Source: a bacterium
GTDB lineage: Bacteria; Zhuqueibacterota; Zhuqueibacteria; Thermofontimicrobiales; Thermofontimicrobiaceae
Length of the DNA stretch: 25,197 nucleotides
Reading direction: 5' to 3'
Assembly (NCBI GenBank): GCA_025453735.1
Contig: JALOPY010000001.1
Coordinates: forward strand, 1-25,197
In this document: positions 1-25,197 of the stretch, piece after piece
How positions within the stretch are numbered: position 1 is the first letter of the stretch
How the letters are laid out: each line of letters starts with the position of its first letter
Notes under the pieces: generated by a model
What the model was told of the DNA's origin: nothing
The model's input: the letters and a program-made list of their open reading frames with translations, nothing else
The model's database searches: none
Position numbers and translations under genes: made by a program

Positions 1-207
1 TTTGATGTTGAAAATCCAAATCTGAAAATTTTTGACATTCACGGCAAAAAAATTAAAGAATTTGGAACTGTTCAAAACCAGGGAAAAGCATTTTTCTGGA
101 ATGGACTGGACGAAACGGGTCGTGAGGTTTTGCCCGGCGCGTATCTGTATATTTTCTCAGATAAAGTCAAAGCACTGGCACGGGGATGTGTCGTTGTTGC
201 ACGATAA
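1..207 (+). CDS. 3' end (partial) of a protein with a T9SS type-B sorting / gliding motility-associated C-terminal domain (CHU_C/FlgD-like)
   Basis: Missed by the ORF track. Frame 1 is open from the window edge to TAA 205-207: FDVENPNLKIFDIHGKKIKEFGTVQNQGKAFFWNGLDETGREVLPGAYLYIFSDKVKALARGCVVVAR*. The pattern IFD-x2-G...W-N-G-x4-G...P-G-x-Y-x-Y...G-x-V-V-V-x-R-stop is the type-B CTD signature, and the next gene is PorP/SprF-like, the usual partner. Confidence 0.8.
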   Translation, partial: FDVENPNLKIFDIHGKKIKEFGTVQNQGKAFFWNGLDETGREVLPGAYLYIFSDKVKALARGCVVVAR

Positions 208-223
208 CATAATAGGTGTAACC

Positions 224-2029
224 ATGAAACAAATAATTTTGACAATAATTTTTTTAAGCATGATGATAAACCTTCCCGGTGAAGGCTACAGCCAGAACAT
301 CATTCGCACCAATCCGGCGGATGTGATGGATTCCCGGGCGTTGTTCATCAATCCCGCGATTTTGCCCTATCGAAACATGACATTCAACCTGGGAATGAAA
401 GTCTTTCACCTCGGTTTTTTGAGTGATAACAGCACGGGTTTGAATTACAGCTATAGCAGCAACAGCTTTCCCAATCTGTTGTTGGATAGAATTGGAGTTG
501 GGATCACACTGGAGAGCTTCAATACTCCCTATTTCAATACCGCAGGTTTAGGGGTTGCTTTTGCCTATTCTATTACTCCTGGTTTTTCTTTCGGAGTCAG
601 CGCGCATGGCAGCAACCTGAGTTACGATGTCAGTAAGTTTGATCTGGTCAATCCCGATGATCCGGTATTTCGAAATGGTGCGGGACAATGGAATGTGCGT
701 TTTGATGCGGGCTTGCTGGTGCGTCCGATGAACAATTTTGCGGTTGGGCTAAGCTGCAACAATCTCAATCGCCCCGACCTTTCTTTGGTCAATGATGGCG
801 CAAAAATTCCGATTGAATTAAATTTTGGAATCAAACAATATTTTAAAATTTTTGGCGCATCGCTGTTCGGTCATTATGAAAATGAAGACGTGACGCTGGG
901 TTTTCTCTGTGAAGCGAATATCCAGAATAAAGGAATGATTCGAACCGGCTATTGCGATCGCTCGCTTATGATTGAAGGACAGCTTAACGTCGGGAGCGGC
1001 TTTGCGCTGAATTATCGCCTGGATTATCCGATTTACGAAGTAAATAATTTCAGCAGTGGCTCGCATGAGCTGGGAATCACCTGGAACATGCGACCGAATC
1101 CTGAATATTCATTTTCAGTACGCGCATCTGTCGATACAGTGCGATTAGTACGAGAAACCTCAAAGATAAGAATTAATAAACAGGAAGATCAACAACAAAT
1201 ATTTGACCAGATTGATGATCATGATTTGGAATTTTCTGGCGCGAGAACGAAGAAGGAGCAGGATATTCCAACCGCTGCATCATCCGGCATGTCGCTGGAT
1301 GACGTTTTTAACGAGAGCTTACCTTTCAGCAAATATCTCGATACTTATCGACAAAACTTTCAAGAGATTAGTGATAATATCAAATCATCGGGTCCGCACC
1401 TCAAAGTCGATATTTATTATCTCGACGCCACAACGGCTGAACGGGCTGTGATGATCAAAAATTATTTCTTAGATACGCTGAAGTTCAAAGAAAAAGATAT
1501 TCGGCTCCATCAAGAGGCGAATTCGAACGGCAATCACAGTACTCGAAAAGATAGCATAAAATCGCTATTAGAAAATTCAAATGATTGGGGCACTCCCAAA
1601 GAATACATTGAAATTTCAAGTGCGCCGATTGAGAATTTGGTTCCCGACAAAATTTATTTTCAAATCAATGCACCGAATATCGGACGGGTGACAAAATGGC
1701 GGATCCTGGTCACCAATATTTTAGGTGACCAAATTCACGAAATCAGCGGCTATCAAAATATTGAAAGAGAAGTGACATGGGATGGTTTTAAAAGAGATGG
1801 ATCAGCCGTGCCGGTCGGAAATTATTATTATCAATTTCAATATGTCATTGGCGGAGGCGATCGTTGGTTTCCCAAAAAGCCAGATATTCATCCGATCGTT
1901 TTTATCCAGGTGCGGCGTTCTAAAATCATTGAGCTGACAACCTCGGAGCTAATCCATTTAGATAAATTAAAAGAGGTTATTATCCGGCTGAAAAATCCCG
2001 CTGAGTCGGAGAATGCTCAAACTCCATAA
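224..2029 (+). CDS. PorP/SprF-family outer-membrane beta-barrel with a ~310 aa C-terminal extension (degenerate OmpA-like segment plus FlgD-type Ig domain)
   Basis: Start moved to ATG 224 (AGGTG at 214-218; the 32-223 extension overlaps the upstream gene). Signal peptide MKQIILTIIFLSMMINLPGEGYS-Q, then ALFINPA (PorP-type NPA motif), alternating beta-strand pattern, and SSGSHELGITW (PorP-type GSHE last strand). The C-terminal part carries WRILVTNILG...VTWDG-x4-G-x2-VPVGNYYYQF. Confidence 0.72.
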   Translation: MKQIILTIIFLSMMINLPGEGYSQNIIRTNPADVMDSRALFINPAILPYRNMTFNLGMKVFHLGFLSDNSTGLNYSYSSNSFPNLLLDRIGVGITLESFNTPYFNTAGLGVAFAYSITPGFSFGVSAHGSNLSYDVSKFDLVNPDDPVFRNGAGQWNVRFDAGLLVRPMNNFAVGLSCNNLNRPDLSLVNDGAKIPIELNFGIKQYFKIFGASLFGHYENEDVTLGFLCEANIQNKGMIRTGYCDRSLMIEGQLNVGSGFALNYRLDYPIYEVNNFSSGSHELGITWNMRPNPEYSFSVRASVDTVRLVRETSKIRINKQEDQQQIFDQIDDHDLEFSGARTKKEQDIPTAASSGMSLDDVFNESLPFSKYLDTYRQNFQEISDNIKSSGPHLKVDIYYLDATTAERAVMIKNYFLDTLKFKEKDIRLHQEANSNGNHSTRKDSIKSLLENSNDWGTPKEYIEISSAPIENLVPDKIYFQINAPNIGRVTKWRILVTNILGDQIHEISGYQNIEREVTWDGFKRDGSAVPVGNYYYQFQYVIGGGDRWFPKKPDIHPIVFIQVRRSKIIELTTSELIHLDKLKEVIIRLKNPAESENAQTP

Positions 2030-2105
2030 TGAAATCATGGTATGCAATCTGAATCGATAACTATTCGATGGTGTGCGTACATCAGTTGAAGGAGAGATCG
2101 TTACA

Positions 2106-3758
2106 ATGAAAGTTATGACAGTATTAATCATTTTCATAATTATTTTGCATGTTGGGTTTTCATCTATAATGGTTTTTTCACAAGACGAGGAACCTGCGAG
2201 CCAGGTGAATGTTCCATCGTCCACAGATACGCTTGCAGCGGGACAATCAGGTCTGGATACTGGCAAAAGAGGTTTTTCAGTAGAAACGATGCTGGAGCTG
2301 CTAAAATTGTGTGAAGGAATCGGATATTTATTGATAATGGTTTTTGTTCTTGGAGTCTTATTTATTTTCCAGAAATGGTTTGTATTGCTCCGTGAGAAGC
2401 AAGATACCGAGAAGATACCCGTTGCTAAAATGAAAACGATGAGTTATGATGACATCCAAAAAATGTTCACCCATGTAAAAGACGCGAATCCTGATTCTGA
2501 TGATGACGACCAAAGTGAAAATAAAAATATCCCACTCCTGAAACGAATATTTCGAAGAAAGAAAGCATCAGCATTTCAATTGCTGTCAAAACTCTATAAA
2601 GTTTTTGAAAGTCAAAAATCAACCAGTTCATTCGTTGAAGAGACATCAAGCTATATTCAACATTTAAAAGATGGATTTAATCCATTTTTTACTCGTCTAT
2701 CGTTTTTCTCTGACACGGCTGGAGCTTTAGGCTTACTGGGAACAGTGTGGGGAATGTTTCTGGTGTTTTACAAGGGATCGCCGGATCCAGAAGATACGCT
2801 GCGCGGTATGGGAATCGCACTGGCAACGACGATTGTTGGATTAGTAATTAGTATTATCTTAAATTCATTTACAACAGTGATCAGCAATATCTTTGATAAA
2901 CACCTGGATTTTATCAAAAACATGTCCACCGCTTTTCAAGAGCGGTTGATGAAAGAAGAGGAAAAATACCCAATCAAAGCGCAACCTATCATTGTCGAAT
3001 CATCGGCAATTGCAGCGCGACCACAACAAATTCCCGAGATGTCGAAGCGAGAGGAAAAAGCCAAACACAAACCAATTCAGGAGGCATCTAAAGAACCAGC
3101 ACAACAACAAATCCTTAAAGGCAATCCTGCTGAGATCCGGATCAAAAAAGGCGATAACCAATCGGGCGAAGTGGGAACGAAGTTATCTGATCCGATTGTT
3201 GTTGAAGTGCTGGATTCAAAAGGCAATGCTCTGGAGAATGAGACAGTGGTTTTTAGCTCGGATGAAGGTTCTGGGGTTTTCTCAAATAATAGTCGCGTTC
3301 AAAAAATTCTTACCGATGAAGAAGGAATCGCCCAGACGAATTTTACGCTTGGTCGAACAAGCGGTGAAAAGACAATCCACGTTGCCGTTGAAGATAGCAA
3401 CAATCGTGGCATAAAACTGCTGGCAATCGCGAAACCAACTCCACCGACCAAGCTGATTGAATTGAAAGGTAATTATCAAACCGGGGAATTGGGAAAACGG
3501 CTGCCGTTGCCTTTTATCGTCGCGGTGCGGGATAAGTATGACAATCCGATTCAGCGCTATGAAATAAATTTTTCATTGAAAAAAGGAACCGGACGATTTC
3601 AGGATAGCCAGAATGCGCACTACGCCACCTATACGAATGAAGATGGCTTAGTCGAGGTTTATTTTATCATTGGCAACAATCGAGGTGGGCGAGAAATCGA
3701 AGCTGAAGCAAAAAAAGTGGAGCCATCAAAAATATTGTTTGAAGCATTTGCACAGTAA
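2106..3758 (+). CDS. exbB: MotA/TolQ/ExbB proton-channel protein with two C-terminal Big-1 (invasin/intimin-type) Ig-like domains
   Basis: Likely start ATG 2106 (AAGGAG 2089-2094). Signal peptide, TM1 GIGYLLIMVFVLGVLFIF, TM2 AGALGLLGTVWGM and TM3 GIALATTIVGLVISII are ExbB/TolQ hallmarks. Two repeats follow, GDNQSGEVG..L.DPIVVEVLDSKGN...TDEEG.A and GNYQTGELG..LP.PFIVAVRDKYDNP...TNEDG.V, typical of Big-1. Confidence 0.88.
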   Translation: MKVMTVLIIFIIILHVGFSSIMVFSQDEEPASQVNVPSSTDTLAAGQSGLDTGKRGFSVETMLELLKLCEGIGYLLIMVFVLGVLFIFQKWFVLLREKQDTEKIPVAKMKTMSYDDIQKMFTHVKDANPDSDDDDQSENKNIPLLKRIFRRKKASAFQLLSKLYKVFESQKSTSSFVEETSSYIQHLKDGFNPFFTRLSFFSDTAGALGLLGTVWGMFLVFYKGSPDPEDTLRGMGIALATTIVGLVISIILNSFTTVISNIFDKHLDFIKNMSTAFQERLMKEEEKYPIKAQPIIVESSAIAARPQQIPEMSKREEKAKHKPIQEASKEPAQQQILKGNPAEIRIKKGDNQSGEVGTKLSDPIVVEVLDSKGNALENETVVFSSDEGSGVFSNNSRVQKILTDEEGIAQTNFTLGRTSGEKTIHVAVEDSNNRGIKLLAIAKPTPPTKLIELKGNYQTGELGKRLPLPFIVAVRDKYDNPIQRYEINFSLKKGTGRFQDSQNAHYATYTNEDGLVEVYFIIGNNRGGREIEAEAKKVEPSKILFEAFAQ

Positions 3759-3877
3759 TTGATACAATATCAGACTTATTATCAAATTATTTGACAAAAT
3801 ATAAAAAGCGAATTCCTCGATCAGTTGTTTTTTTCAGGATTAAGGGATTCGCATTTTCTTAATTAAGGGATTGAACT

Positions 3878-4294
3878 ATGTCTAAAGGTGGCATTATTAT
3901 TCGATTGATCGATATCGTACTGCTGTTGCTGTTTGGCTTTTTGATCGTTAGCGAAGTCAATCGAAAGAGTCCTGTAAAACTTCCGCAAAGCGATGTAAAA
4001 GTGAAGCGGGAGATAACCGAAGAAGAACTGCTGATTATTGGAATCAGAGCGGATAAATCATTGTACCTGGAAGGCGAGAATCGAGTTGTCCCAAGTTTGA
4101 CAGAATTGTATAACCTGATCACAATACGCAATCAAAGTTTTGAATCCTTGAACAGAAAATTTCGCGTTCGTATTCGTTCCGAGTGGAATTTGCCAATAAA
4201 ATATACCATGCAAATTGCGAATTTCTGTCGCAAGAATAACATTCCTGTTGGGATGGACATCCATAATGTGAGTTATAAAAGTTCTGGAAGTTAG
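3878..4294 (+). CDS. exbD: ExbD/TolR-family biopolymer transport protein (paralogue 1)
   Basis: N-terminal TM LIDIVLLLLFGFLIV with the conserved Asp, VKLPQS after the TM, small periplasmic domain, directly downstream of exbB. Confidence 0.88.
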   Translation: MSKGGIIIRLIDIVLLLLFGFLIVSEVNRKSPVKLPQSDVKVKREITEEELLIIGIRADKSLYLEGENRVVPSLTELYNLITIRNQSFESLNRKFRVRIRSEWNLPIKYTMQIANFCRKNNIPVGMDIHNVSYKSSGS

Positions 4295-4306
4295 CTGAGA
4301 AAGATT

Positions 4307-4780
4307 ATGAAAAAAAGTGGTGGCAGCTTAATTATCCGTTTGATCGATGTTGTATTGCTCTTGTTATTGGGATTTTTGCTAATTAGCGACATCGTCCACA
4401 AAAGTCAAATCAAGCTTCCTGGACCAACCGGAACCAGCAGAAAGCAGGTGCAGGAACAAAAAATCCAAAACATTCATATCAATATTGTTGATGAAGATAC
4501 GACAATTGCAGGAATCGATCCTGAAAAAGAATATTCATTAATCAGATTAGCGCAGTTGCATTGTTACTACCTGGTTCAAGAGGATGACAAAATTTATCAC
4601 ATCCGCGACCTGGAAAAACTGGAGAAACATTTGATTTTGGCACAAGCTGCTTATGATTCAATTTCAGTGATTATTGACCCGCGTCCTAATTCCATCGTCC
4701 AGGGAACGATAAATCTAATTGATGTTTGTCGTAAATATGGATTTAAGCGGCGATTTCAATATAGCGAGGATTATGACTGA
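4307..4780 (+). CDS. exbD: ExbD/TolR-family biopolymer transport protein (paralogue 2)
   Basis: TM LIDVVLLLLLGFLLI with the conserved Asp, IKLP after the TM, C-terminal VIIDP...VQGTINLIDVCRKYG resembling the ExbD C-terminal fold. Confidence 0.83.
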   Translation: MKKSGGSLIIRLIDVVLLLLLGFLLISDIVHKSQIKLPGPTGTSRKQVQEQKIQNIHINIVDEDTTIAGIDPEKEYSLIRLAQLHCYYLVQEDDKIYHIRDLEKLEKHLILAQAAYDSISVIIDPRPNSIVQGTINLIDVCRKYGFKRRFQYSEDYD

Positions 4781-5796
4781 TGAAAGTTAAATTTGACACA
4801 TTAACCTGGGATCGGATTGATGAAGATCGTTGGATAACTGCATCGATAGCGACACTCATATTTTTGTTGCTGACGTTTTTGATTTTTAACTCAATCCAGA
4901 TCCCCCAAAATCCGAAAAAAGTCGCTATCACTGAAGAGATAGATTTTGTCAAACCAGAAGTCAAGAAAAAGGTCGTAGAAGAAAAAAAAATTGAGGAAAA
5001 AATCACTGAAGAAAAAATTACAGAAGAAGACCCAGAGATAATTCTGAATTTATTTATGAATACTCCAACCAACATTGAAAACCTGCCGCAAAATTTAAAA
5101 TTTGACACCGATTTTAAAATATTCGAAAAAGAGAATGCTTCAATTGAAGAGGCGCAAGCGATTACACAAATAGCAGACGGATTGCTGCTTGATAATACCG
5201 ATGTTGATCCAATAGATGTTCCCAAAGGCTTGAGCGCTGAATGGGCTGACAATAATGCTTCGACGACAATTATTACCCCGACAATTGGCAACAAAACCCT
5301 TAATGAAAATGTTGGAATCTCCACAACAATAAAAACTAAGACCCATCGGCTATCTAATGATTTTTCCGGCTTCAAAGGAAATATTGAATGGGAGAAATTA
5401 CTCGATCCCATTTTCGAGTGGATCCGAAAAAATGCCGGACCCATTGGAAGAGTTCCAACTTTCTTTATAACAGATAATGATCCAACTGCCAGAACGGCAA
5501 AAACGATTATTTCGATTGGTAATGTGCAGTATGAGTTGCTTTTAGCGAGCAAAGAAGAAAAACGCGAGCTTAAAATTTGCCTGGTCAATCTTGAAACTCA
5601 GGAATTTGTAAAACTCACGGATGTCGGTTTAACCCAGACCAGCAGCGTGTTTAATACTGGTCTGGTTCGACGACAGGATGATGGTGAAATTTTTAATTTT
5701 TCAAAAGGCACCTATCATAATGCAGATAATCCTAAGGCTCAGGAATTCATGAAAGTATTCTGGCAATGGGCAAAATCGGTGACAGGGAAAGGATAA
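4780..5796 (+). CDS. Single-pass membrane protein in the TonB/TolA position with a Lys/Glu-rich linker and an unrecognised periplasmic C-terminal domain
   Basis: ATG overlaps the exbD2 stop (TGATG 4778-4782). One N-terminal TM (WITASIATLIFLLLTFLIF), charged linker KPEVKKKVVEEKKIEEKITEEKITEEDPE, then a globular domain. The CDS is clear; the TonB-like role is inferred from synteny and architecture only. Confidence 0.55.
   Translation: MKVKFDTLTWDRIDEDRWITASIATLIFLLLTFLIFNSIQIPQNPKKVAITEEIDFVKPEVKKKVVEEKKIEEKITEEKITEEDPEIILNLFMNTPTNIENLPQNLKFDTDFKIFEKENASIEEAQAITQIADGLLLDNTDVDPIDVPKGLSAEWADNNASTTIITPTIGNKTLNENVGISTTIKTKTHRLSNDFSGFKGNIEWEKLLDPIFEWIRKNAGPIGRVPTFFITDNDPTARTAKTIISIGNVQYELLLASKEEKRELKICLVNLETQEFVKLTDVGLTQTSSVFNTGLVRRQDDGEIFNFSKGTYHNADNPKAQEFMKVFWQWAKSVTGKG
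4981..5025 (+). repeat. Three imperfect 15-nt in-frame tandem repeats (EKKIE/EKITE/EKITE) in the TonB-like linker
   Basis: gaaaaaaaaattgag / gaaaaaatcactgaa / gaaaaaattacagaa read directly from the sequence. Confidence 0.7.
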
Positions 5797-5891
5797 TTCT
5801 TTTGTTGACAGAAGAATTCTTTTAACTACCCCCCACATTTTTTTTTGATACAATAATTGCATTAATGCATAAAAACAATAGGAATTGGACA

Positions 5892-7262
5892 ATGATCTCT
5901 AAGAGATTTCTATTTTTTATTGTTCCGCTTTTAATCATCGCAACAACAGGTATTGCTTCAAATGGTGCGCTGCAAGTTGCCGGAGCAGCAAAATCTATCA
6001 CGGCTATTGACACCACGATGTGGAAATACCTTTCTGCTTCGGATCGCTCGCAATGGACAATTAGCAAAGAAGATTCTGAAAAGGCATATCGGACCTATTT
6101 TGTGAATGGCGCGAAAGCGTTTCGCGACTTCACCATCCTGTCTCAAAAAATCGAAACGAAACGTGCAACAATCCAGGATATTGCAGATGACTTGATTAAA
6201 TGCTTATCTCAAGCTCGGGGCGAGTTTGAAAAAGGAATAAAACTCGATCCATTTAATAATTATCTTCGAACTGCAATCACAGCAGTCTATTTGAACCTGG
6301 ACCCGTTGTTAGCTTATAAAAATGATAATCCCAATCGACTGCAAATTCTGTTTAATAAAATCTATCTTGAGACCGATCCCTTAAAAAAAGCAGATCTATA
6401 TAATAAAATTGGCAAGATTTATTTTAATTATAAAAGCTGGGAAAAAGCTCGCGATAATTTCCAGTTGGCAGTAGCAAATATATTTGAAGGAGAAGTAACT
6501 GACATCGATACGGCAAAATTATTTGATAATATTTATTATCGCGGATATTCGCATCTGAAATTGTATGAGGACGAACCAGCATTGACATCATTCGAGAACG
6601 CCAGCATGATCGCCCCAACAGAGGATCAAAAAAAAGATCTGGCACGATGGATTGATTATATTAATTGGGATAAAGGAAACATACATGCCTCAGAACAGTA
6701 TCAAAATGCAAAAGCCTTTTATGCTGAAAAGAAATATGATGATGCTGAACGCGCCTATCTGGATCTTATCCAGATCGTTCAAACTGAGCATGCCAGAGAC
6801 GAAATAGCCTATCGCTTATCGATGGTTCAGTTTAATAATTTAGATAAAAAGCCAGAAGCTATCCAGCGATTATGGAATGTCGTAAAAACATTTTCACTGG
6901 ATGAAACGACAGGTGTACCAAACGAACCAACTCAAGCTGAATACTGGGAATCATATTGCAAAATGTGTCTTAATCTGGCAGCCAATAGTTTTTATGAAGA
7001 TAAAAAAACAGCATTTATTTATTTCCAAAAAGCCTCTCAAATCGAAAGCTCGATCCGCGGCAATGCATTTTTGAATCTTGCCATCATGTCTCTTAACAAC
7101 CCGGAGCTATGCTTGAATTTCTGTGATCGTTCATTTTCCTATATTGACAGATTGAATGAAAGCGATAAAAAAATGCTTTATAATACGTATTACAGAGCGT
7201 ATCAGCAAAAAGGTAATTTTGATGAAGCGATGAAGTGGTTTAAAAAATTCAATGAGATTTAA
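5892..7262 (+). CDS. Exported TPR-repeat protein, WDxGN family paralogue 1 (Sec/SPI, no lipobox)
   Basis: Likely start ATG 5892. Hydrophobic signal MISKRFLFFIVPLLIIATTGIA, TPR-like helices (LYNKIGKIYFNYKSWEKARDNFQLA) and the family motif INWDKGNIHASE. Confidence 0.8.
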   Translation: MISKRFLFFIVPLLIIATTGIASNGALQVAGAAKSITAIDTTMWKYLSASDRSQWTISKEDSEKAYRTYFVNGAKAFRDFTILSQKIETKRATIQDIADDLIKCLSQARGEFEKGIKLDPFNNYLRTAITAVYLNLDPLLAYKNDNPNRLQILFNKIYLETDPLKKADLYNKIGKIYFNYKSWEKARDNFQLAVANIFEGEVTDIDTAKLFDNIYYRGYSHLKLYEDEPALTSFENASMIAPTEDQKKDLARWIDYINWDKGNIHASEQYQNAKAFYAEKKYDDAERAYLDLIQIVQTEHARDEIAYRLSMVQFNNLDKKPEAIQRLWNVVKTFSLDETTGVPNEPTQAEYWESYCKMCLNLAANSFYEDKKTAFIYFQKASQIESSIRGNAFLNLAIMSLNNPELCLNFCDRSFSYIDRLNESDKKMLYNTYYRAYQQKGNFDEAMKWFKKFNEI

Positions 7263-8805
7263 TTATATCGGAAAGCTCAGTTCGATGGATAATTGCAAAT
7301 ATTTTGTTTTATTTATATTGCTGATGATTGCTGGCTGCGCGGTGCAACAGCCTGTTATTCGGGAAGCGACAACTATAATAGCGAAAGTACCTCCCGGTGT
7401 TGATACTCTGACAGCAGTTATCGCTGACTCAATTTTCTCCCTGGTGGATGTCGCCGAAGAGGATGGACAAGAATCGAAACGATTATACGATATCGCGGAA
7501 CAAAGAAGCAGCCTGGCAGATTCTCTTTGGGAGGCAAGTGTCAGTGGATTCGAAACTGGACAGGATTCTGCTGCAGCGCTGCAGCAGATTTTGCACGCTG
7601 AAGAATTGTTTCAGGCCGACAAAGAATGGCTGAAACAAACCAGAAAAATGATGAAGAAGCAGGGACGTTTAACTCCGGCAGTTCTATCTCACATAAGTGA
7701 TCACTTATCTGTTCAAGCTGAAGGGTATTATGAAAGTGCGATCAAGAAAAATCGTTTTGATATCCGCTATCGACAAAAATATAGCAAATTTTTGAAAGAT
7801 TTATCTGTCAAATATAAAGATCAAAGCTATCTCTATCGGGCTGCCGATGAGCTGGAACGGGTCGTGTTCGTCGTCAAAGGCAATCATCAGCTTTTTTATG
7901 AATTGGGAGAAATTTATGTGCTGTTGGGGGATTGGAACAACGCGCATAAGAATTATGAATTAGCACAAACTGCATTGAAAAAAACAGCAATTTTTTCTGT
8001 TGCGGATCCAAAAACTTATTTTTTGAAGCTCAGTGAAGTTCCAGTCGATACAATGAGAATGGTTAATTATCTTAATAAGCAAGCCTGGTGCAAGACGAAG
8101 TTGTACGAAGCGCTGCCCGCTCTCTCGTTATACCGGGAAGCTTCAGGAATAACTCCAGATCCAGCCTGGAAGGACTATTTTGAATCACGGATAACATGGA
8201 TTTTGTGGGATGATGGAAATATTCGTGCGTCTGAGATAAAAGACCGAGCAGATTCCTTAAGCTCATTCTATCAAAAATATTCAGAATCAAAAACGGTATT
8301 TTTAGAACTGCTTCCAGTACTCTGGACGAAACGGACGAAAGATGAGATCAATTGGAAAATCGCTCAATTAGACTTCAGTTATTTAGACCATAAGTTTGAC
8401 GGCGTCGGGAGAATGTACCTGGTCATCAAACACACTGCCATGGATTCTATTACTGGTGCGCCAATCGACTCGACCTATAAACGGTATTTTGACAGCTATG
8501 GCACGATGTGTTTCAATTTGGGTTCTGAATATTATTATAAAGATAGGTTGATTGCTTATATGTATTTTATTCAGGCGGCAGAGACCAACTTTGATAAACG
8601 TGCCAAGGCGTTTTTACAGTTAGCTGATATATCCCAATTTGATCCATACGAAACGATCAACCTCTGCACGAAAACAATAGAAGTCGTCGATGACTTGAGC
8701 TTAGATGAGCGACAGGTTTTATATCGATTGCTTCATAGTTCCTACCGAAAATTGGGAGATTTTGAGAAAGCAAAAGAATGGTACGATCGCTGGAAAGCTT
8801 TATGA
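7252..8805 (+). CDS. TPR-repeat lipoprotein, WDxGN family paralogue 2
   Basis: Lipobox IAG-C (Cys codon 7336-7338); alternative start ATG 7285. TPR LFYELGEIYVLLGDWNNAHKNYELA and motif ILWDDGNIRASE. Confidence 0.82.
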   Translation: MRFNYIGKLSSMDNCKYFVLFILLMIAGCAVQQPVIREATTIIAKVPPGVDTLTAVIADSIFSLVDVAEEDGQESKRLYDIAEQRSSLADSLWEASVSGFETGQDSAAALQQILHAEELFQADKEWLKQTRKMMKKQGRLTPAVLSHISDHLSVQAEGYYESAIKKNRFDIRYRQKYSKFLKDLSVKYKDQSYLYRAADELERVVFVVKGNHQLFYELGEIYVLLGDWNNAHKNYELAQTALKKTAIFSVADPKTYFLKLSEVPVDTMRMVNYLNKQAWCKTKLYEALPALSLYREASGITPDPAWKDYFESRITWILWDDGNIRASEIKDRADSLSSFYQKYSESKTVFLELLPVLWTKRTKDEINWKIAQLDFSYLDHKFDGVGRMYLVIKHTAMDSITGAPIDSTYKRYFDSYGTMCFNLGSEYYYKDRLIAYMYFIQAAETNFDKRAKAFLQLADISQFDPYETINLCTKTIEVVDDLSLDERQVLYRLLHSSYRKLGDFEKAKEWYDRWKAL

Positions 8806-8841
8806 TTTCGGAACATGAAATTTGTATGAATTGAGGAGAAA

Positions 8842-10473
8842 ATGAGGATTCTGATAAAGACGATATTTTTATTGTACCTGGTGTTAACGATCATTGGCTG
8901 TTCGAACAATAAAAGCATGATTGATCAATCAATTATTAATTTTGAGCAAAAATCTTTTCAAATTCCCGCCGGAATTGATAGTGTGGTTGCCTATAACGCA
9001 AGAATAAAAGCTGACAAGCTTTTTGTCAGTGCCGATCGCGAACAACTATCAGATAGCCTGGTAACGTATTCTCGAGATTTTCTAAAAATTACTGAAGACT
9101 TGTACAGTGTTCTATTAGCAAAAAAAGAAAAGTTGGATAGTTACCGGCTTTCAGAAAAATATCTGAATTTAAAACCAGAAGAGCTTAAATCATTATCGCT
9201 CGAGGATAGCAAGAAACGAGAGCGAATTTTAGAAAAAGTATTTGACGATTCGATTACGATAACAATAGTGAACAGTCTCCTGGATTATTTTTTAAACCAT
9301 AGCAATGAGCTGCTCCAGCATGCGAATGAATTAAATCCTTTCAATTTGTCGGGATTACAGCTAGTGGCGATTAGCAGCGCAGATAGAGGTCAAATATTTG
9401 ATGATACGCTTGCTTATCGTCGCTCAATTGAGTACTTAAATAAATTTCTTACGCATGATCGAGGACAGTCGATAATTTATCGAAATATTGGTGAAAGCTA
9501 TTTTACATTGAAGGATTGGCAAAAAGCCTATAAATTCTTGAAGAAAGCAAAGGAAACTTTTGTTATCACATCGTTTTTTGAAGAGAAAAAAACGGAGCTG
9601 GCAGAAAAATATCAAAAAATGAATTTGCCGCCCAATGTCGATCCAGCAAAATATTTTGAATATCTCTATTGGAAAGGAAGAGCAGAAATAAAAGTCTATC
9701 AAGCTGATTCAGCATTGGCAACACTGAAACAGGCGCTTGCGCTTGCTCCCACGAAGAATCAGGAAGTTGACGTTATCAAGTTGATTGATGAATACATATT
9801 GTGGGACGGCGGAAATATTTATGCTGCTGAGCAACGAGATATTATCATTGATTCGCTCAATGCAAAGAATTTTGTTTGGGCAAAAAATGCATATTTGCAA
9901 TTGTTGCCAAAAGTAAAAACGAAAAAGGCGAAGGATAACATTACCTGGATGTTAGCTCGTGTTGAATATTACAGCCTGGATCAAATTGAAGAAGCCGGCG
10001 ATCGATTATATAATTTGGTAATTAATGCGGATACGAGCAAAATTAAATCGTCGATTTATAAAGCTCCGGAAGATTCATTATATAAGCGGTATTTCAGAGA
10101 TTGTGGAGAAATATTGTTCCGGCTGGGCAGCACGTTTCGCGATCAGGGATTGCAGGAAAAAGCAAGGATTTATTTCTCGAAAGACACGACCTTCGAATGG
10201 TCTGGCAGGGGGAAAGCTTTTCTGCCCCTGGCCCTGCTGGTTGATATTCCTGAAAATATTGATCCGGTAGAACGATTGAAAGCAAGAAATGAAAAAGCGA
10301 TAAAAATTTTGAATCGGGCAAAAATGTTTATCAAGGATTTTTCAGAGCAGGAAATTGATCAACTCTATCGCCCCTTGATAATGATTTATCAACAAACGTA
10401 TGACAGGGCAAATGCACAAAGAAGTTTCACTGAATGGAATGAGATCAAAGAGAGGATGAAACGAGGTTCATAA
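8842..10473 (+). CDS. TPR-repeat lipoprotein, WDxGN family paralogue 3
   Basis: SD GAGGAG just upstream, lipobox IIG-C, TPR IYRNIGESYFTLKDWQKAYKFLKKA and motif ILWDGGNIYAAE. Confidence 0.82.
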   Translation: MRILIKTIFLLYLVLTIIGCSNNKSMIDQSIINFEQKSFQIPAGIDSVVAYNARIKADKLFVSADREQLSDSLVTYSRDFLKITEDLYSVLLAKKEKLDSYRLSEKYLNLKPEELKSLSLEDSKKRERILEKVFDDSITITIVNSLLDYFLNHSNELLQHANELNPFNLSGLQLVAISSADRGQIFDDTLAYRRSIEYLNKFLTHDRGQSIIYRNIGESYFTLKDWQKAYKFLKKAKETFVITSFFEEKKTELAEKYQKMNLPPNVDPAKYFEYLYWKGRAEIKVYQADSALATLKQALALAPTKNQEVDVIKLIDEYILWDGGNIYAAEQRDIIIDSLNAKNFVWAKNAYLQLLPKVKTKKAKDNITWMLARVEYYSLDQIEEAGDRLYNLVINADTSKIKSSIYKAPEDSLYKRYFRDCGEILFRLGSTFRDQGLQEKARIYFSKDTTFEWSGRGKAFLPLALLVDIPENIDPVERLKARNEKAIKILNRAKMFIKDFSEQEIDQLYRPLIMIYQQTYDRANAQRSFTEWNEIKERMKRGS

Positions 10474-10566
10474 TTTGGAAAAATGAATTCAGTGGTCTAA
10501 GATCAAGACATAATTGCTATTCATTACATGTACATTGACGGTTATTAATGAGAAGGAAAAATTACT

Positions 10567-11259
10567 ATGAAACGAAGAAAATATATATTTGGCATGGTCG
10601 CGATTTCAATGTTTATCATGATAACGGCGAATACAGTTTTTGGACAACAAAATTTTATTTGGGATAAAGAGCTAGTCCAAAAAGTAACGATTACCGATCA
10701 AAGTGTCATTAAAAAATTAGTCTTTGAATTGTTTATTCCGGAGTCGGATATTACATTTATTGAAATTTTCGATGTCGATAAAAATGGGGCGGCGGAAGGG
10801 GATCTGCTGAAAGTTCATCCATCCCGAAATGTCTATCCGCTATATATGTTGTCACAAGATACTCGAGAAATATTGAGAAAAATACCGCATCCACCCAATT
10901 TAGAGGATGTCGGATTAACGATCAATATTAAGAATCCAGATGATGCAAAGGAGCGAATTTTGTTTATCCTGGCTTCAACGATAAAAGAATTGTATAGCCA
11001 GGATAAGCCATTGAAATTATATTTTGAACAGAATGAGGATGGCGTGTATAAATTCGATTTCTTTGGATTTAGCGAGGCGGATTTGAAAGATAAGGATATC
11101 GATCTTGGCAAAAATAGAAGTCAGCAAATCCACGATCTCTTGAAAGCGTTGTACAAAGAATTTAATGAGGAATTTGTAAGCTGGCAACCGACAGTGATTC
11201 ATGTTATAAAAACTGAGCGAGATACCCTGGTTGTGCCTGAAAAAATTTCAAAAAAATAA
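10567..11259 (+). CDS. Exported protein of unknown function with a DxDxNG putative Ca-binding loop
   Basis: AAGGA upstream, signal peptide ending TVFG-Q, DVDKNG loop; no other family recognised. Confidence 0.7.
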   Translation: MKRRKYIFGMVAISMFIMITANTVFGQQNFIWDKELVQKVTITDQSVIKKLVFELFIPESDITFIEIFDVDKNGAAEGDLLKVHPSRNVYPLYMLSQDTREILRKIPHPPNLEDVGLTINIKNPDDAKERILFILASTIKELYSQDKPLKLYFEQNEDGVYKFDFFGFSEADLKDKDIDLGKNRSQQIHDLLKALYKEFNEEFVSWQPTVIHVIKTERDTLVVPEKISKK

Positions 11260-11512
11260 TCTGCAGAAGCATGATTTTTTTTATGAAATAACAAATTCGT
11301 ATTTAGCTTTATTTGCCAGCAAAGGAAAGTAATTTTCAAAATCTCATTCCGGTTTTCTGATAATCTTATAAACTGATATTATTAAAGTTACAAATTTGAG
11401 AGGTTTGCCCGTAACGCAGGCCAATCGTTGCTAAAATGTCATGATCCCTGGTTATTTAGCAGGCAAGAAAATTAATCAGATAAACCAATTCAGAAATCCC
11501 TAAAAAAAAAGC

Positions 11513-11541
11513 TTGCATTTCTAAAGATATTTTATTAAACT
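11513..11541 (+). promoter_or_regulatory. sigma70-type promoter for the second TPR triplet
   Basis: TTGCAT (11513-11518), 17-nt spacer, TAAACT (11536-11541), preceded by an A9 UP-like tract (11502-11510), in the longest intergenic gap of the window. Confidence 0.62.
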
Positions 11542-11705
11542 TGTACTGCAATAAAAAAATAATGAAATTTCCCCCTGATCAAAAAAACCCAAAACCTGTG
11601 TTCTTTGATTTCGCATTAGTGTTTGAACCAAGTTATTTCTGCAAAATCTAATTTACTGATCAGCAACTATCAACATTTTTGGATATTGTAACTGGGGACT
11701 GCATC

Positions 11706-13190
11706 ATGGATAAGATCAGAAAAATTATGACGCCCTTCCTTTTCTTTAATTTCACTTTAATTGGGTGTATATTAAATAATATAGGACAATCAAAAGGCGC
11801 TTTATTATCAATGAATATGATTTCTTTGGATGGGAAGTTATCACCCAAAAGTGATCGCACTGCAATAAGTACCAACAAAGAAATCGAAGATACGATTCGA
11901 GAGATTAACCATTATTCTTTAAGTGATTCCTTATGGAAAATGTGGCGCGCGATTGAGGATTCTCAATTCGTTGTTGCAAAGGTCGATTCCATTCGATCGA
12001 TGAAAACATTTATCAAAGGGGTGAATCTGGCGAAAGAAGCATTTGATCTGATTAATGAATTAAAGCAACAAAATCTCGATACATTGTCTGTTAAAAAAAT
12101 AAAATTTACAGCCATTCTGTTGTTTGAAAAAGCTCGTGCGCATTTTGAAGAAACATTTAAACTGAATCCTTTCGATATTAGAACCCAAAATTATTTGATC
12201 TGGGTCTTTCAAAATCTGGCTGAGCTATACGATCATTGCGATAATAAACTTCGTGCGATAAATATGTTGGAATATCTAACGTATATTTTGAATGATGATC
12301 CGAAGCTTTACTATACGCTGGGACAGAAATATTTCAGTATTGGCAAATGGGAGCAATCCCTTGTAAATGTGCGTGCATCAATTGATCTCATTCTGGATGA
12401 TGATTGGAACAAGATTGATACGAATCAACTGTTTTGGCATTACTATCTGCGCGCCAGGGCAGAAATGCAACTGGAATTGATTCCGGAGGCTTTGTTATCG
12501 CTTAACTATGCGAAGCTTATTGCCCCATCTGAAAACGAGGCAGGAGAAGTCCAAAAAAAGATCGAATGGATTAATTGGGATGATGGCAACCTGAATGCGT
12601 CGCGAAAATCAGATACACTGGAAACCAGGCTGAATCAGGGCGCAAAAGATTACTCGATGATCAAACAAGAATATGTCGAATTACTCAGCCAGGTCAGAAC
12701 TGCAAAAGCAAAACAAGATATCAATTGGCGCATTGCTCAGCTCGAATTCAATTTTTTAAATGAAAAAGAGATTGCCATCGACCGGATGATGAAAATTGTA
12801 AATGCTACTGAGTTGGACTCTACGAGAAGCGCTGCCGATGTGAAATCTCAAAAATACATTGAAGATTACTGCTTAATGTCTTATGTTTTCGGATTGGATT
12901 ATCTGAGAAATCAGCATCTTAAAAAAGCTTTCGTTTACTTTTACCAATCCATCTCATTCTCGTGGAGCCGAATTGGAAAAGGCTATCTTCAATTGGCAAA
13001 ACTTGTTGCATTGGATAACAATGCAGTATTAAAATTTGCTGAGCAGGCTTTGATCTATCAAGATCAATTGACTGACGATGAACGAAATAGTTTATATCAA
13101 TTGTTTTATCAATCATACAAAAAATTGGGCAGATTTGATGATGCAGCAATCTGGCTGCAAAAATCAGTTAGTTTCTCGATGGGTGAGTGA
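11706..13190 (+). CDS. TPR-repeat (lipo)protein, WDxGN family paralogue 4
   Basis: Likely start ATG 11706 (GGGGA 11694-11698). Possible lipobox LIG-C, KLNPFDIR, TPR LYYTLGQKYFSIGKWEQS and motif INWDDGNLNASR. Confidence 0.8.
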   Translation: MDKIRKIMTPFLFFNFTLIGCILNNIGQSKGALLSMNMISLDGKLSPKSDRTAISTNKEIEDTIREINHYSLSDSLWKMWRAIEDSQFVVAKVDSIRSMKTFIKGVNLAKEAFDLINELKQQNLDTLSVKKIKFTAILLFEKARAHFEETFKLNPFDIRTQNYLIWVFQNLAELYDHCDNKLRAINMLEYLTYILNDDPKLYYTLGQKYFSIGKWEQSLVNVRASIDLILDDDWNKIDTNQLFWHYYLRARAEMQLELIPEALLSLNYAKLIAPSENEAGEVQKKIEWINWDDGNLNASRKSDTLETRLNQGAKDYSMIKQEYVELLSQVRTAKAKQDINWRIAQLEFNFLNEKEIAIDRMMKIVNATELDSTRSAADVKSQKYIEDYCLMSYVFGLDYLRNQHLKKAFVYFYQSISFSWSRIGKGYLQLAKLVALDNNAVLKFAEQALIYQDQLTDDERNSLYQLFYQSYKKLGRFDDAAIWLQKSVSFSMGE

Positions 13191-14689
13191 TGGGAATTAA
13201 ATTCTATCCATTTTTAATTATTTGTTTATTTCTATCTGTAATTTCTTGTTCGCTAAATAAATCATTAAGAAAGGATCAGCTTTCCAAGCTACCTTCTCCT
13301 AAAGATGATTATTATCCGGGAGTTGATAGTACGGTGGTCAAAAATGCCAATGAAATTGCTGATCGAATGTTTGTTGACTATGACAGGCGAAACCAGTCTA
13401 GCGCCTACCACAACAGCGCGAAAACATCATTTCAAATCGCCGATTCGATCTGGAATTGTCATAAACACAAAACCTATCCTGATTCGATTCTTTTGAAATT
13501 ATTTTTAAGCTGGCAACGAGGGCGCGACAACGATTCAAAGCAAAATGATAATTCAATTCCTGGCAGAATGATTCGACCCAATGAATCATCATTGCATATC
13601 TTGCATCAAGCGGAGAAAGACGCCAATCAAGCCAAGCTCATCAATCCATTCGACCTCGATATTCGATCCTTATTAATTAATATTTATTCACGAATGGGTG
13701 AGATCAGTGGCAATTTAAATTTTTATACGAAAGCCATTGAGGAACTGAAAAATTTATTACAGGTAGATAAAAGCAATCCTTATATATATGAACGATTAGC
13801 TGAATGCTATTTTGCATTGCAAGATTGGGAGAATTGCTATCAATGTTTTGATAAAGCCGAGCAAGTCCTGCTGATCGTTGCAAAATTCAAAAACAGCAAA
13901 AATAATCCTTCCAGCGCTTCGGTTGACACGGCTCGCTGGGTTTATTATCTGCAAGGAAAAGGCGAAGCGCAAGCCAAACTCTACGATTCAGCTCTTGCAA
14001 TAACCTACCTGACCAGAGCAAAGCAGATGACACATTCGGCGTCGAATGCACAGCAGTTGCAGAATTATTTAAACTGGATCGAATGGGATGGAGGCAATTT
14101 GAAAGCTTCTGAGCTTCGGGACGAGGCTCAGCATGTTGAACAAGCTGGCGAATACAAAAAAGCGCACAGCAAATATTTACAGCTATTAGGAATCCTTACA
14201 ACCCAACAAGCAAAGAATGAAATTGATTGGAAAGTTGCTTCGATTGATTTCAATCATTTGAGTGAAAAATTGGAAGCGATCGAAAGGATGTTCCAGGTCA
14301 TTCAAAGTATTCAAAAGTCTGGCAACTCGCATGAATTGAATGATGTCTATTTGCAAGATTATGCAGCGATGTGTTATTCTATCGGGGTTGACTATTATAA
14401 TAAGCATAACTATCGTTTCGCTTACATCTATATTAATCAGGCAGCACAATTTGAATGGGAACATCGCGGTGATTGTTATCTGCAATTAGCCATGCTGTCA
14501 GAAGTGAATCCACACGAGAGCATTCAGTTTTGTCAGAAAGCATTGGCGTATTCGAAACAATTATCCGATGAAAGTCAAAACAAGATTCAAAAAATGTTGA
14601 CCGTTTCATTCATTCGATTGGGGGAGTTCGATCTGGCGCAAAATTATTATCAGAAATTTTTAAATTCCAAATCATCACCAAACAATTAG
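13190..14689 (+). CDS. TPR-repeat lipoprotein, WDxGN family paralogue 5
   Basis: ATG 13190 overlaps the upstream TGA (the track starts at GTG 13187). Lipobox VIS-C, LINPFDLD, TPR IYERLAECYFALQDWENCY and motif IEWDGGNLKASE. Confidence 0.82.
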   Translation: MGIKFYPFLIICLFLSVISCSLNKSLRKDQLSKLPSPKDDYYPGVDSTVVKNANEIADRMFVDYDRRNQSSAYHNSAKTSFQIADSIWNCHKHKTYPDSILLKLFLSWQRGRDNDSKQNDNSIPGRMIRPNESSLHILHQAEKDANQAKLINPFDLDIRSLLINIYSRMGEISGNLNFYTKAIEELKNLLQVDKSNPYIYERLAECYFALQDWENCYQCFDKAEQVLLIVAKFKNSKNNPSSASVDTARWVYYLQGKGEAQAKLYDSALAITYLTRAKQMTHSASNAQQLQNYLNWIEWDGGNLKASELRDEAQHVEQAGEYKKAHSKYLQLLGILTTQQAKNEIDWKVASIDFNHLSEKLEAIERMFQVIQSIQKSGNSHELNDVYLQDYAAMCYSIGVDYYNKHNYRFAYIYINQAAQFEWEHRGDCYLQLAMLSEVNPHESIQFCQKALAYSKQLSDESQNKIQKMLTVSFIRLGEFDLAQNYYQKFLNSKSSPNN

Positions 14690-14696
14690 TTCAGCT

Positions 14697-16172
14697 ATGA
14701 AAACTCGGCAGCATAATCATATCATTTCTCTAATCATTCTCCTCTATATTATTTTGATTTCATGCAACCGTTCGAGCTATCGATTGCCCGTCTTTCGAAC
14801 GCATAACGATTCTCCCGTCGGAGTGGATAGCCTGATTATTGCAGATTCAGATTCAGTCATAAAATTTCTATTTGTTGATTTCGCGAGCGAGCGCAAAGCA
14901 AGTGACCTTGCCCGAGAAGCACAGACTGAATTAAGTTTAGCAGATTCTGTCTGGCAATTAATAAAAACGGATAGCGACAGTACGAAACGATTCATAATTT
15001 CGACTACTGATACTATCGCTAAATCACAAGTCGAATATAATATTGCAGTAAAAAAAATTATTAGTGGATTAGAGATTGCTGAGCGCCGGTTTCAACAATC
15101 GATTAAATTGAATCCCTTTCTCCTGAGCTCAAAAGATGGCCTTGCGCAAACGTATATTTTGTGGGCACAAATCGAAAAACCCCTGTTTTATTTTGAGAAA
15201 GCCGCAGCAGTACTTGCCAAATTAGTGCAAAATGAAAAGAGCGAACATATTCTATGCTACCGATTGGGAGAATGTTATTTTCAACTGGGAAAATGGGAAC
15301 AGGCTTTTTCAAATTATCATCAAGCTGAAAAGATTTTTATTGGTACAAAAGCATTCTCGAACGGTGGTCTGTTTGAAAATAAACCTGAAGATTATCATAA
15401 AAATGATCTGTTATTCAATTACTTATACTCTCAAGCTGTGTGCCTGGCACGAATGTATAAATCGCCGGAAGCATTGATAATTATCAACCAGGCAAGAGAT
15501 ATGGCGCCAAATGATTCGTTAAGAAATATTGCAGAACGATTTGAAGACTGGATCAATTGGGATAAAGGAAATATCTATACGGCAGAACAAAAGAATCAAA
15601 TATTAAAATTAATCAATGAAAAAAATTACCAGGATGCATCCATAAAATTTGATTCCCTGAAAAATCAATTATCTGACCCATTGGCAATCGTGGAAATCGA
15701 ATGGCGCATTGCCGGGCTTGAGTTCAGATATTTAAATAAAAAAGAACAGGCGTGTGAACGTTTATTGACTATCATCGAGAAAAGCCATAATTTTTCCAAT
15801 CATCCCAATCACTCAATTATCGATTTTAGCACCTACTTAAATGATTGCGGAGTCATGCATTATCATTTAGGCATGGAATTCATCGAAAAAACAGATTACA
15901 AACAAGCGCAGAAATATTTGGAGCAAGGCGCAAAAATTGATTGGTATGGCAATTACAAGTGCCAATTAGAATTGGCAAAACTGAATCGTCATGATCCGCA
16001 AATCTCATTATCGCTGATCGAAAAAGTCTTAACAACAGAATCTGCTTTGACAGAAGTTGAAAAATTAACCGCTCTTGAAATTAAATTAGGAGCTTTGAAA
16101 AAATTAGGTCCCCAGCATCGAATTGAAGCGAAGCACGTTTATAATCAGATCCGTGAGCTCCAGAACAAATAG
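14697..16172 (+). CDS. TPR-repeat lipoprotein, WDxGN family paralogue 6
   Basis: Lipobox LIS-C, KLNPFLL, TPR LCYRLGECYFQLGKWEQAFSNYHQA and motif INWDKGNIYTAE. Confidence 0.82.
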   Translation: MKTRQHNHIISLIILLYIILISCNRSSYRLPVFRTHNDSPVGVDSLIIADSDSVIKFLFVDFASERKASDLAREAQTELSLADSVWQLIKTDSDSTKRFIISTTDTIAKSQVEYNIAVKKIISGLEIAERRFQQSIKLNPFLLSSKDGLAQTYILWAQIEKPLFYFEKAAAVLAKLVQNEKSEHILCYRLGECYFQLGKWEQAFSNYHQAEKIFIGTKAFSNGGLFENKPEDYHKNDLLFNYLYSQAVCLARMYKSPEALIIINQARDMAPNDSLRNIAERFEDWINWDKGNIYTAEQKNQILKLINEKNYQDASIKFDSLKNQLSDPLAIVEIEWRIAGLEFRYLNKKEQACERLLTIIEKSHNFSNHPNHSIIDFSTYLNDCGVMHYHLGMEFIEKTDYKQAQKYLEQGAKIDWYGNYKCQLELAKLNRHDPQISLSLIEKVLTTESALTEVEKLTALEIKLGALKKLGPQHRIEAKHVYNQIRELQNK

Positions 16173-16211
16173 ATGCCGCAGAACAATTGCTCCCGTCTTA
16201 AAAAATCCTAT

Positions 16212-16238
16212 GAACTTTTTAAAATTTCAATCGTCTAA
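16212..16238 (+). promoter_or_regulatory. ECF sigmaE (RpoE/AlgU)-type promoter
   Basis: GAACTT (16212-16217), 16-nt spacer, TCTAA (16234-16238); matches the RpoE/AlgU consensus, about 95 nt upstream of the lipoprotein start. Confidence 0.62.
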
Positions 16239-16332
16239 GATAATAGTTGAGAAATAATTGGAGATAAGTTAATTATAATCCATTTAATTAACCATGCTTC
16301 TAATCCCTTTAAAATTAAGTGAGGTGATTCTG

Positions 16333-17355
16333 ATGACAAAGCATATTAAAGCCATATTGATGATTGTTGGGCTGATGATCGTCCTCAGCTTTATGCTGAC
16401 AGGATGTTACACCCAATTGTCACGTCCTCGAATCGATACTGAGGATGAATATCAAAATAATCCAGAATATGAAGGGGAGGAGTATTATCAAGATCAAGAA
16501 GGCCAAGATTTATCGGAACAATCAGAAGGAAATACTTATATTTATAATTATTATCCGTACGTCGATCCGTATTTTGATTCCTGGTACTACTATCCTTATT
16601 CATGGCGCTATTATAATATGAGCTATCTGGGACCCTATCCGGATTATTGGTGGGATCCTTATGGGCGAGGGTGGATTCCGGGTTGGTATCTAGGATTTTC
16701 TTACTATGATACCTGGTGGGGAGGTTACCCCCGGCATGGAAATTCCTATTATGGAGATTATTCAAATCCATCGCAACGAACTTACGCAAAACGCCCCTTC
16801 GGAAGACGGTCAATTGACGCTGCTGATCGAGAACAACGAGCGATTGACACACAATCCGGGCTTGCCAAACCGCAGTCTCCAACGCGCGTGGACAGGCCGA
16901 CTTCAACCATAGCTTCCCCTGATCTCAGGAAAAAGCCAGGCGCTGACAATGCGAAGCGGGTTCGGACGAATCCAAATATAAAAAAACCAGGAAACGTGGA
17001 TGACGCTAGTCGCCAAACTAAGGTCAAACCTCGTGTTCCCGTGCGGAGGACTGAACCACAAAGTGATTCGCCTCGTAGCTCGAAATCATATTCAAAGCCC
17101 AAAATGATCGAAACCGCTCCAGCTCAAAAGAAGGACACGAATACGAATAGAAGCTATAAACCAACACAACGATCAGATAGCAAAAGCAGCACGCCGTCTC
17201 GTTCCAACAATGCGCAGGTGAGCAAACCATCGACTCGTTCCAGTACACCGAGTAGCAGCGCAACACCCAGGAGCTCCAGTTCTTCAACGAGCTCTAGCTC
17301 AAAAGGAACCAGCTCTTCAAAAAGCTCTGGATCATCAAAAACGAATAAAAAGTAA
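16333..17355 (+). CDS. Low-complexity lipoprotein: acidic N-terminal segment, Tyr/Trp/Pro/Gly-rich core, Ser/Arg/Lys/Pro-rich disordered tail
   Basis: Likely start ATG 16333 (GAGGTG 16321-16326) and lipobox LTG-C. Composition read directly from the translation. Confidence 0.78.
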   Translation: MTKHIKAILMIVGLMIVLSFMLTGCYTQLSRPRIDTEDEYQNNPEYEGEEYYQDQEGQDLSEQSEGNTYIYNYYPYVDPYFDSWYYYPYSWRYYNMSYLGPYPDYWWDPYGRGWIPGWYLGFSYYDTWWGGYPRHGNSYYGDYSNPSQRTYAKRPFGRRSIDAADREQRAIDTQSGLAKPQSPTRVDRPTSTIASPDLRKKPGADNAKRVRTNPNIKKPGNVDDASRQTKVKPRVPVRRTEPQSDSPRSSKSYSKPKMIETAPAQKKDTNTNRSYKPTQRSDSKSSTPSRSNNAQVSKPSTRSSTPSSSATPRSSSSSTSSSSKGTSSSKSSGSSKTNKK

Positions 17356-17370
17356 GGCGGAGAGATAGCA

Positions 17371-18660
17371 ATGAGAAAAAATATATTTATAATTTTGATA
17401 GTGGGATTTCTGTTCCTGAGTCCGAATGTTTATTCACAAAGTGAAGCCTTTTTCCTGGGCTATGGTTCAGGAGTCGGCGGCAGAGCATTATCAATGGGGA
17501 GCGCATACCTGGCAATCGCAGATGATTATTCAGCTACACTGTGGAATCCCGCGGGCTTGACCCAGTTGCGACGTATGGAATTATTTGCTTCCCTGTCGCA
17601 CTCACAATTTATGAACGAAGCAACGTTCCAGGGATCATCAAATACGGATAAAACATCGAAGACTAATCTCAACTCAGTAGGATTCGCTTTTCCAATTCCA
17701 ACTTACCGGGGAAGCCTTGTATTTGCCGTCGGTTATAACCGAGTCAGAAATTTTGATTCCGGTTTTTCATTCTCACAGTTTGTGAGTGATCCTGGTGTGC
17801 AACAAGATTATACCGAGATTGAAGAAGGTGGGCTGAATAACTGGGTTTTTTCCGGAGCCATGGAAATGACGCCAAATTTGTCTATTGGAGGCTCGCTGAA
17901 CTTGTGGCGTGGAAAAGACGACTATCATTTGAACTTATTCGATCAAGATGTTCAGAATTTATTTTACTATAAAGATTTTAGCTATGACCAGCAGCTTGTC
18001 ACCGACTATAGCGGAGTCAATTTTAAATTTGGCGCTCTCTATAAATTCTTAAAAGTTTTCCGGTTTGCCGCCACGATCGCCACGCCAGTCACGCTAAACG
18101 CTGATGAAAAATGGCGTGAAACGACTCAGCAAATAGAGGATGCGGATAGCCCGTATGAAGATTATGAAGAAACTGAAAGCAGCTCATGGAAATATAAAAT
18201 AAGGGCACCCTTTGTTTTTTCTGCCGGCAGCGCTGTCACATTGCTGCCCAATATCGTGCTATCGGCAGATGTGGAATATACGGACTGGTCACAAACCAGG
18301 TATTTGTCAGAACCACCGGTCGGTGATGAATTTAAGCAGAACCTCAATTTCAAGCAGGATTTTGATCAAACGATCACCTATCGCTTTGGCGGCGAATTTA
18401 CAGTTCCATTGATAAATACCCAATTGCGAGCCGGAATGATTCGACAACCCTCACCATTAGTAAATGCTTCTTCAAAAGCAGATCGAAATTATCTCACGCT
18501 CGGCGGTGGGATTCTTTTGGATAAACAAGTCAAAATAGATTTTGCCTGGGTGCGTGGCTGGTGGGAAAAAGAGGGGTCATACTTTTCCGACGATTTACCC
18601 TCAGTCAATGAAAAAATTAACCTGGATAAATTTTTCGCCACGATGTCGATTCGGTTCTAA
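17371..18660 (+). CDS. OmpP1/FadL/TodX-family outer-membrane beta-barrel
   Basis: Signal peptide ending VYS-Q, N-terminal GRALSMGSAYLAIADDYSATLWNPAGL (FadL/PorV-type hatch motif), amphipathic strands and terminal Phe (MSIRF, beta-signal). Confidence 0.88.
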   Translation: MRKNIFIILIVGFLFLSPNVYSQSEAFFLGYGSGVGGRALSMGSAYLAIADDYSATLWNPAGLTQLRRMELFASLSHSQFMNEATFQGSSNTDKTSKTNLNSVGFAFPIPTYRGSLVFAVGYNRVRNFDSGFSFSQFVSDPGVQQDYTEIEEGGLNNWVFSGAMEMTPNLSIGGSLNLWRGKDDYHLNLFDQDVQNLFYYKDFSYDQQLVTDYSGVNFKFGALYKFLKVFRFAATIATPVTLNADEKWRETTQQIEDADSPYEDYEETESSSWKYKIRAPFVFSAGSAVTLLPNIVLSADVEYTDWSQTRYLSEPPVGDEFKQNLNFKQDFDQTITYRFGGEFTVPLINTQLRAGMIRQPSPLVNASSKADRNYLTLGGGILLDKQVKIDFAWVRGWWEKEGSYFSDDLPSVNEKINLDKFFATMSIRF

Positions 18661-18685
18661 CTGAAGCAATCAAAAATTAACACAC

Positions 18686-18729
18686 AAAATCTCTGTCATG
18701 TTTTCTTATTCATGGCAGAGATTTTTTTT
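18686..18729 (+). terminator. Intrinsic terminator after the FadL-like gene
   Basis: AAAATCTCTGTCATG (18686-18700), 10-nt loop, CATGGCAGAGATTTT (18711-18725): a 15-bp stem with one G-U pair, running into T8 (18722-18729). Confidence 0.8.
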
Positions 18730-18746
18730 AGTTCACATTTTAGAGT

Positions 18747-20855
18747 ATGAGCAATTCAAAGTTAATTAGCGGTTTAATTTTTACATTTCTTCTTTTTGCA
18801 TCAATTGCTGCAACTTTTGCCAGAGATAAGCGCGGCGAGATCGAAGCGGAGGAGCATTATCAGCAGGCGCTGCTGCATTATCAAAACGGCAAAACTGACC
18901 TGGCGATTCAACAATTGAAAATTGCGCTCAAACTGAATAGAAAATTAGCAAAGGCTTACAATCAATTGGCACTGATTTATATGGCGGAAGGAACCGTGCA
19001 TGGTCGTTTTAATGCTACTATCGAATTAAATTATGCAAGAAGATTGGAACCGAAAAATATAGAATTTTTATTTAATGAAGCGATATTGAATTTAAAAAAG
19101 GGATTTTCTTTTAACGCCGAAAGACAATTTAAAAAAATCATCAGCCTTGATCCCACGAATTACCAGGCTTATTTTCAGATCGCCCAGATCAAAGAAGATG
19201 AGATGCTCCATTACCAGGACATGATCAGCTTCGAGCCAGGCAGTGACGGCATTATTTCAATGCAATCCTTTGCAAAAAAAATAAAAGAAGAAGCTGCCGA
19301 CTGCTATAAAGAAGTTATTGCAATTCACCCTACCTTTGCCGATGCTTACTACCGTCTCGCCCTTATCTTTTATGAATTTGATGATCATCAACAAATGATC
19401 CAGCTTCTGGAGAGCGCTGTTAAAATCATTCCCGAGGATAAAAATTGCCACCTGTTTTTGGGATTTGCTTACCAAAACCTCGGCGATTTTCAGCACGCCG
19501 CAGAGCAGTATCAAATTGCCAGAGGATTGCTGACGCCGGAAGAACTCGAGATCATTGAATCGCTCAACCCAATTTTAACGCCTGAGCAGATGAAGCAATA
19601 TCAAACACTCGCGGCAACAACGGAAAAAGATGATATTCATGCTATTTTCTGGCGGAGCAAAGATCCTTTTTATTTAACTGAAGTGAATGAACGCGTGCTG
19701 GAACATTTCAGCAGAGTGGCTTATGCAAATTTGCGTTTTTCAAATCTCGGAAAAAAGATCGAGGGCTGGAAAACAGACCGGGGGAAGGTGCTGATTCGAT
19801 ATGGCAAGCCCGATTTGCAATATCGCACTAGAGCTTATATCGGTTCATCTCCCGGTCAGGGCAGAAATCCGCTGAACCATTCCAAGGAATTTTGGATTTA
19901 TCCCCAGTTTCATTTTATTTTCGAGGATCGATTCCTTTCAGGCAATTATGCCTTTGCCTGGGGTGATCGCCCTGAAAATGATTATAAAGAAATTTATAAT
20001 GAAATGATAAAGCAAGTGCCCGATTATTATCGAATGATTCCTGACTCTCAACATTTCGATGTTCCACTGGATATCGTGGCATTCCAGGGACAAAATGGAA
20101 AAACCGAGCTAGAGTTCTGCTATGTGATTCCGATAAATGAAATTAAGCCGAGGGGAGATAGTTTCAATCTAAATCATGGATTGTTTTTGTTCGATAAATC
20201 ATGGACGCCAGTTGCCCAAAAAATCCAGCGAGTAACATTCCGCTCCAGCGATACTGTTACTGTAAATTCCAGAGCCTATTATGCGAACCAGGAGCAGGTT
20301 GAAATTGCCCCAGGCGATTATCATTTCGCGTATGAGTTTGAAGATAGCAAATCAAATAAACGATCGAAGATTCATCAGACCATATCGGTCGATACATTTT
20401 CCTACCGCAAGTTTGAGATGAGCGATGTTTTATTCGCGAAGGAATTATTGCCTCCCAATTTGAATGTTCCTCCGGCACGATCGGATTTTAAGATTACACC
20501 AAATCCATTACGAGTCTATCGCAATGCAGAACCGGTTGTCATCTACTTTGAGCTGTATCAGCTTTCCAAACGATCGGATGGACAAACCCGATTCCAGATT
20601 GAATATCAGATCGGAATTGATTTTGAATCACTGCCTTCGCTAACAAAGCTTTTCACCACGATTGGCTTGAAAAAAAAGTCCGGTGCCGTGACGTCAGGTT
20701 ACGAATTTTCTGGGGAGTCAGCCACTGAATTGCAATACCAGAAAATTTTGCTAGATCCGAATATCACGGGCAAAATTGTGCTTACATTAAAAGCAACAGA
20801 TTTGCTGACTGGTGAAACAGTACAAAAACAGGAGAAATTCATAGTTGTCGAATGA
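18747..20855 (+). CDS. GWxTD domain-containing exported protein with N-terminal TPRs
   Basis: Signal peptide, TPRs (AYNQLALIY, AYYRLALIFY, HLFLGFAYQNLG), then FWRSKDP...NE...EHFSRVAYAN...EGWKTDRGKVLIRYGKP, the GWxTD signature. Confidence 0.9.
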   Translation: MSNSKLISGLIFTFLLFASIAATFARDKRGEIEAEEHYQQALLHYQNGKTDLAIQQLKIALKLNRKLAKAYNQLALIYMAEGTVHGRFNATIELNYARRLEPKNIEFLFNEAILNLKKGFSFNAERQFKKIISLDPTNYQAYFQIAQIKEDEMLHYQDMISFEPGSDGIISMQSFAKKIKEEAADCYKEVIAIHPTFADAYYRLALIFYEFDDHQQMIQLLESAVKIIPEDKNCHLFLGFAYQNLGDFQHAAEQYQIARGLLTPEELEIIESLNPILTPEQMKQYQTLAATTEKDDIHAIFWRSKDPFYLTEVNERVLEHFSRVAYANLRFSNLGKKIEGWKTDRGKVLIRYGKPDLQYRTRAYIGSSPGQGRNPLNHSKEFWIYPQFHFIFEDRFLSGNYAFAWGDRPENDYKEIYNEMIKQVPDYYRMIPDSQHFDVPLDIVAFQGQNGKTELEFCYVIPINEIKPRGDSFNLNHGLFLFDKSWTPVAQKIQRVTFRSSDTVTVNSRAYYANQEQVEIAPGDYHFAYEFEDSKSNKRSKIHQTISVDTFSYRKFEMSDVLFAKELLPPNLNVPPARSDFKITPNPLRVYRNAEPVVIYFELYQLSKRSDGQTRFQIEYQIGIDFESLPSLTKLFTTIGLKKKSGAVTSGYEFSGESATELQYQKILLDPNITGKIVLTLKATDLLTGETVQKQEKFIVVE

Positions 20856-21789
20856 AGTGAAGAAAACAGCCAAAAGAATTTTAATTACCGGCGGGAGTGG
20901 TTTCCTTGGCAGCCATCTTTTTTCATTAGCTTGTCAAAAATTTGAAGCTCATGCTACCTACCAATCGAATCCAATCAACCATGCCAATGGTTTTACTTAC
21001 AAGGTAAACCTGGCTGAAATTAAAGCGATTAATCCATTGCTGGACAGGGTAAAGCCGGATGCAATTATTCATACCGCGGCAATCGCAAATCCCGATTATT
21101 GTGAGCAAAATAAAACCGAAGCCGAAACCGTAAATGTTCTTGCCACACAGCAGATCGCGGATTGGTGCGGTCGAAACAAAAGCAAACTGATTTTTACCTC
21201 GACAGATATGGTTTTTAATGGTGAGGCAGGTAATTATCAAGAATCAGATTCGCCTGATCCAAAAAGCTTTTATGCGCAGACCAAATCCAGAGCTGAGAAA
21301 GCTGTTTTGAATTCAAATTCACAAAACATAGTGGCAAGAGTTGCATTGGTTTACGGAATGGGGATCGAACGCAAATCAAGCTTTTTTGAGCAGATGGTGA
21401 ATCGGTTAAGAAATGGGGAACATGTCAGTTTATTTTGCGATCAATTTCGGTCACCGATTCTGGTGAATAACCTGGCTGAAGCATTGCTGGAGTTGGCGGA
21501 AAATGACTTTTCCGGGATCATTCATTTAGGCGGAAGTGAACGAATCAGCCGCTGGGATTTTGGTTTGAAAGCATGTCAAGTCTTAAACCTGCCATCAGGA
21601 TTTATTGAAAAAACATCAATGCATGATTTCAGCACAATTGCTTTTCGACCAGGAGATATTTCCCTGGATTGCAGCCTCGCAAACAAGGTTTTAAAAACGA
21701 AACTGCTAAATTGCGATGAGGGGCTGGAAATTATAAAGGCAATGCAAGTTTATGAATCGAGCGGAGTTCGTGTTTCATCAAAAAATTAA
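20845..21789 (+). CDS. rfbD: RmlD/RfbD-family NAD(P)-dependent SDR (dTDP-4-dehydrorhamnose reductase-like)
   Basis: ILITGGSGFLG Rossmann motif, STDMVFNG, YAQTK (YxxxK) and DQFRSP match the RmlD subfamily. TTG start with AGGAG at 20830-20834 overlaps the GWxTD stop. The exact substrate is not certain. Confidence 0.72.
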   Translation: MSNEVKKTAKRILITGGSGFLGSHLFSLACQKFEAHATYQSNPINHANGFTYKVNLAEIKAINPLLDRVKPDAIIHTAAIANPDYCEQNKTEAETVNVLATQQIADWCGRNKSKLIFTSTDMVFNGEAGNYQESDSPDPKSFYAQTKSRAEKAVLNSNSQNIVARVALVYGMGIERKSSFFEQMVNRLRNGEHVSLFCDQFRSPILVNNLAEALLELAENDFSGIIHLGGSERISRWDFGLKACQVLNLPSGFIEKTSMHDFSTIAFRPGDISLDCSLANKVLKTKLLNCDEGLEIIKAMQVYESSGVRVSSKN

Positions 21790-21893
21790 GGAAAAAAGGA
21801 TAAGCAAATTTTTATCTGTTGGATTCTCCTTCGGCGAATCAATTAATAGAAATCTACCGAAGGAAGATTGTTTCTATCATTTATGTTAAAAAA

Positions 21894-23171
21894 TTAAAAT
21901 TTCACCCGTTCGAACATCTCGCGCTCTTGCCCCAGGTTTTTGATCGTTGCATCCAATCCCATTTTTGTGCCACGACTTTTTTTACCTTCCACATGAATAG
22001 CTGAGGGATCAAGGGAGCTTGACGGCTGATCAGGCATCACAAGCAAATCTTTATCCGCTTGAAACCGAGTCGCGATTGCCCATTCGACATCATGCACATT
22101 GTGAATATCGATATCATCATCCACGACGATGCAATGTTTTAATGAGCGATGCGCGTGAAATGCAGCAGCCAGTGCTTTTTCTCCATCAGCGGCAGTTTCT
22201 TTTTTGATCTGTACCACAGCGTGTAGCCAGGAGCATCCGCCAGACGTTAGCGTCACATCGCAGCATTGACAAACTTCATTGACGGCTTGGAAGATGTCCA
22301 CTTCTTTTGGCATGCCCATTAGAATTCTATGCTCCGAACGACCCGGAACCAGGGCATGATAAATCGGATTATTGCGCCAGGCAATTCTCGTGATTTCGAC
22401 CAAAGGCTGTTGCCGGACGATATCCCAGGTTCCTGTGATATCGACAAATGGACCCTCGCGGGCAAATTCTCCTGTGAAATGTCCTTCTAAAACAATCTCA
22501 CAATCGATCGGCACATGGATATCAATGGTTTTGCATGGCGCCAATGTGATGGGGGTTAATCTGGCAGCCAATTTCATCTCATCAATTTCACCGGGTGGAG
22601 AAAACGATGCCGCGAGCAAGACGGCCGGCGGCGGAGCAATGCAAATTGCCACCTCGGCTTTTCCTTGTGAATGAGCCAGCGCGTGATGCGTGCCACGATT
22701 CTCAACAACTCGAACACTTCCCCGTTTTTGATCCAGCAGCATCATCCGGTGATAGGATAGGTTCCTGCCCAATTCAGGATCATTGACGATCCAGACGGCG
22801 GAAGTGAGATAATATCCACCATCGCCAGGATAATGAAATAAGATCGGCAGCTTCGAGAGATCGATACTGGATAATTCCTGATCGCCATAAGCTTGTTGCC
22901 GGACTTCCAAAGTTTCTTCGGGCGAATCCAATTTTTGAGCCAACTGCGATAAAAAATCAGCATGCTGCAATTGCAAGTATTCTGCAAATTTTTCTCTTGA
23001 GAAAAAAATATTGCCAGCCACTTGCATATCTGAAACAGATTCAAATAGTACCGGATCAGGCTCAAGCTCGATTAGTCTTTTGCTGACCTGAAGGTAGGGG
23101 GGAAGCGGCTCTGAAACGGTTTTTAAACGACCGCTATTTTTTTCGTTTGAAATACATGCTCTGAAATCCAT
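21894..23171 (-). CDS. ubiD: UbiD-family prFMN-dependent decarboxylase, probably anhydromevalonate-phosphate decarboxylase (AMPD)
   Basis: Likely start ATG 23171 (AAGGA upstream). UbiD motifs NLSYHR, EIVLEG, EGPFVDITGTWD, PIYHAL..G.SEH..LMGMP.E, GGCSWLHAVV and VVDDDIDI; short (~425 aa); co-operonic with ubiX, mvk and HMG-CoA reductase. Confidence 0.88.
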   Translation of the reverse strand: MDFRACISNEKNSGRLKTVSEPLPPYLQVSKRLIELEPDPVLFESVSDMQVAGNIFFSREKFAEYLQLQHADFLSQLAQKLDSPEETLEVRQQAYGDQELSSIDLSKLPILFHYPGDGGYYLTSAVWIVNDPELGRNLSYHRMMLLDQKRGSVRVVENRGTHHALAHSQGKAEVAICIAPPPAVLLAASFSPPGEIDEMKLAARLTPITLAPCKTIDIHVPIDCEIVLEGHFTGEFAREGPFVDITGTWDIVRQQPLVEITRIAWRNNPIYHALVPGRSEHRILMGMPKEVDIFQAVNEVCQCCDVTLTSGGCSWLHAVVQIKKETAADGEKALAAAFHAHRSLKHCIVVDDDIDIHNVHDVEWAIATRFQADKDLLVMPDQPSSSLDPSAIHVEGKKSRGTKMGLDATIKNLGQEREMFERVKF

Positions 23172-23188
23172 GATTGGCAATCCTTGCT

Positions 23189-23755
23189 TTATTCAAAATG
23201 AAAATCAGCTCCCCATCGCTGGTAGAGATCATTAGCGATGCCGAGCAGATCGAGAATTTTGCCGACAAAAAAATCAGTCATCTCATCAATTGATTTTGGA
23301 AGATGATAGTATGCTGCCATTGACGGACAAATGATTGCGCCAGCCTGCCTGAGCTTCAGCATATTTTCGAGATTAGCTTGGGATAGAGGCGTTTCCCGGG
23401 GACTGAGAATTAGCGGACGATTCGTTCTTAGCTGGTTTTCAGCGGCTCGGATGATGAGATTTTCTGAATAGCCGCTTGCGATTGCTGCCAGTGTTTTCAT
23501 CGAGCAGGGAGCGACAACCATGCTATCGATCAAAAAGGAGCTGCTGTTTATCGGCGCCGTGCCATCGTGCTCATCAAAAAAATGAGCTTTTGGTGGAAGC
23601 TGAAAGTCTTTTCCGATTTCATGTTCAACGACCGACAAAGCATTTTTCGTTAAAATTCCGATAACATCGAAATCCCGTCTGAGCAGCTCTTCGATCAGGC
23701 GAATGCCAATAATTACGCCACTGGCGCCTGTTATGCCAACGACAAATCTTTTCAT
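23189..23755 (-). CDS. ubiX: UbiX flavin prenyltransferase
   Basis: True start ATG 23755 overlaps the mvk stop (ATGA). Motifs VVGITGASG, VAPCSMKTLAAIASG, LIIRAA, PRETPL and IDEMTDFFVGKILDLLG. Confidence 0.95.
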   Translation of the reverse strand: MKRFVVGITGASGVIIGIRLIEELLRRDFDVIGILTKNALSVVEHEIGKDFQLPPKAHFFDEHDGTAPINSSSFLIDSMVVAPCSMKTLAAIASGYSENLIIRAAENQLRTNRPLILSPRETPLSQANLENMLKLRQAGAIICPSMAAYYHLPKSIDEMTDFFVGKILDLLGIANDLYQRWGADFHFE

Positions 23756-24696
23756 TTGAGTTTTGTCGTAAAGCTTCTCACCGCGCCGGCTTTTAACAGA
23801 TCGGCTGCGATATTTTCCGCTGTCACGCCGTCTTTCGCCACGGCAACCATGCAGCCACCTTTTCCAGCGCCACAAAGCTTGGCGCCCAATGCGCCGCGCA
23901 TCGTTGCTGCATTTACCAGATTTTCTAACTCTGGGGAAGAAACACCGATTCGTTGGAGCAGATTCTGGTTTTCATCCATTAATTTTCCCAGTTTTTTGGC
24001 GTCACCATCTTTCAGAGCCAGAGCGCCGTCGCGGGCGATTTGTCCGATCTGGGTGAATATTCGATCAAACTGTTCCTGATTTGAATTCCGTGCTGCGGCG
24101 ACCTGGGCGACAACATCGCCGGTTTTTTTGCTGATGCCTGTGTCGCCAACGATGAAAAACATACTGCCGGGATGAATGGGCGACGGCTCCCGGTCTTTGC
24201 GGAACAATATCGGCTTTTCCAGGGAGATGACCGTGTTATCAATACCGCTCGGCGTTCCGTGGTGAATTTTTTCCAGCTCGAATGAATAGTTAATCAACTC
24301 CCGGGGTGCGATAACTTTCATCATCGCTTTGGTTAGGGCTCGAATAATCGCAATGCTGGTTGCCGCGCTGCTTCCCAATCCTCGCTCGATCGGAATTTTC
24401 GACCAGATCGTCAGGCGCCAGCCCGATTTCGGCAGCTTGACAATTTTATCATGAATCAATTGAATCGTTTTGATTATGTGACCAATCGATTCTGGATGTG
24501 AAGCTGCGCTAAGCGTTGTTTCGATTTTTAGATCTTTTGCTTCGATGACAGGATCAGCAACTGCGGCATCGATTGAAATAGCAGCCGATGTGCGGACATC
24601 CTGGATCGGAATTGCCACTGCTGGTTGCCCATAAACAACAGCGTGCTCACCAAACAGAATTATTTTTGCTGAAGCAGAAGCGTGTGTTGAGATCAT
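23752..24696 (-). CDS. mvk: Mevalonate kinase (GHMP family)
   Basis: SAKIILFGEHAVVYGQPAVA, PIERGLGSSAA, HGTPSGID and GAKLCGAGKGGC; adjacent to HMG-CoA reductase. Confidence 0.93.
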   Translation of the reverse strand: MISTHASASAKIILFGEHAVVYGQPAVAIPIQDVRTSAAISIDAAVADPVIEAKDLKIETTLSAASHPESIGHIIKTIQLIHDKIVKLPKSGWRLTIWSKIPIERGLGSSAATSIAIIRALTKAMMKVIAPRELINYSFELEKIHHGTPSGIDNTVISLEKPILFRKDREPSPIHPGSMFFIVGDTGISKKTGDVVAQVAAARNSNQEQFDRIFTQIGQIARDGALALKDGDAKKLGKLMDENQNLLQRIGVSSPELENLVNAATMRGALGAKLCGAGKGGCMVAVAKDGVTAENIAADLLKAGAVRSFTTKLK

Positions 24697-24737
24697 CTGA
24701 TTTTTTTTGATAAGCTTAATTTAGTAATCATTAACAT

Positions 24738-24770
24738 ACAGATTCCATCGCTCCAAGCGATGGAATCTGT
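24738..24770. repeat. Perfect 15-bp inverted repeat (REP-like hairpin) between hmgR and mvk
   Basis: ACAGATTCCATCGCT (24738-24752), CCA loop, AGCGATGGAATCTGT (24756-24770); no U-tract on the coding (-) strand. Confidence 0.8.
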
Positions 24771-24798
24771 GTAAAATTCGAAAGCTGAATGAGCATGA

Positions 24799-25197
24799 CT
24801 ATTCAGTCTTGCTAATGTTTTTTTTCTTCCCATTATTCTGTTTTTGCTGTTCCTGCTTTTCCCGAATTAAAAATTGTTTCAAGATCTGCTTTGCCCGATC
24901 ATATCGGACGCGGCCCTCATGCGCCATTTGATTGGCGACTTTAATTGCCATTTCTCCAATCGCGCCGGCAAAGACAGCAACGTTACGTGCGTGGAGCGTC
25001 ATGTGTCCTCTTTGAATCCCTTCCGTCGCTAATGTCCAGATCGCCGAAAAATTTTGGAGCAAGCCAGCCGCACCGCAGATCTCAGCCAGTTCCCTACTGG
25101 TTTTCACTTTCATTAATTTTAGCAAAATTTTCACTCCGGGATGAATCGAAGTGACGCCGCCAACGATTCCGAGCGACATCGGGATTTCCATTTCTCC
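24799..25197 (-). CDS. mvaA: Class II HMG-CoA reductase, C-terminal part (open at the window edge)
   Basis: PMSLGIVGGVTSIHP, ELAEICGAAGLLQNFSAIWTLATEGIQRGHMTLHARN (catalytic His in GHM); the frame is still open at 25197. Confidence 0.93.
   Translation of the reverse strand, partial: GEMEIPMSLGIVGGVTSIHPGVKILLKLMKVKTSRELAEICGAAGLLQNFSAIWTLATEGIQRGHMTLHARNVAVFAGAIGEMAIKVANQMAHEGRVRYDRAKQILKQFLIREKQEQQKQNNGKKKNISKTE

Follow-up and report, generated by a model that had tools for sequence, protein, structure and literature searches.

The analyzed stretch of DNA (25,197 nucleotides, herein referred to as the window) opens with a module of genes, located at positions 1-16172, that probably provides a private energy chain, driven by the proton-motive force (pmf), for one carrier-cargo pair of T9SS type B. 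This module links a secreted surface protein and its outer-membrane carrier to an ExbB/ExbD motor and to a connector protein that is not TonB. The same gene order was found in at least three phyla, in genomes having the T9SS pore SprA and no detectable GldK, GldL, GldM, or GldN. An operon recurring together with SprA and without the usual motor suggests a previously undescribed way of powering cell-surface proteins. No description of the module was found in the literature searched, and it is apparently undescribed.

The window belongs to an uncultured KSB1-type bacterium, the genome of which is 86% complete. By ORF translation and profile searches, all of the parts described below were located on the + strand. 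A PorP barrel, ExbB, two ExbD proteins, a TonB-position protein, and six TPR paralogues had been listed in a first-pass annotation, and each of them was confirmed at its coordinates. This list was incomplete, however, as the conserved secreted protein g230 (10567-11259) had been overlooked. The gaps are not all as short as the same annotation described: the exbD2 stop codon overlaps the connector start codon, but 119 nt precede exbD1 and 419 nt precede TPR4. In the latter gap, no ORF of 40 aa or longer and no Rfam match were found.

The first gene is truncated by the contig end and encodes the C-terminal 68 aa of the cargo (1..207), a T9SS CTD-like beta-sandwich. Type-B cargos were recognized by a CHU_C CTD (PF13585 / TIGR04131). 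The window cargo, being only a fragment, scores 17 bits with CHU_C, below the cut-off of 27, and the same with FlgD_ig. Its probable assignment to type B follows from orthologues and paralogues scoring 33-47 bits, and not from its own 68 aa. This tail is 62% identical to that of the orthologue in genome G013 (CHU_C, 42.1 bits), and full-length cargos of five other modules score 33-47 bits, above the cut-off. Cargos of the various modules are up to 1,847 aa long and contain Big_5, CARDB, and CarboxypepD_reg domains, with a VWA domain in the copy on contig C98.

Directly after the cargo lies the gene for a long outer-membrane carrier of the PorP/SprF family (224..2029, 601 aa), herein referred to as PorP600. 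It matches PF11751 with 49 bits (cut-off 22.3) and aligns end to end with TIGR03519 at 63 bits, under the subfamily cut-off of 90.55. The AF2 model (pLDDT 80.8) has a 14-strand barrel at residues 52-290 and an Ig sandwich at residues 461-588. The C-terminal tail of about 300 aa has two domains, one alpha/beta and one of Ig type resembling a CTD. The top PDB match in a structure search was 8gl6_F, a carrier chain from a T9SS complex with bound substrate, and the AFDB matches were PorP/SprF clusters. Both the PF11751 match and the modelled fold therefore bear out the annotation of 224-2029 as a PorP-family barrel. The Ig domain of the tail is 32% identical to the cargo CTD over 44 aa (E 8e-6). 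Because of the barrel topology, the tail is predicted to be periplasmic. PF11751 was matched by 25 of 26 long PorPs. Among 41 related genomes, PorPs longer than 560 aa were confined to the 21 that encode the connector.

The motor genes follow. The ExbB/TolQ-type stator subunit (2073..3758, with ATG at 2106 being a likelier start than 2073) matches MotA_ExbB with 44 bits, has the motifs GLLGTVWG and ALATT, and includes two Big_1 Ig-like domains (52 bits). These domains come after TM3, no hydrophobic segment was found beyond TM3, and the Big_1 domains are predicted to be cytoplasmic. The Big_1 tail is conserved, being found also on module ExbBs of other phyla. The two following genes encode ExbD1 (3878..4294; PF02472, 42.8 bits) and ExbD2 (4307..4780; PF02472, 42.0 bits), each with a TM Asp in the context RLID(I/V)V. 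Both components of a Ton-type stator are thus encoded at the locus, an ExbB that matches MotA_ExbB as well as ExbD bearing its TM Asp. In total, nine ExbBs were found in the genome of the source organism, and the three module-linked ones have the three lowest MotA_ExbB scores. The module ExbBs form a divergent group, scoring 47-58 bits vs. 85-120 bits for the other six in the genome.

The connector (TonBpos; 4780..5796, 338 aa) has a single TM segment followed by a Lys/Glu-rich linker. In the AF2 model, a TM helix (residues 9-38) precedes a disordered region of about 140 aa (47-188) and a CTD of about 130 aa (204-335, pLDDT ~88), confidently modelled as two helices, seven strands, and one helix. 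Neither Pfam nor NCBIfam profiles matched this protein, and no TonB or TolA structure was found among the Foldseek, VIA-align, and Atlas matches of the CTD. According to the model, the CTD is a new domain with a new fold. As the proposal in the first-pass annotation required, the TonB-position protein does not fold as a normal TonB_C in the AF2 model or by the structure searches. Identification as TonB was rejected for lack of a TonB_C profile match, for a modelled CTD unlike TonB_C, and for a linker rich in Lys and Glu instead of Pro. The connector family comprises 263 clusters among 1.84 billion representatives. Eight TonB_C proteins are encoded in the genome of the source organism, none of them on the window contig.

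A non-TonB-like CTD at the TonB position, two different TolR/ExbD proteins, and a TPR gene have also been reported for a Tol/Exb-type 5:2 motor with a vWA protein. In that motor, the CTD is vWA and the TM segment has an SHLS/His motif, whereas the module connector has the new fold and a TM segment without His. The paper on the vWA-type motor mentions no linkage to PorP or to a T9SS cargo.

The remaining module genes encode TPR proteins and g230. The six TPR paralogues (5865-10473 and 11679-16172) share 23-29% pairwise identity (E 1e-20 to 1e-55) and an invariant W-D/N-x-G-N motif. TPR1 (5865..7262) has a signal peptide without a lipobox Cys; the YbgF model matched it with 23 bits, far under the cut-off of 90. 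The other five have the lipobox Cys and are TPR lipoproteins: TPR2 (7252..8805), TPR3 (8842..10473), TPR4 (11679..13190), TPR5 (13187..14689), and TPR6 (14697..16172). TPR4, after the 419-nt gap, opens an appended block of three genes that was found, among the relatives examined, only in genomes G008, G013, and G009. The six-fold array is limited to this genome family; elsewhere, loci mostly encode a single TPR protein or lack one. Some module variants (L038, L043, and L044) have no TPR gene at all, so the TPR scaffold, proposed in the first-pass annotation as the link between motor and surface protein, is not obligatory.

Protein g230 (230 aa) has a signal peptide and is encoded here in the middle of the TPR array. 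It was found in nearly every module examined and is the last module gene in most other genomes. The homologues have a conserved motif D-x-x-x-N-G-x-x-x-x-D ... YPS. No Pfam match was found for any of 25 homologues, and the Atlas search gave none. The connector and g230 are the invariant partners of the module; the TPR proteins are not.

The order cargo (CHU_C)-PorP600-ExbB-ExbD-ExbD-connector-TPR-g230 is kept in nine related genomes; in a tenth, the genes are present in rearranged order. Two to three further copies of the module were found in the genome of the source organism (contigs C98, C498, and C455). Such paralogous copies number several per genome, each with a different cargo. In total, 42 connector genes were found in 21 of the 41 related genomes; 39 of them share a contig with a PorP match that is no more than about 10 kb away, and PorP is present in all 21 connector-positive genomes. 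The module was also found in MAGs labelled Balneolales, Balneolaceae, Bacteroidetes, Melioribacteraceae, and Gemmatimonadota, as well as in the isolate ANBcel3 (Balneolaceae). Some variants are without exbB and exbD in cis (L035, L036, and L041). Most of these genomes are MAGs, and the related genomes are non-independent samples. Evidence of expression consists of five short near-identical contigs in one metatranscriptome. The order of the genes is kept both among relatives and between phyla, and they constitute a single conserved unit, as had been proposed. Among the outcomes that the first-pass annotation had named as contrary to its proposal (gene order not conserved in relatives, ordinary TonB-dependent receptors together with a normal TonB_C, or a barrel outside the PorP family), none was observed in full.

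SprA (TIGR04189) was found above the cut-off on contigs C718 and C464 of the source genome and in 40 of the 41 genomes of the class. Profile searches of all 41, which very divergent homologues could escape, gave no match to GldL, GldM, or GldN; in Bacteroidota, these models matched the positive controls. For GldK, no match above the cut-off was found in the 41 genomes, and the only matches were generic ones to the FGE domain. The search was extended to ten connector-positive genomes beyond the 41, of which nine are new, because G044 is probably identical to G015. GldL was found in none of these ten, and SprA in all of another ten, an overlapping but not identical set. Within the reach of these profile searches, a lineage lacking GldKLMN, considered possible in the first-pass annotation, was thus borne out. 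SprA occurs without the module in roughly half of the genomes of the class, and the module is therefore not the general T9SS motor of the lineage. The power source of type-A export in these genomes could also serve type-B cargos. In Bacteroidia, type-B cargos use alternative carriers (PMC10994853).

We propose the following scheme for the module as a private energy chain, in which we infer all physical contacts, the way the force acts, and the function in the cell. The large surface protein with its type-B CTD would be exported via SprA and would stay bound to a long PorP/SprF barrel of its own. The inner-membrane stator of ExbB, ExbD1, and ExbD2 would turn proton flow into mechanical work, and the connector, with its inner-membrane anchor, flexible linker, and new CTD, would carry this work across the periplasm. 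Protein g230 and the TPR lipoproteins may help to join the connector to the PorP tail. A single run of complex prediction for the connector CTD with the PorP tail and g230 gave no support for contact. The powered step would most likely be the pulling of the loaded carrier off the SprA translocon, as GldLM and the hub do in Bacteroidia; the same motor may subsequently keep hold of the surface protein in its anchored state or move it.

The closest known arrangement is represented by the SprB-SprF pair of Flavobacterium johnsoniae. There, too, a cargo with a CHU_C-type CTD is directly followed by its own PorP/SprF-family barrel, the genome encodes SprA, large adhesin-like proteins serve as cargos, and a pmf motor is implicated genetically. 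SprB-SprF pairs are powered by GldLM through the GldKN hub. In contrast, the module motor belongs to the ExbB/ExbD family, shares an operon with the cargo, and occurs in several copies per genome. Module genomes have no detected GldL, GldM, or GldN and no GldK above the cut-off. The module PorP is twice the usual length, with its tail of alpha/beta and Ig domains, and the connector, g230, and TPR lipoproteins have no counterparts in the SprB-SprF arrangement.

A different reading, which we hold to be rather unlikely, is an adhesin-actuating or gliding machine of the type of Agl-Glt in Myxococcus xanthus. Export would then proceed without the module motor, the stator would pull on or move the PorP-anchored adhesin for focal-adhesion-like traction or for unmasking of the adhesin, and the Big_1 tail of ExbB would couple to an intracellular track. 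The occurrence of SprA without the module in about half of the class favors this reading, because it implies that secretion as such is independent of the module. The adhesin-like domains of the cargos (Big_5, CARDB, CarboxypepD_reg, and VWA on C98) and the conserved, predicted cytoplasmic extension of ExbB agree with it. One ExbB with two different ExbDs mirrors AglR/AglQ/AglS, in which one TolQ-like and two TolR-like proteins form the stator. Both systems have inner-membrane-anchored, periplasm-spanning connectors, several TPR proteins (here mostly lipoproteins), and outer-membrane barrels holding a surface adhesin, with VWA in CglB and in one cargo here. In Bacteroidia, a single energy chain serves both to export type-B adhesins and to propel them (PMC10994853).

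The parallel with Agl-Glt, already drawn in the first-pass annotation, holds as a resemblance of parts lists, but not as homology, which is limited to the Exb/Tol motor and to TPR repeats of a generic kind. A match to the GltE model (NF033758) was found solely on a downstream TPR-GWxTD protein, with 22.5 bits against a cut-off of 225. GltG and GltJ have TonB_C-like domains, unlike the module connector; moreover, the module has a T9SS carrier in the outer membrane and a cargo with a T9SS signal. Cytoplasmic Glt, AglZ, or MglA parts and MreB-type genes were not found in the inspected module loci. The literature searched has no record of gliding for these lineages.

Improbable is also a device for biogenesis or quality control, in which the motor, the connector, the TPR lipoproteins, and g230 would help to insert and assemble the long PorP and its giant cargo and would do no work on the finished complex. 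Assembly factors typically include TPR lipoproteins, and the very large size of the cargos fits this reading. Downstream of the module, and with uncertain membership in it, lies a gene pair for the g353 lipoprotein and a FadL-fold barrel (16294..18660; Toluene_X, 72.6 bits). The best NCBIfam match of this barrel is BamG, and PorV_fam scores 47 bits. The pair also trails the module in several genomes (loci L013, L014, and L037), and a BamG-like barrel frequently located behind the module would agree with a biogenesis role. However, the BamG match is far under the cut-off (100.7 vs. 250 bits), and the pair is missing after most modules in other phyla. To our knowledge, an Exb-type motor is not part of any outer-membrane assembly pathway described so far.

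The module shares with the Ton system an ExbB/ExbD stator with a TM Asp and, directly behind exbD, a gene for an inner-membrane protein that crosses the membrane once and has a long linker. As in the Bacteroidota-style exbB-exbD-exbD-tonB clusters and the Vibrio TonB2 clusters, a TPR protein is encoded downstream. Unlike in the Ton system, the connector is without TonB_C, both as a domain and as a fold, and without a TM His, the barrel is a 14-strand PorP without a plug and not a 22-strand receptor, the ExbB bears Big_1 domains, and the operon includes a secreted surface protein. Matches to PF00593 and Plug are absent from the window, and the 20 TonB-dependent receptors of the genome are encoded on other contigs. 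In contrast to Tol-Pal, no window protein has a TolB or OmpA/Pal domain. The absence of a TonB-dependent receptor, TolB, and Pal noted in the first-pass annotation was thereby reproduced in profile searches of the window proteins, and TonB_C is absent as well. It is therefore a disfavored and very improbable reading that the module is an ordinary system of Ton or Tol type, serving uptake or the maintenance of the envelope, that merely adjoins a T9SS cargo-PorP pair: FCB-group bacteria commonly carry exbB-exbD-exbD-tonB-TPR gene runs, the TPR protein TtpD reportedly closes the Vibrio TonB2 clusters, and the 20 receptors need energy, but the adjacency recurs with unchanged order in at least three phyla (39 of 42 in the class), several paralogous copies per genome each have a differing cargo, and six higher-scoring ExbBs and eight TonB_C proteins are available elsewhere in the genome.

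The preferred reading thus remains the private energy chain for a type-B carrier-cargo pair. A bolder form of it, advanced here tentatively, is that the module represents a self-contained third kind of surface-adhesin motor, beside GldLM/T9SS gliding and Agl-Glt, in which the ExbB/ExbD1/ExbD2 stator, via a non-TonB connector, would first extract the PorP-bound adhesin from SprA and then drive or tension it at the cell surface. If true, this would mean GldLM-independent energization of the T9SS, and possibly gliding, for KSB1/Calditrichota-type bacteria, Balneolales, and some Gemmatimonadota.

The window constitutes the whole of contig C242 in a metagenome-assembled genome (MAG) of 4.08 Mb, 731 contigs, and 86% completeness. 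Relatives in the same GTDB family bear the NCBI label 'candidate division KSB1', and DNA near-identical to the window was found in wetland, soil, and sediment metagenomes. Positions 1-16172 of the forward strand hold a single co-oriented gene run, and the module genes reported there by the first-pass annotation were all confirmed. The run begins with the last 68 aa of a cargo protein, whose gene is cut by the contig end. This is followed by a PorP/SprF protein of 601 aa (PF11751, 49 bits versus a cut-off of 22.3), an ExbB of 561 aa with the motifs GLLGTVWG and ALATT and then two Big_1 domains, and two ExbD proteins, each having the transmembrane Asp. The tonB position is occupied by a 338-aa protein without a Pfam or NCBIfam match, here called the connector (4780-5796). 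Three TPR proteins (TPR1-3), a secreted 230-aa protein without a family match (g230, 10567-11259), and three further TPR proteins (TPR4-6) complete the run. The gene junctions are mostly short or overlapping, with the exceptions of 119 nt upstream of exbD1 and 419 nt upstream of TPR4. No TonB-dependent receptor, TolB, Pal, or TonB_C domain was found on this contig; the rest of the host genome contains 20 receptor matches, 8 TonB_C matches, and 6 higher-scoring ExbBs.

An Rfam search of the window gave no match, and the matches from a terminator and promoter scan were near the level of shuffled sequence. In one metatranscriptome (X24), five short near-identical contigs, possibly including DNA carry-over, were found on exbB, TPR1, TPR5, and two genes downstream of the module. 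These contigs are too few to demonstrate co-transcription, and the transcript evidence is minimal. The two downstream genes (16294-18660) encode a lipoprotein with a Ser-rich tail (g353) and a FadL-fold barrel, for which the top NCBIfam match is BamG (100.7 bits versus a cut-off of 250), with PorV_fam lower. The same pair is located behind the module in three other loci (L013, L014, and L037). Further downstream are genes for a 702-aa protein with TPR repeats and a GWxTD domain (18747-20855; TIGR04514, 73.6 bits) and for an RmlD-type reductase. At 21894-25197, the reverse strand carries a co-oriented gene set that Pfam assigns to an HMG-CoA reductase (its gene truncated where the contig stops), a GHMP kinase, a UbiX-like flavoprotein, and a UbiD-like decarboxylase. 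Such a combination, located here in a bacterium, recalls the mevalonate pathway of the archaeal type.

The connector was found in 21 of the 41 genomes of the class that were searched, and all 21 are also positive for PorP. PorPs in the class fall into two size groups, short (~320-360 aa) and long (~570-860 aa). Short PorPs are present with or without the module, and the five genomes positive for PorP and negative for the connector have only short ones, of about 340-360 aa. Long PorPs were found only in connector-bearing genomes. When coordinates were combined across the class, 39 of the 42 connector genes had a PorP match on their own contig within ~10 kb. The remaining three have no PorP match listed on theirs, and at least one of these contigs (C455) ends within the module. 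Loci of the class genomes were fetched and annotated by BLAST. The order cargo-PorP-ExbB-ExbD-ExbD-connector-TPR(1-3)-g230 was found in nine genomes (G001, G008, G009, G013, G015, G018, G020, G023, and G033), and the same module genes are present in a rearranged order in G025. The genome of the window itself has more module copies on contigs C98, C498, and C455.

A cross-phylum pattern scan, using one genome per species, detected the eight-gene order also in MAGs labelled Balneolales, Balneolaceae, Bacteroidetes, Melioribacteraceae, and Gemmatimonadota; the Balneolaceae carriers include one cultured isolate, ANBcel3, whose module (L047) is complete. Some variants are missing exbB/exbD in cis (L035, L036, and L041) or a TPR gene (L038, L043, and L044). 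Judged by these variants, the core consists of the cargo, long PorP, connector, and g230, which almost always occur together. No description of the module was found in the searched literature, which was of incomplete coverage and included PorP with ExbB, the T9SS of KSB1, SprA with GldL beyond Bacteroidia, and PorP with TonB.

SprA was found in 40 of the 41 class genomes and in all ten module-bearing genomes outside the class set, one of which (G044) is apparently identical to G015. GldL, GldM, and GldN were found in none of the 41 class genomes and GldK was represented there only by generic FGE-domain matches below the cut-off; the surveyed genomes are related and mostly MAGs, and absence means 'not found in those searched'. 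GldL was also absent from ten module-bearing genomes elsewhere, a set overlapping and not identical to that used for SprA. As controls, the GldL model was positive in 30 of 121 Bacteroidota genomes, and the GldM and GldN models in five of five GldL-positive genomes. The connector was present in two of the 121 Bacteroidota genomes, both without a GldL match. The exbB/exbD genes next to sprA in G001 and on contig C464 of the window's own genome were considered as the true T9SS motor; this candidate was dropped, as they are not adjacent in G025. In the window's own family, these canonical exbB/exbD genes come after sprA and a gene in the position of an M28 peptidase. The M28 peptidase gene itself, as assigned by Pfam, is directly downstream of sprA in L053 (G001:C74) and L054 (G025:C8), and an unannotated 318-aa ORF holds this position on C464.

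For the 68-aa cargo tail alone, CHU_C and FlgD_ig tie at 17 bits, the CHU_C cut-off being 27. This tail shares 62% identity with that of the G013 orthologue, for which CHU_C scores 42 bits, and in five other module copies the complete cargo gives 33-47 bits versus the same cut-off. Judged by orthology, the type-B assignment of the cargo is sound, while being invisible in the window itself. Module cargos reach 1,847 aa and contain Big_5, CARDB, and CarboxypepD_reg domains, and the cargo of the C98 copy has a VWA domain. C98 carries a second form of the module (L021:1-10439, reverse strand), in which a VWA-CHU_C protein of 450 aa and a 658-aa protein with a type-A CTD (Por_Secre_tail, DUF3344) are encoded between exbB and the two exbD genes. 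The PorP-connector spacing of ~8-10 kb recurs in G007, G008, G009, G012, G013, and G019.

The AF2 model of PorP, built with 26 homologues (mean pLDDT 80.8), contains a 14-strand barrel (residues 52-290) and, after a hairpin, an alpha/beta domain (372-456) followed by an Ig sandwich (461-588). Its top PDB match is chain F of 8gl6, a substrate-bound T9SS complex, followed by FadL-type barrels; in the AFDB it matches PorP/SprF clusters, of which some have different C-terminal additions. Since the number of barrel strands is even, the tail should be periplasmic. The Ig domain of this tail resembles the CTD of the cargo itself (E 8e-6).

The three module ExbBs have the lowest MotA_ExbB scores among the nine ExbBs of the host genome and, by this measure, are a divergent group. 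The Big_1 tail of the window ExbB (3130-3758) belongs to a recurrent type, with one or two of these invasin-type Ig domains behind TM3 and no hydrophobic segment beyond it, and Big_1 domains are found in module ExbBs across phyla (L016, L020, L037, L043, L045, and L048). Under the canonical ExbB topology these Ig-like domains are predicted to be cytoplasmic, an uncommon arrangement for an ExbB in the motor family.

The connector model, built with 24 homologues, has a transmembrane helix (residues 9-38), a disordered Lys/Glu-rich stretch (47-188), and a confidently modelled CTD (204-335, pLDDT about 88) in which two helices precede a seven-strand sheet and a closing helix. No TonB or TolA domain was found by Foldseek against the PDB and AFDB clusters, by an Atlas shape search, or by exhaustive VIA-align (48,161 chains). 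On this evidence, a TonB it is not. The structural matches were too weak and mixed for a fold family to be assigned to the CTD, the best being to the unrelated TipC2 (Z 6.1), followed by polo-box and START-like folds. The connector family is small, comprising 263 clusters at E <=0.001 among 1.84 billion representatives searched, most of 330-370 aa and all unnamed. One module, L015 (G018:C8, 11693-13866), has a tandem duplication of the connector gene, its copies showing 35% and 31% identity to the window connector. Complex prediction of the connector CTD with the PorP tail and mature g230 gave no support for binding, a result that counts neither for nor against it. For g230, an Atlas feature search yielded no usable match, and no Pfam family was found among 25 homologues.

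The six TPR proteins are 23-29% identical to one another, all have the invariant motif W-D/N-x-G-N, and a lipobox is present in five; on this comparison they are genuine but old paralogues. Among relatives, the TPR4-6 block is limited to the closest ones and it sits after a long intergenic gap, which makes it an appended expansion specific to the lineage. This gap (11260-11678) contains no ORF of >=40 aa and no Rfam match, and a comparable gap of ~340-430 nt without such an ORF is present in the three closest relatives (L011, L012, and L013). An internal promoter or a regulatory region may be located there.

Both T9SS export and the gliding of Bacteroidota are considered to need the GldLM/PorLM motor. 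In Flavobacterium, the substrate loads onto its carrier within SprA without a need for energy, energy is needed to pull the carrier-substrate complex from the translocon, and the same energy chain later drives gliding adhesins (PMC10994853). Given the parts of the module and the undetectable usual motor and hub, the simplest reading would be a dedicated energy chain acting on the carrier. The module supplies a type-B cargo, its private carrier with an added tail predicted to be periplasmic, a stator of the pmf type, and a connector that is long, flexible, and anchored in the inner membrane. In the first step, the loaded carrier would be extracted from SprA; in a later step, the anchored protein might be tensioned or moved. 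The contacts among module proteins are proposed ones.

In half of the class SprA is present and the module is not, so type-A cargos must have another energy source. The same distribution argues against a purely secretory role and, together with the adhesin-like cargos and the predicted cytoplasmic tail of ExbB, keeps alive the alternative that the module actuates adhesins in an Agl-Glt-like manner. The likeness to Agl-Glt is in the parts list only. The initial interpretation is upheld in part. Support is good for the genetic unit and for the GldKLMN-poor background, and is lacking for a mechanism through a TPR scaffold and for homology to Agl-Glt.

In its cargo-carrier logic the module matches SprB/SprF, while lacking the GldKLMN of the Bacteroidota T9SS. 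Its stator is common to the Ton and Tol systems, but their TonB_C domain, receptor, TolB, and Pal have no counterpart in it. Substitutions of the transducer domain do exist: a Tol/Exb-type motor with a non-TonB-like CTD at the TonB position has been published, in a paper reporting no linkage to PorP or T9SS cargo. The module adds a new variant to the pmf-driven machines that span the envelope, and it includes two protein families without an assigned fold, the connector CTD and g230.

Whole lineages combine the SprA pore with CTD cargos and PorP carriers and show no detectable GldKLMN, and in them an ExbB/ExbD motor is tied genetically to single carrier-cargo pairs. If this linkage reflects function, it would constitute a second, modular delivery of proton-motive energy to outer-membrane carriers, and force transducers would extend beyond TonB and TolA, with a new connector family and g230. 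The energisation of the T9SS outside Bacteroidia could then be put to a direct test, since the module-bearing genomes include that of a cultured isolate, Balneolaceae ANBcel3.

Follow-up and report, generated by a model that had tools for sequence, protein, structure and literature searches.

Known systems

The ion-driven 5:2 motors (MotAB, ExbBD, TolQR, GldLM and ZorAB) form a small group, in which the function of each machine depends on what its pentamer and axle carry. In the Agl-Glt system of Myxococcus, the motor AglR-AglQ-AglS consists of one TolQ-like and two TolR/ExbD-like subunits and occurs with TonB-like and TPR envelope proteins; AglR is not known to carry an Ig tail. AglRS has been grouped with ExbBD/TolQR (10.1101/2024.07.22.604496). 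ZorA, a pentamer of the MotA/ExbB family, carries a functional C-terminal appendage into the cytoplasm, a rigid pentameric coiled coil ~70 nm long (PMC11946911). The cytoplasmic C-terminus of GldL comprises 153 residues, is unresolved in the structure and has an uncharacterised role (10.1101/2020.05.11.089193); SprF-type proteins are mechanically coupled to the track of the GldLM motor (PMC12635249). The ZorA tail and the GldL C-terminus are precedents for functional cytoplasmic appendages on 5:2 motors.

The locus described here lies in a window of 25,197 nucleotides (contig JALOPY010000001.1 of assembly GCA_025453735.1) from a bacterium whose phylum is listed publicly as KSB1. It contains an ExbB/TolQ-type gene with two C-terminal Ig domains, called ExbB-Ig in the following. 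No description of an ExbB/TolQ-Ig fusion was found in the literature searched, although absence there is no proof of absence. A conserved ExbB-type pentamer with folded cytoplasmic Ig domains would be a new attachment for a 5:2 motor, and it poses a question shared with ExbBD and GldLM, namely which component stays fixed, and what fixes it.

Gene and domain architecture of ExbB-Ig

A sequence-only reading of the locus had described an ExbB/TolQ protein in which two Big-1-like Ig repeats follow TM3 and a Pro/Gln/Lys-rich linker. Pfam, AF2 and Foldseek agree on this architecture (Table 1), and the Ig coordinates given then (~3132-3755) match the 3126-3755 obtained here. Translation starts at the ATG at 2106, with AAGGAG ~11 nt upstream, and the stop codon occupies 3756-3758. 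Pfam matches were found to MotA_ExbB (PF01618; 44.1 bits versus a cut-off of 22.9) and, in two stretches, to Big_1 (PF02369; 52.1 bits versus 34.9), along with weaker matches to MG4 and Invasin_D3. In the AF2 model, long helices (residues 70-102, 176-222 and 228-287) extend as far as residue 287; residues 291-338 are disordered (pLDDT <50), and two beta-sandwiches follow (341-443 and 449-549, pLDDT >90 each). With a monomer pTM of 0.40, the model does not predict that the Ig tandem packs in a fixed way against the remainder of the protein. The top Foldseek matches in the PDB are InvE, intimin D0-D1, FdeC, invasin and InvD (E 2e-10 to 5e-8). These proteins likewise carry Big_1 domains in a tandem array, but as surface-exposed adhesin stalks, whereas the tandem of ExbB-Ig is predicted to be cytoplasmic.

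Table 1. Features of the ExbB-Ig gene and its surroundings (positions in the window; TM, transmembrane segment)
Feature	Position	Strand	Basis or remark
Upstream cargo gene, 3' end, T9SS C-terminal sorting domain (CTD)	1..207	+	Contig begins here; CTD tail kept upstream of PorP in related loci
PorP/SprF-family outer-membrane protein, ~300-aa C-terminal extension	32..2029	+	
ExbB-Ig gene (P0001)	2106..3758	+	550 aa; stop codon included
N-terminal signal peptide or anchor, aa 1-25	2106..2180	+	Hydropathy
Acidic, sequon-rich periplasmic stretch after signal peptide, aa 26-64		+	Charge, sequon count
TM1, aa 65-92	2298..2381	+	Hydropathy, AF2
MotA_ExbB Pfam core, aa 171-266	2616..2903	+	Holds TM2 and TM3
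TM2, aa 200-222, GALGLLGTVWG	Within MotA_ExbB core	+	
TM3, aa 234-262, ALATT	Within MotA_ExbB core	+	
Disordered hydrophilic linker, aa 291-340	2976..3125	+	AF2, homologue alignment
Ig domain 1 (Ig1), Big_1 type, aa 341-445	3126..3440	+	Pfam, AF2, Foldseek
Ig domain 2 (Ig2), Big_1 type, aa 446-550	3441..3755	+	Pfam, AF2
ExbD/TolR paralogue 1, Asp in TM helix	3878..4294	+	PF02472
ExbD/TolR paralogue 2, Asp in TM helix	4307..4780	+	PF02472
TonB-position protein (P0090)	4780..5796	+	~17-aa cytoplasmic N-terminus, one TM, K/E-rich linker, C-terminal domain
Six TPR paralogues and a 230-aa secreted protein	5865..16172	+	Signal peptide or lipobox on all

A profile built from 42 homologues matches solved ExbB and TolQ chains (E 0.002-0.008). 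The protein itself lies far below the cut-offs of the TolQ/ExbB equivalogs (22.3 bits versus 221 for TIGR02796, 22.5 versus 135 for TIGR02805), and it is the most divergent of the nine MotA/ExbB paralogues of its own genome. A protein atlas search with ExbB-Ig gave no usable match. Judged by its profile matches, ExbB-Ig is a divergent member of the MotA/ExbB/TolQ family that carries two Big_1 Ig domains.

ExbB-Ig shares with ExbB and TolQ (5sv0, 6ye4, 7ajq; TolQ, 9avi) the MotA_ExbB domain, three TMs in an N-out/C-in arrangement (predicted here), long helices into the cytoplasm, conserved polar motifs in TM2 and TM3, and adjoining genes for ExbD partners that have a TM Asp and, after them, for a TonB-position protein. 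Unlike them, it has a signal peptide, the linker and two Ig domains, and its partners are two ExbD paralogues and PorP/T9SS cargo in place of TonB-dependent receptors or TolB/Pal, none of which was seen among the genes of the window. GldL/PorL resembles it as the A-subunit of a 5:2 motor serving PorP/SprF-linked surface proteins, a part that ExbB-Ig would also play. However, no sequence relationship to GldL was detected; GldL has two TMs and no Ig domain, and the partners of ExbB-Ig are ExbD-like, not GldM.

Distribution of the fusion

Fused ExbB-Ig proteins fall into ~85 protein clusters, with identities down to 26%. The two-Ig form is present in at least 38 of the 167 genomes of phylum KSB1 and a one-Ig form in 13 of them, two ExbB-Ig paralogues per genome being frequent. 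Intact fused genes also occur in the class containing a Rhodothermales-labelled genome (6 of 151 genomes). A search for related loci with the 20 closest rows of the Ig alignment gave three loci, titled KSB1 or 'uncultured Cytophagia'. A third paralogous module in the genome studied here contains an Ig-less ExbB of 303 aa.

The window stems from a fragmented MAG of 731 contigs, and in one homologue, from a Rhodothermales MAG, the ExbB and Ig parts lie in separate ORFs; both facts would suit a chimeric assembly or two genes joined by sequencing error, possibilities that the sequence-only reading had itself raised. The split homologue is nevertheless a fused gene with a single frameshift, because homology carries on past a change of frame within the linker, and six relatives have the fusion intact; a separate Ig gene in this MAG, the lone such case, was rejected. 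The identical fusion occurs in dozens of independent genomes and metagenomes. In addition, an RNA library of another study yielded a contig that covers 2968-3224 with two differences and so reaches from the post-TM3 helix into Ig1; it bridges the junction but does not prove transcription. Other read-derived contigs are short and of low depth, none covers the whole gene, and their gaps carry no meaning. An artefact is thus extremely improbable, and ExbB-Ig is confirmed as a real, conserved variant of ExbB/TolQ.

Gene cluster around ExbB-Ig

The module reads, in order, CTD cargo, PorP/SprF, ExbB-Ig, ExbD, ExbD, TonB-position protein and TPR proteins, and the order of CTD tail, PorP, ExbB-Ig, ExbD, ExbD and TPR recurs in ~20 of 24 loci. 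The two ExbD genes with a TM Asp directly downstream of ExbB-Ig are conserved in related loci. Across the 42 homologues, TM2 is 87% and TM3 71% identical, and no part of the family is more conserved than the TM2-TM3 hairpin, whose loop has 11 residues. This conservation, together with the two adjoining ExbD genes, argues for motor competence of ExbB-Ig. The TPR paralogues and the 230-aa protein are assigned to the periplasmic part of the module because all carry a signal peptide or lipobox. No gene for a cytoplasmic partner is present in the cluster, every other protein having a signal peptide, a lipobox or a TM.

The module has in common with Agl-Glt one A-subunit, two B-type paralogues and TonB-like and TPR genes, a likeness by analogy only; at the outer membrane, the module described here has a PorP/SprF barrel of the T9SS, with CTD cargo. 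The module is a previously undescribed envelope gene cluster tied to T9SS cargo.

Topology of the Ig tandem

The sequence-only reading had contrasted the N-out, three-TM arrangement of ExbB/TolQ and its cytoplasmic C-terminus with the typically extracytoplasmic location of Big-1 domains. The second half of this contrast holds in KSB1: Ig domains of the same type are otherwise found in secreted T9SS cargo of the phylum, and the Big_1 type can be called normally extracytoplasmic because the repeats most closely related to the Ig tandem come from giant secreted T9SS cargo. As for the first half, the 42 homologues show as hydrophobic segments a signal peptide, TM1, TM2 and TM3; an additional segment past TM3, which would have placed the C-terminus in the periplasm, was sought and is absent from all 42 and from the one-Ig form. 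The TM1-TM2 loop and the post-TM3 helix have a K+R density of 0.16-0.18, the N-terminal and TM2-TM3 segments one of 0.08-0.10, a bias that agrees with C-in. In the AF2 model, TM3 runs on as a helix into a cytoplasmic bundle, as in solved ExbB. ExbB-Ig is therefore modelled as N-out with three TMs and C-in, and we infer a cytoplasmic location of the Ig tandem in vivo, because the predicted topology is N-out/C-in and no hydrophobic segment follows TM3. The tandem would be a rare example of intracellular function for an adhesin-type Big_1 domain.

A further hint concerned a glycosylation-type sequon, DTL, in the N-terminal stretch, and the failure of the three dipeptides of the Ig domains (DSK, DSN and DSQ) to fit it. 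These positions were confirmed (DTL at residue 41; DSK 370, DSN 430, DSQ 500), and the contrast becomes stronger in a family-wide count of D-[ST]-[AILVMT], a motif whose use as a glycosylation site in KSB1 is putative. The N-terminal periplasmic stretch has 25.7 sequons per 1000 aa (44 sites; shuffles 13.3 +/- 3.4), the Ig tandem 1.1 (17.6 +/- 3.8 expected from shuffles) and the cytoplasmic loop 0.7; since the counts come from related homologues, the shuffle statistics overstate significance.

The Ig tandem could nonetheless be truly periplasmic, through a non-canonical topology or an extra membrane passage, and perhaps contact PorP, the TPR proteins or cargo. The habitual location of Big_1 domains and of the closest homologous repeats speaks for this, as does the extracytoplasmic nature of all remaining proteins of the module. 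Composition leaves the possibility standing: charged residues (KRED) make up 25.5% of the tandem versus 11.5% of the homologous repeats of secreted proteins, about a twofold difference, and Ser+Thr 10.9% versus 20.5%, about half, but the TPR proteins that this genome encodes for the periplasm are equally charged (25-29%), and the 25-27% KRED of the tandem equals these as well as cytoplasmic enzymes. Amino-acid composition was accordingly rejected as a marker of compartment. The hydrophobic segments, the conserved TM2-TM3 hairpin, the helical extension of TM3, the charge bias and the sequon pattern all tell against a periplasmic tandem, as does the Ig ORF of the frameshifted Rhodothermales homologue, which has no signal peptide; we consider this location improbable.

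Conservation and proposed role of the Ig tandem

Among the soluble parts of ExbB-Ig, Ig2 is conserved best, with 52% identity overall and 75% among close homologues, compared with 39% and 61% for the cytoplasmic loop. The linker is 16% conserved and varies in length from 34 to 89 aa across homologues. The tandem is thus a selected accessory and not part of the core motor, because one-Ig and Ig-less ExbB occupy the same kind of module, yet Ig2 is the best-conserved soluble part.

In the best explanation as a whole, which we hold with moderate confidence, the motor pentamer carries the Ig tandem as a module for docking or anchoring in the cytoplasm. ExbB-Ig would form the channel, as the A subunit of a specialised proton motor of the ExbB/ExbD type, and from homology we infer a pentamer around the ExbD1/ExbD2 pair. 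This motor would belong to the conserved envelope module of CTD cargo, PorP/SprF barrel, two ExbD, TonB-position protein and periplasmic TPR proteins. The two Big_1 domains would hang in the cytoplasm on their flexible tether of 34-89 aa, giving up to ten Ig domains per motor, and would most likely dock or anchor a protein, so fixing, clustering or positioning the pentamer from the cytoplasmic side. With the pentamer held still, pmf-driven movement could be passed to the ExbD/TonB-like periplasmic output. The tandem would then be comparable in role to the cytoplasmic C-domain of GldL. The sequence-only reading had likewise suggested a pentamer with ten Ig domains, perhaps a platform to dock a regulator or cytoskeletal anchor after the manner of Agl-Glt; both the pentamer and this platform are hypothetical. 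A rigid mechanical role of the tandem is unlikely because a disordered tether of this length bears torque poorly, and anchoring therefore needs a multivalent or avidity-based attachment. Modules with an Ig-less ExbB apparently work without the tandem, which counts against this explanation, as do the lack of a cytoplasmic partner gene in the cluster and the normally extracytoplasmic habit of the domain type.

Instead of docking elsewhere, the Ig tandems may bind each other, either within one pentamer, as a cytoplasmic collar, or between motors, as an array under one PorP/cargo assembly. Tandem Ig domains commonly make homotypic contacts, the five tandems per motor expected from ExbB homology would provide multivalency, and no partner gene is linked. 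Against self-association, the pTM predicts no fixed packing of the tandem on the remaining protein. A complex prediction with four copies of the tandem (score 0.29, mark 0.42) speaks neither for it nor against it. Self-association is, in our judgement, a doubtful explanation.

It is also conceivable that motor activation or rotation by envelope events, such as cargo engagement or surface contact, is reported inward, the tandem recruiting or releasing a soluble regulator or effector. ZorA provides the model, as a MotA/ExbB-family subunit with a functional cytoplasmic output appendage (PMC11946911). The strong conservation of Ig2 would fit such a relay, as would a Response_reg+GerE regulator found directly upstream of ExbB-Ig in two Rhodothermales-type loci and, in a third, five genes upstream of it; this neighbour is absent from the KSB1 loci, however, and the cluster has no conserved effector gene. 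The appendage also differs from that of ZorA, consisting of a disordered, unconserved tether and two beta-sandwich domains in place of a rigid coiled coil. In PADLOC, the ZorA match of ExbB-Ig is marginal (E 0.003, 14.5 bits) and confined to the TM core, the ExbD genes and the TonB-position protein have no match, and no ZorB/C/D-like genes were found. A signalling role of this kind seems unlikely.

Relation to the type 9 secretion system

The translocon protein SprA of the T9SS is present in 163 of the 167 KSB1 genomes. Neither GldL (TIGR03513) nor GldM_1st gave a match over cut-off in the genome studied here or in any of the 167 genomes of the phylum, whereas in another phylum the same search for GldL finds it in 9 of 41 genomes. 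In a phylum with a T9SS translocon and no recognisable GldLM, the module may show how surface proteins are energised outside Bacteroidota. A bolder proposal, to which we give little credence at present, is that ExbB-Ig/ExbD1/ExbD2/TonB-like modules are cargo-dedicated proton motors which replace GldLM and pull or move PorP-bound surface proteins, the up to ten cytoplasmic Ig domains acting as a stator anchor to a cytoplasmic or cytoskeletal structure. If true, 5:2 motors would have a new means of being grounded, and this would be the first Big_1 domain with a function in the cytoplasm.

A linkage between a canonical ExbB and SprA was also considered and dropped, as it is not conserved; in a relative (G086), PrmA and other genes take that place. 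In the genome studied here, SprA, a Peptidase_M28 gene and a 215-aa ExbB lie together on C464.

Family and fold of the ExbB-Ig protein

The gene encoding ExbB-Ig (P0001) carries an AAGGAG motif about 11 nt 5' of its ATG. Pfam recognises MotA_ExbB at aa 171-266 (44.1 bits against a cut-off of 22.9) and two stretches of Big_1 (52.1 bits against 34.9), and MG4 and Invasin_D3 match the Big_1 residues more weakly. P0001 is thus a member of the MotA/TolQ/ExbB family with genuine Big_1 domains. It scored about 22 bits each with the NCBIfam TolQ and ExbB equivalogs (cut-offs 221 and 135) and had the lowest family-profile score of the nine MotA/ExbB paralogues in its own genome. On these scores P0001 is therefore classed as a specialised paralogue, a housekeeping ExbB or TolQ being excluded. 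Profile tests likewise rejected TolQ or ExbB proper, ZorA and GldL as its identity.

In the AF2 model (42 homologues, mean pLDDT 77), an N-terminal hydrophobic helix is followed by ExbB-like long helices at residues 70-102, 176-222 and 228-287, a disordered stretch at 291-338 (pLDDT <50) and beta-sandwiches at 341-443 and 449-549 (pLDDT >90). The top PDB matches by Foldseek were InvE, intimin D0-D1, FdeC, invasin and InvD (E 2e-10 to 5e-8). By sequence, the family profile also matches invasin, ExbB (6ye4, 7ajq, 5sv0) and TolQ (9avi). Pfam, AF2 and Foldseek thus agree with the sequence-only reading, which had described an ExbB/TolQ protein with two invasin-type Ig domains after TM3 and a linker. 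In public records the only names given to members of the family are 'MotA/TolQ/ExbB proton channel family protein' and 'Ig-like domain-containing protein', and no description of an ExbB/TolQ-Ig fusion was found in the literature searched.

Table. Location of the ExbB-Ig gene and of the paralogous PorP-ExbB-ExbD-ExbD modules in its genome
Feature	Location	Strand	Length	Remark
ExbB-Ig ORF (P0001)	ATG 2106 to stop 3756-3758	+	550 aa	
Module 1	the window			
Module 2	split over contigs C498 and C455			second ExbB-Ig
Module 3	contig C98		ExbB 303 aa	ExbB without Ig domain

Distribution and intactness of the fusion

The full architecture was found in about 85 protein clusters, with identity down to 26% and source labels of KSB1, 'Calditrichaeota' or plain 'bacterium'. 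Among the matches listed, a full-length gene with two Ig domains is present in at least 38 of the 167 genomes of the phylum, and at least 11 of those genomes hold two copies; 13 genomes of the same set have the shorter, one-Ig form (about 430 aa). Positions 2968-3224 are also spanned by a 257-nt contig from another study's RNA library, which links the post-TM3 helix with Ig1 and shows two differences. This contig and the same fusion in many genomes exclude a chimeric assembly, a concern raised in the sequence-only reading.

The only apparent case of the Ig part as a separate gene is a MAG labelled Rhodothermales (G167, GCA_041391505.1), in which overlapping ORFs at L050:8001-9634 encode an ExbB of 332 aa and an Ig tandem of 219 aa, the latter without signal peptide. 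A fused homologue aligns unbroken over this junction and the frame changes inside the linker, so the two ORFs are read as one fused gene broken by a single frameshift, and separate genes were rejected. The frameshift may be a sequencing error or a real pseudogene or split. Intact fused genes were present in 6 of 151 sampled genomes of the class holding this MAG. Overall, the ExbB-Ig architecture and its conservation are solid.

Topology and compartment of the Ig tandem

All 42 aligned homologues have an N-terminal signal peptide, TM1, a Gly-rich TM2 and TM3, followed by a conserved amphipathic helix and a hydrophilic linker of 34-89 aa without conserved sequence. No hydrophobic segment follows TM3 in any of these homologues or in the one-Ig form, so that an additional TM returning the C-terminus to the periplasm, which the earlier reading had considered, is absent. 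K+R is denser in the TM1-TM2 loop (0.16) and the post-TM3 helix (0.18) than in the N-terminal stretch (0.08) and the TM2-TM3 loop (0.10), which fits an N-out/C-in topology.

Counts of the sequon D-[ST]-[AILVMT], of the Bacteroidota O-glycosylation type, over the 42 homologues were compared with shuffles; the homologues are related, so that counts are not independent, and glycosylation at this sequon is not established in the phylum. The N-terminal periplasmic stretch, itself poorly conserved, holds 44 sequons in 1,711 residues (shuffles 13.3 +/- 3.4), with at least one in 29 of the 42 homologues. The cytoplasmic loop holds 3 in 4,107 residues and the Ig tandem 10 in 8,989, where shuffles expect 17.6 +/- 3.8. 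By this count the tandem resembles the cytoplasmic loop, and the hint first drawn from a few motifs in P0001 holds family-wide. The pattern also suggests that such a glycosylation system is at work in this phylum. The TM2-TM3 periplasmic loop of P0001 also has a sequon (DTL at residue 230).

A cytoplasmic Ig tandem, as originally proposed, is thus well predicted from segments, charge and sequons. A periplasmic tandem would match the usual setting of the domain type, which is normally secreted, as its relatives indicate. The tandem alone, searched against 1.8 billion representatives, yielded 10,128 proteins at E <= 0.001, and nearly all of the top matches were multi-repeat proteins of 1,000-5,800 aa with about 30% identity. 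Same-phylum matches were proteins of 2,000-2,900 aa, and the three examined have numerous Big_1 repeats together with a signal peptide and a T9SS sorting domain. Given the topology signals, a periplasmic location is nevertheless unlikely. Composition does not bear on this choice: ExbB-attached tandems differ from homologous repeats in K+R+E+D (25.5% vs 11.5%), S+T (10.9% vs 20.5%) and, in the own genome, charged residues (27% vs 16-17%), but periplasmic TPR proteins of that genome are as highly charged, so these values set the tandem apart from surface repeats and not cytoplasm from periplasm.

Gene context and conservation

Comparison of the window proteins with 24 related loci by tblastn revealed a shared order in about 20 of the 24: cargo CTD tail, PorP/SprF, ExbB-Ig, ExbD and ExbD, then in many cases a TonB-position protein (P0090 in the window), TPR paralogues numbering one to six, and a protein of 230 aa. 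Both ExbD paralogues retain the TM Asp. At two loci with an ExbB-Ig like that of G167 (L009 and L051), ExbB-Ig, ExbD, ExbD and ~320-aa genes occur without a PorP or TPR neighbour, with a Response_reg+GerE regulator and two Peptidase_S46 genes 5' of the motor genes; the motor core can thus be uncoupled from the PorP/cargo pair.

Average identity of homologues to P0001 is highest in TM2 (87%) and TM3 (71%), followed by Ig2 (52%; 75% among close homologues), Ig1 (44%), the cytoplasmic loop (39%) and the linker (16%). The tandem is therefore under at least as much constraint as the soluble parts of the motor itself. With one-Ig forms in other genomes and one of the three paralogous modules in the own genome lacking it (Table), the tandem is an accessory under selection, outside the core mechanism. 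In the Ig-less module, two secreted CTD-bearing proteins of 450 and 658 aa are encoded between the ExbB and ExbD genes.

SprA was detected in 163 of the phylum's 167 genomes (contigs C718 and C464 in the own genome). GldL (TIGR03513) and GldM_1st (PF12081) exceeded the cut-off in none of the 167, although the GldL search did recover GldL in another phylum (9 of 41 genomes). The phylum seems to have a working T9SS but no GldLM motor that can be recognised. In the own genome, contig C464 carries SprA, Peptidase_M28 and then an ExbB of canonical size (215 aa); a relative (G086) has SprA, Peptidase_M28, PrmA, DUF4390, CTD cargo and a PorU-like C25 peptidase, and SprA-ExbB adjacency was rejected as a conserved link.

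Proposed role of the Ig tandem

By homology, P0001 would form a pentameric channel around an ExbD1/ExbD2 pair that converts pmf into movement, which the TonB-position and TPR proteins may hand on to the PorP/cargo complex. Each of the five subunits would extend a flexible tether with an Ig tandem into the cytoplasm. The tail of ZorA is rigid (PMC11946911), whereas the tether of P0001 is disordered and unconserved, which argues against torque transfer in the manner of ZorA.

The window's cluster encodes no cytoplasmic partner for the tandem: all other proteins have a signal peptide, lipobox or TM, and apart from ExbB-Ig only short N-terminal segments of P0090 and the ExbD proteins are cytoplasmic. 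Since Ig2 is highly conserved and no partner gene is linked, the tandem probably binds either itself or a conserved component, in the cytoplasm or at the membrane face, whose gene lies elsewhere. We favour a docking or anchoring device that would fix or cluster the pentamer. A comparable role is suspected, though unproven, for the cytoplasmic C-terminus of GldL, which is 153 residues long (10.1101/2020.05.11.089193). The main rivals of this reading are signal relay and self-association. Genes for UbiD-like and UbiX-like (flavoprotein) proteins, unrelated to ExbB-Ig, lie 3' of the envelope cluster on the (-) strand (21894-25197).

Follow-up and report, generated by a model that had tools for sequence, protein, structure and literature searches.

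Six TPR paralogues beside a proton-motor operon of an uncultured KSB1 bacterium: models and gene order suggest a previously undescribed envelope machine

Directly behind an ExbB/ExbD-type operon, an uncultured KSB1 bacterium carries plus-strand open reading frames from a set of six, T1 to T6, with products of 465–543 aa that share a WDxGN motif. Are these proteins spare duplicates, independent adaptors, or subunits of a common assembly? We addressed this question in the window (the whole 25,197-nt stretch of DNA that was analysed; Table 1) and in the genomes of relatives. The results suggest an envelope machine new to description, in which T1–T6 adjoin a proton-motor operon and, according to a complex model, may dock head-to-tail as a periplasmic scaffold.

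Table 1 Coordinates of the T genes, their motifs and neighbouring genes in the window.
Feature	Position	Strand	Description
PorP/SprF-like barrel	32-2029	+	First gene of upstream motor module (32..5796)
ExbB-like with Big_1	2073-3758	+	
ExbD (first)	3878-4294	+	
ExbD (second)	4307-4780	+	
TonB-position protein	4780-5796	+	One TM helix and K/E linker
T1	5865..7262	+	465 aa; soluble periplasmic member; signal peptide without Cys; no PxGVDS
T1 alternative start	5892	+	Second ATG; start used in the original prediction
T1 predicted receptor surface	6852..7256	+	Residues 330-464 (C-terminal TPRs); complex-model interface; includes invariant Y386
T2	7252..8805	+	517 aa; predicted lipoprotein, lipobox IAGC, Cys29; 11-nt overlap with T1 3' end
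T2 docking segment	7390..7458	+	Residues 47-69, PPGVDT...ADSIFSLVDVAE; conserved, N-terminal; predicted position in T1 groove
T3	8842..10473	+	543 aa; predicted lipoprotein, IIGC, Cys20; PAGIDS at nt 8965-8982
mid230	10567..11259	+	230-aa secreted protein; conserved D-x4-G-(N/D)-G-x4-D loop
T4	11679..13190	+	503 aa; likely start ATG 11706; LIGC lipobox; no PxGVDS; opens second triplet
T5	13187..14689	+	500 aa; predicted lipoprotein, VISC, Cys21; PGVDS at nt 13316-13330; 4-nt overlap with T4
T6	14697..16172	+	491 aa; predicted lipoprotein, LISC, Cys23; PVGVDS at nt 14814-14831
WDxGN codons, T1-T6	6666-6680, 8206-8220, 9802-9816, 12576-12590, 14084-14098, 15558-15572	+	
353-aa lipoprotein (u353)	16294-17355	+	Block travelling with T4-T6 (16294..20855)
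FadL/Toluene_X-like barrel	17371-18660	+	Same block
TPR+GWxTD protein	18747-20855	+	Same block

Relatedness and family identity of the six proteins

The original prediction held that all six proteins align with one another. MAFFT aligned them end-to-end, at 22–27% identity to T1 and with 23 invariant columns that include I-x-W-D-x-G-N; the Trp codons of this motif begin exactly where they had been placed, at the first coordinate of each range in Table 1. A profile built from T1–T6 retrieves all six at E values of 1e-175 to 1e-201 and, in the same genome, a seventh copy split across two contig ends. Their likeness is far beyond chance. No long DNA identity was found in a nucleotide comparison of the six, again as predicted: the longest common stretches measure 42–53 nt at 62–77% identity and lie over conserved motifs.

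The proteins differ in their N-terminal export and motif features. A lipobox-like L/I/V-x-G/S-C, fitting the pattern [LVI][ASTVI][GAS]C, is seen in T2–T6 but not in T1, whose signal peptide has no Cys, so that the original count of five putative lipoproteins and one soluble form is confirmed; T4 has a canonical lipobox in this genome, but its orthologues do not conserve it, and many of them carry a plain signal peptide. The segment P-x-G-(V/I)-D-(S/T) is present in T2, T3, T5 and T6, the number of carriers expected, and is absent from T1 and T4. Each triplet, T1–T3 and T4–T6, is made up of one member without PxGVDS (T1 or T4) and two predicted lipoproteins with it, and the gene junctions inside the triplets overlap or abut. 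These features hold across relatives: lipobox and PxGVDS are both absent in 8/8 members of the T1 clade, the T2, T3, T5 and T6 clades have both, and PxGVDS is also conserved in single-copy clades and in Rhodothermales.

T1–T6 are members of the TPR superfamily, with repeat-model matches and an all-alpha solenoid of helical hairpins. With TPR_2, T1 (38.3 bits), T3 (32.3), T5 and T6 (both 29.3) score above the gathering cut-off, which is 27 bits; T2 and T4 score below it. The AF2 model of T5 has 22 helices (pLDDT 85.6), and Foldseek matched it to TPR superhelices at E 4e-8. Beyond generic TPR, the searches matched no characterised family, a result that would have told against the original prediction had it been otherwise: the curated families (Pfam, NCBIfam) gave T1–T6 only generic TPR matches, and fold searches (PDB, AFDB clusters, ESM Atlas) only generic TPR solenoids at a TM of 0.45 or lower. 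CpoB/YbgF (TIGR02795) was rejected, with T1 at 23.1 bits (E 9e-5) against a cut-off of 90.1 and no match for T2–T6, as were the NlpI, MamA, LcrH/SycD and PrsT equivalogs, all at 16–26 bits against cut-offs of 105–312.

We define a WDxGN-TPR family here by three features: a length of ~450–600 aa, a match to the A2 profile over the full length and a W-D-x-G-N turn near residue 300. The A2 profile matches all six T proteins at E 1e-145 to 1e-171, and 1.84 billion representatives, searched with a profile, yielded 215 matches at E<=1e-30, with WDxGN in most of the full-length ones. Judged by sequence, T1–T6 would be periplasmic TPR proteins of ~500 aa from an as yet uncharacterised family, mostly lipid-anchored to the outer membrane.

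Gene order and descent of the triplets

The order PorP-ExbB-ExbD-ExbD-TonB-position-T-mid230, with either one or three T genes, recurs in the mapped motor-linked loci of relatives, some of which are cut by contig ends. This conserved module was found in KSB1 and Rhodothermales; in distant Rhodothermales members the T gene follows ExbB-ExbD-ExbD and a ~300-aa protein. T1–T3, every solo copy examined and the Rhodothermales members share the position directly behind the ExbB-ExbD-ExbD-TonB-position genes. In nearly all motor modules the TPR gene, or the last of several, is followed by mid230; a fold search with the mid230 product found no match.

Orthologues fall into six well-supported clades, one per gene position, spanning several genera and families. 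They cluster by position, as had been proposed, and copy number is structured (1, 2, 3, 3+1 or 3+3+1). In Rhodothermales-rooted trees, which are quick searches with some long branches, single-copy forms are basal and T1–T6 make up one clade (SH-aLRT 94 and 97 in two trees). Support is 96 for T1+T4, 91 for T2+T5 and a weak 68 for T3+T6; these sister pairs, the last of them weakly, point to duplication of the whole triplet. Other classes of the phylum have a separately derived array of lipoprotein, lipoprotein and soluble member, followed by mid230.

Redundant or decaying duplicates without separate function would have nothing in their favour beyond the duplication itself. All frames are intact, the six orthologue clades have a long common history, and lipobox and docking motif are conserved clade by clade. 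At strain level, indels spare the T coding sequences: a contig from another study, ~95% identical, is colinear across 4868–12784 with all indels intergenic. Decay is hardly credible against this evidence, and the earlier view that the T copies are old, retained and non-redundant is supported by the sequence comparisons.

The two triplets are separate operon blocks, which occur in different loci (G018) or one without the other: G001 has T1–T3 and no T4–T6, while in G005 (96% complete) and G012 (94% complete), which have T4–T6, no T1–T3 were found. Since the triplets also occur separately, an obligate hexamer is unlikely. Linkage to the motor genes, also part of the original prediction, holds in the loci examined for every copy outside the T4–T6 block, each sitting directly 3' of motor genes, but it does not extend to T4–T6, which travels with the lipoprotein, FadL-like and GWxTD genes. 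In G005, G012, G018, G019 and G020 this block is not behind motor genes; T4-T6-u353-FadL-GWxTD-RmlD stands there as a separate locus, remote from motor genes.

Because T4–T6 lacks linkage to the motor in about half the genomes and co-travels with the FadL-like block, it may serve another machine. T1–T3 would then serve the ExbBD/PorP motor, T4–T6 would scaffold a different outer-membrane device (FadL-like barrel, 353-aa lipoprotein and GWxTD protein), and our finding would join two systems. The 420-nt AT-rich gap between mid230 and T4 in the window is consistent with such a division. However, the checked genomes with T4–T6 also have a motor module elsewhere, so that action in trans is possible, and in G001 the FadL block lies directly 3' of the motor operon. 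We consider this division possible but well short of an even chance; for the family as a whole it is compatible with the scaffold that we favour below.

Predicted docking of T2 on T1

One original suggestion was that the six are subunits of a hetero-oligomeric ring or track. A complex prediction for T2 (residues 30–517) and T1 (32–465) passed, with an ipSAE of 0.74 against 0.00 for the best of 3 controls, a score that expresses model confidence and is no measurement, obtained for one pair only and from unpaired alignments. In calibration the pass mark was reached by 58/80 solved complexes and 2/110 mismatched pairs. The T2+T1 runs share at least 97% of contacts, with a partner pLDDT of 88, and the interface comprises T2 47–69, 169, 207–210 and 241–257 against T1 330–464. 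The T2 PxGVDS helix is placed in the C-terminal TPR groove of T1; the docking element in this model would be PxGVDS...AD..F, the other conserved motif. T1 interface residues are no more conserved than the rest (mean column conservation 0.44 vs 0.45). The prediction speaks for a hetero-oligomer, though not for the six as one obligate unit, given their separate blocks.

WDxGN is conserved in class relatives (W and D in 63/63, N in 62/63, G in 55/63), and other classes of the phylum have W-A-x-G-N/D in its place. It had been taken as a probable binding site to be mapped on models. The mapping placed it at a turn between helices 285–299 and 305–319 of the T5 model but outside the predicted T1–T2 interface. 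By analogy, this turn, where the N- and C-terminal TPR halves meet, may be either a structural elbow or a third-partner site.

The calibration also lets close cousins of true partners pass, and the T2–T1 docking could therefore mirror an intramolecular contact or a different pairing. The T proteins might then be monomeric outer-membrane TPR adaptors, in the manner of CpoB or BamD, with the PxGVDS helix folded onto its own groove, the T2–T1 contact being a paralogue echo and the six copies binding different non-T partners. Single-copy systems do have motif and groove in one chain, and the N-terminal segment of the T5 monomer is modelled at moderate confidence (pLDDT ~67–69). However, T2's own groove was available in the complex model, yet the segment was placed on T1 in three runs with errors <1 Å. 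T1 and T4 keep the groove while the motif is lost in all their orthologues, a pattern more in keeping with a trans acceptor than with a cis latch, and triplets of two motif-bearing lipoproteins with a motif-less soluble member arose twice. We regard an internal latch as unlikely.

The original prediction also allowed for cargo-specific adaptors. Each paralogue would recognise a different surface protein, barrel or substrate, acting alone with the same motor and forming no T–T complex. TPR domains are generic peptide-binding modules, the paralogues differ strongly outside the shared blocks (the 22–27% identity given above), and the genome has at least two motor modules. Set against this, copy number is not free to vary: triplets of the same order recur in different genera and families, genes are tightly joined within the triplet, and the T2+T1 prediction passed its controls. 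Because triplet order and composition are fixed, we disfavour separate adaptors and regard them as decidedly improbable.

A candidate envelope module and its analogues

On balance, with somewhat better than even confidence, we favour the T family as a fixed component of a Ton/Tol-like envelope module whose subunits chain head-to-tail as a periplasmic scaffold. The module would comprise a PorP/SprF-like outer-membrane barrel, ExbB, two ExbD proteins, a TonB-position transducer, a TPR protein and the 230-aa secreted protein, and its basal form has a single TPR gene. In this KSB1 order the gene gave rise to a triplet of one member without the docking segment and two lipoproteins with it; the tree indicates a later duplication of the whole triplet (T1/T4, T2/T5, T3/T6), and each position has persisted as a separate orthologue. 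In the modelled joining, PxGVDS and its amphipathic helix, just behind the lipid anchor, would insert together with the N-terminal TPRs into the groove formed by the C-terminal TPRs of the next paralogue. T2 would consequently hold T1, which has neither lipid anchor nor docking segment, beneath the outer membrane, and T1 would cap the chain. By analogy, the chain could bridge the TonB-position protein, driven by the motor, and the barrel in the outer membrane with the surface protein held by that barrel; no recognisable TonB domain was found in the TonB-position protein, so that the force-transduction step is drawn by analogy only.

A bolder version has the T proteins polymerise, PxGVDS helix into next groove, into a rail or ring that is lipid-anchored beneath the outer membrane and that the ExbBD-type motor would use to move or tension a PorP-held surface adhesin, heterotrimers of fixed composition having evolved at least twice from a homo-oligomer. 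We think this quite unlikely; if true, FCB-group bacteria would possess a third type of envelope machine that drives adhesins, an analogue of Agl-Glt next to GldLM/T9SS gliding.

Within the same superphylum, SprE/PorW of type IX secretion is an outer-membrane TPR lipoprotein that links the translocon to a motor-driven periplasmic assembly, in a system that also uses PorP/SprF-type barrels. It is much larger than the T proteins, single-copy, and paired with a GldLM/PorLM motor rather than ExbBD; Pfam, NCBIfam and fold searches gave no link between it and the T family.

The closest analogue is a TPR trio, GltC, GltD and GltE, from the Agl-Glt machinery for gliding (focal adhesion) in Myxococcus xanthus. 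There, soluble periplasmic GltC and the TPR lipoproteins GltD and GltE are modelled as a periplasmic connector from the TonB-like transducers GltG and GltJ to outer-membrane barrels holding the surface adhesin, and the motor has one TolQ-like and two TolR-like proteins (PMC11761067). Compared by architecture only, the window offers a matching set of parts: a single ExbB with a pair of ExbD, a protein in the TonB position, TPR triplets that combine a motif-less member with two lipoproteins, and a barrel of the adhesin-holding type. However, the Glt TPR proteins are unequal in size (GltD extends beyond residue 1100, GltE to ~455; PMC11761067) and are not known as paralogues of one family, whereas the T proteins are a monophyletic family of 450–600 aa with WDxGN and PxGVDS. 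The barrel is PorP/SprF-like rather than GltA/B/H, and the host belongs to the FCB group rather than Myxococcota.

Two other motor operons with TPR proteins are comparable. In Tol-Pal, the last gene of a TolQ-TolR-TolA type motor operon encodes CpoB (YbgF), a periplasmic TPR protein reported as an outer-membrane lipoprotein in most non-proteobacteria (PMC12204202); T proteins are ~2x the length of CpoB, and their module has a PorP-like barrel in place of TolB or Pal. In Fibrobacter succinogenes, FSU_2396-FSU_2403 encode OmpA, two TPR-domain proteins, ExbB, ExbD, ExbD and TonB; on cellulose the cell envelope contains more of these proteins, which were also detected in an outer-membrane complex (PMC6851124). 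By its description, this cluster resembles the window in that two secreted TPR proteins adjoin an ExbB-ExbD-ExbD-TonB operon, also in the FCB group, although it has OmpA and two TPR copies where the window has a PorP-like barrel and triplets, or six.

Identity of the six TPR paralogues

The six TPR-protein genes of the window, T1-T6, form two triplets, T1-T3 and T4-T6. Their products (465-543 aa) can be aligned end to end, as the block-by-block alignment of the original prediction implied, at 22-27% identity and with 23 invariant columns. Each protein carries one WDxGN motif, with tryptophan codons exactly at the positions claimed for them. Lipobox-like signal peptides are present in T2-T6 and a signal peptide without Cys in T1, in agreement with the five lipoproteins and soluble first protein described before, and the N-terminal P-x-G-(V/I)-D-(S/T) segment (PxGVDS) was likewise recovered in four proteins (T2, T3, T5 and T6) and is absent from T1 and T4. 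No long DNA identity connects the paralogues, the longest common stretch being 53 nt and merely 66-77% identical. The genes are closely spaced: T1 and T2 overlap by 11 nt, T4 and T5 overlap by 4 nt, and 7 nt separate T5 from T6.

Features of the window and of related loci
Feature	Position	Strand	WDxGN Trp codon	Description
T1	5865-7262	+	6666	ORF, periplasmic TPR family
T2	7252-8805	+	8206	ORF, periplasmic TPR family
T3	8842-10473	+	9802	ORF, periplasmic TPR family
mid230	10567-11259	+		230-aa ORF between the two triplets
mid230-T4 gap	11260-11678			Intergenic, 420 nt, AT-rich, GC about 0.33
T4	11679-13190	+	12576	ORF, periplasmic TPR family
T5	13187-14689	+	14084	ORF, periplasmic TPR family
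T6	14697-16172	+	15558	ORF, periplasmic TPR family
353-aa lipoprotein	16294-17355	+		Tyr/Trp/Pro-rich N-terminal part; long basic Ser-rich tail
Contig C98	L007:1-2531			TonBpos gene and N-terminal part of single T gene
Contig C545	L008:1-1865			C-terminal part of single T gene and mid230-like gene
Separate array	L069:1-5933			Array of the f17/f19 lineages
Separate array	L070:5484-11401			Array of the f17/f19 lineages
Separate array	L071:477-5718			Array of the f17/f19 lineages

A match to a characterised family would have spoken against the original prediction; Pfam and NCBIfam scans of T1-T6 returned generic TPR matches alone. Identity with YbgF, MamA, LcrH, NlpI or PrsT was rejected (16-26 bits against cut-offs of 90-312). 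AlphaFold2 modelling of T5 on the basis of 23 family members gave a solenoid made entirely of helices (pLDDT 85.6), and Foldseek comparison with the PDB and AFDB clusters, together with an ESM Atlas shape search, found generic TPR superhelices only (TM <=0.45). When 1.84 billion cluster representatives were searched with a profile of the family, 215 proteins scored at E<=1e-30; those matched over their full length are 450-730 aa long and most of them contain WDxGN. The curated scans, fold searches and profile result therefore delineate a small, distinct and uncurated family. T1-T6 are a real, old and selectively maintained set of its paralogues, and they are tied to a motor module that appears to be undescribed. 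An Rfam scan of the window gave no match.

A motor module and two separable blocks

The genes ahead of T1 encode, in this order, a PorP/SprF-like barrel carrying a CHU_C-like tail, an ExbB-like protein with fused Big_1 domains, two ExbD proteins and, in the TonB position, a 338-aa protein (TonBpos) that combines a single TM helix, a linker rich in K and E, and a C-terminal domain (about residues 190-338) without a Pfam match. Homologues of every window gene were mapped in 38 loci of related KSB1 genomes and nine Rhodothermales loci. The order PorP-ExbB-ExbD-ExbD-TonBpos-T-mid230 recurs wherever a contig shows the neighbourhood, with either one T gene or T1-T2-T3 in the T position, and in Rhodothermales the T members lie downstream of ExbB-ExbD-ExbD and a ~300-aa protein. 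The secreted protein mid230, which the original prediction did not mention, follows the T gene(s) in almost all motor modules of the phylum and has an invariant D-x4-G-(N/D)-G-x4-D loop, which looks like a calcium-binding turn. Pfam and NCBIfam returned nothing for TonBpos, mid230 or the 353-aa lipoprotein, ESM Atlas feature searches with TonBpos and mid230 gave no usable family, and the mid230 AF2 model (pLDDT 70) had no match at E<=0.001 in a PDB fold search. A literature search found no paper on this operon or on the WDxGN motif. The motor-plus-PorP module, marked by a T family that matches no curated model, appears to be undescribed.

The window's own genome, a MAG of 731 contigs with 86% completeness, contains another motor module, which has only one T gene and is split across the ends of contigs C98 and C545. 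This module is also present in related genomes, with a 3.5-6 kb insert between ExbB and ExbD.

The two triplets were also found apart. T4-T5-T6 lie away from any motor in G018, G005, G012, G019 and G020, followed, as in the window, by the 353-aa lipoprotein, a FadL-like barrel, a TPR+GWxTD protein and RmlD. T1-T3 are present and T4-T6 absent in G001 (97% complete), and G005 (96%) and G012 (94%) carry T4-T6 and a single-T module, with no T1-T3 found in either. The six genes therefore represent two separable blocks, not an obligate unit. The original suggestion of a hetero-oligomer is supported for the triplet, but an obligate hexamer is not. Given this company, T4-T6 could serve a different device centred on the FadL barrel; we consider this explanation possible but doubtful. 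It would be compatible with the motor-scaffold reading that we prefer for the family as a whole.

The intergenic gap between mid230 and T4 holds most of the strain-level single-base indels of the region and probably contains the promoter of the T4-T6 block. A sigma-70 promoter and terminator scan of the window, whose models do not extend to FCB promoters, gave counts close to shuffled expectation. No RNA data set was listed as containing the region, and the only run labelled RNA-Seq is probably DNA.

Paralogue history and selection

In a maximum-likelihood tree of 63 family members, six well-supported clades correspond to the six gene positions, next to a single-copy clade; T1-T3 are spread across three taxonomic families and T4-T6 across two. 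This bears out the idea that orthologues cluster by position. When the tree is rooted on Rhodothermales, single-copy forms are basal and T1-T6 form one clade (SH-aLRT 94 and 97 in two trees), within which the sister pairs are T1/T4 (96), T2/T5 (91) and, in the best tree, T3/T6 (68). The simplest history to be read from these sequences would be one gene giving rise to a triplet that was then duplicated as a block.

Features that distinguish the clades are also conserved. All eight T1 orthologues are without a lipobox and without PxGVDS, and T4 orthologues lack PxGVDS and in most cases have a plain signal peptide. In T2, T3, T5, T6 and the single-copy forms, a lipobox is followed 17-22 residues on by PxG(V/I/L)D(S/T). 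At the strain level, a 7.9-kb sediment-metagenome contig from another study is ~95% identical to and colinear with window positions 4868-12784, with four indels that are all intergenic. In further contigs the indels are either intergenic or in-frame insertions in the 353-aa lipoprotein (21 nt at 16950 and 6 nt at 17137, in near-identical strains). Positional clades, conserved clade-specific features and the placement of strain indels outside T coding sequences together exclude neutral redundancy of the T copies.

The family was found in 53 of the 133 phylum genomes that are at least 85% complete, in a pattern that tracks taxonomic families: f6 (14/17, mostly one copy), f8 (8/8), f10 (14/14, 2-4 copies) and f1 (7/9, 3-7 copies). 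Among the same genomes it was not found in f4, f5, f7, f9, f13-f16 and others. In other classes of the phylum, lineages f17 and f19 have a separate array of TonBpos, two lipoproteins of ~620-650 aa with G(V/I)DS, a soluble member of ~440-457 aa without G(V/I)DS, and mid230, in which the motif reads W-A-x-G-N/D in place of WDxGN. These array members branch outside the T1-T6 clade in a quick tree with some long branches; therefore the triplet of two docking-competent lipoproteins and one soluble protein seems to have arisen twice. The T paralogues offer a clear case of a single putative scaffold subunit becoming an ordered hetero-oligomer, along with an apparently independent triplet of like composition.

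Two variants of the family were also recorded. T2 orthologues of family f3 (L033:9947-12145, L034:6986-9205) and several metagenomic relatives (P0029, P0032, P0038, P0041) are 720-739 aa long, with a ~220-aa N-terminal extension and without the lipobox of other T2 proteins. A divergent subgroup occurs in Rhodothermales MAGs, and two metagenome contigs have genes of conjugation type within a few kb on the upstream side of a Rhodothermales-like module of this subgroup (a TraG/TrwB coupling protein on one, a relaxase and a T2SSE-type ATPase on the other; one of the two is L043:1-4000). The module there may be on or beside a mobile element.

A predicted T2-T1 contact and a proposed scaffold

Complex prediction was carried out for one pair, T2 (residues 30-517) with T1 (residues 32-465), using a custom alignment for each. 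All three runs gave an ipSAE of 0.74, whereas the highest value among three controls was 0.00; contacts agreed to at least 97% between runs and the partner pLDDT was 88. When the method was calibrated, 58 of 80 solved complexes and 2 of 110 mismatched pairs scored high enough to pass, figures that apply only roughly here since custom alignments were used. On the T2 side, the predicted interface comprises residues 47-69 (the conserved PPGVDT...ADSIFSLVDVAE, directly behind the lipid anchor) and the N-terminal TPR loops at 169, 207-210 and 241-257. T1 contributes its C-terminal TPRs (330-337, 368-392, 408-416 and 443-464), including the family-invariant Y386; conservation of the T1 interface residues is not above that of the rest of T1.

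On balance, we lean towards a reading in which the T proteins serve an ExbBD-type machine as a periplasmic scaffold anchored in the outer membrane, each joined head-to-tail to the next by its N-terminal segment and the C-terminal groove of the neighbour. Having a groove and no segment, T1 (and probably T4) would act as acceptor-only caps that the adjacent lipoprotein holds beneath the membrane. The complex prediction also passes close relatives of a genuine partner, so that the type of contact could be correct and the pairing mistaken, or the contact could be an echo of one made in cis. The latter would suit a segment that serves as a purely intramolecular latch; as T1 supplies the groove and has no segment of its own, we regard a latch as unlikely. 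Independent client-specific adaptors, the other role first proposed, seem quite improbable with a contact predicted between two of the paralogues.

In Tol-Pal, in Agl-Glt and in type IX secretion, TPR scaffolds connect proton motors of the inner membrane with the outer membrane. By analogy, the motor of the T module would pull on TonBpos, TonBpos would contact the T scaffold, and the scaffold would contact the PorP-like barrel together with its surface cargo. Of the systems described so far, Agl-Glt is the closest analogue in architecture; there, the soluble TPR protein GltC and the TPR lipoproteins GltD and GltE are modelled as a connector that spans from the TonB-like GltG/GltJ to adhesin-holding outer-membrane barrels (PMC11761067). 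CpoB of Tol-Pal (PMC12204202), for which comparison did not bear out homology to T proteins, and the Fibrobacter FSU_2396-2403 cluster (PMC6851124) are further analogues.

The new elements are a defined TPR family with orthology by position, the block duplication of a triplet, the separability of the triplets, the apparently independent second triplet and the predicted docking role of PxGVDS. The contact of T2 residues 47-69 with the C-terminal groove of T1 is a specific, testable prediction, usable for dismantling the machine in a heterologous host because, to our knowledge, no KSB1 bacterium has been cultured.

WDxGN (T1 268-272, T2 319-323) lies outside the predicted T2-T1 interface. In the T5 model it forms the turn between helices 285-299 and 305-319, joining the N- and C-terminal TPR halves. 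The motif is genuine and close to invariant: among members from the class to which the window belongs, W and D are invariant in 63/63, N in 62/63 and G in 55/63. Separately, one low-depth contig in a sediment metagenome (depth 5.4, the main contig having 14.7) leaves out 154 nt of T3 (window 9722-9877), a length that is not a multiple of three and spans the WDGGN codons; this may reflect another organism or an assembly artefact.

Follow-up and report, generated by a model that had tools for sequence, protein, structure and literature searches.

The metagenome-assembled genome (MAG) of an uncultured wetland bacterium of KSB1/Zhuqueibacterota was predicted to encode an archaeal-type mevalonate (MVA) pathway as its isoprenoid source, with a parallel branch using a phosphomevalonate decarboxylase (PMD); we give this reading a probability of about 80%. 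The pathway would lead from HMG-CoA through mevalonate, MVA-5-P, trans-anhydromevalonate 5-phosphate (tAHMP), IP, and IPP to DMAPP. The proposal is based on the genes present, their subfamily placement and synteny, and how they co-occur across relatives, and we infer all enzyme activities, the use of both branches, and its timing. The MAG consists of 731 contigs (85.8% complete, 4.4% contamination), and the window analyzed here is the entire 25,197-bp contig C242.

Four co-oriented ORFs on the minus strand of the window constitute the 3′ end of hmgR, mvk, ubiX, and ubiD. The hmgR part (24799..25197, 132 codons), encoding class II HMG-CoA reductase, matched positions 326–395 of TIGR00532 with 79.9 bits and C-terminal positions of PF00368. 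Its N-terminal approximately 330 codons lie beyond the end of the contig, and tblastn across the MAG retrieved no further piece; the fragment was 88% identical to the full-length orthologue (452 aa; TIGR00532, 391 bits) of a relative, G009. The second gene, mvk (23752..24696), encodes a mevalonate kinase (MVK) of 314 aa, as used in the archaeal (tAHMP) pathway, with the N- and C-terminal GHMP kinase domains, a TIGR00549 score of 264 bits (cut-off, 163), and 79% identity to the orthologue at the matching operon position in G009. The mvk stop codon and the ubiX start codon overlap in ATGA. The translationally coupled ubiX (23189..23755), located between mvk and ubiD, encodes a UbiX-type flavin prenyltransferase of 188 aa (TIGR00421, 198 bits; NF004685, 196.5 bits) that would make prenylated FMN (prFMN) for the UbiD enzyme; it starts with the ATG at 23755 and stops at 23189, and the profile matches begin at residues 41–43 of the longest ORF. 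A 17-nt spacer containing AAGGA precedes ubiD (21894..23171, 425 aa from ATG), for which an upstream TTG at 23180 is an alternative start. The operon is closed by ubiD, followed by a convergent rmlD-like gene, and no PMK or MVD gene was found 3′ of mvk within the window. A preliminary description of this DNA had reported the co-orientation, the overlap, the 17-nt gap, and the lack of PMK and MVD genes after mvk, all of which were verified in the sequence. Within the operon, matches to promoter and terminator patterns were at chance level, and an Rfam search of the window yielded no RNA family.

The 102-nt hmgR-mvk spacer (fold, −26.3 kcal/mol; z = −3.6) contains a perfect 33-nt palindrome (24738..24770) with a 15-bp stem and a 3-nt loop. 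This palindrome belongs to a REP-like repeat family dispersed in the genome: 86 copies with up to 4 mismatches were scattered over the contigs of the MAG, and the source metagenome showed a depth spike and many differing flanks at this position. The palindrome was not present in the hmgR-mvk spacer of G009. It was also not found on contigs C529, C13, and C35, and therefore provides no link of those contigs to the window.

By its sequence and modeled structure, the UbiD of the window is a member of the anhydromevalonate phosphate decarboxylase (AMPD) subfamily, with the corresponding activity predicted. It scored 354 bits against TIGR00148, and the Pfam domains PF20695, PF01977, and PF20696 all matched, covering the N-terminal, Rift-related, and C-terminal domains of the prFMN-dependent family. 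The motifs EGPFVDITGTWD, SEH..LMGMP.E, and GGCSWLHAVV, previously noted as an archaeal pattern, are all present in the translation. Among 30 UbiD homologues, E242, D247, R145, R157, R162, N140, and H284 were invariant; we take E242 and D247 to be the catalytic E-x4-E/D motif of Fdc1 and UbiD. The best seven Swiss-Prot structural matches of the AlphaFold model (pLDDT 95) were all archaeal AMPDs, with TM scores of 0.89–0.92. In the phylogenetic tree, 86 ingroup sequences were separated from other UbiD-family proteins with an SH-aLRT value of 98, and the window UbiD was placed inside the archaeal/Chloroflexota AMPD radiation. The KSB1 UbiDs formed a single clade, sister to Planctomycetia and Elusimicrobiota (SH-aLRT 100). 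MVA genes were located within 6 kb in 57 of the 80 closest genomic UbiD homologues, the closest named homologues lay in mvk-ubiD-acnX-IPK clusters, and loci of Bathyarchaeia had the order mvk-ubiD-acnXL-acnXS-IPK. The earlier assignment to an archaeal-type UbiD, as opposed to a quinone or aromatic-acid decarboxylase, was thus borne out by the tree and the Swiss-Prot structural matches. A single-protein UbiD scan of the genome contigs gave no match, and an alignment-based scan did recover homologues.

UbiD and UbiX might instead serve quinone biosynthesis or aromatic-acid decarboxylation and be mere neighbors of mvk, in line with the generic NCBIfam name, UbiD-family decarboxylase, and the best PDB sequence match, furandicarboxylate decarboxylase HmfF (6h6v, 209 bits). 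We regard this as highly improbable, since the Swiss-Prot AMPDs of M. mazei and A. pernix are 39% and 32% identical, respectively, compared with 26–29% for true UbiDs, none of the equivalog models for menaquinone, UbiD, and VdcC came near its cut-off, and the synteny with MVA genes occurs in both domains. The PDB sequence comparison is uninformative because no AMPD structure has been deposited, and HmfF was rejected as a functional lead in favor of the better-matching Swiss-Prot AMPDs.

The operon encodes part of the AMPD pathway, and the complete set would include an AcnX-type phosphomevalonate dehydratase (PMDh) and IPK from a second conserved unit, an archaeal-type HMGS, and IDI type 1. PMDh and IPK genes had been expected upstream of the window or elsewhere in the genome, and contig C529 carries the genes for the AcnX large subunit, the AcnX small subunit, and IPK as one cluster. 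The adjacent AcnX genes (large, PF04412, 476 bits; small, PF01989, 117 bits) encode a two-subunit type II aconitase X, the best PDB match of the large subunit being type II AcnX of T. kodakarensis (7cnr) with 342 bits, versus 197 for type I. The IPK gene lies directly 3′ of the small subunit gene and scored 187 bits against NF040647 (cut-off, 120). A gene for a DHOD-like Fe-S flavoprotein follows IPK on C529; it is not beside IPK in relatives and was therefore left out of the pathway. A search for HMGS, which the preliminary description had proposed as a check, revealed an archaeal-type HMG-CoA synthase (TIGR00748, 539 bits), whose gene is frameshifted in the assembly and shares its contig with a gene for a T9SS-tail protein.

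The pathway is distributed over at least four contigs of a fragmented MAG, so that its assignment to a single cell rests on relatives. The order hmgR-mvk-ubiX-ubiD was conserved in four of the six relatives examined (G009, G005, G014, and G018), which belong to two families, indicating that the juxtaposition is not due to chance, and the acnXL-acnXS-IPK unit was conserved in all six. AMPD, AcnX, and IPK occurred together in 9 of the 167 genomes of the phylum, including the MAG, all from one order. The archaeal MVA pathway would be a stable, vertically inherited trait of one order in an FCB phylum unrelated to Chloroflexota. A PcrB/GGGPS-family gene was considered as a tracker of the archaeal pathway and rejected, as 38 of 41 genomes in the class have it, irrespective of pathway type. 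A search for transcripts turned up a single RNA-labelled run, flagged as probably DNA, which contained just 90–95% identical fragments from relatives and hence no expression signal of this organism.

Binning or assembly contamination from wetland archaea would also account for archaeal-looking genes, and the estimated contamination of the MAG, its strain heterogeneity (the 5′ end of AcnX-L occurs a second time, 92% identical, at the end of C136), and a locus labelled bacterial that nests inside Bathyarchaeia (L080) are compatible with it. Nevertheless, it has very little probability: the operon shares its 25-kb contig with T9SS/ExbBD genes, T9SS-tail genes are also found on the contigs of HMGS and PMD, relatives carry the orthologues on contigs as long as 755 kb, and the KSB1 sequences form their own clade, with 57–70% identity among themselves and at most 52% to anything else. 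The earlier proposal that an FCB-like bacterium uses the archaeal pathway is supported by AcnX, IPK, and HMGS in the MAG, the AMPD placement, and the conserved units.

The PMD branch is predicted from an MVD-family gene on contig C13 that adjoins the gene for IDI type 1, the isomerase of the MAG. Its product scored 257 bits against TIGR01240, above the cut-off, and its best PDB match was PMD of A. thermophila (6n0x) with 242 bits, compared with at most 206 for diphosphomevalonate decarboxylases (DMDs). It has YWGR instead of YWGK, with a 3-residue insert, and His for Met in TSDxGH, whereas the DMD-type genes of G006, G011, G039, and G024 encode YWGK and Met at the matching positions; it also has Asp at a position occupied by Arg in the classical DMDs of G039 and G024. 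PMDs are distinguished by the PMD histidine and the absence of the DMD lysine (6n0x versus the 6n0z variant; PMC11052028). The C13 decarboxylase has this histidine and lacks this lysine, with the first-position Arg leaving some doubt. This Arg is basic, as is the DMD Lys, so that the predicted substrate preference is tentative. The protein was 61–63% identical to homologues from Bathyarchaeota and Promethearchaeota. We mark the gene as encoding a predicted PMD, not a classical DMD.

If the gene encoded a true DMD and a PMK had escaped recognition, the classical pathway would run alongside, as the TIGR01240 score and the conservative replacement of the DMD lysine by Arg would allow. Hayakawa et al. 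in 2017 reportedly described very divergent kinases used by Bacteroidota, which would likewise speak for such a PMK. We consider this reading very unlikely, because the His and Asp substitutions and the best solved relative point to PMD and the MAG has only four GHMP-family genes, namely, mvk, the MVD-family decarboxylase gene, a gene for an HddA-like kinase, and the IspE gene. The PMK model (TIGR01220) matched mvk only, with at most 38 bits, in G000, G009, G013, G014, and G018, with no PMK found in the four well-assembled carriers, yet it detected the PMK of G006, a member of the same family, with 133 bits. No PMK of the classical pathway was found in the MAG at its completeness of 85.8%. Of the earlier expectation that the genome has neither PMK nor MVD, the first part held, but the second did not, given the MVD-family gene on C13, even though it is PMD-type.

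For the MEP pathway, searches of the MAG for IspG and IspH gave no match, and true Dxs was not found, the sole match being sub-threshold and transketolase-like. IspH was not found in seven of the nine AMPD carriers. The anticipated absence of MEP genes was in line with the searches for IspG, IspH, and true Dxs but not with IspE, which is kept in the MAG and in every family member. With the MEP pathway apparently lost, the cell would obtain its isoprenoid precursors from the archaeal-type MVA pathway.

The archaeal pathway is defined as involving no DMD-family decarboxylase (PMC9254496), and the C13 gene belongs to this family. The PMD-type enzyme beside IDI-1 would convert MVA-5-P to IP in a single ATP-dependent step, so that two parallel branches would draw on MVK and IPK and the anhydromevalonate route is probably not the only way from MVA-5-P to IP. 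A DMD-family decarboxylase is a departure from the textbook archaeal pathway, and with it the AcnX/AMPD branch becomes, formally, dispensable. PMD, MVK, and IPK suffice as a pathway (PMC9254496), and the PMD-type gene was found beside IDI-1 in six of the nine AMPD carriers; conceivably, only this haloarchaea-type route carries flux, and AcnX, UbiD, and UbiX are redundant leftovers or have a different substrate. This is unlikely, considering that ubiX-ubiD is translationally coupled to mvk behind hmgR and has stayed intact across the two families in genomes whose proteins are down to 57–70% identity, that AcnX and IPK form one unit in all six relatives, and that the PMD-type gene was not found in genus g6 and G016, which have AcnX/AMPD genes.

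With the two-branch reading, we tentatively suggest, at somewhat less than even odds, that one KSB1 order replaced the MEP pathway with a largely archaeal MVA pathway and uses both routes from MVA-5-P to IP depending on conditions. One branch would be ATP-free, with an oxygen-labile Fe-S dehydratase and a prFMN decarboxylase, and the other would depend on ATP and PMD. Aoki et al. postulated an intermediate stage between the archaeal and haloarchaea-type pathways (PMC9254496), of which this order would, if the suggestion is true, be a living bacterial example. A single family shows MEP only, MEP with archaeal MVA, archaeal MVA with PMD, and classical MVA. With stepwise MEP loss in one family and coexisting PMDh/AMPD and PMD routes, the clade would be a natural test bed for isoprenoid pathway replacement, suited to asking whether oxygen and energy supply determine which branch is used, the ATP-saving or the oxygen-tolerant one. 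The KSB1 enzymes would represent mesophilic bacterial versions of the ATP-saving archaeal pathway, which is already being engineered into E. coli (PMC12547664).

The pathway itself is of a known kind, described in Aeropyrum pernix and Methanosarcina mazei (Hayakawa et al. 2018, as cited in PMC13001223; PMC10040528). Common to KSB1 and both archaea are MVK, a two-subunit type II AcnX, AMPD with UbiX, and IPK. The window UbiD is 32% and 39% identical to those of A. pernix and M. mazei, respectively (TM 0.90–0.92). In contrast to these archaea, the KSB1 host is an FCB bacterium with a class II reductase and IDI type 1, and its genes are arranged in two units, hmgR-mvk-ubiX-ubiD and acnXL-acnXS-IPK. 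Compared with the canonical archaeal pathway (PMC9254496), KSB1 adds the PMD-type decarboxylase.

As described so far, the archaeal MVA pathway is nearly confined to Archaea, and the single bacterial case with experimental support is from Chloroflexota. This precedent, mentioned in the preliminary description, is real: it is Candidatus Promineifilum breve (Kanno et al. 2024, cited in PMC13001223 and PMC12547664). No report was found for KSB1/Zhuqueibacterota, and the published bacterial cases are from Chloroflexota only. Like Ca. P. breve, the KSB1 host is a bacterium with PMDh and AMPD, both predicted in KSB1, and a Promineifilum sp. MAG (L067) has a UbiD that shares the ingroup and is 48% identical to that of the window. 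However, the KSB1 UbiDs lie outside the Chloroflexota clade, and their sister group consists of Planctomycetia and Elusimicrobiota sequences, suggesting that they were acquired separately; the AcnX beside ubiD of the Promineifilum clade is just 33–34% identical to KSB1 AcnX, and a search of the L067 genome with the KSB1 PMD query retrieved no PMD-type gene.

For every gene, the nearest non-KSB1 relatives are at an Elusimicrobiota locus (L052), where hmgR-mvk-ubiX-ubiD-acnXL-acnXS-IPK forms one string, and a similar Planctomycetia locus (L051), with matching gene order. Identities to these relatives were 52% for UbiD, 59% for UbiX, 47% for MVK, 54% for AcnX-L, 48% for IPK, and 68% for the HMGR C-terminus. 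These relationships to Elusimicrobiota and Planctomycetota MAGs suggest a bacterial cassette that passed from phylum to phylum independently of the Chloroflexota lineage. Unlike the contiguous string, the KSB1 pathway is split in two with a PMD-IDI1 pair added; the KSB1 PMD query found no PMD-type gene in the L051 and L052 genomes.

The haloarchaea-type pathway, composed of MVK, PMD, and IPK, occurs in Haloferax volcanii and in Chloroflexota such as Roseiflexus and Anaerolinea (PMC9254496). The KSB1 set resembles it in the C13 decarboxylase, which carries the PMD histidine and best matches 6n0x, in its IPK, and in that PMK was not found in the MAG, but the predicted KSB1 PMD stands alongside the dehydratase/decarboxylase pair that PMD reputedly replaced, and its closest named relatives are from Bathyarchaeota and Promethearchaeota, not the PMDs of Chloroflexota. 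Asgard archaea have chimeric mevalonate sets, with PMK, DMD, AMPD, and AcnX in Hodarchaeales (Zhu et al. 2024, PMC11052028). KSB1 shares with these archaea the presence of more than one lower-pathway variant per genome; whereas the Asgard sets join DMD/PMK with AMPD/AcnX, the KSB1 bacterium combines the predicted PMD with AMPD/AcnX.

At the right end of the window, which spans all of contig C242, the longest in the MAG (731 contigs, 4.08 Mb, 85.8% completeness, 4.4% contamination), gene calls and Pfam and NCBIfam models identified four minus-strand genes: the 3′-terminal 132 codons of a gene for HMG-CoA reductase (24799–25197), truncated by the contig end, and mvk for mevalonate kinase (23752–24696), ubiX (23189–23755), and a UbiD-family gene (21894–23171, from its ATG), the last three well over the cut-offs. 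The stop codon of mvk overlaps the start of ubiX in an ATGA, and between ubiX and the ATG of ubiD lie 17 nt that include an AAGGA. The co-oriented hmgR(II)-mvk-ubiX-ubiD arrangement in the preliminary description was thus borne out in every detail. The full-length reductase orthologue in the relative G009 belongs to class II (TIGR00532, 391 bits). The operon ends with ubiD, to which an rmlD-like gene is convergent. The hmgR-mvk spacer contains a 33-nt perfect palindrome (24738–24770), of which 86 dispersed copies (≤4 mismatches) are found in the MAG, and it is therefore a member of a REP-like repeat family. In the source wetland metagenome, it is covered about 80 times as deeply as the genes on either side and occurs with many different flanks; G013 and perhaps G019 carry related copies, and the hmgR-mvk spacer of G009 has none. 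Between hmgR and mvk, the palindrome may serve as a partial terminator or an mRNA stabiliser.

Three independent lines, namely structure, gene context of homologues, and phylogeny, agree that the UbiD-family protein is an anhydromevalonate phosphate decarboxylase (AMPD) of the archaeal subfamily, as had been proposed from its sequence. An AlphaFold model built from 30 homologues (pLDDT 95) was searched against Swiss-Prot, the only search through which the characterised enzymes of Aeropyrum pernix and Methanosarcina mazei were compared. The best seven structural matches, the A. pernix and M. mazei entries among them, were all archaeal proteins annotated as AMPD, with 32–39% identity, TM scores of 0.89–0.92, and nearly equal length, and genuine UbiD enzymes ranked next (26–29% identity, about 60 residues longer). 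The best PDB match, HmfF, was set aside as uninformative because the PDB holds no AMPD structure. Within the EGPFVD motif, E242 and D247 are invariant over the 30 homologues, as are several arginines; we take these residues to correspond to the catalytic ones in Fdc1 and UbiD. In P0012, a metagenomic homologue with 74% identity, UbiD and flavoprotein (UbiX) domains share one 616-aa chain, either because the two proteins are naturally fused or through an artefact of gene calling.

An alignment-based UbiD scan over 185,579 species genomes yielded 80 loci with named organisms, of which 57, namely 32 of the 33 archaeal loci and 25 of the 47 labelled bacterial, had at least one other mevalonate gene within 6 kb of ubiD. 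The gene order in Bathyarchaeia is mvk-ubiD-acnXL-acnXS-IPK, where acnXL and acnXS encode the subunits of an AcnX-type phosphomevalonate dehydratase (PMDh) and IPK is isopentenyl phosphate kinase. One Elusimicrobiota MAG carries an unbroken string, hmgR-mvk-ubiX-ubiD-acnXL-acnXS-IPK, and the string in a Planctomycetia MAG is almost the same. In a quick-search maximum likelihood tree of 95 sequences, whose genomic homologues were the 80 most similar only, 86 ingroup sequences were split (SH-aLRT 98) from the UbiD of E. coli and eight distantly related representatives of the family. All nine KSB1 UbiDs formed one clade (SH-aLRT 95) with Planctomycetia and Elusimicrobiota as its sister (SH-aLRT 100), and a large Chloroflexota clade with a Promineifilum sp. 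sequence stood apart. One locus labelled Candidatus Sulfotelmatobacter (Acidobacteriota) has the Bathyarchaeia gene order, and its UbiD falls inside Bathyarchaeia; the contig is probably archaeal and misbinned.

PMDh and IPK, whose genes the preliminary description placed upstream of the window or elsewhere, are encoded on another contig of the MAG, C529, by adjacent overlapping genes for the AcnX large subunit (476 bits), the AcnX small/swivel subunit (117 bits), and IPK (187 bits; cut-off 120). The large subunit scored 342 bits against the type II AcnX of Thermococcus kodakarensis (7cnr), a mevalonate 5-phosphate dehydratase (PMC8184944), versus 197 bits against type I hydroxyproline dehydratases. 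At the end of contig C136 (L011:2–217), the opening 72 codons of the large subunit gene occur a second time, at 92% identity, which indicates that two strains were co-assembled. Contig C35 encodes an archaeal-type HMG-CoA synthase (L134:2934–3970), which, read through, scored 539 bits with TIGR00748 versus 108 bits with the bacterial-type model. In the assembly, this gene is broken into two frames near 3110–3180; the frameshift is either genuine or an artefact of the assembly or of strain differences. A TumA/TumE-like toxin-antitoxin pair comes after the synthase gene, and beside it lies a gene with the T9SS sorting tail characteristic of the FCB group.

As expected for this pathway, neither phosphomevalonate kinase (PMK) nor IspG and IspH of the MEP pathway was found in the 85.8% complete MAG, and the sole Dxs match was sub-threshold. 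IspE is kept (L014:1027–1935 on contig C646; TIGR00154, 221 bits). It is present in all 13 family-f1 relatives, including those without IspH, and missing from all five genomes of family f2; it may be left over from a recent loss of the MEP pathway, or the kinase may have a second function. A PcrB/GGGPS-family prenyltransferase gene was not found in this assembly; 38 of the 41 genomes in the class have one, whatever their mevalonate or MEP type.

Since the MAG is fragmented, whether these genes belong to one organism was judged via its relatives, whose homologues carry the source labels "candidate division KSB1" and "Candidatus Zhuqueibacterota". The latter is the proposed name for KSB1 in a study that says nothing about isoprenoid synthesis (PMC11683472). 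The window-type UbiD occurs in nine of the 167 species genomes of the phylum, all in one order and in two of its three families. The hmgR-mvk-ubiX-ubiD order is conserved in G009, G005, G014, and G018, and the acnXL-acnXS-IPK unit in all six relatives examined. AcnX and IPK co-occur with UbiD; the extras are a pair of incomplete genomes and G015, where IPK stands alone. Contigs of 217–755 kb hold some of the orthologues. IspH is missing from seven of the nine UbiD carriers, and the genus of G005 and G012 has IspH together with the archaeal set. Given this distribution, synteny, co-occurrence, contig size, and MEP status, archaeal contamination is very unlikely as the source of the pathway genes. 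The IPK of G015, a member of family f3 (C66:54319–55056, 179 bits), is accompanied by IspH with no AcnX, AMPD, or phosphomevalonate decarboxylase (PMD), which suggests a salvage role.

The expected absence of PMK and MVD-family genes held for PMK only: on contig C13, a gene of the MVD family (257 bits with TIGR01240), though PMD-like by motifs and best matches, is followed by IDI type 1, with a T9SS-tail gene adjacent. Its best solved relative was 6n0x (242 bits), the PMD of Anaerolinea thermophila (PMC9254496), and classical diphosphomevalonate decarboxylases (DMDs) scored at most 206 bits. The closest named homologues (61–63% identity) were from Bathyarchaeota and Promethearchaeota, in which such genes were taken as PMD by Zhu et al. 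on the criterion that the DMD lysine is lost and the PMD histidine kept (PMC11052028). The same two positions distinguish 6n0x from its variant 6n0z; KSB1 genes of the C13 type show YWGR, with an insert of three residues, and TSDxGH there, and the DMD-type genes of G006, G011, G039, and G024 show YWGK and Met. The catalytic Asp is kept, and a PMK model that detects the PMK of G006 returned nothing besides mvk in four well-assembled carriers. From these matches, motifs, and the lack of PMK in carriers, we read the C13 gene as a putative PMD. PMD-type genes were found in six of the nine AMPD carriers and in two further genomes with AcnX and IPK; the C13 query gave no PMD-type match in the genomes behind five scanned loci from Elusimicrobiota, Planctomycetia, Promineifilum, Bathyarchaeia, and Promethearchaeota.

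G006, of the same family and another genus, has a different, classical-type cluster that encodes a DMD (YWGK and Met), a PMK-like kinase (136 bits), and a 753-aa HMGR::MVK fusion (contig C26, L046:1213–5943). The cluster proteins are only 33–45% identical to those of the window, and thus a separate acquisition is implied. In the genus that combines IspH with the archaeal set, an MVD-family gene that has diverged strongly (24% identity, about 122 bits) lies close to a second HMGR copy (G005 contig C36, L045:5018–9874).

Judged from sequence, the pathway most likely works as follows. HMG-CoA synthase and reductase would form mevalonate, which mevalonate kinase would convert to mevalonate 5-phosphate; the [4Fe-4S] AcnX pair would dehydrate this to trans-anhydromevalonate 5-phosphate, and the UbiD enzyme, with prenyl-FMN from UbiX, would decarboxylate it to isopentenyl phosphate. 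IPK would then yield IPP, and IDI-1 would yield DMAPP. The position of ubiX and ubiD right behind hmgR and mvk would couple cofactor synthesis to pathway expression. PMD would provide a one-step, ATP-dependent bypass from mevalonate 5-phosphate to isopentenyl phosphate, and the retention of both branches across two families argues that both are in use. PMDh is oxygen-labile. It needs an Fe-S cluster (PMC10040528), a facultatively anaerobic life has been described for the phylum (PMC11683472), and every carrier tested has cytochrome bd oxidase, with an aa3-type oxidase in some. Oxygen is a possible, speculative reason for keeping two branches.

Our literature search found no paper tying KSB1/Zhuqueibacterota, Elusimicrobiota, or Planctomycetota to the archaeal mevalonate pathway. 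Its bacterial occurrence was shown in Candidatus Promineifilum breve by Kanno et al. 2024, as cited in PMC13001223 and PMC12547664, and is given in reviews as "some members of Chloroflexota" (PMC13001223). The KSB1 case is a further occurrence of this known pathway, the same as that of A. pernix and M. mazei. KSB1 stands out by the division of the pathway genes into two units, the addition of a PMD-IDI1 pair, and the archaeal-type HMG-CoA synthase, together with a family in which genomes with MEP only, MEP plus the archaeal mevalonate pathway, the archaeal pathway plus PMD, and the classical mevalonate pathway stand side by side.
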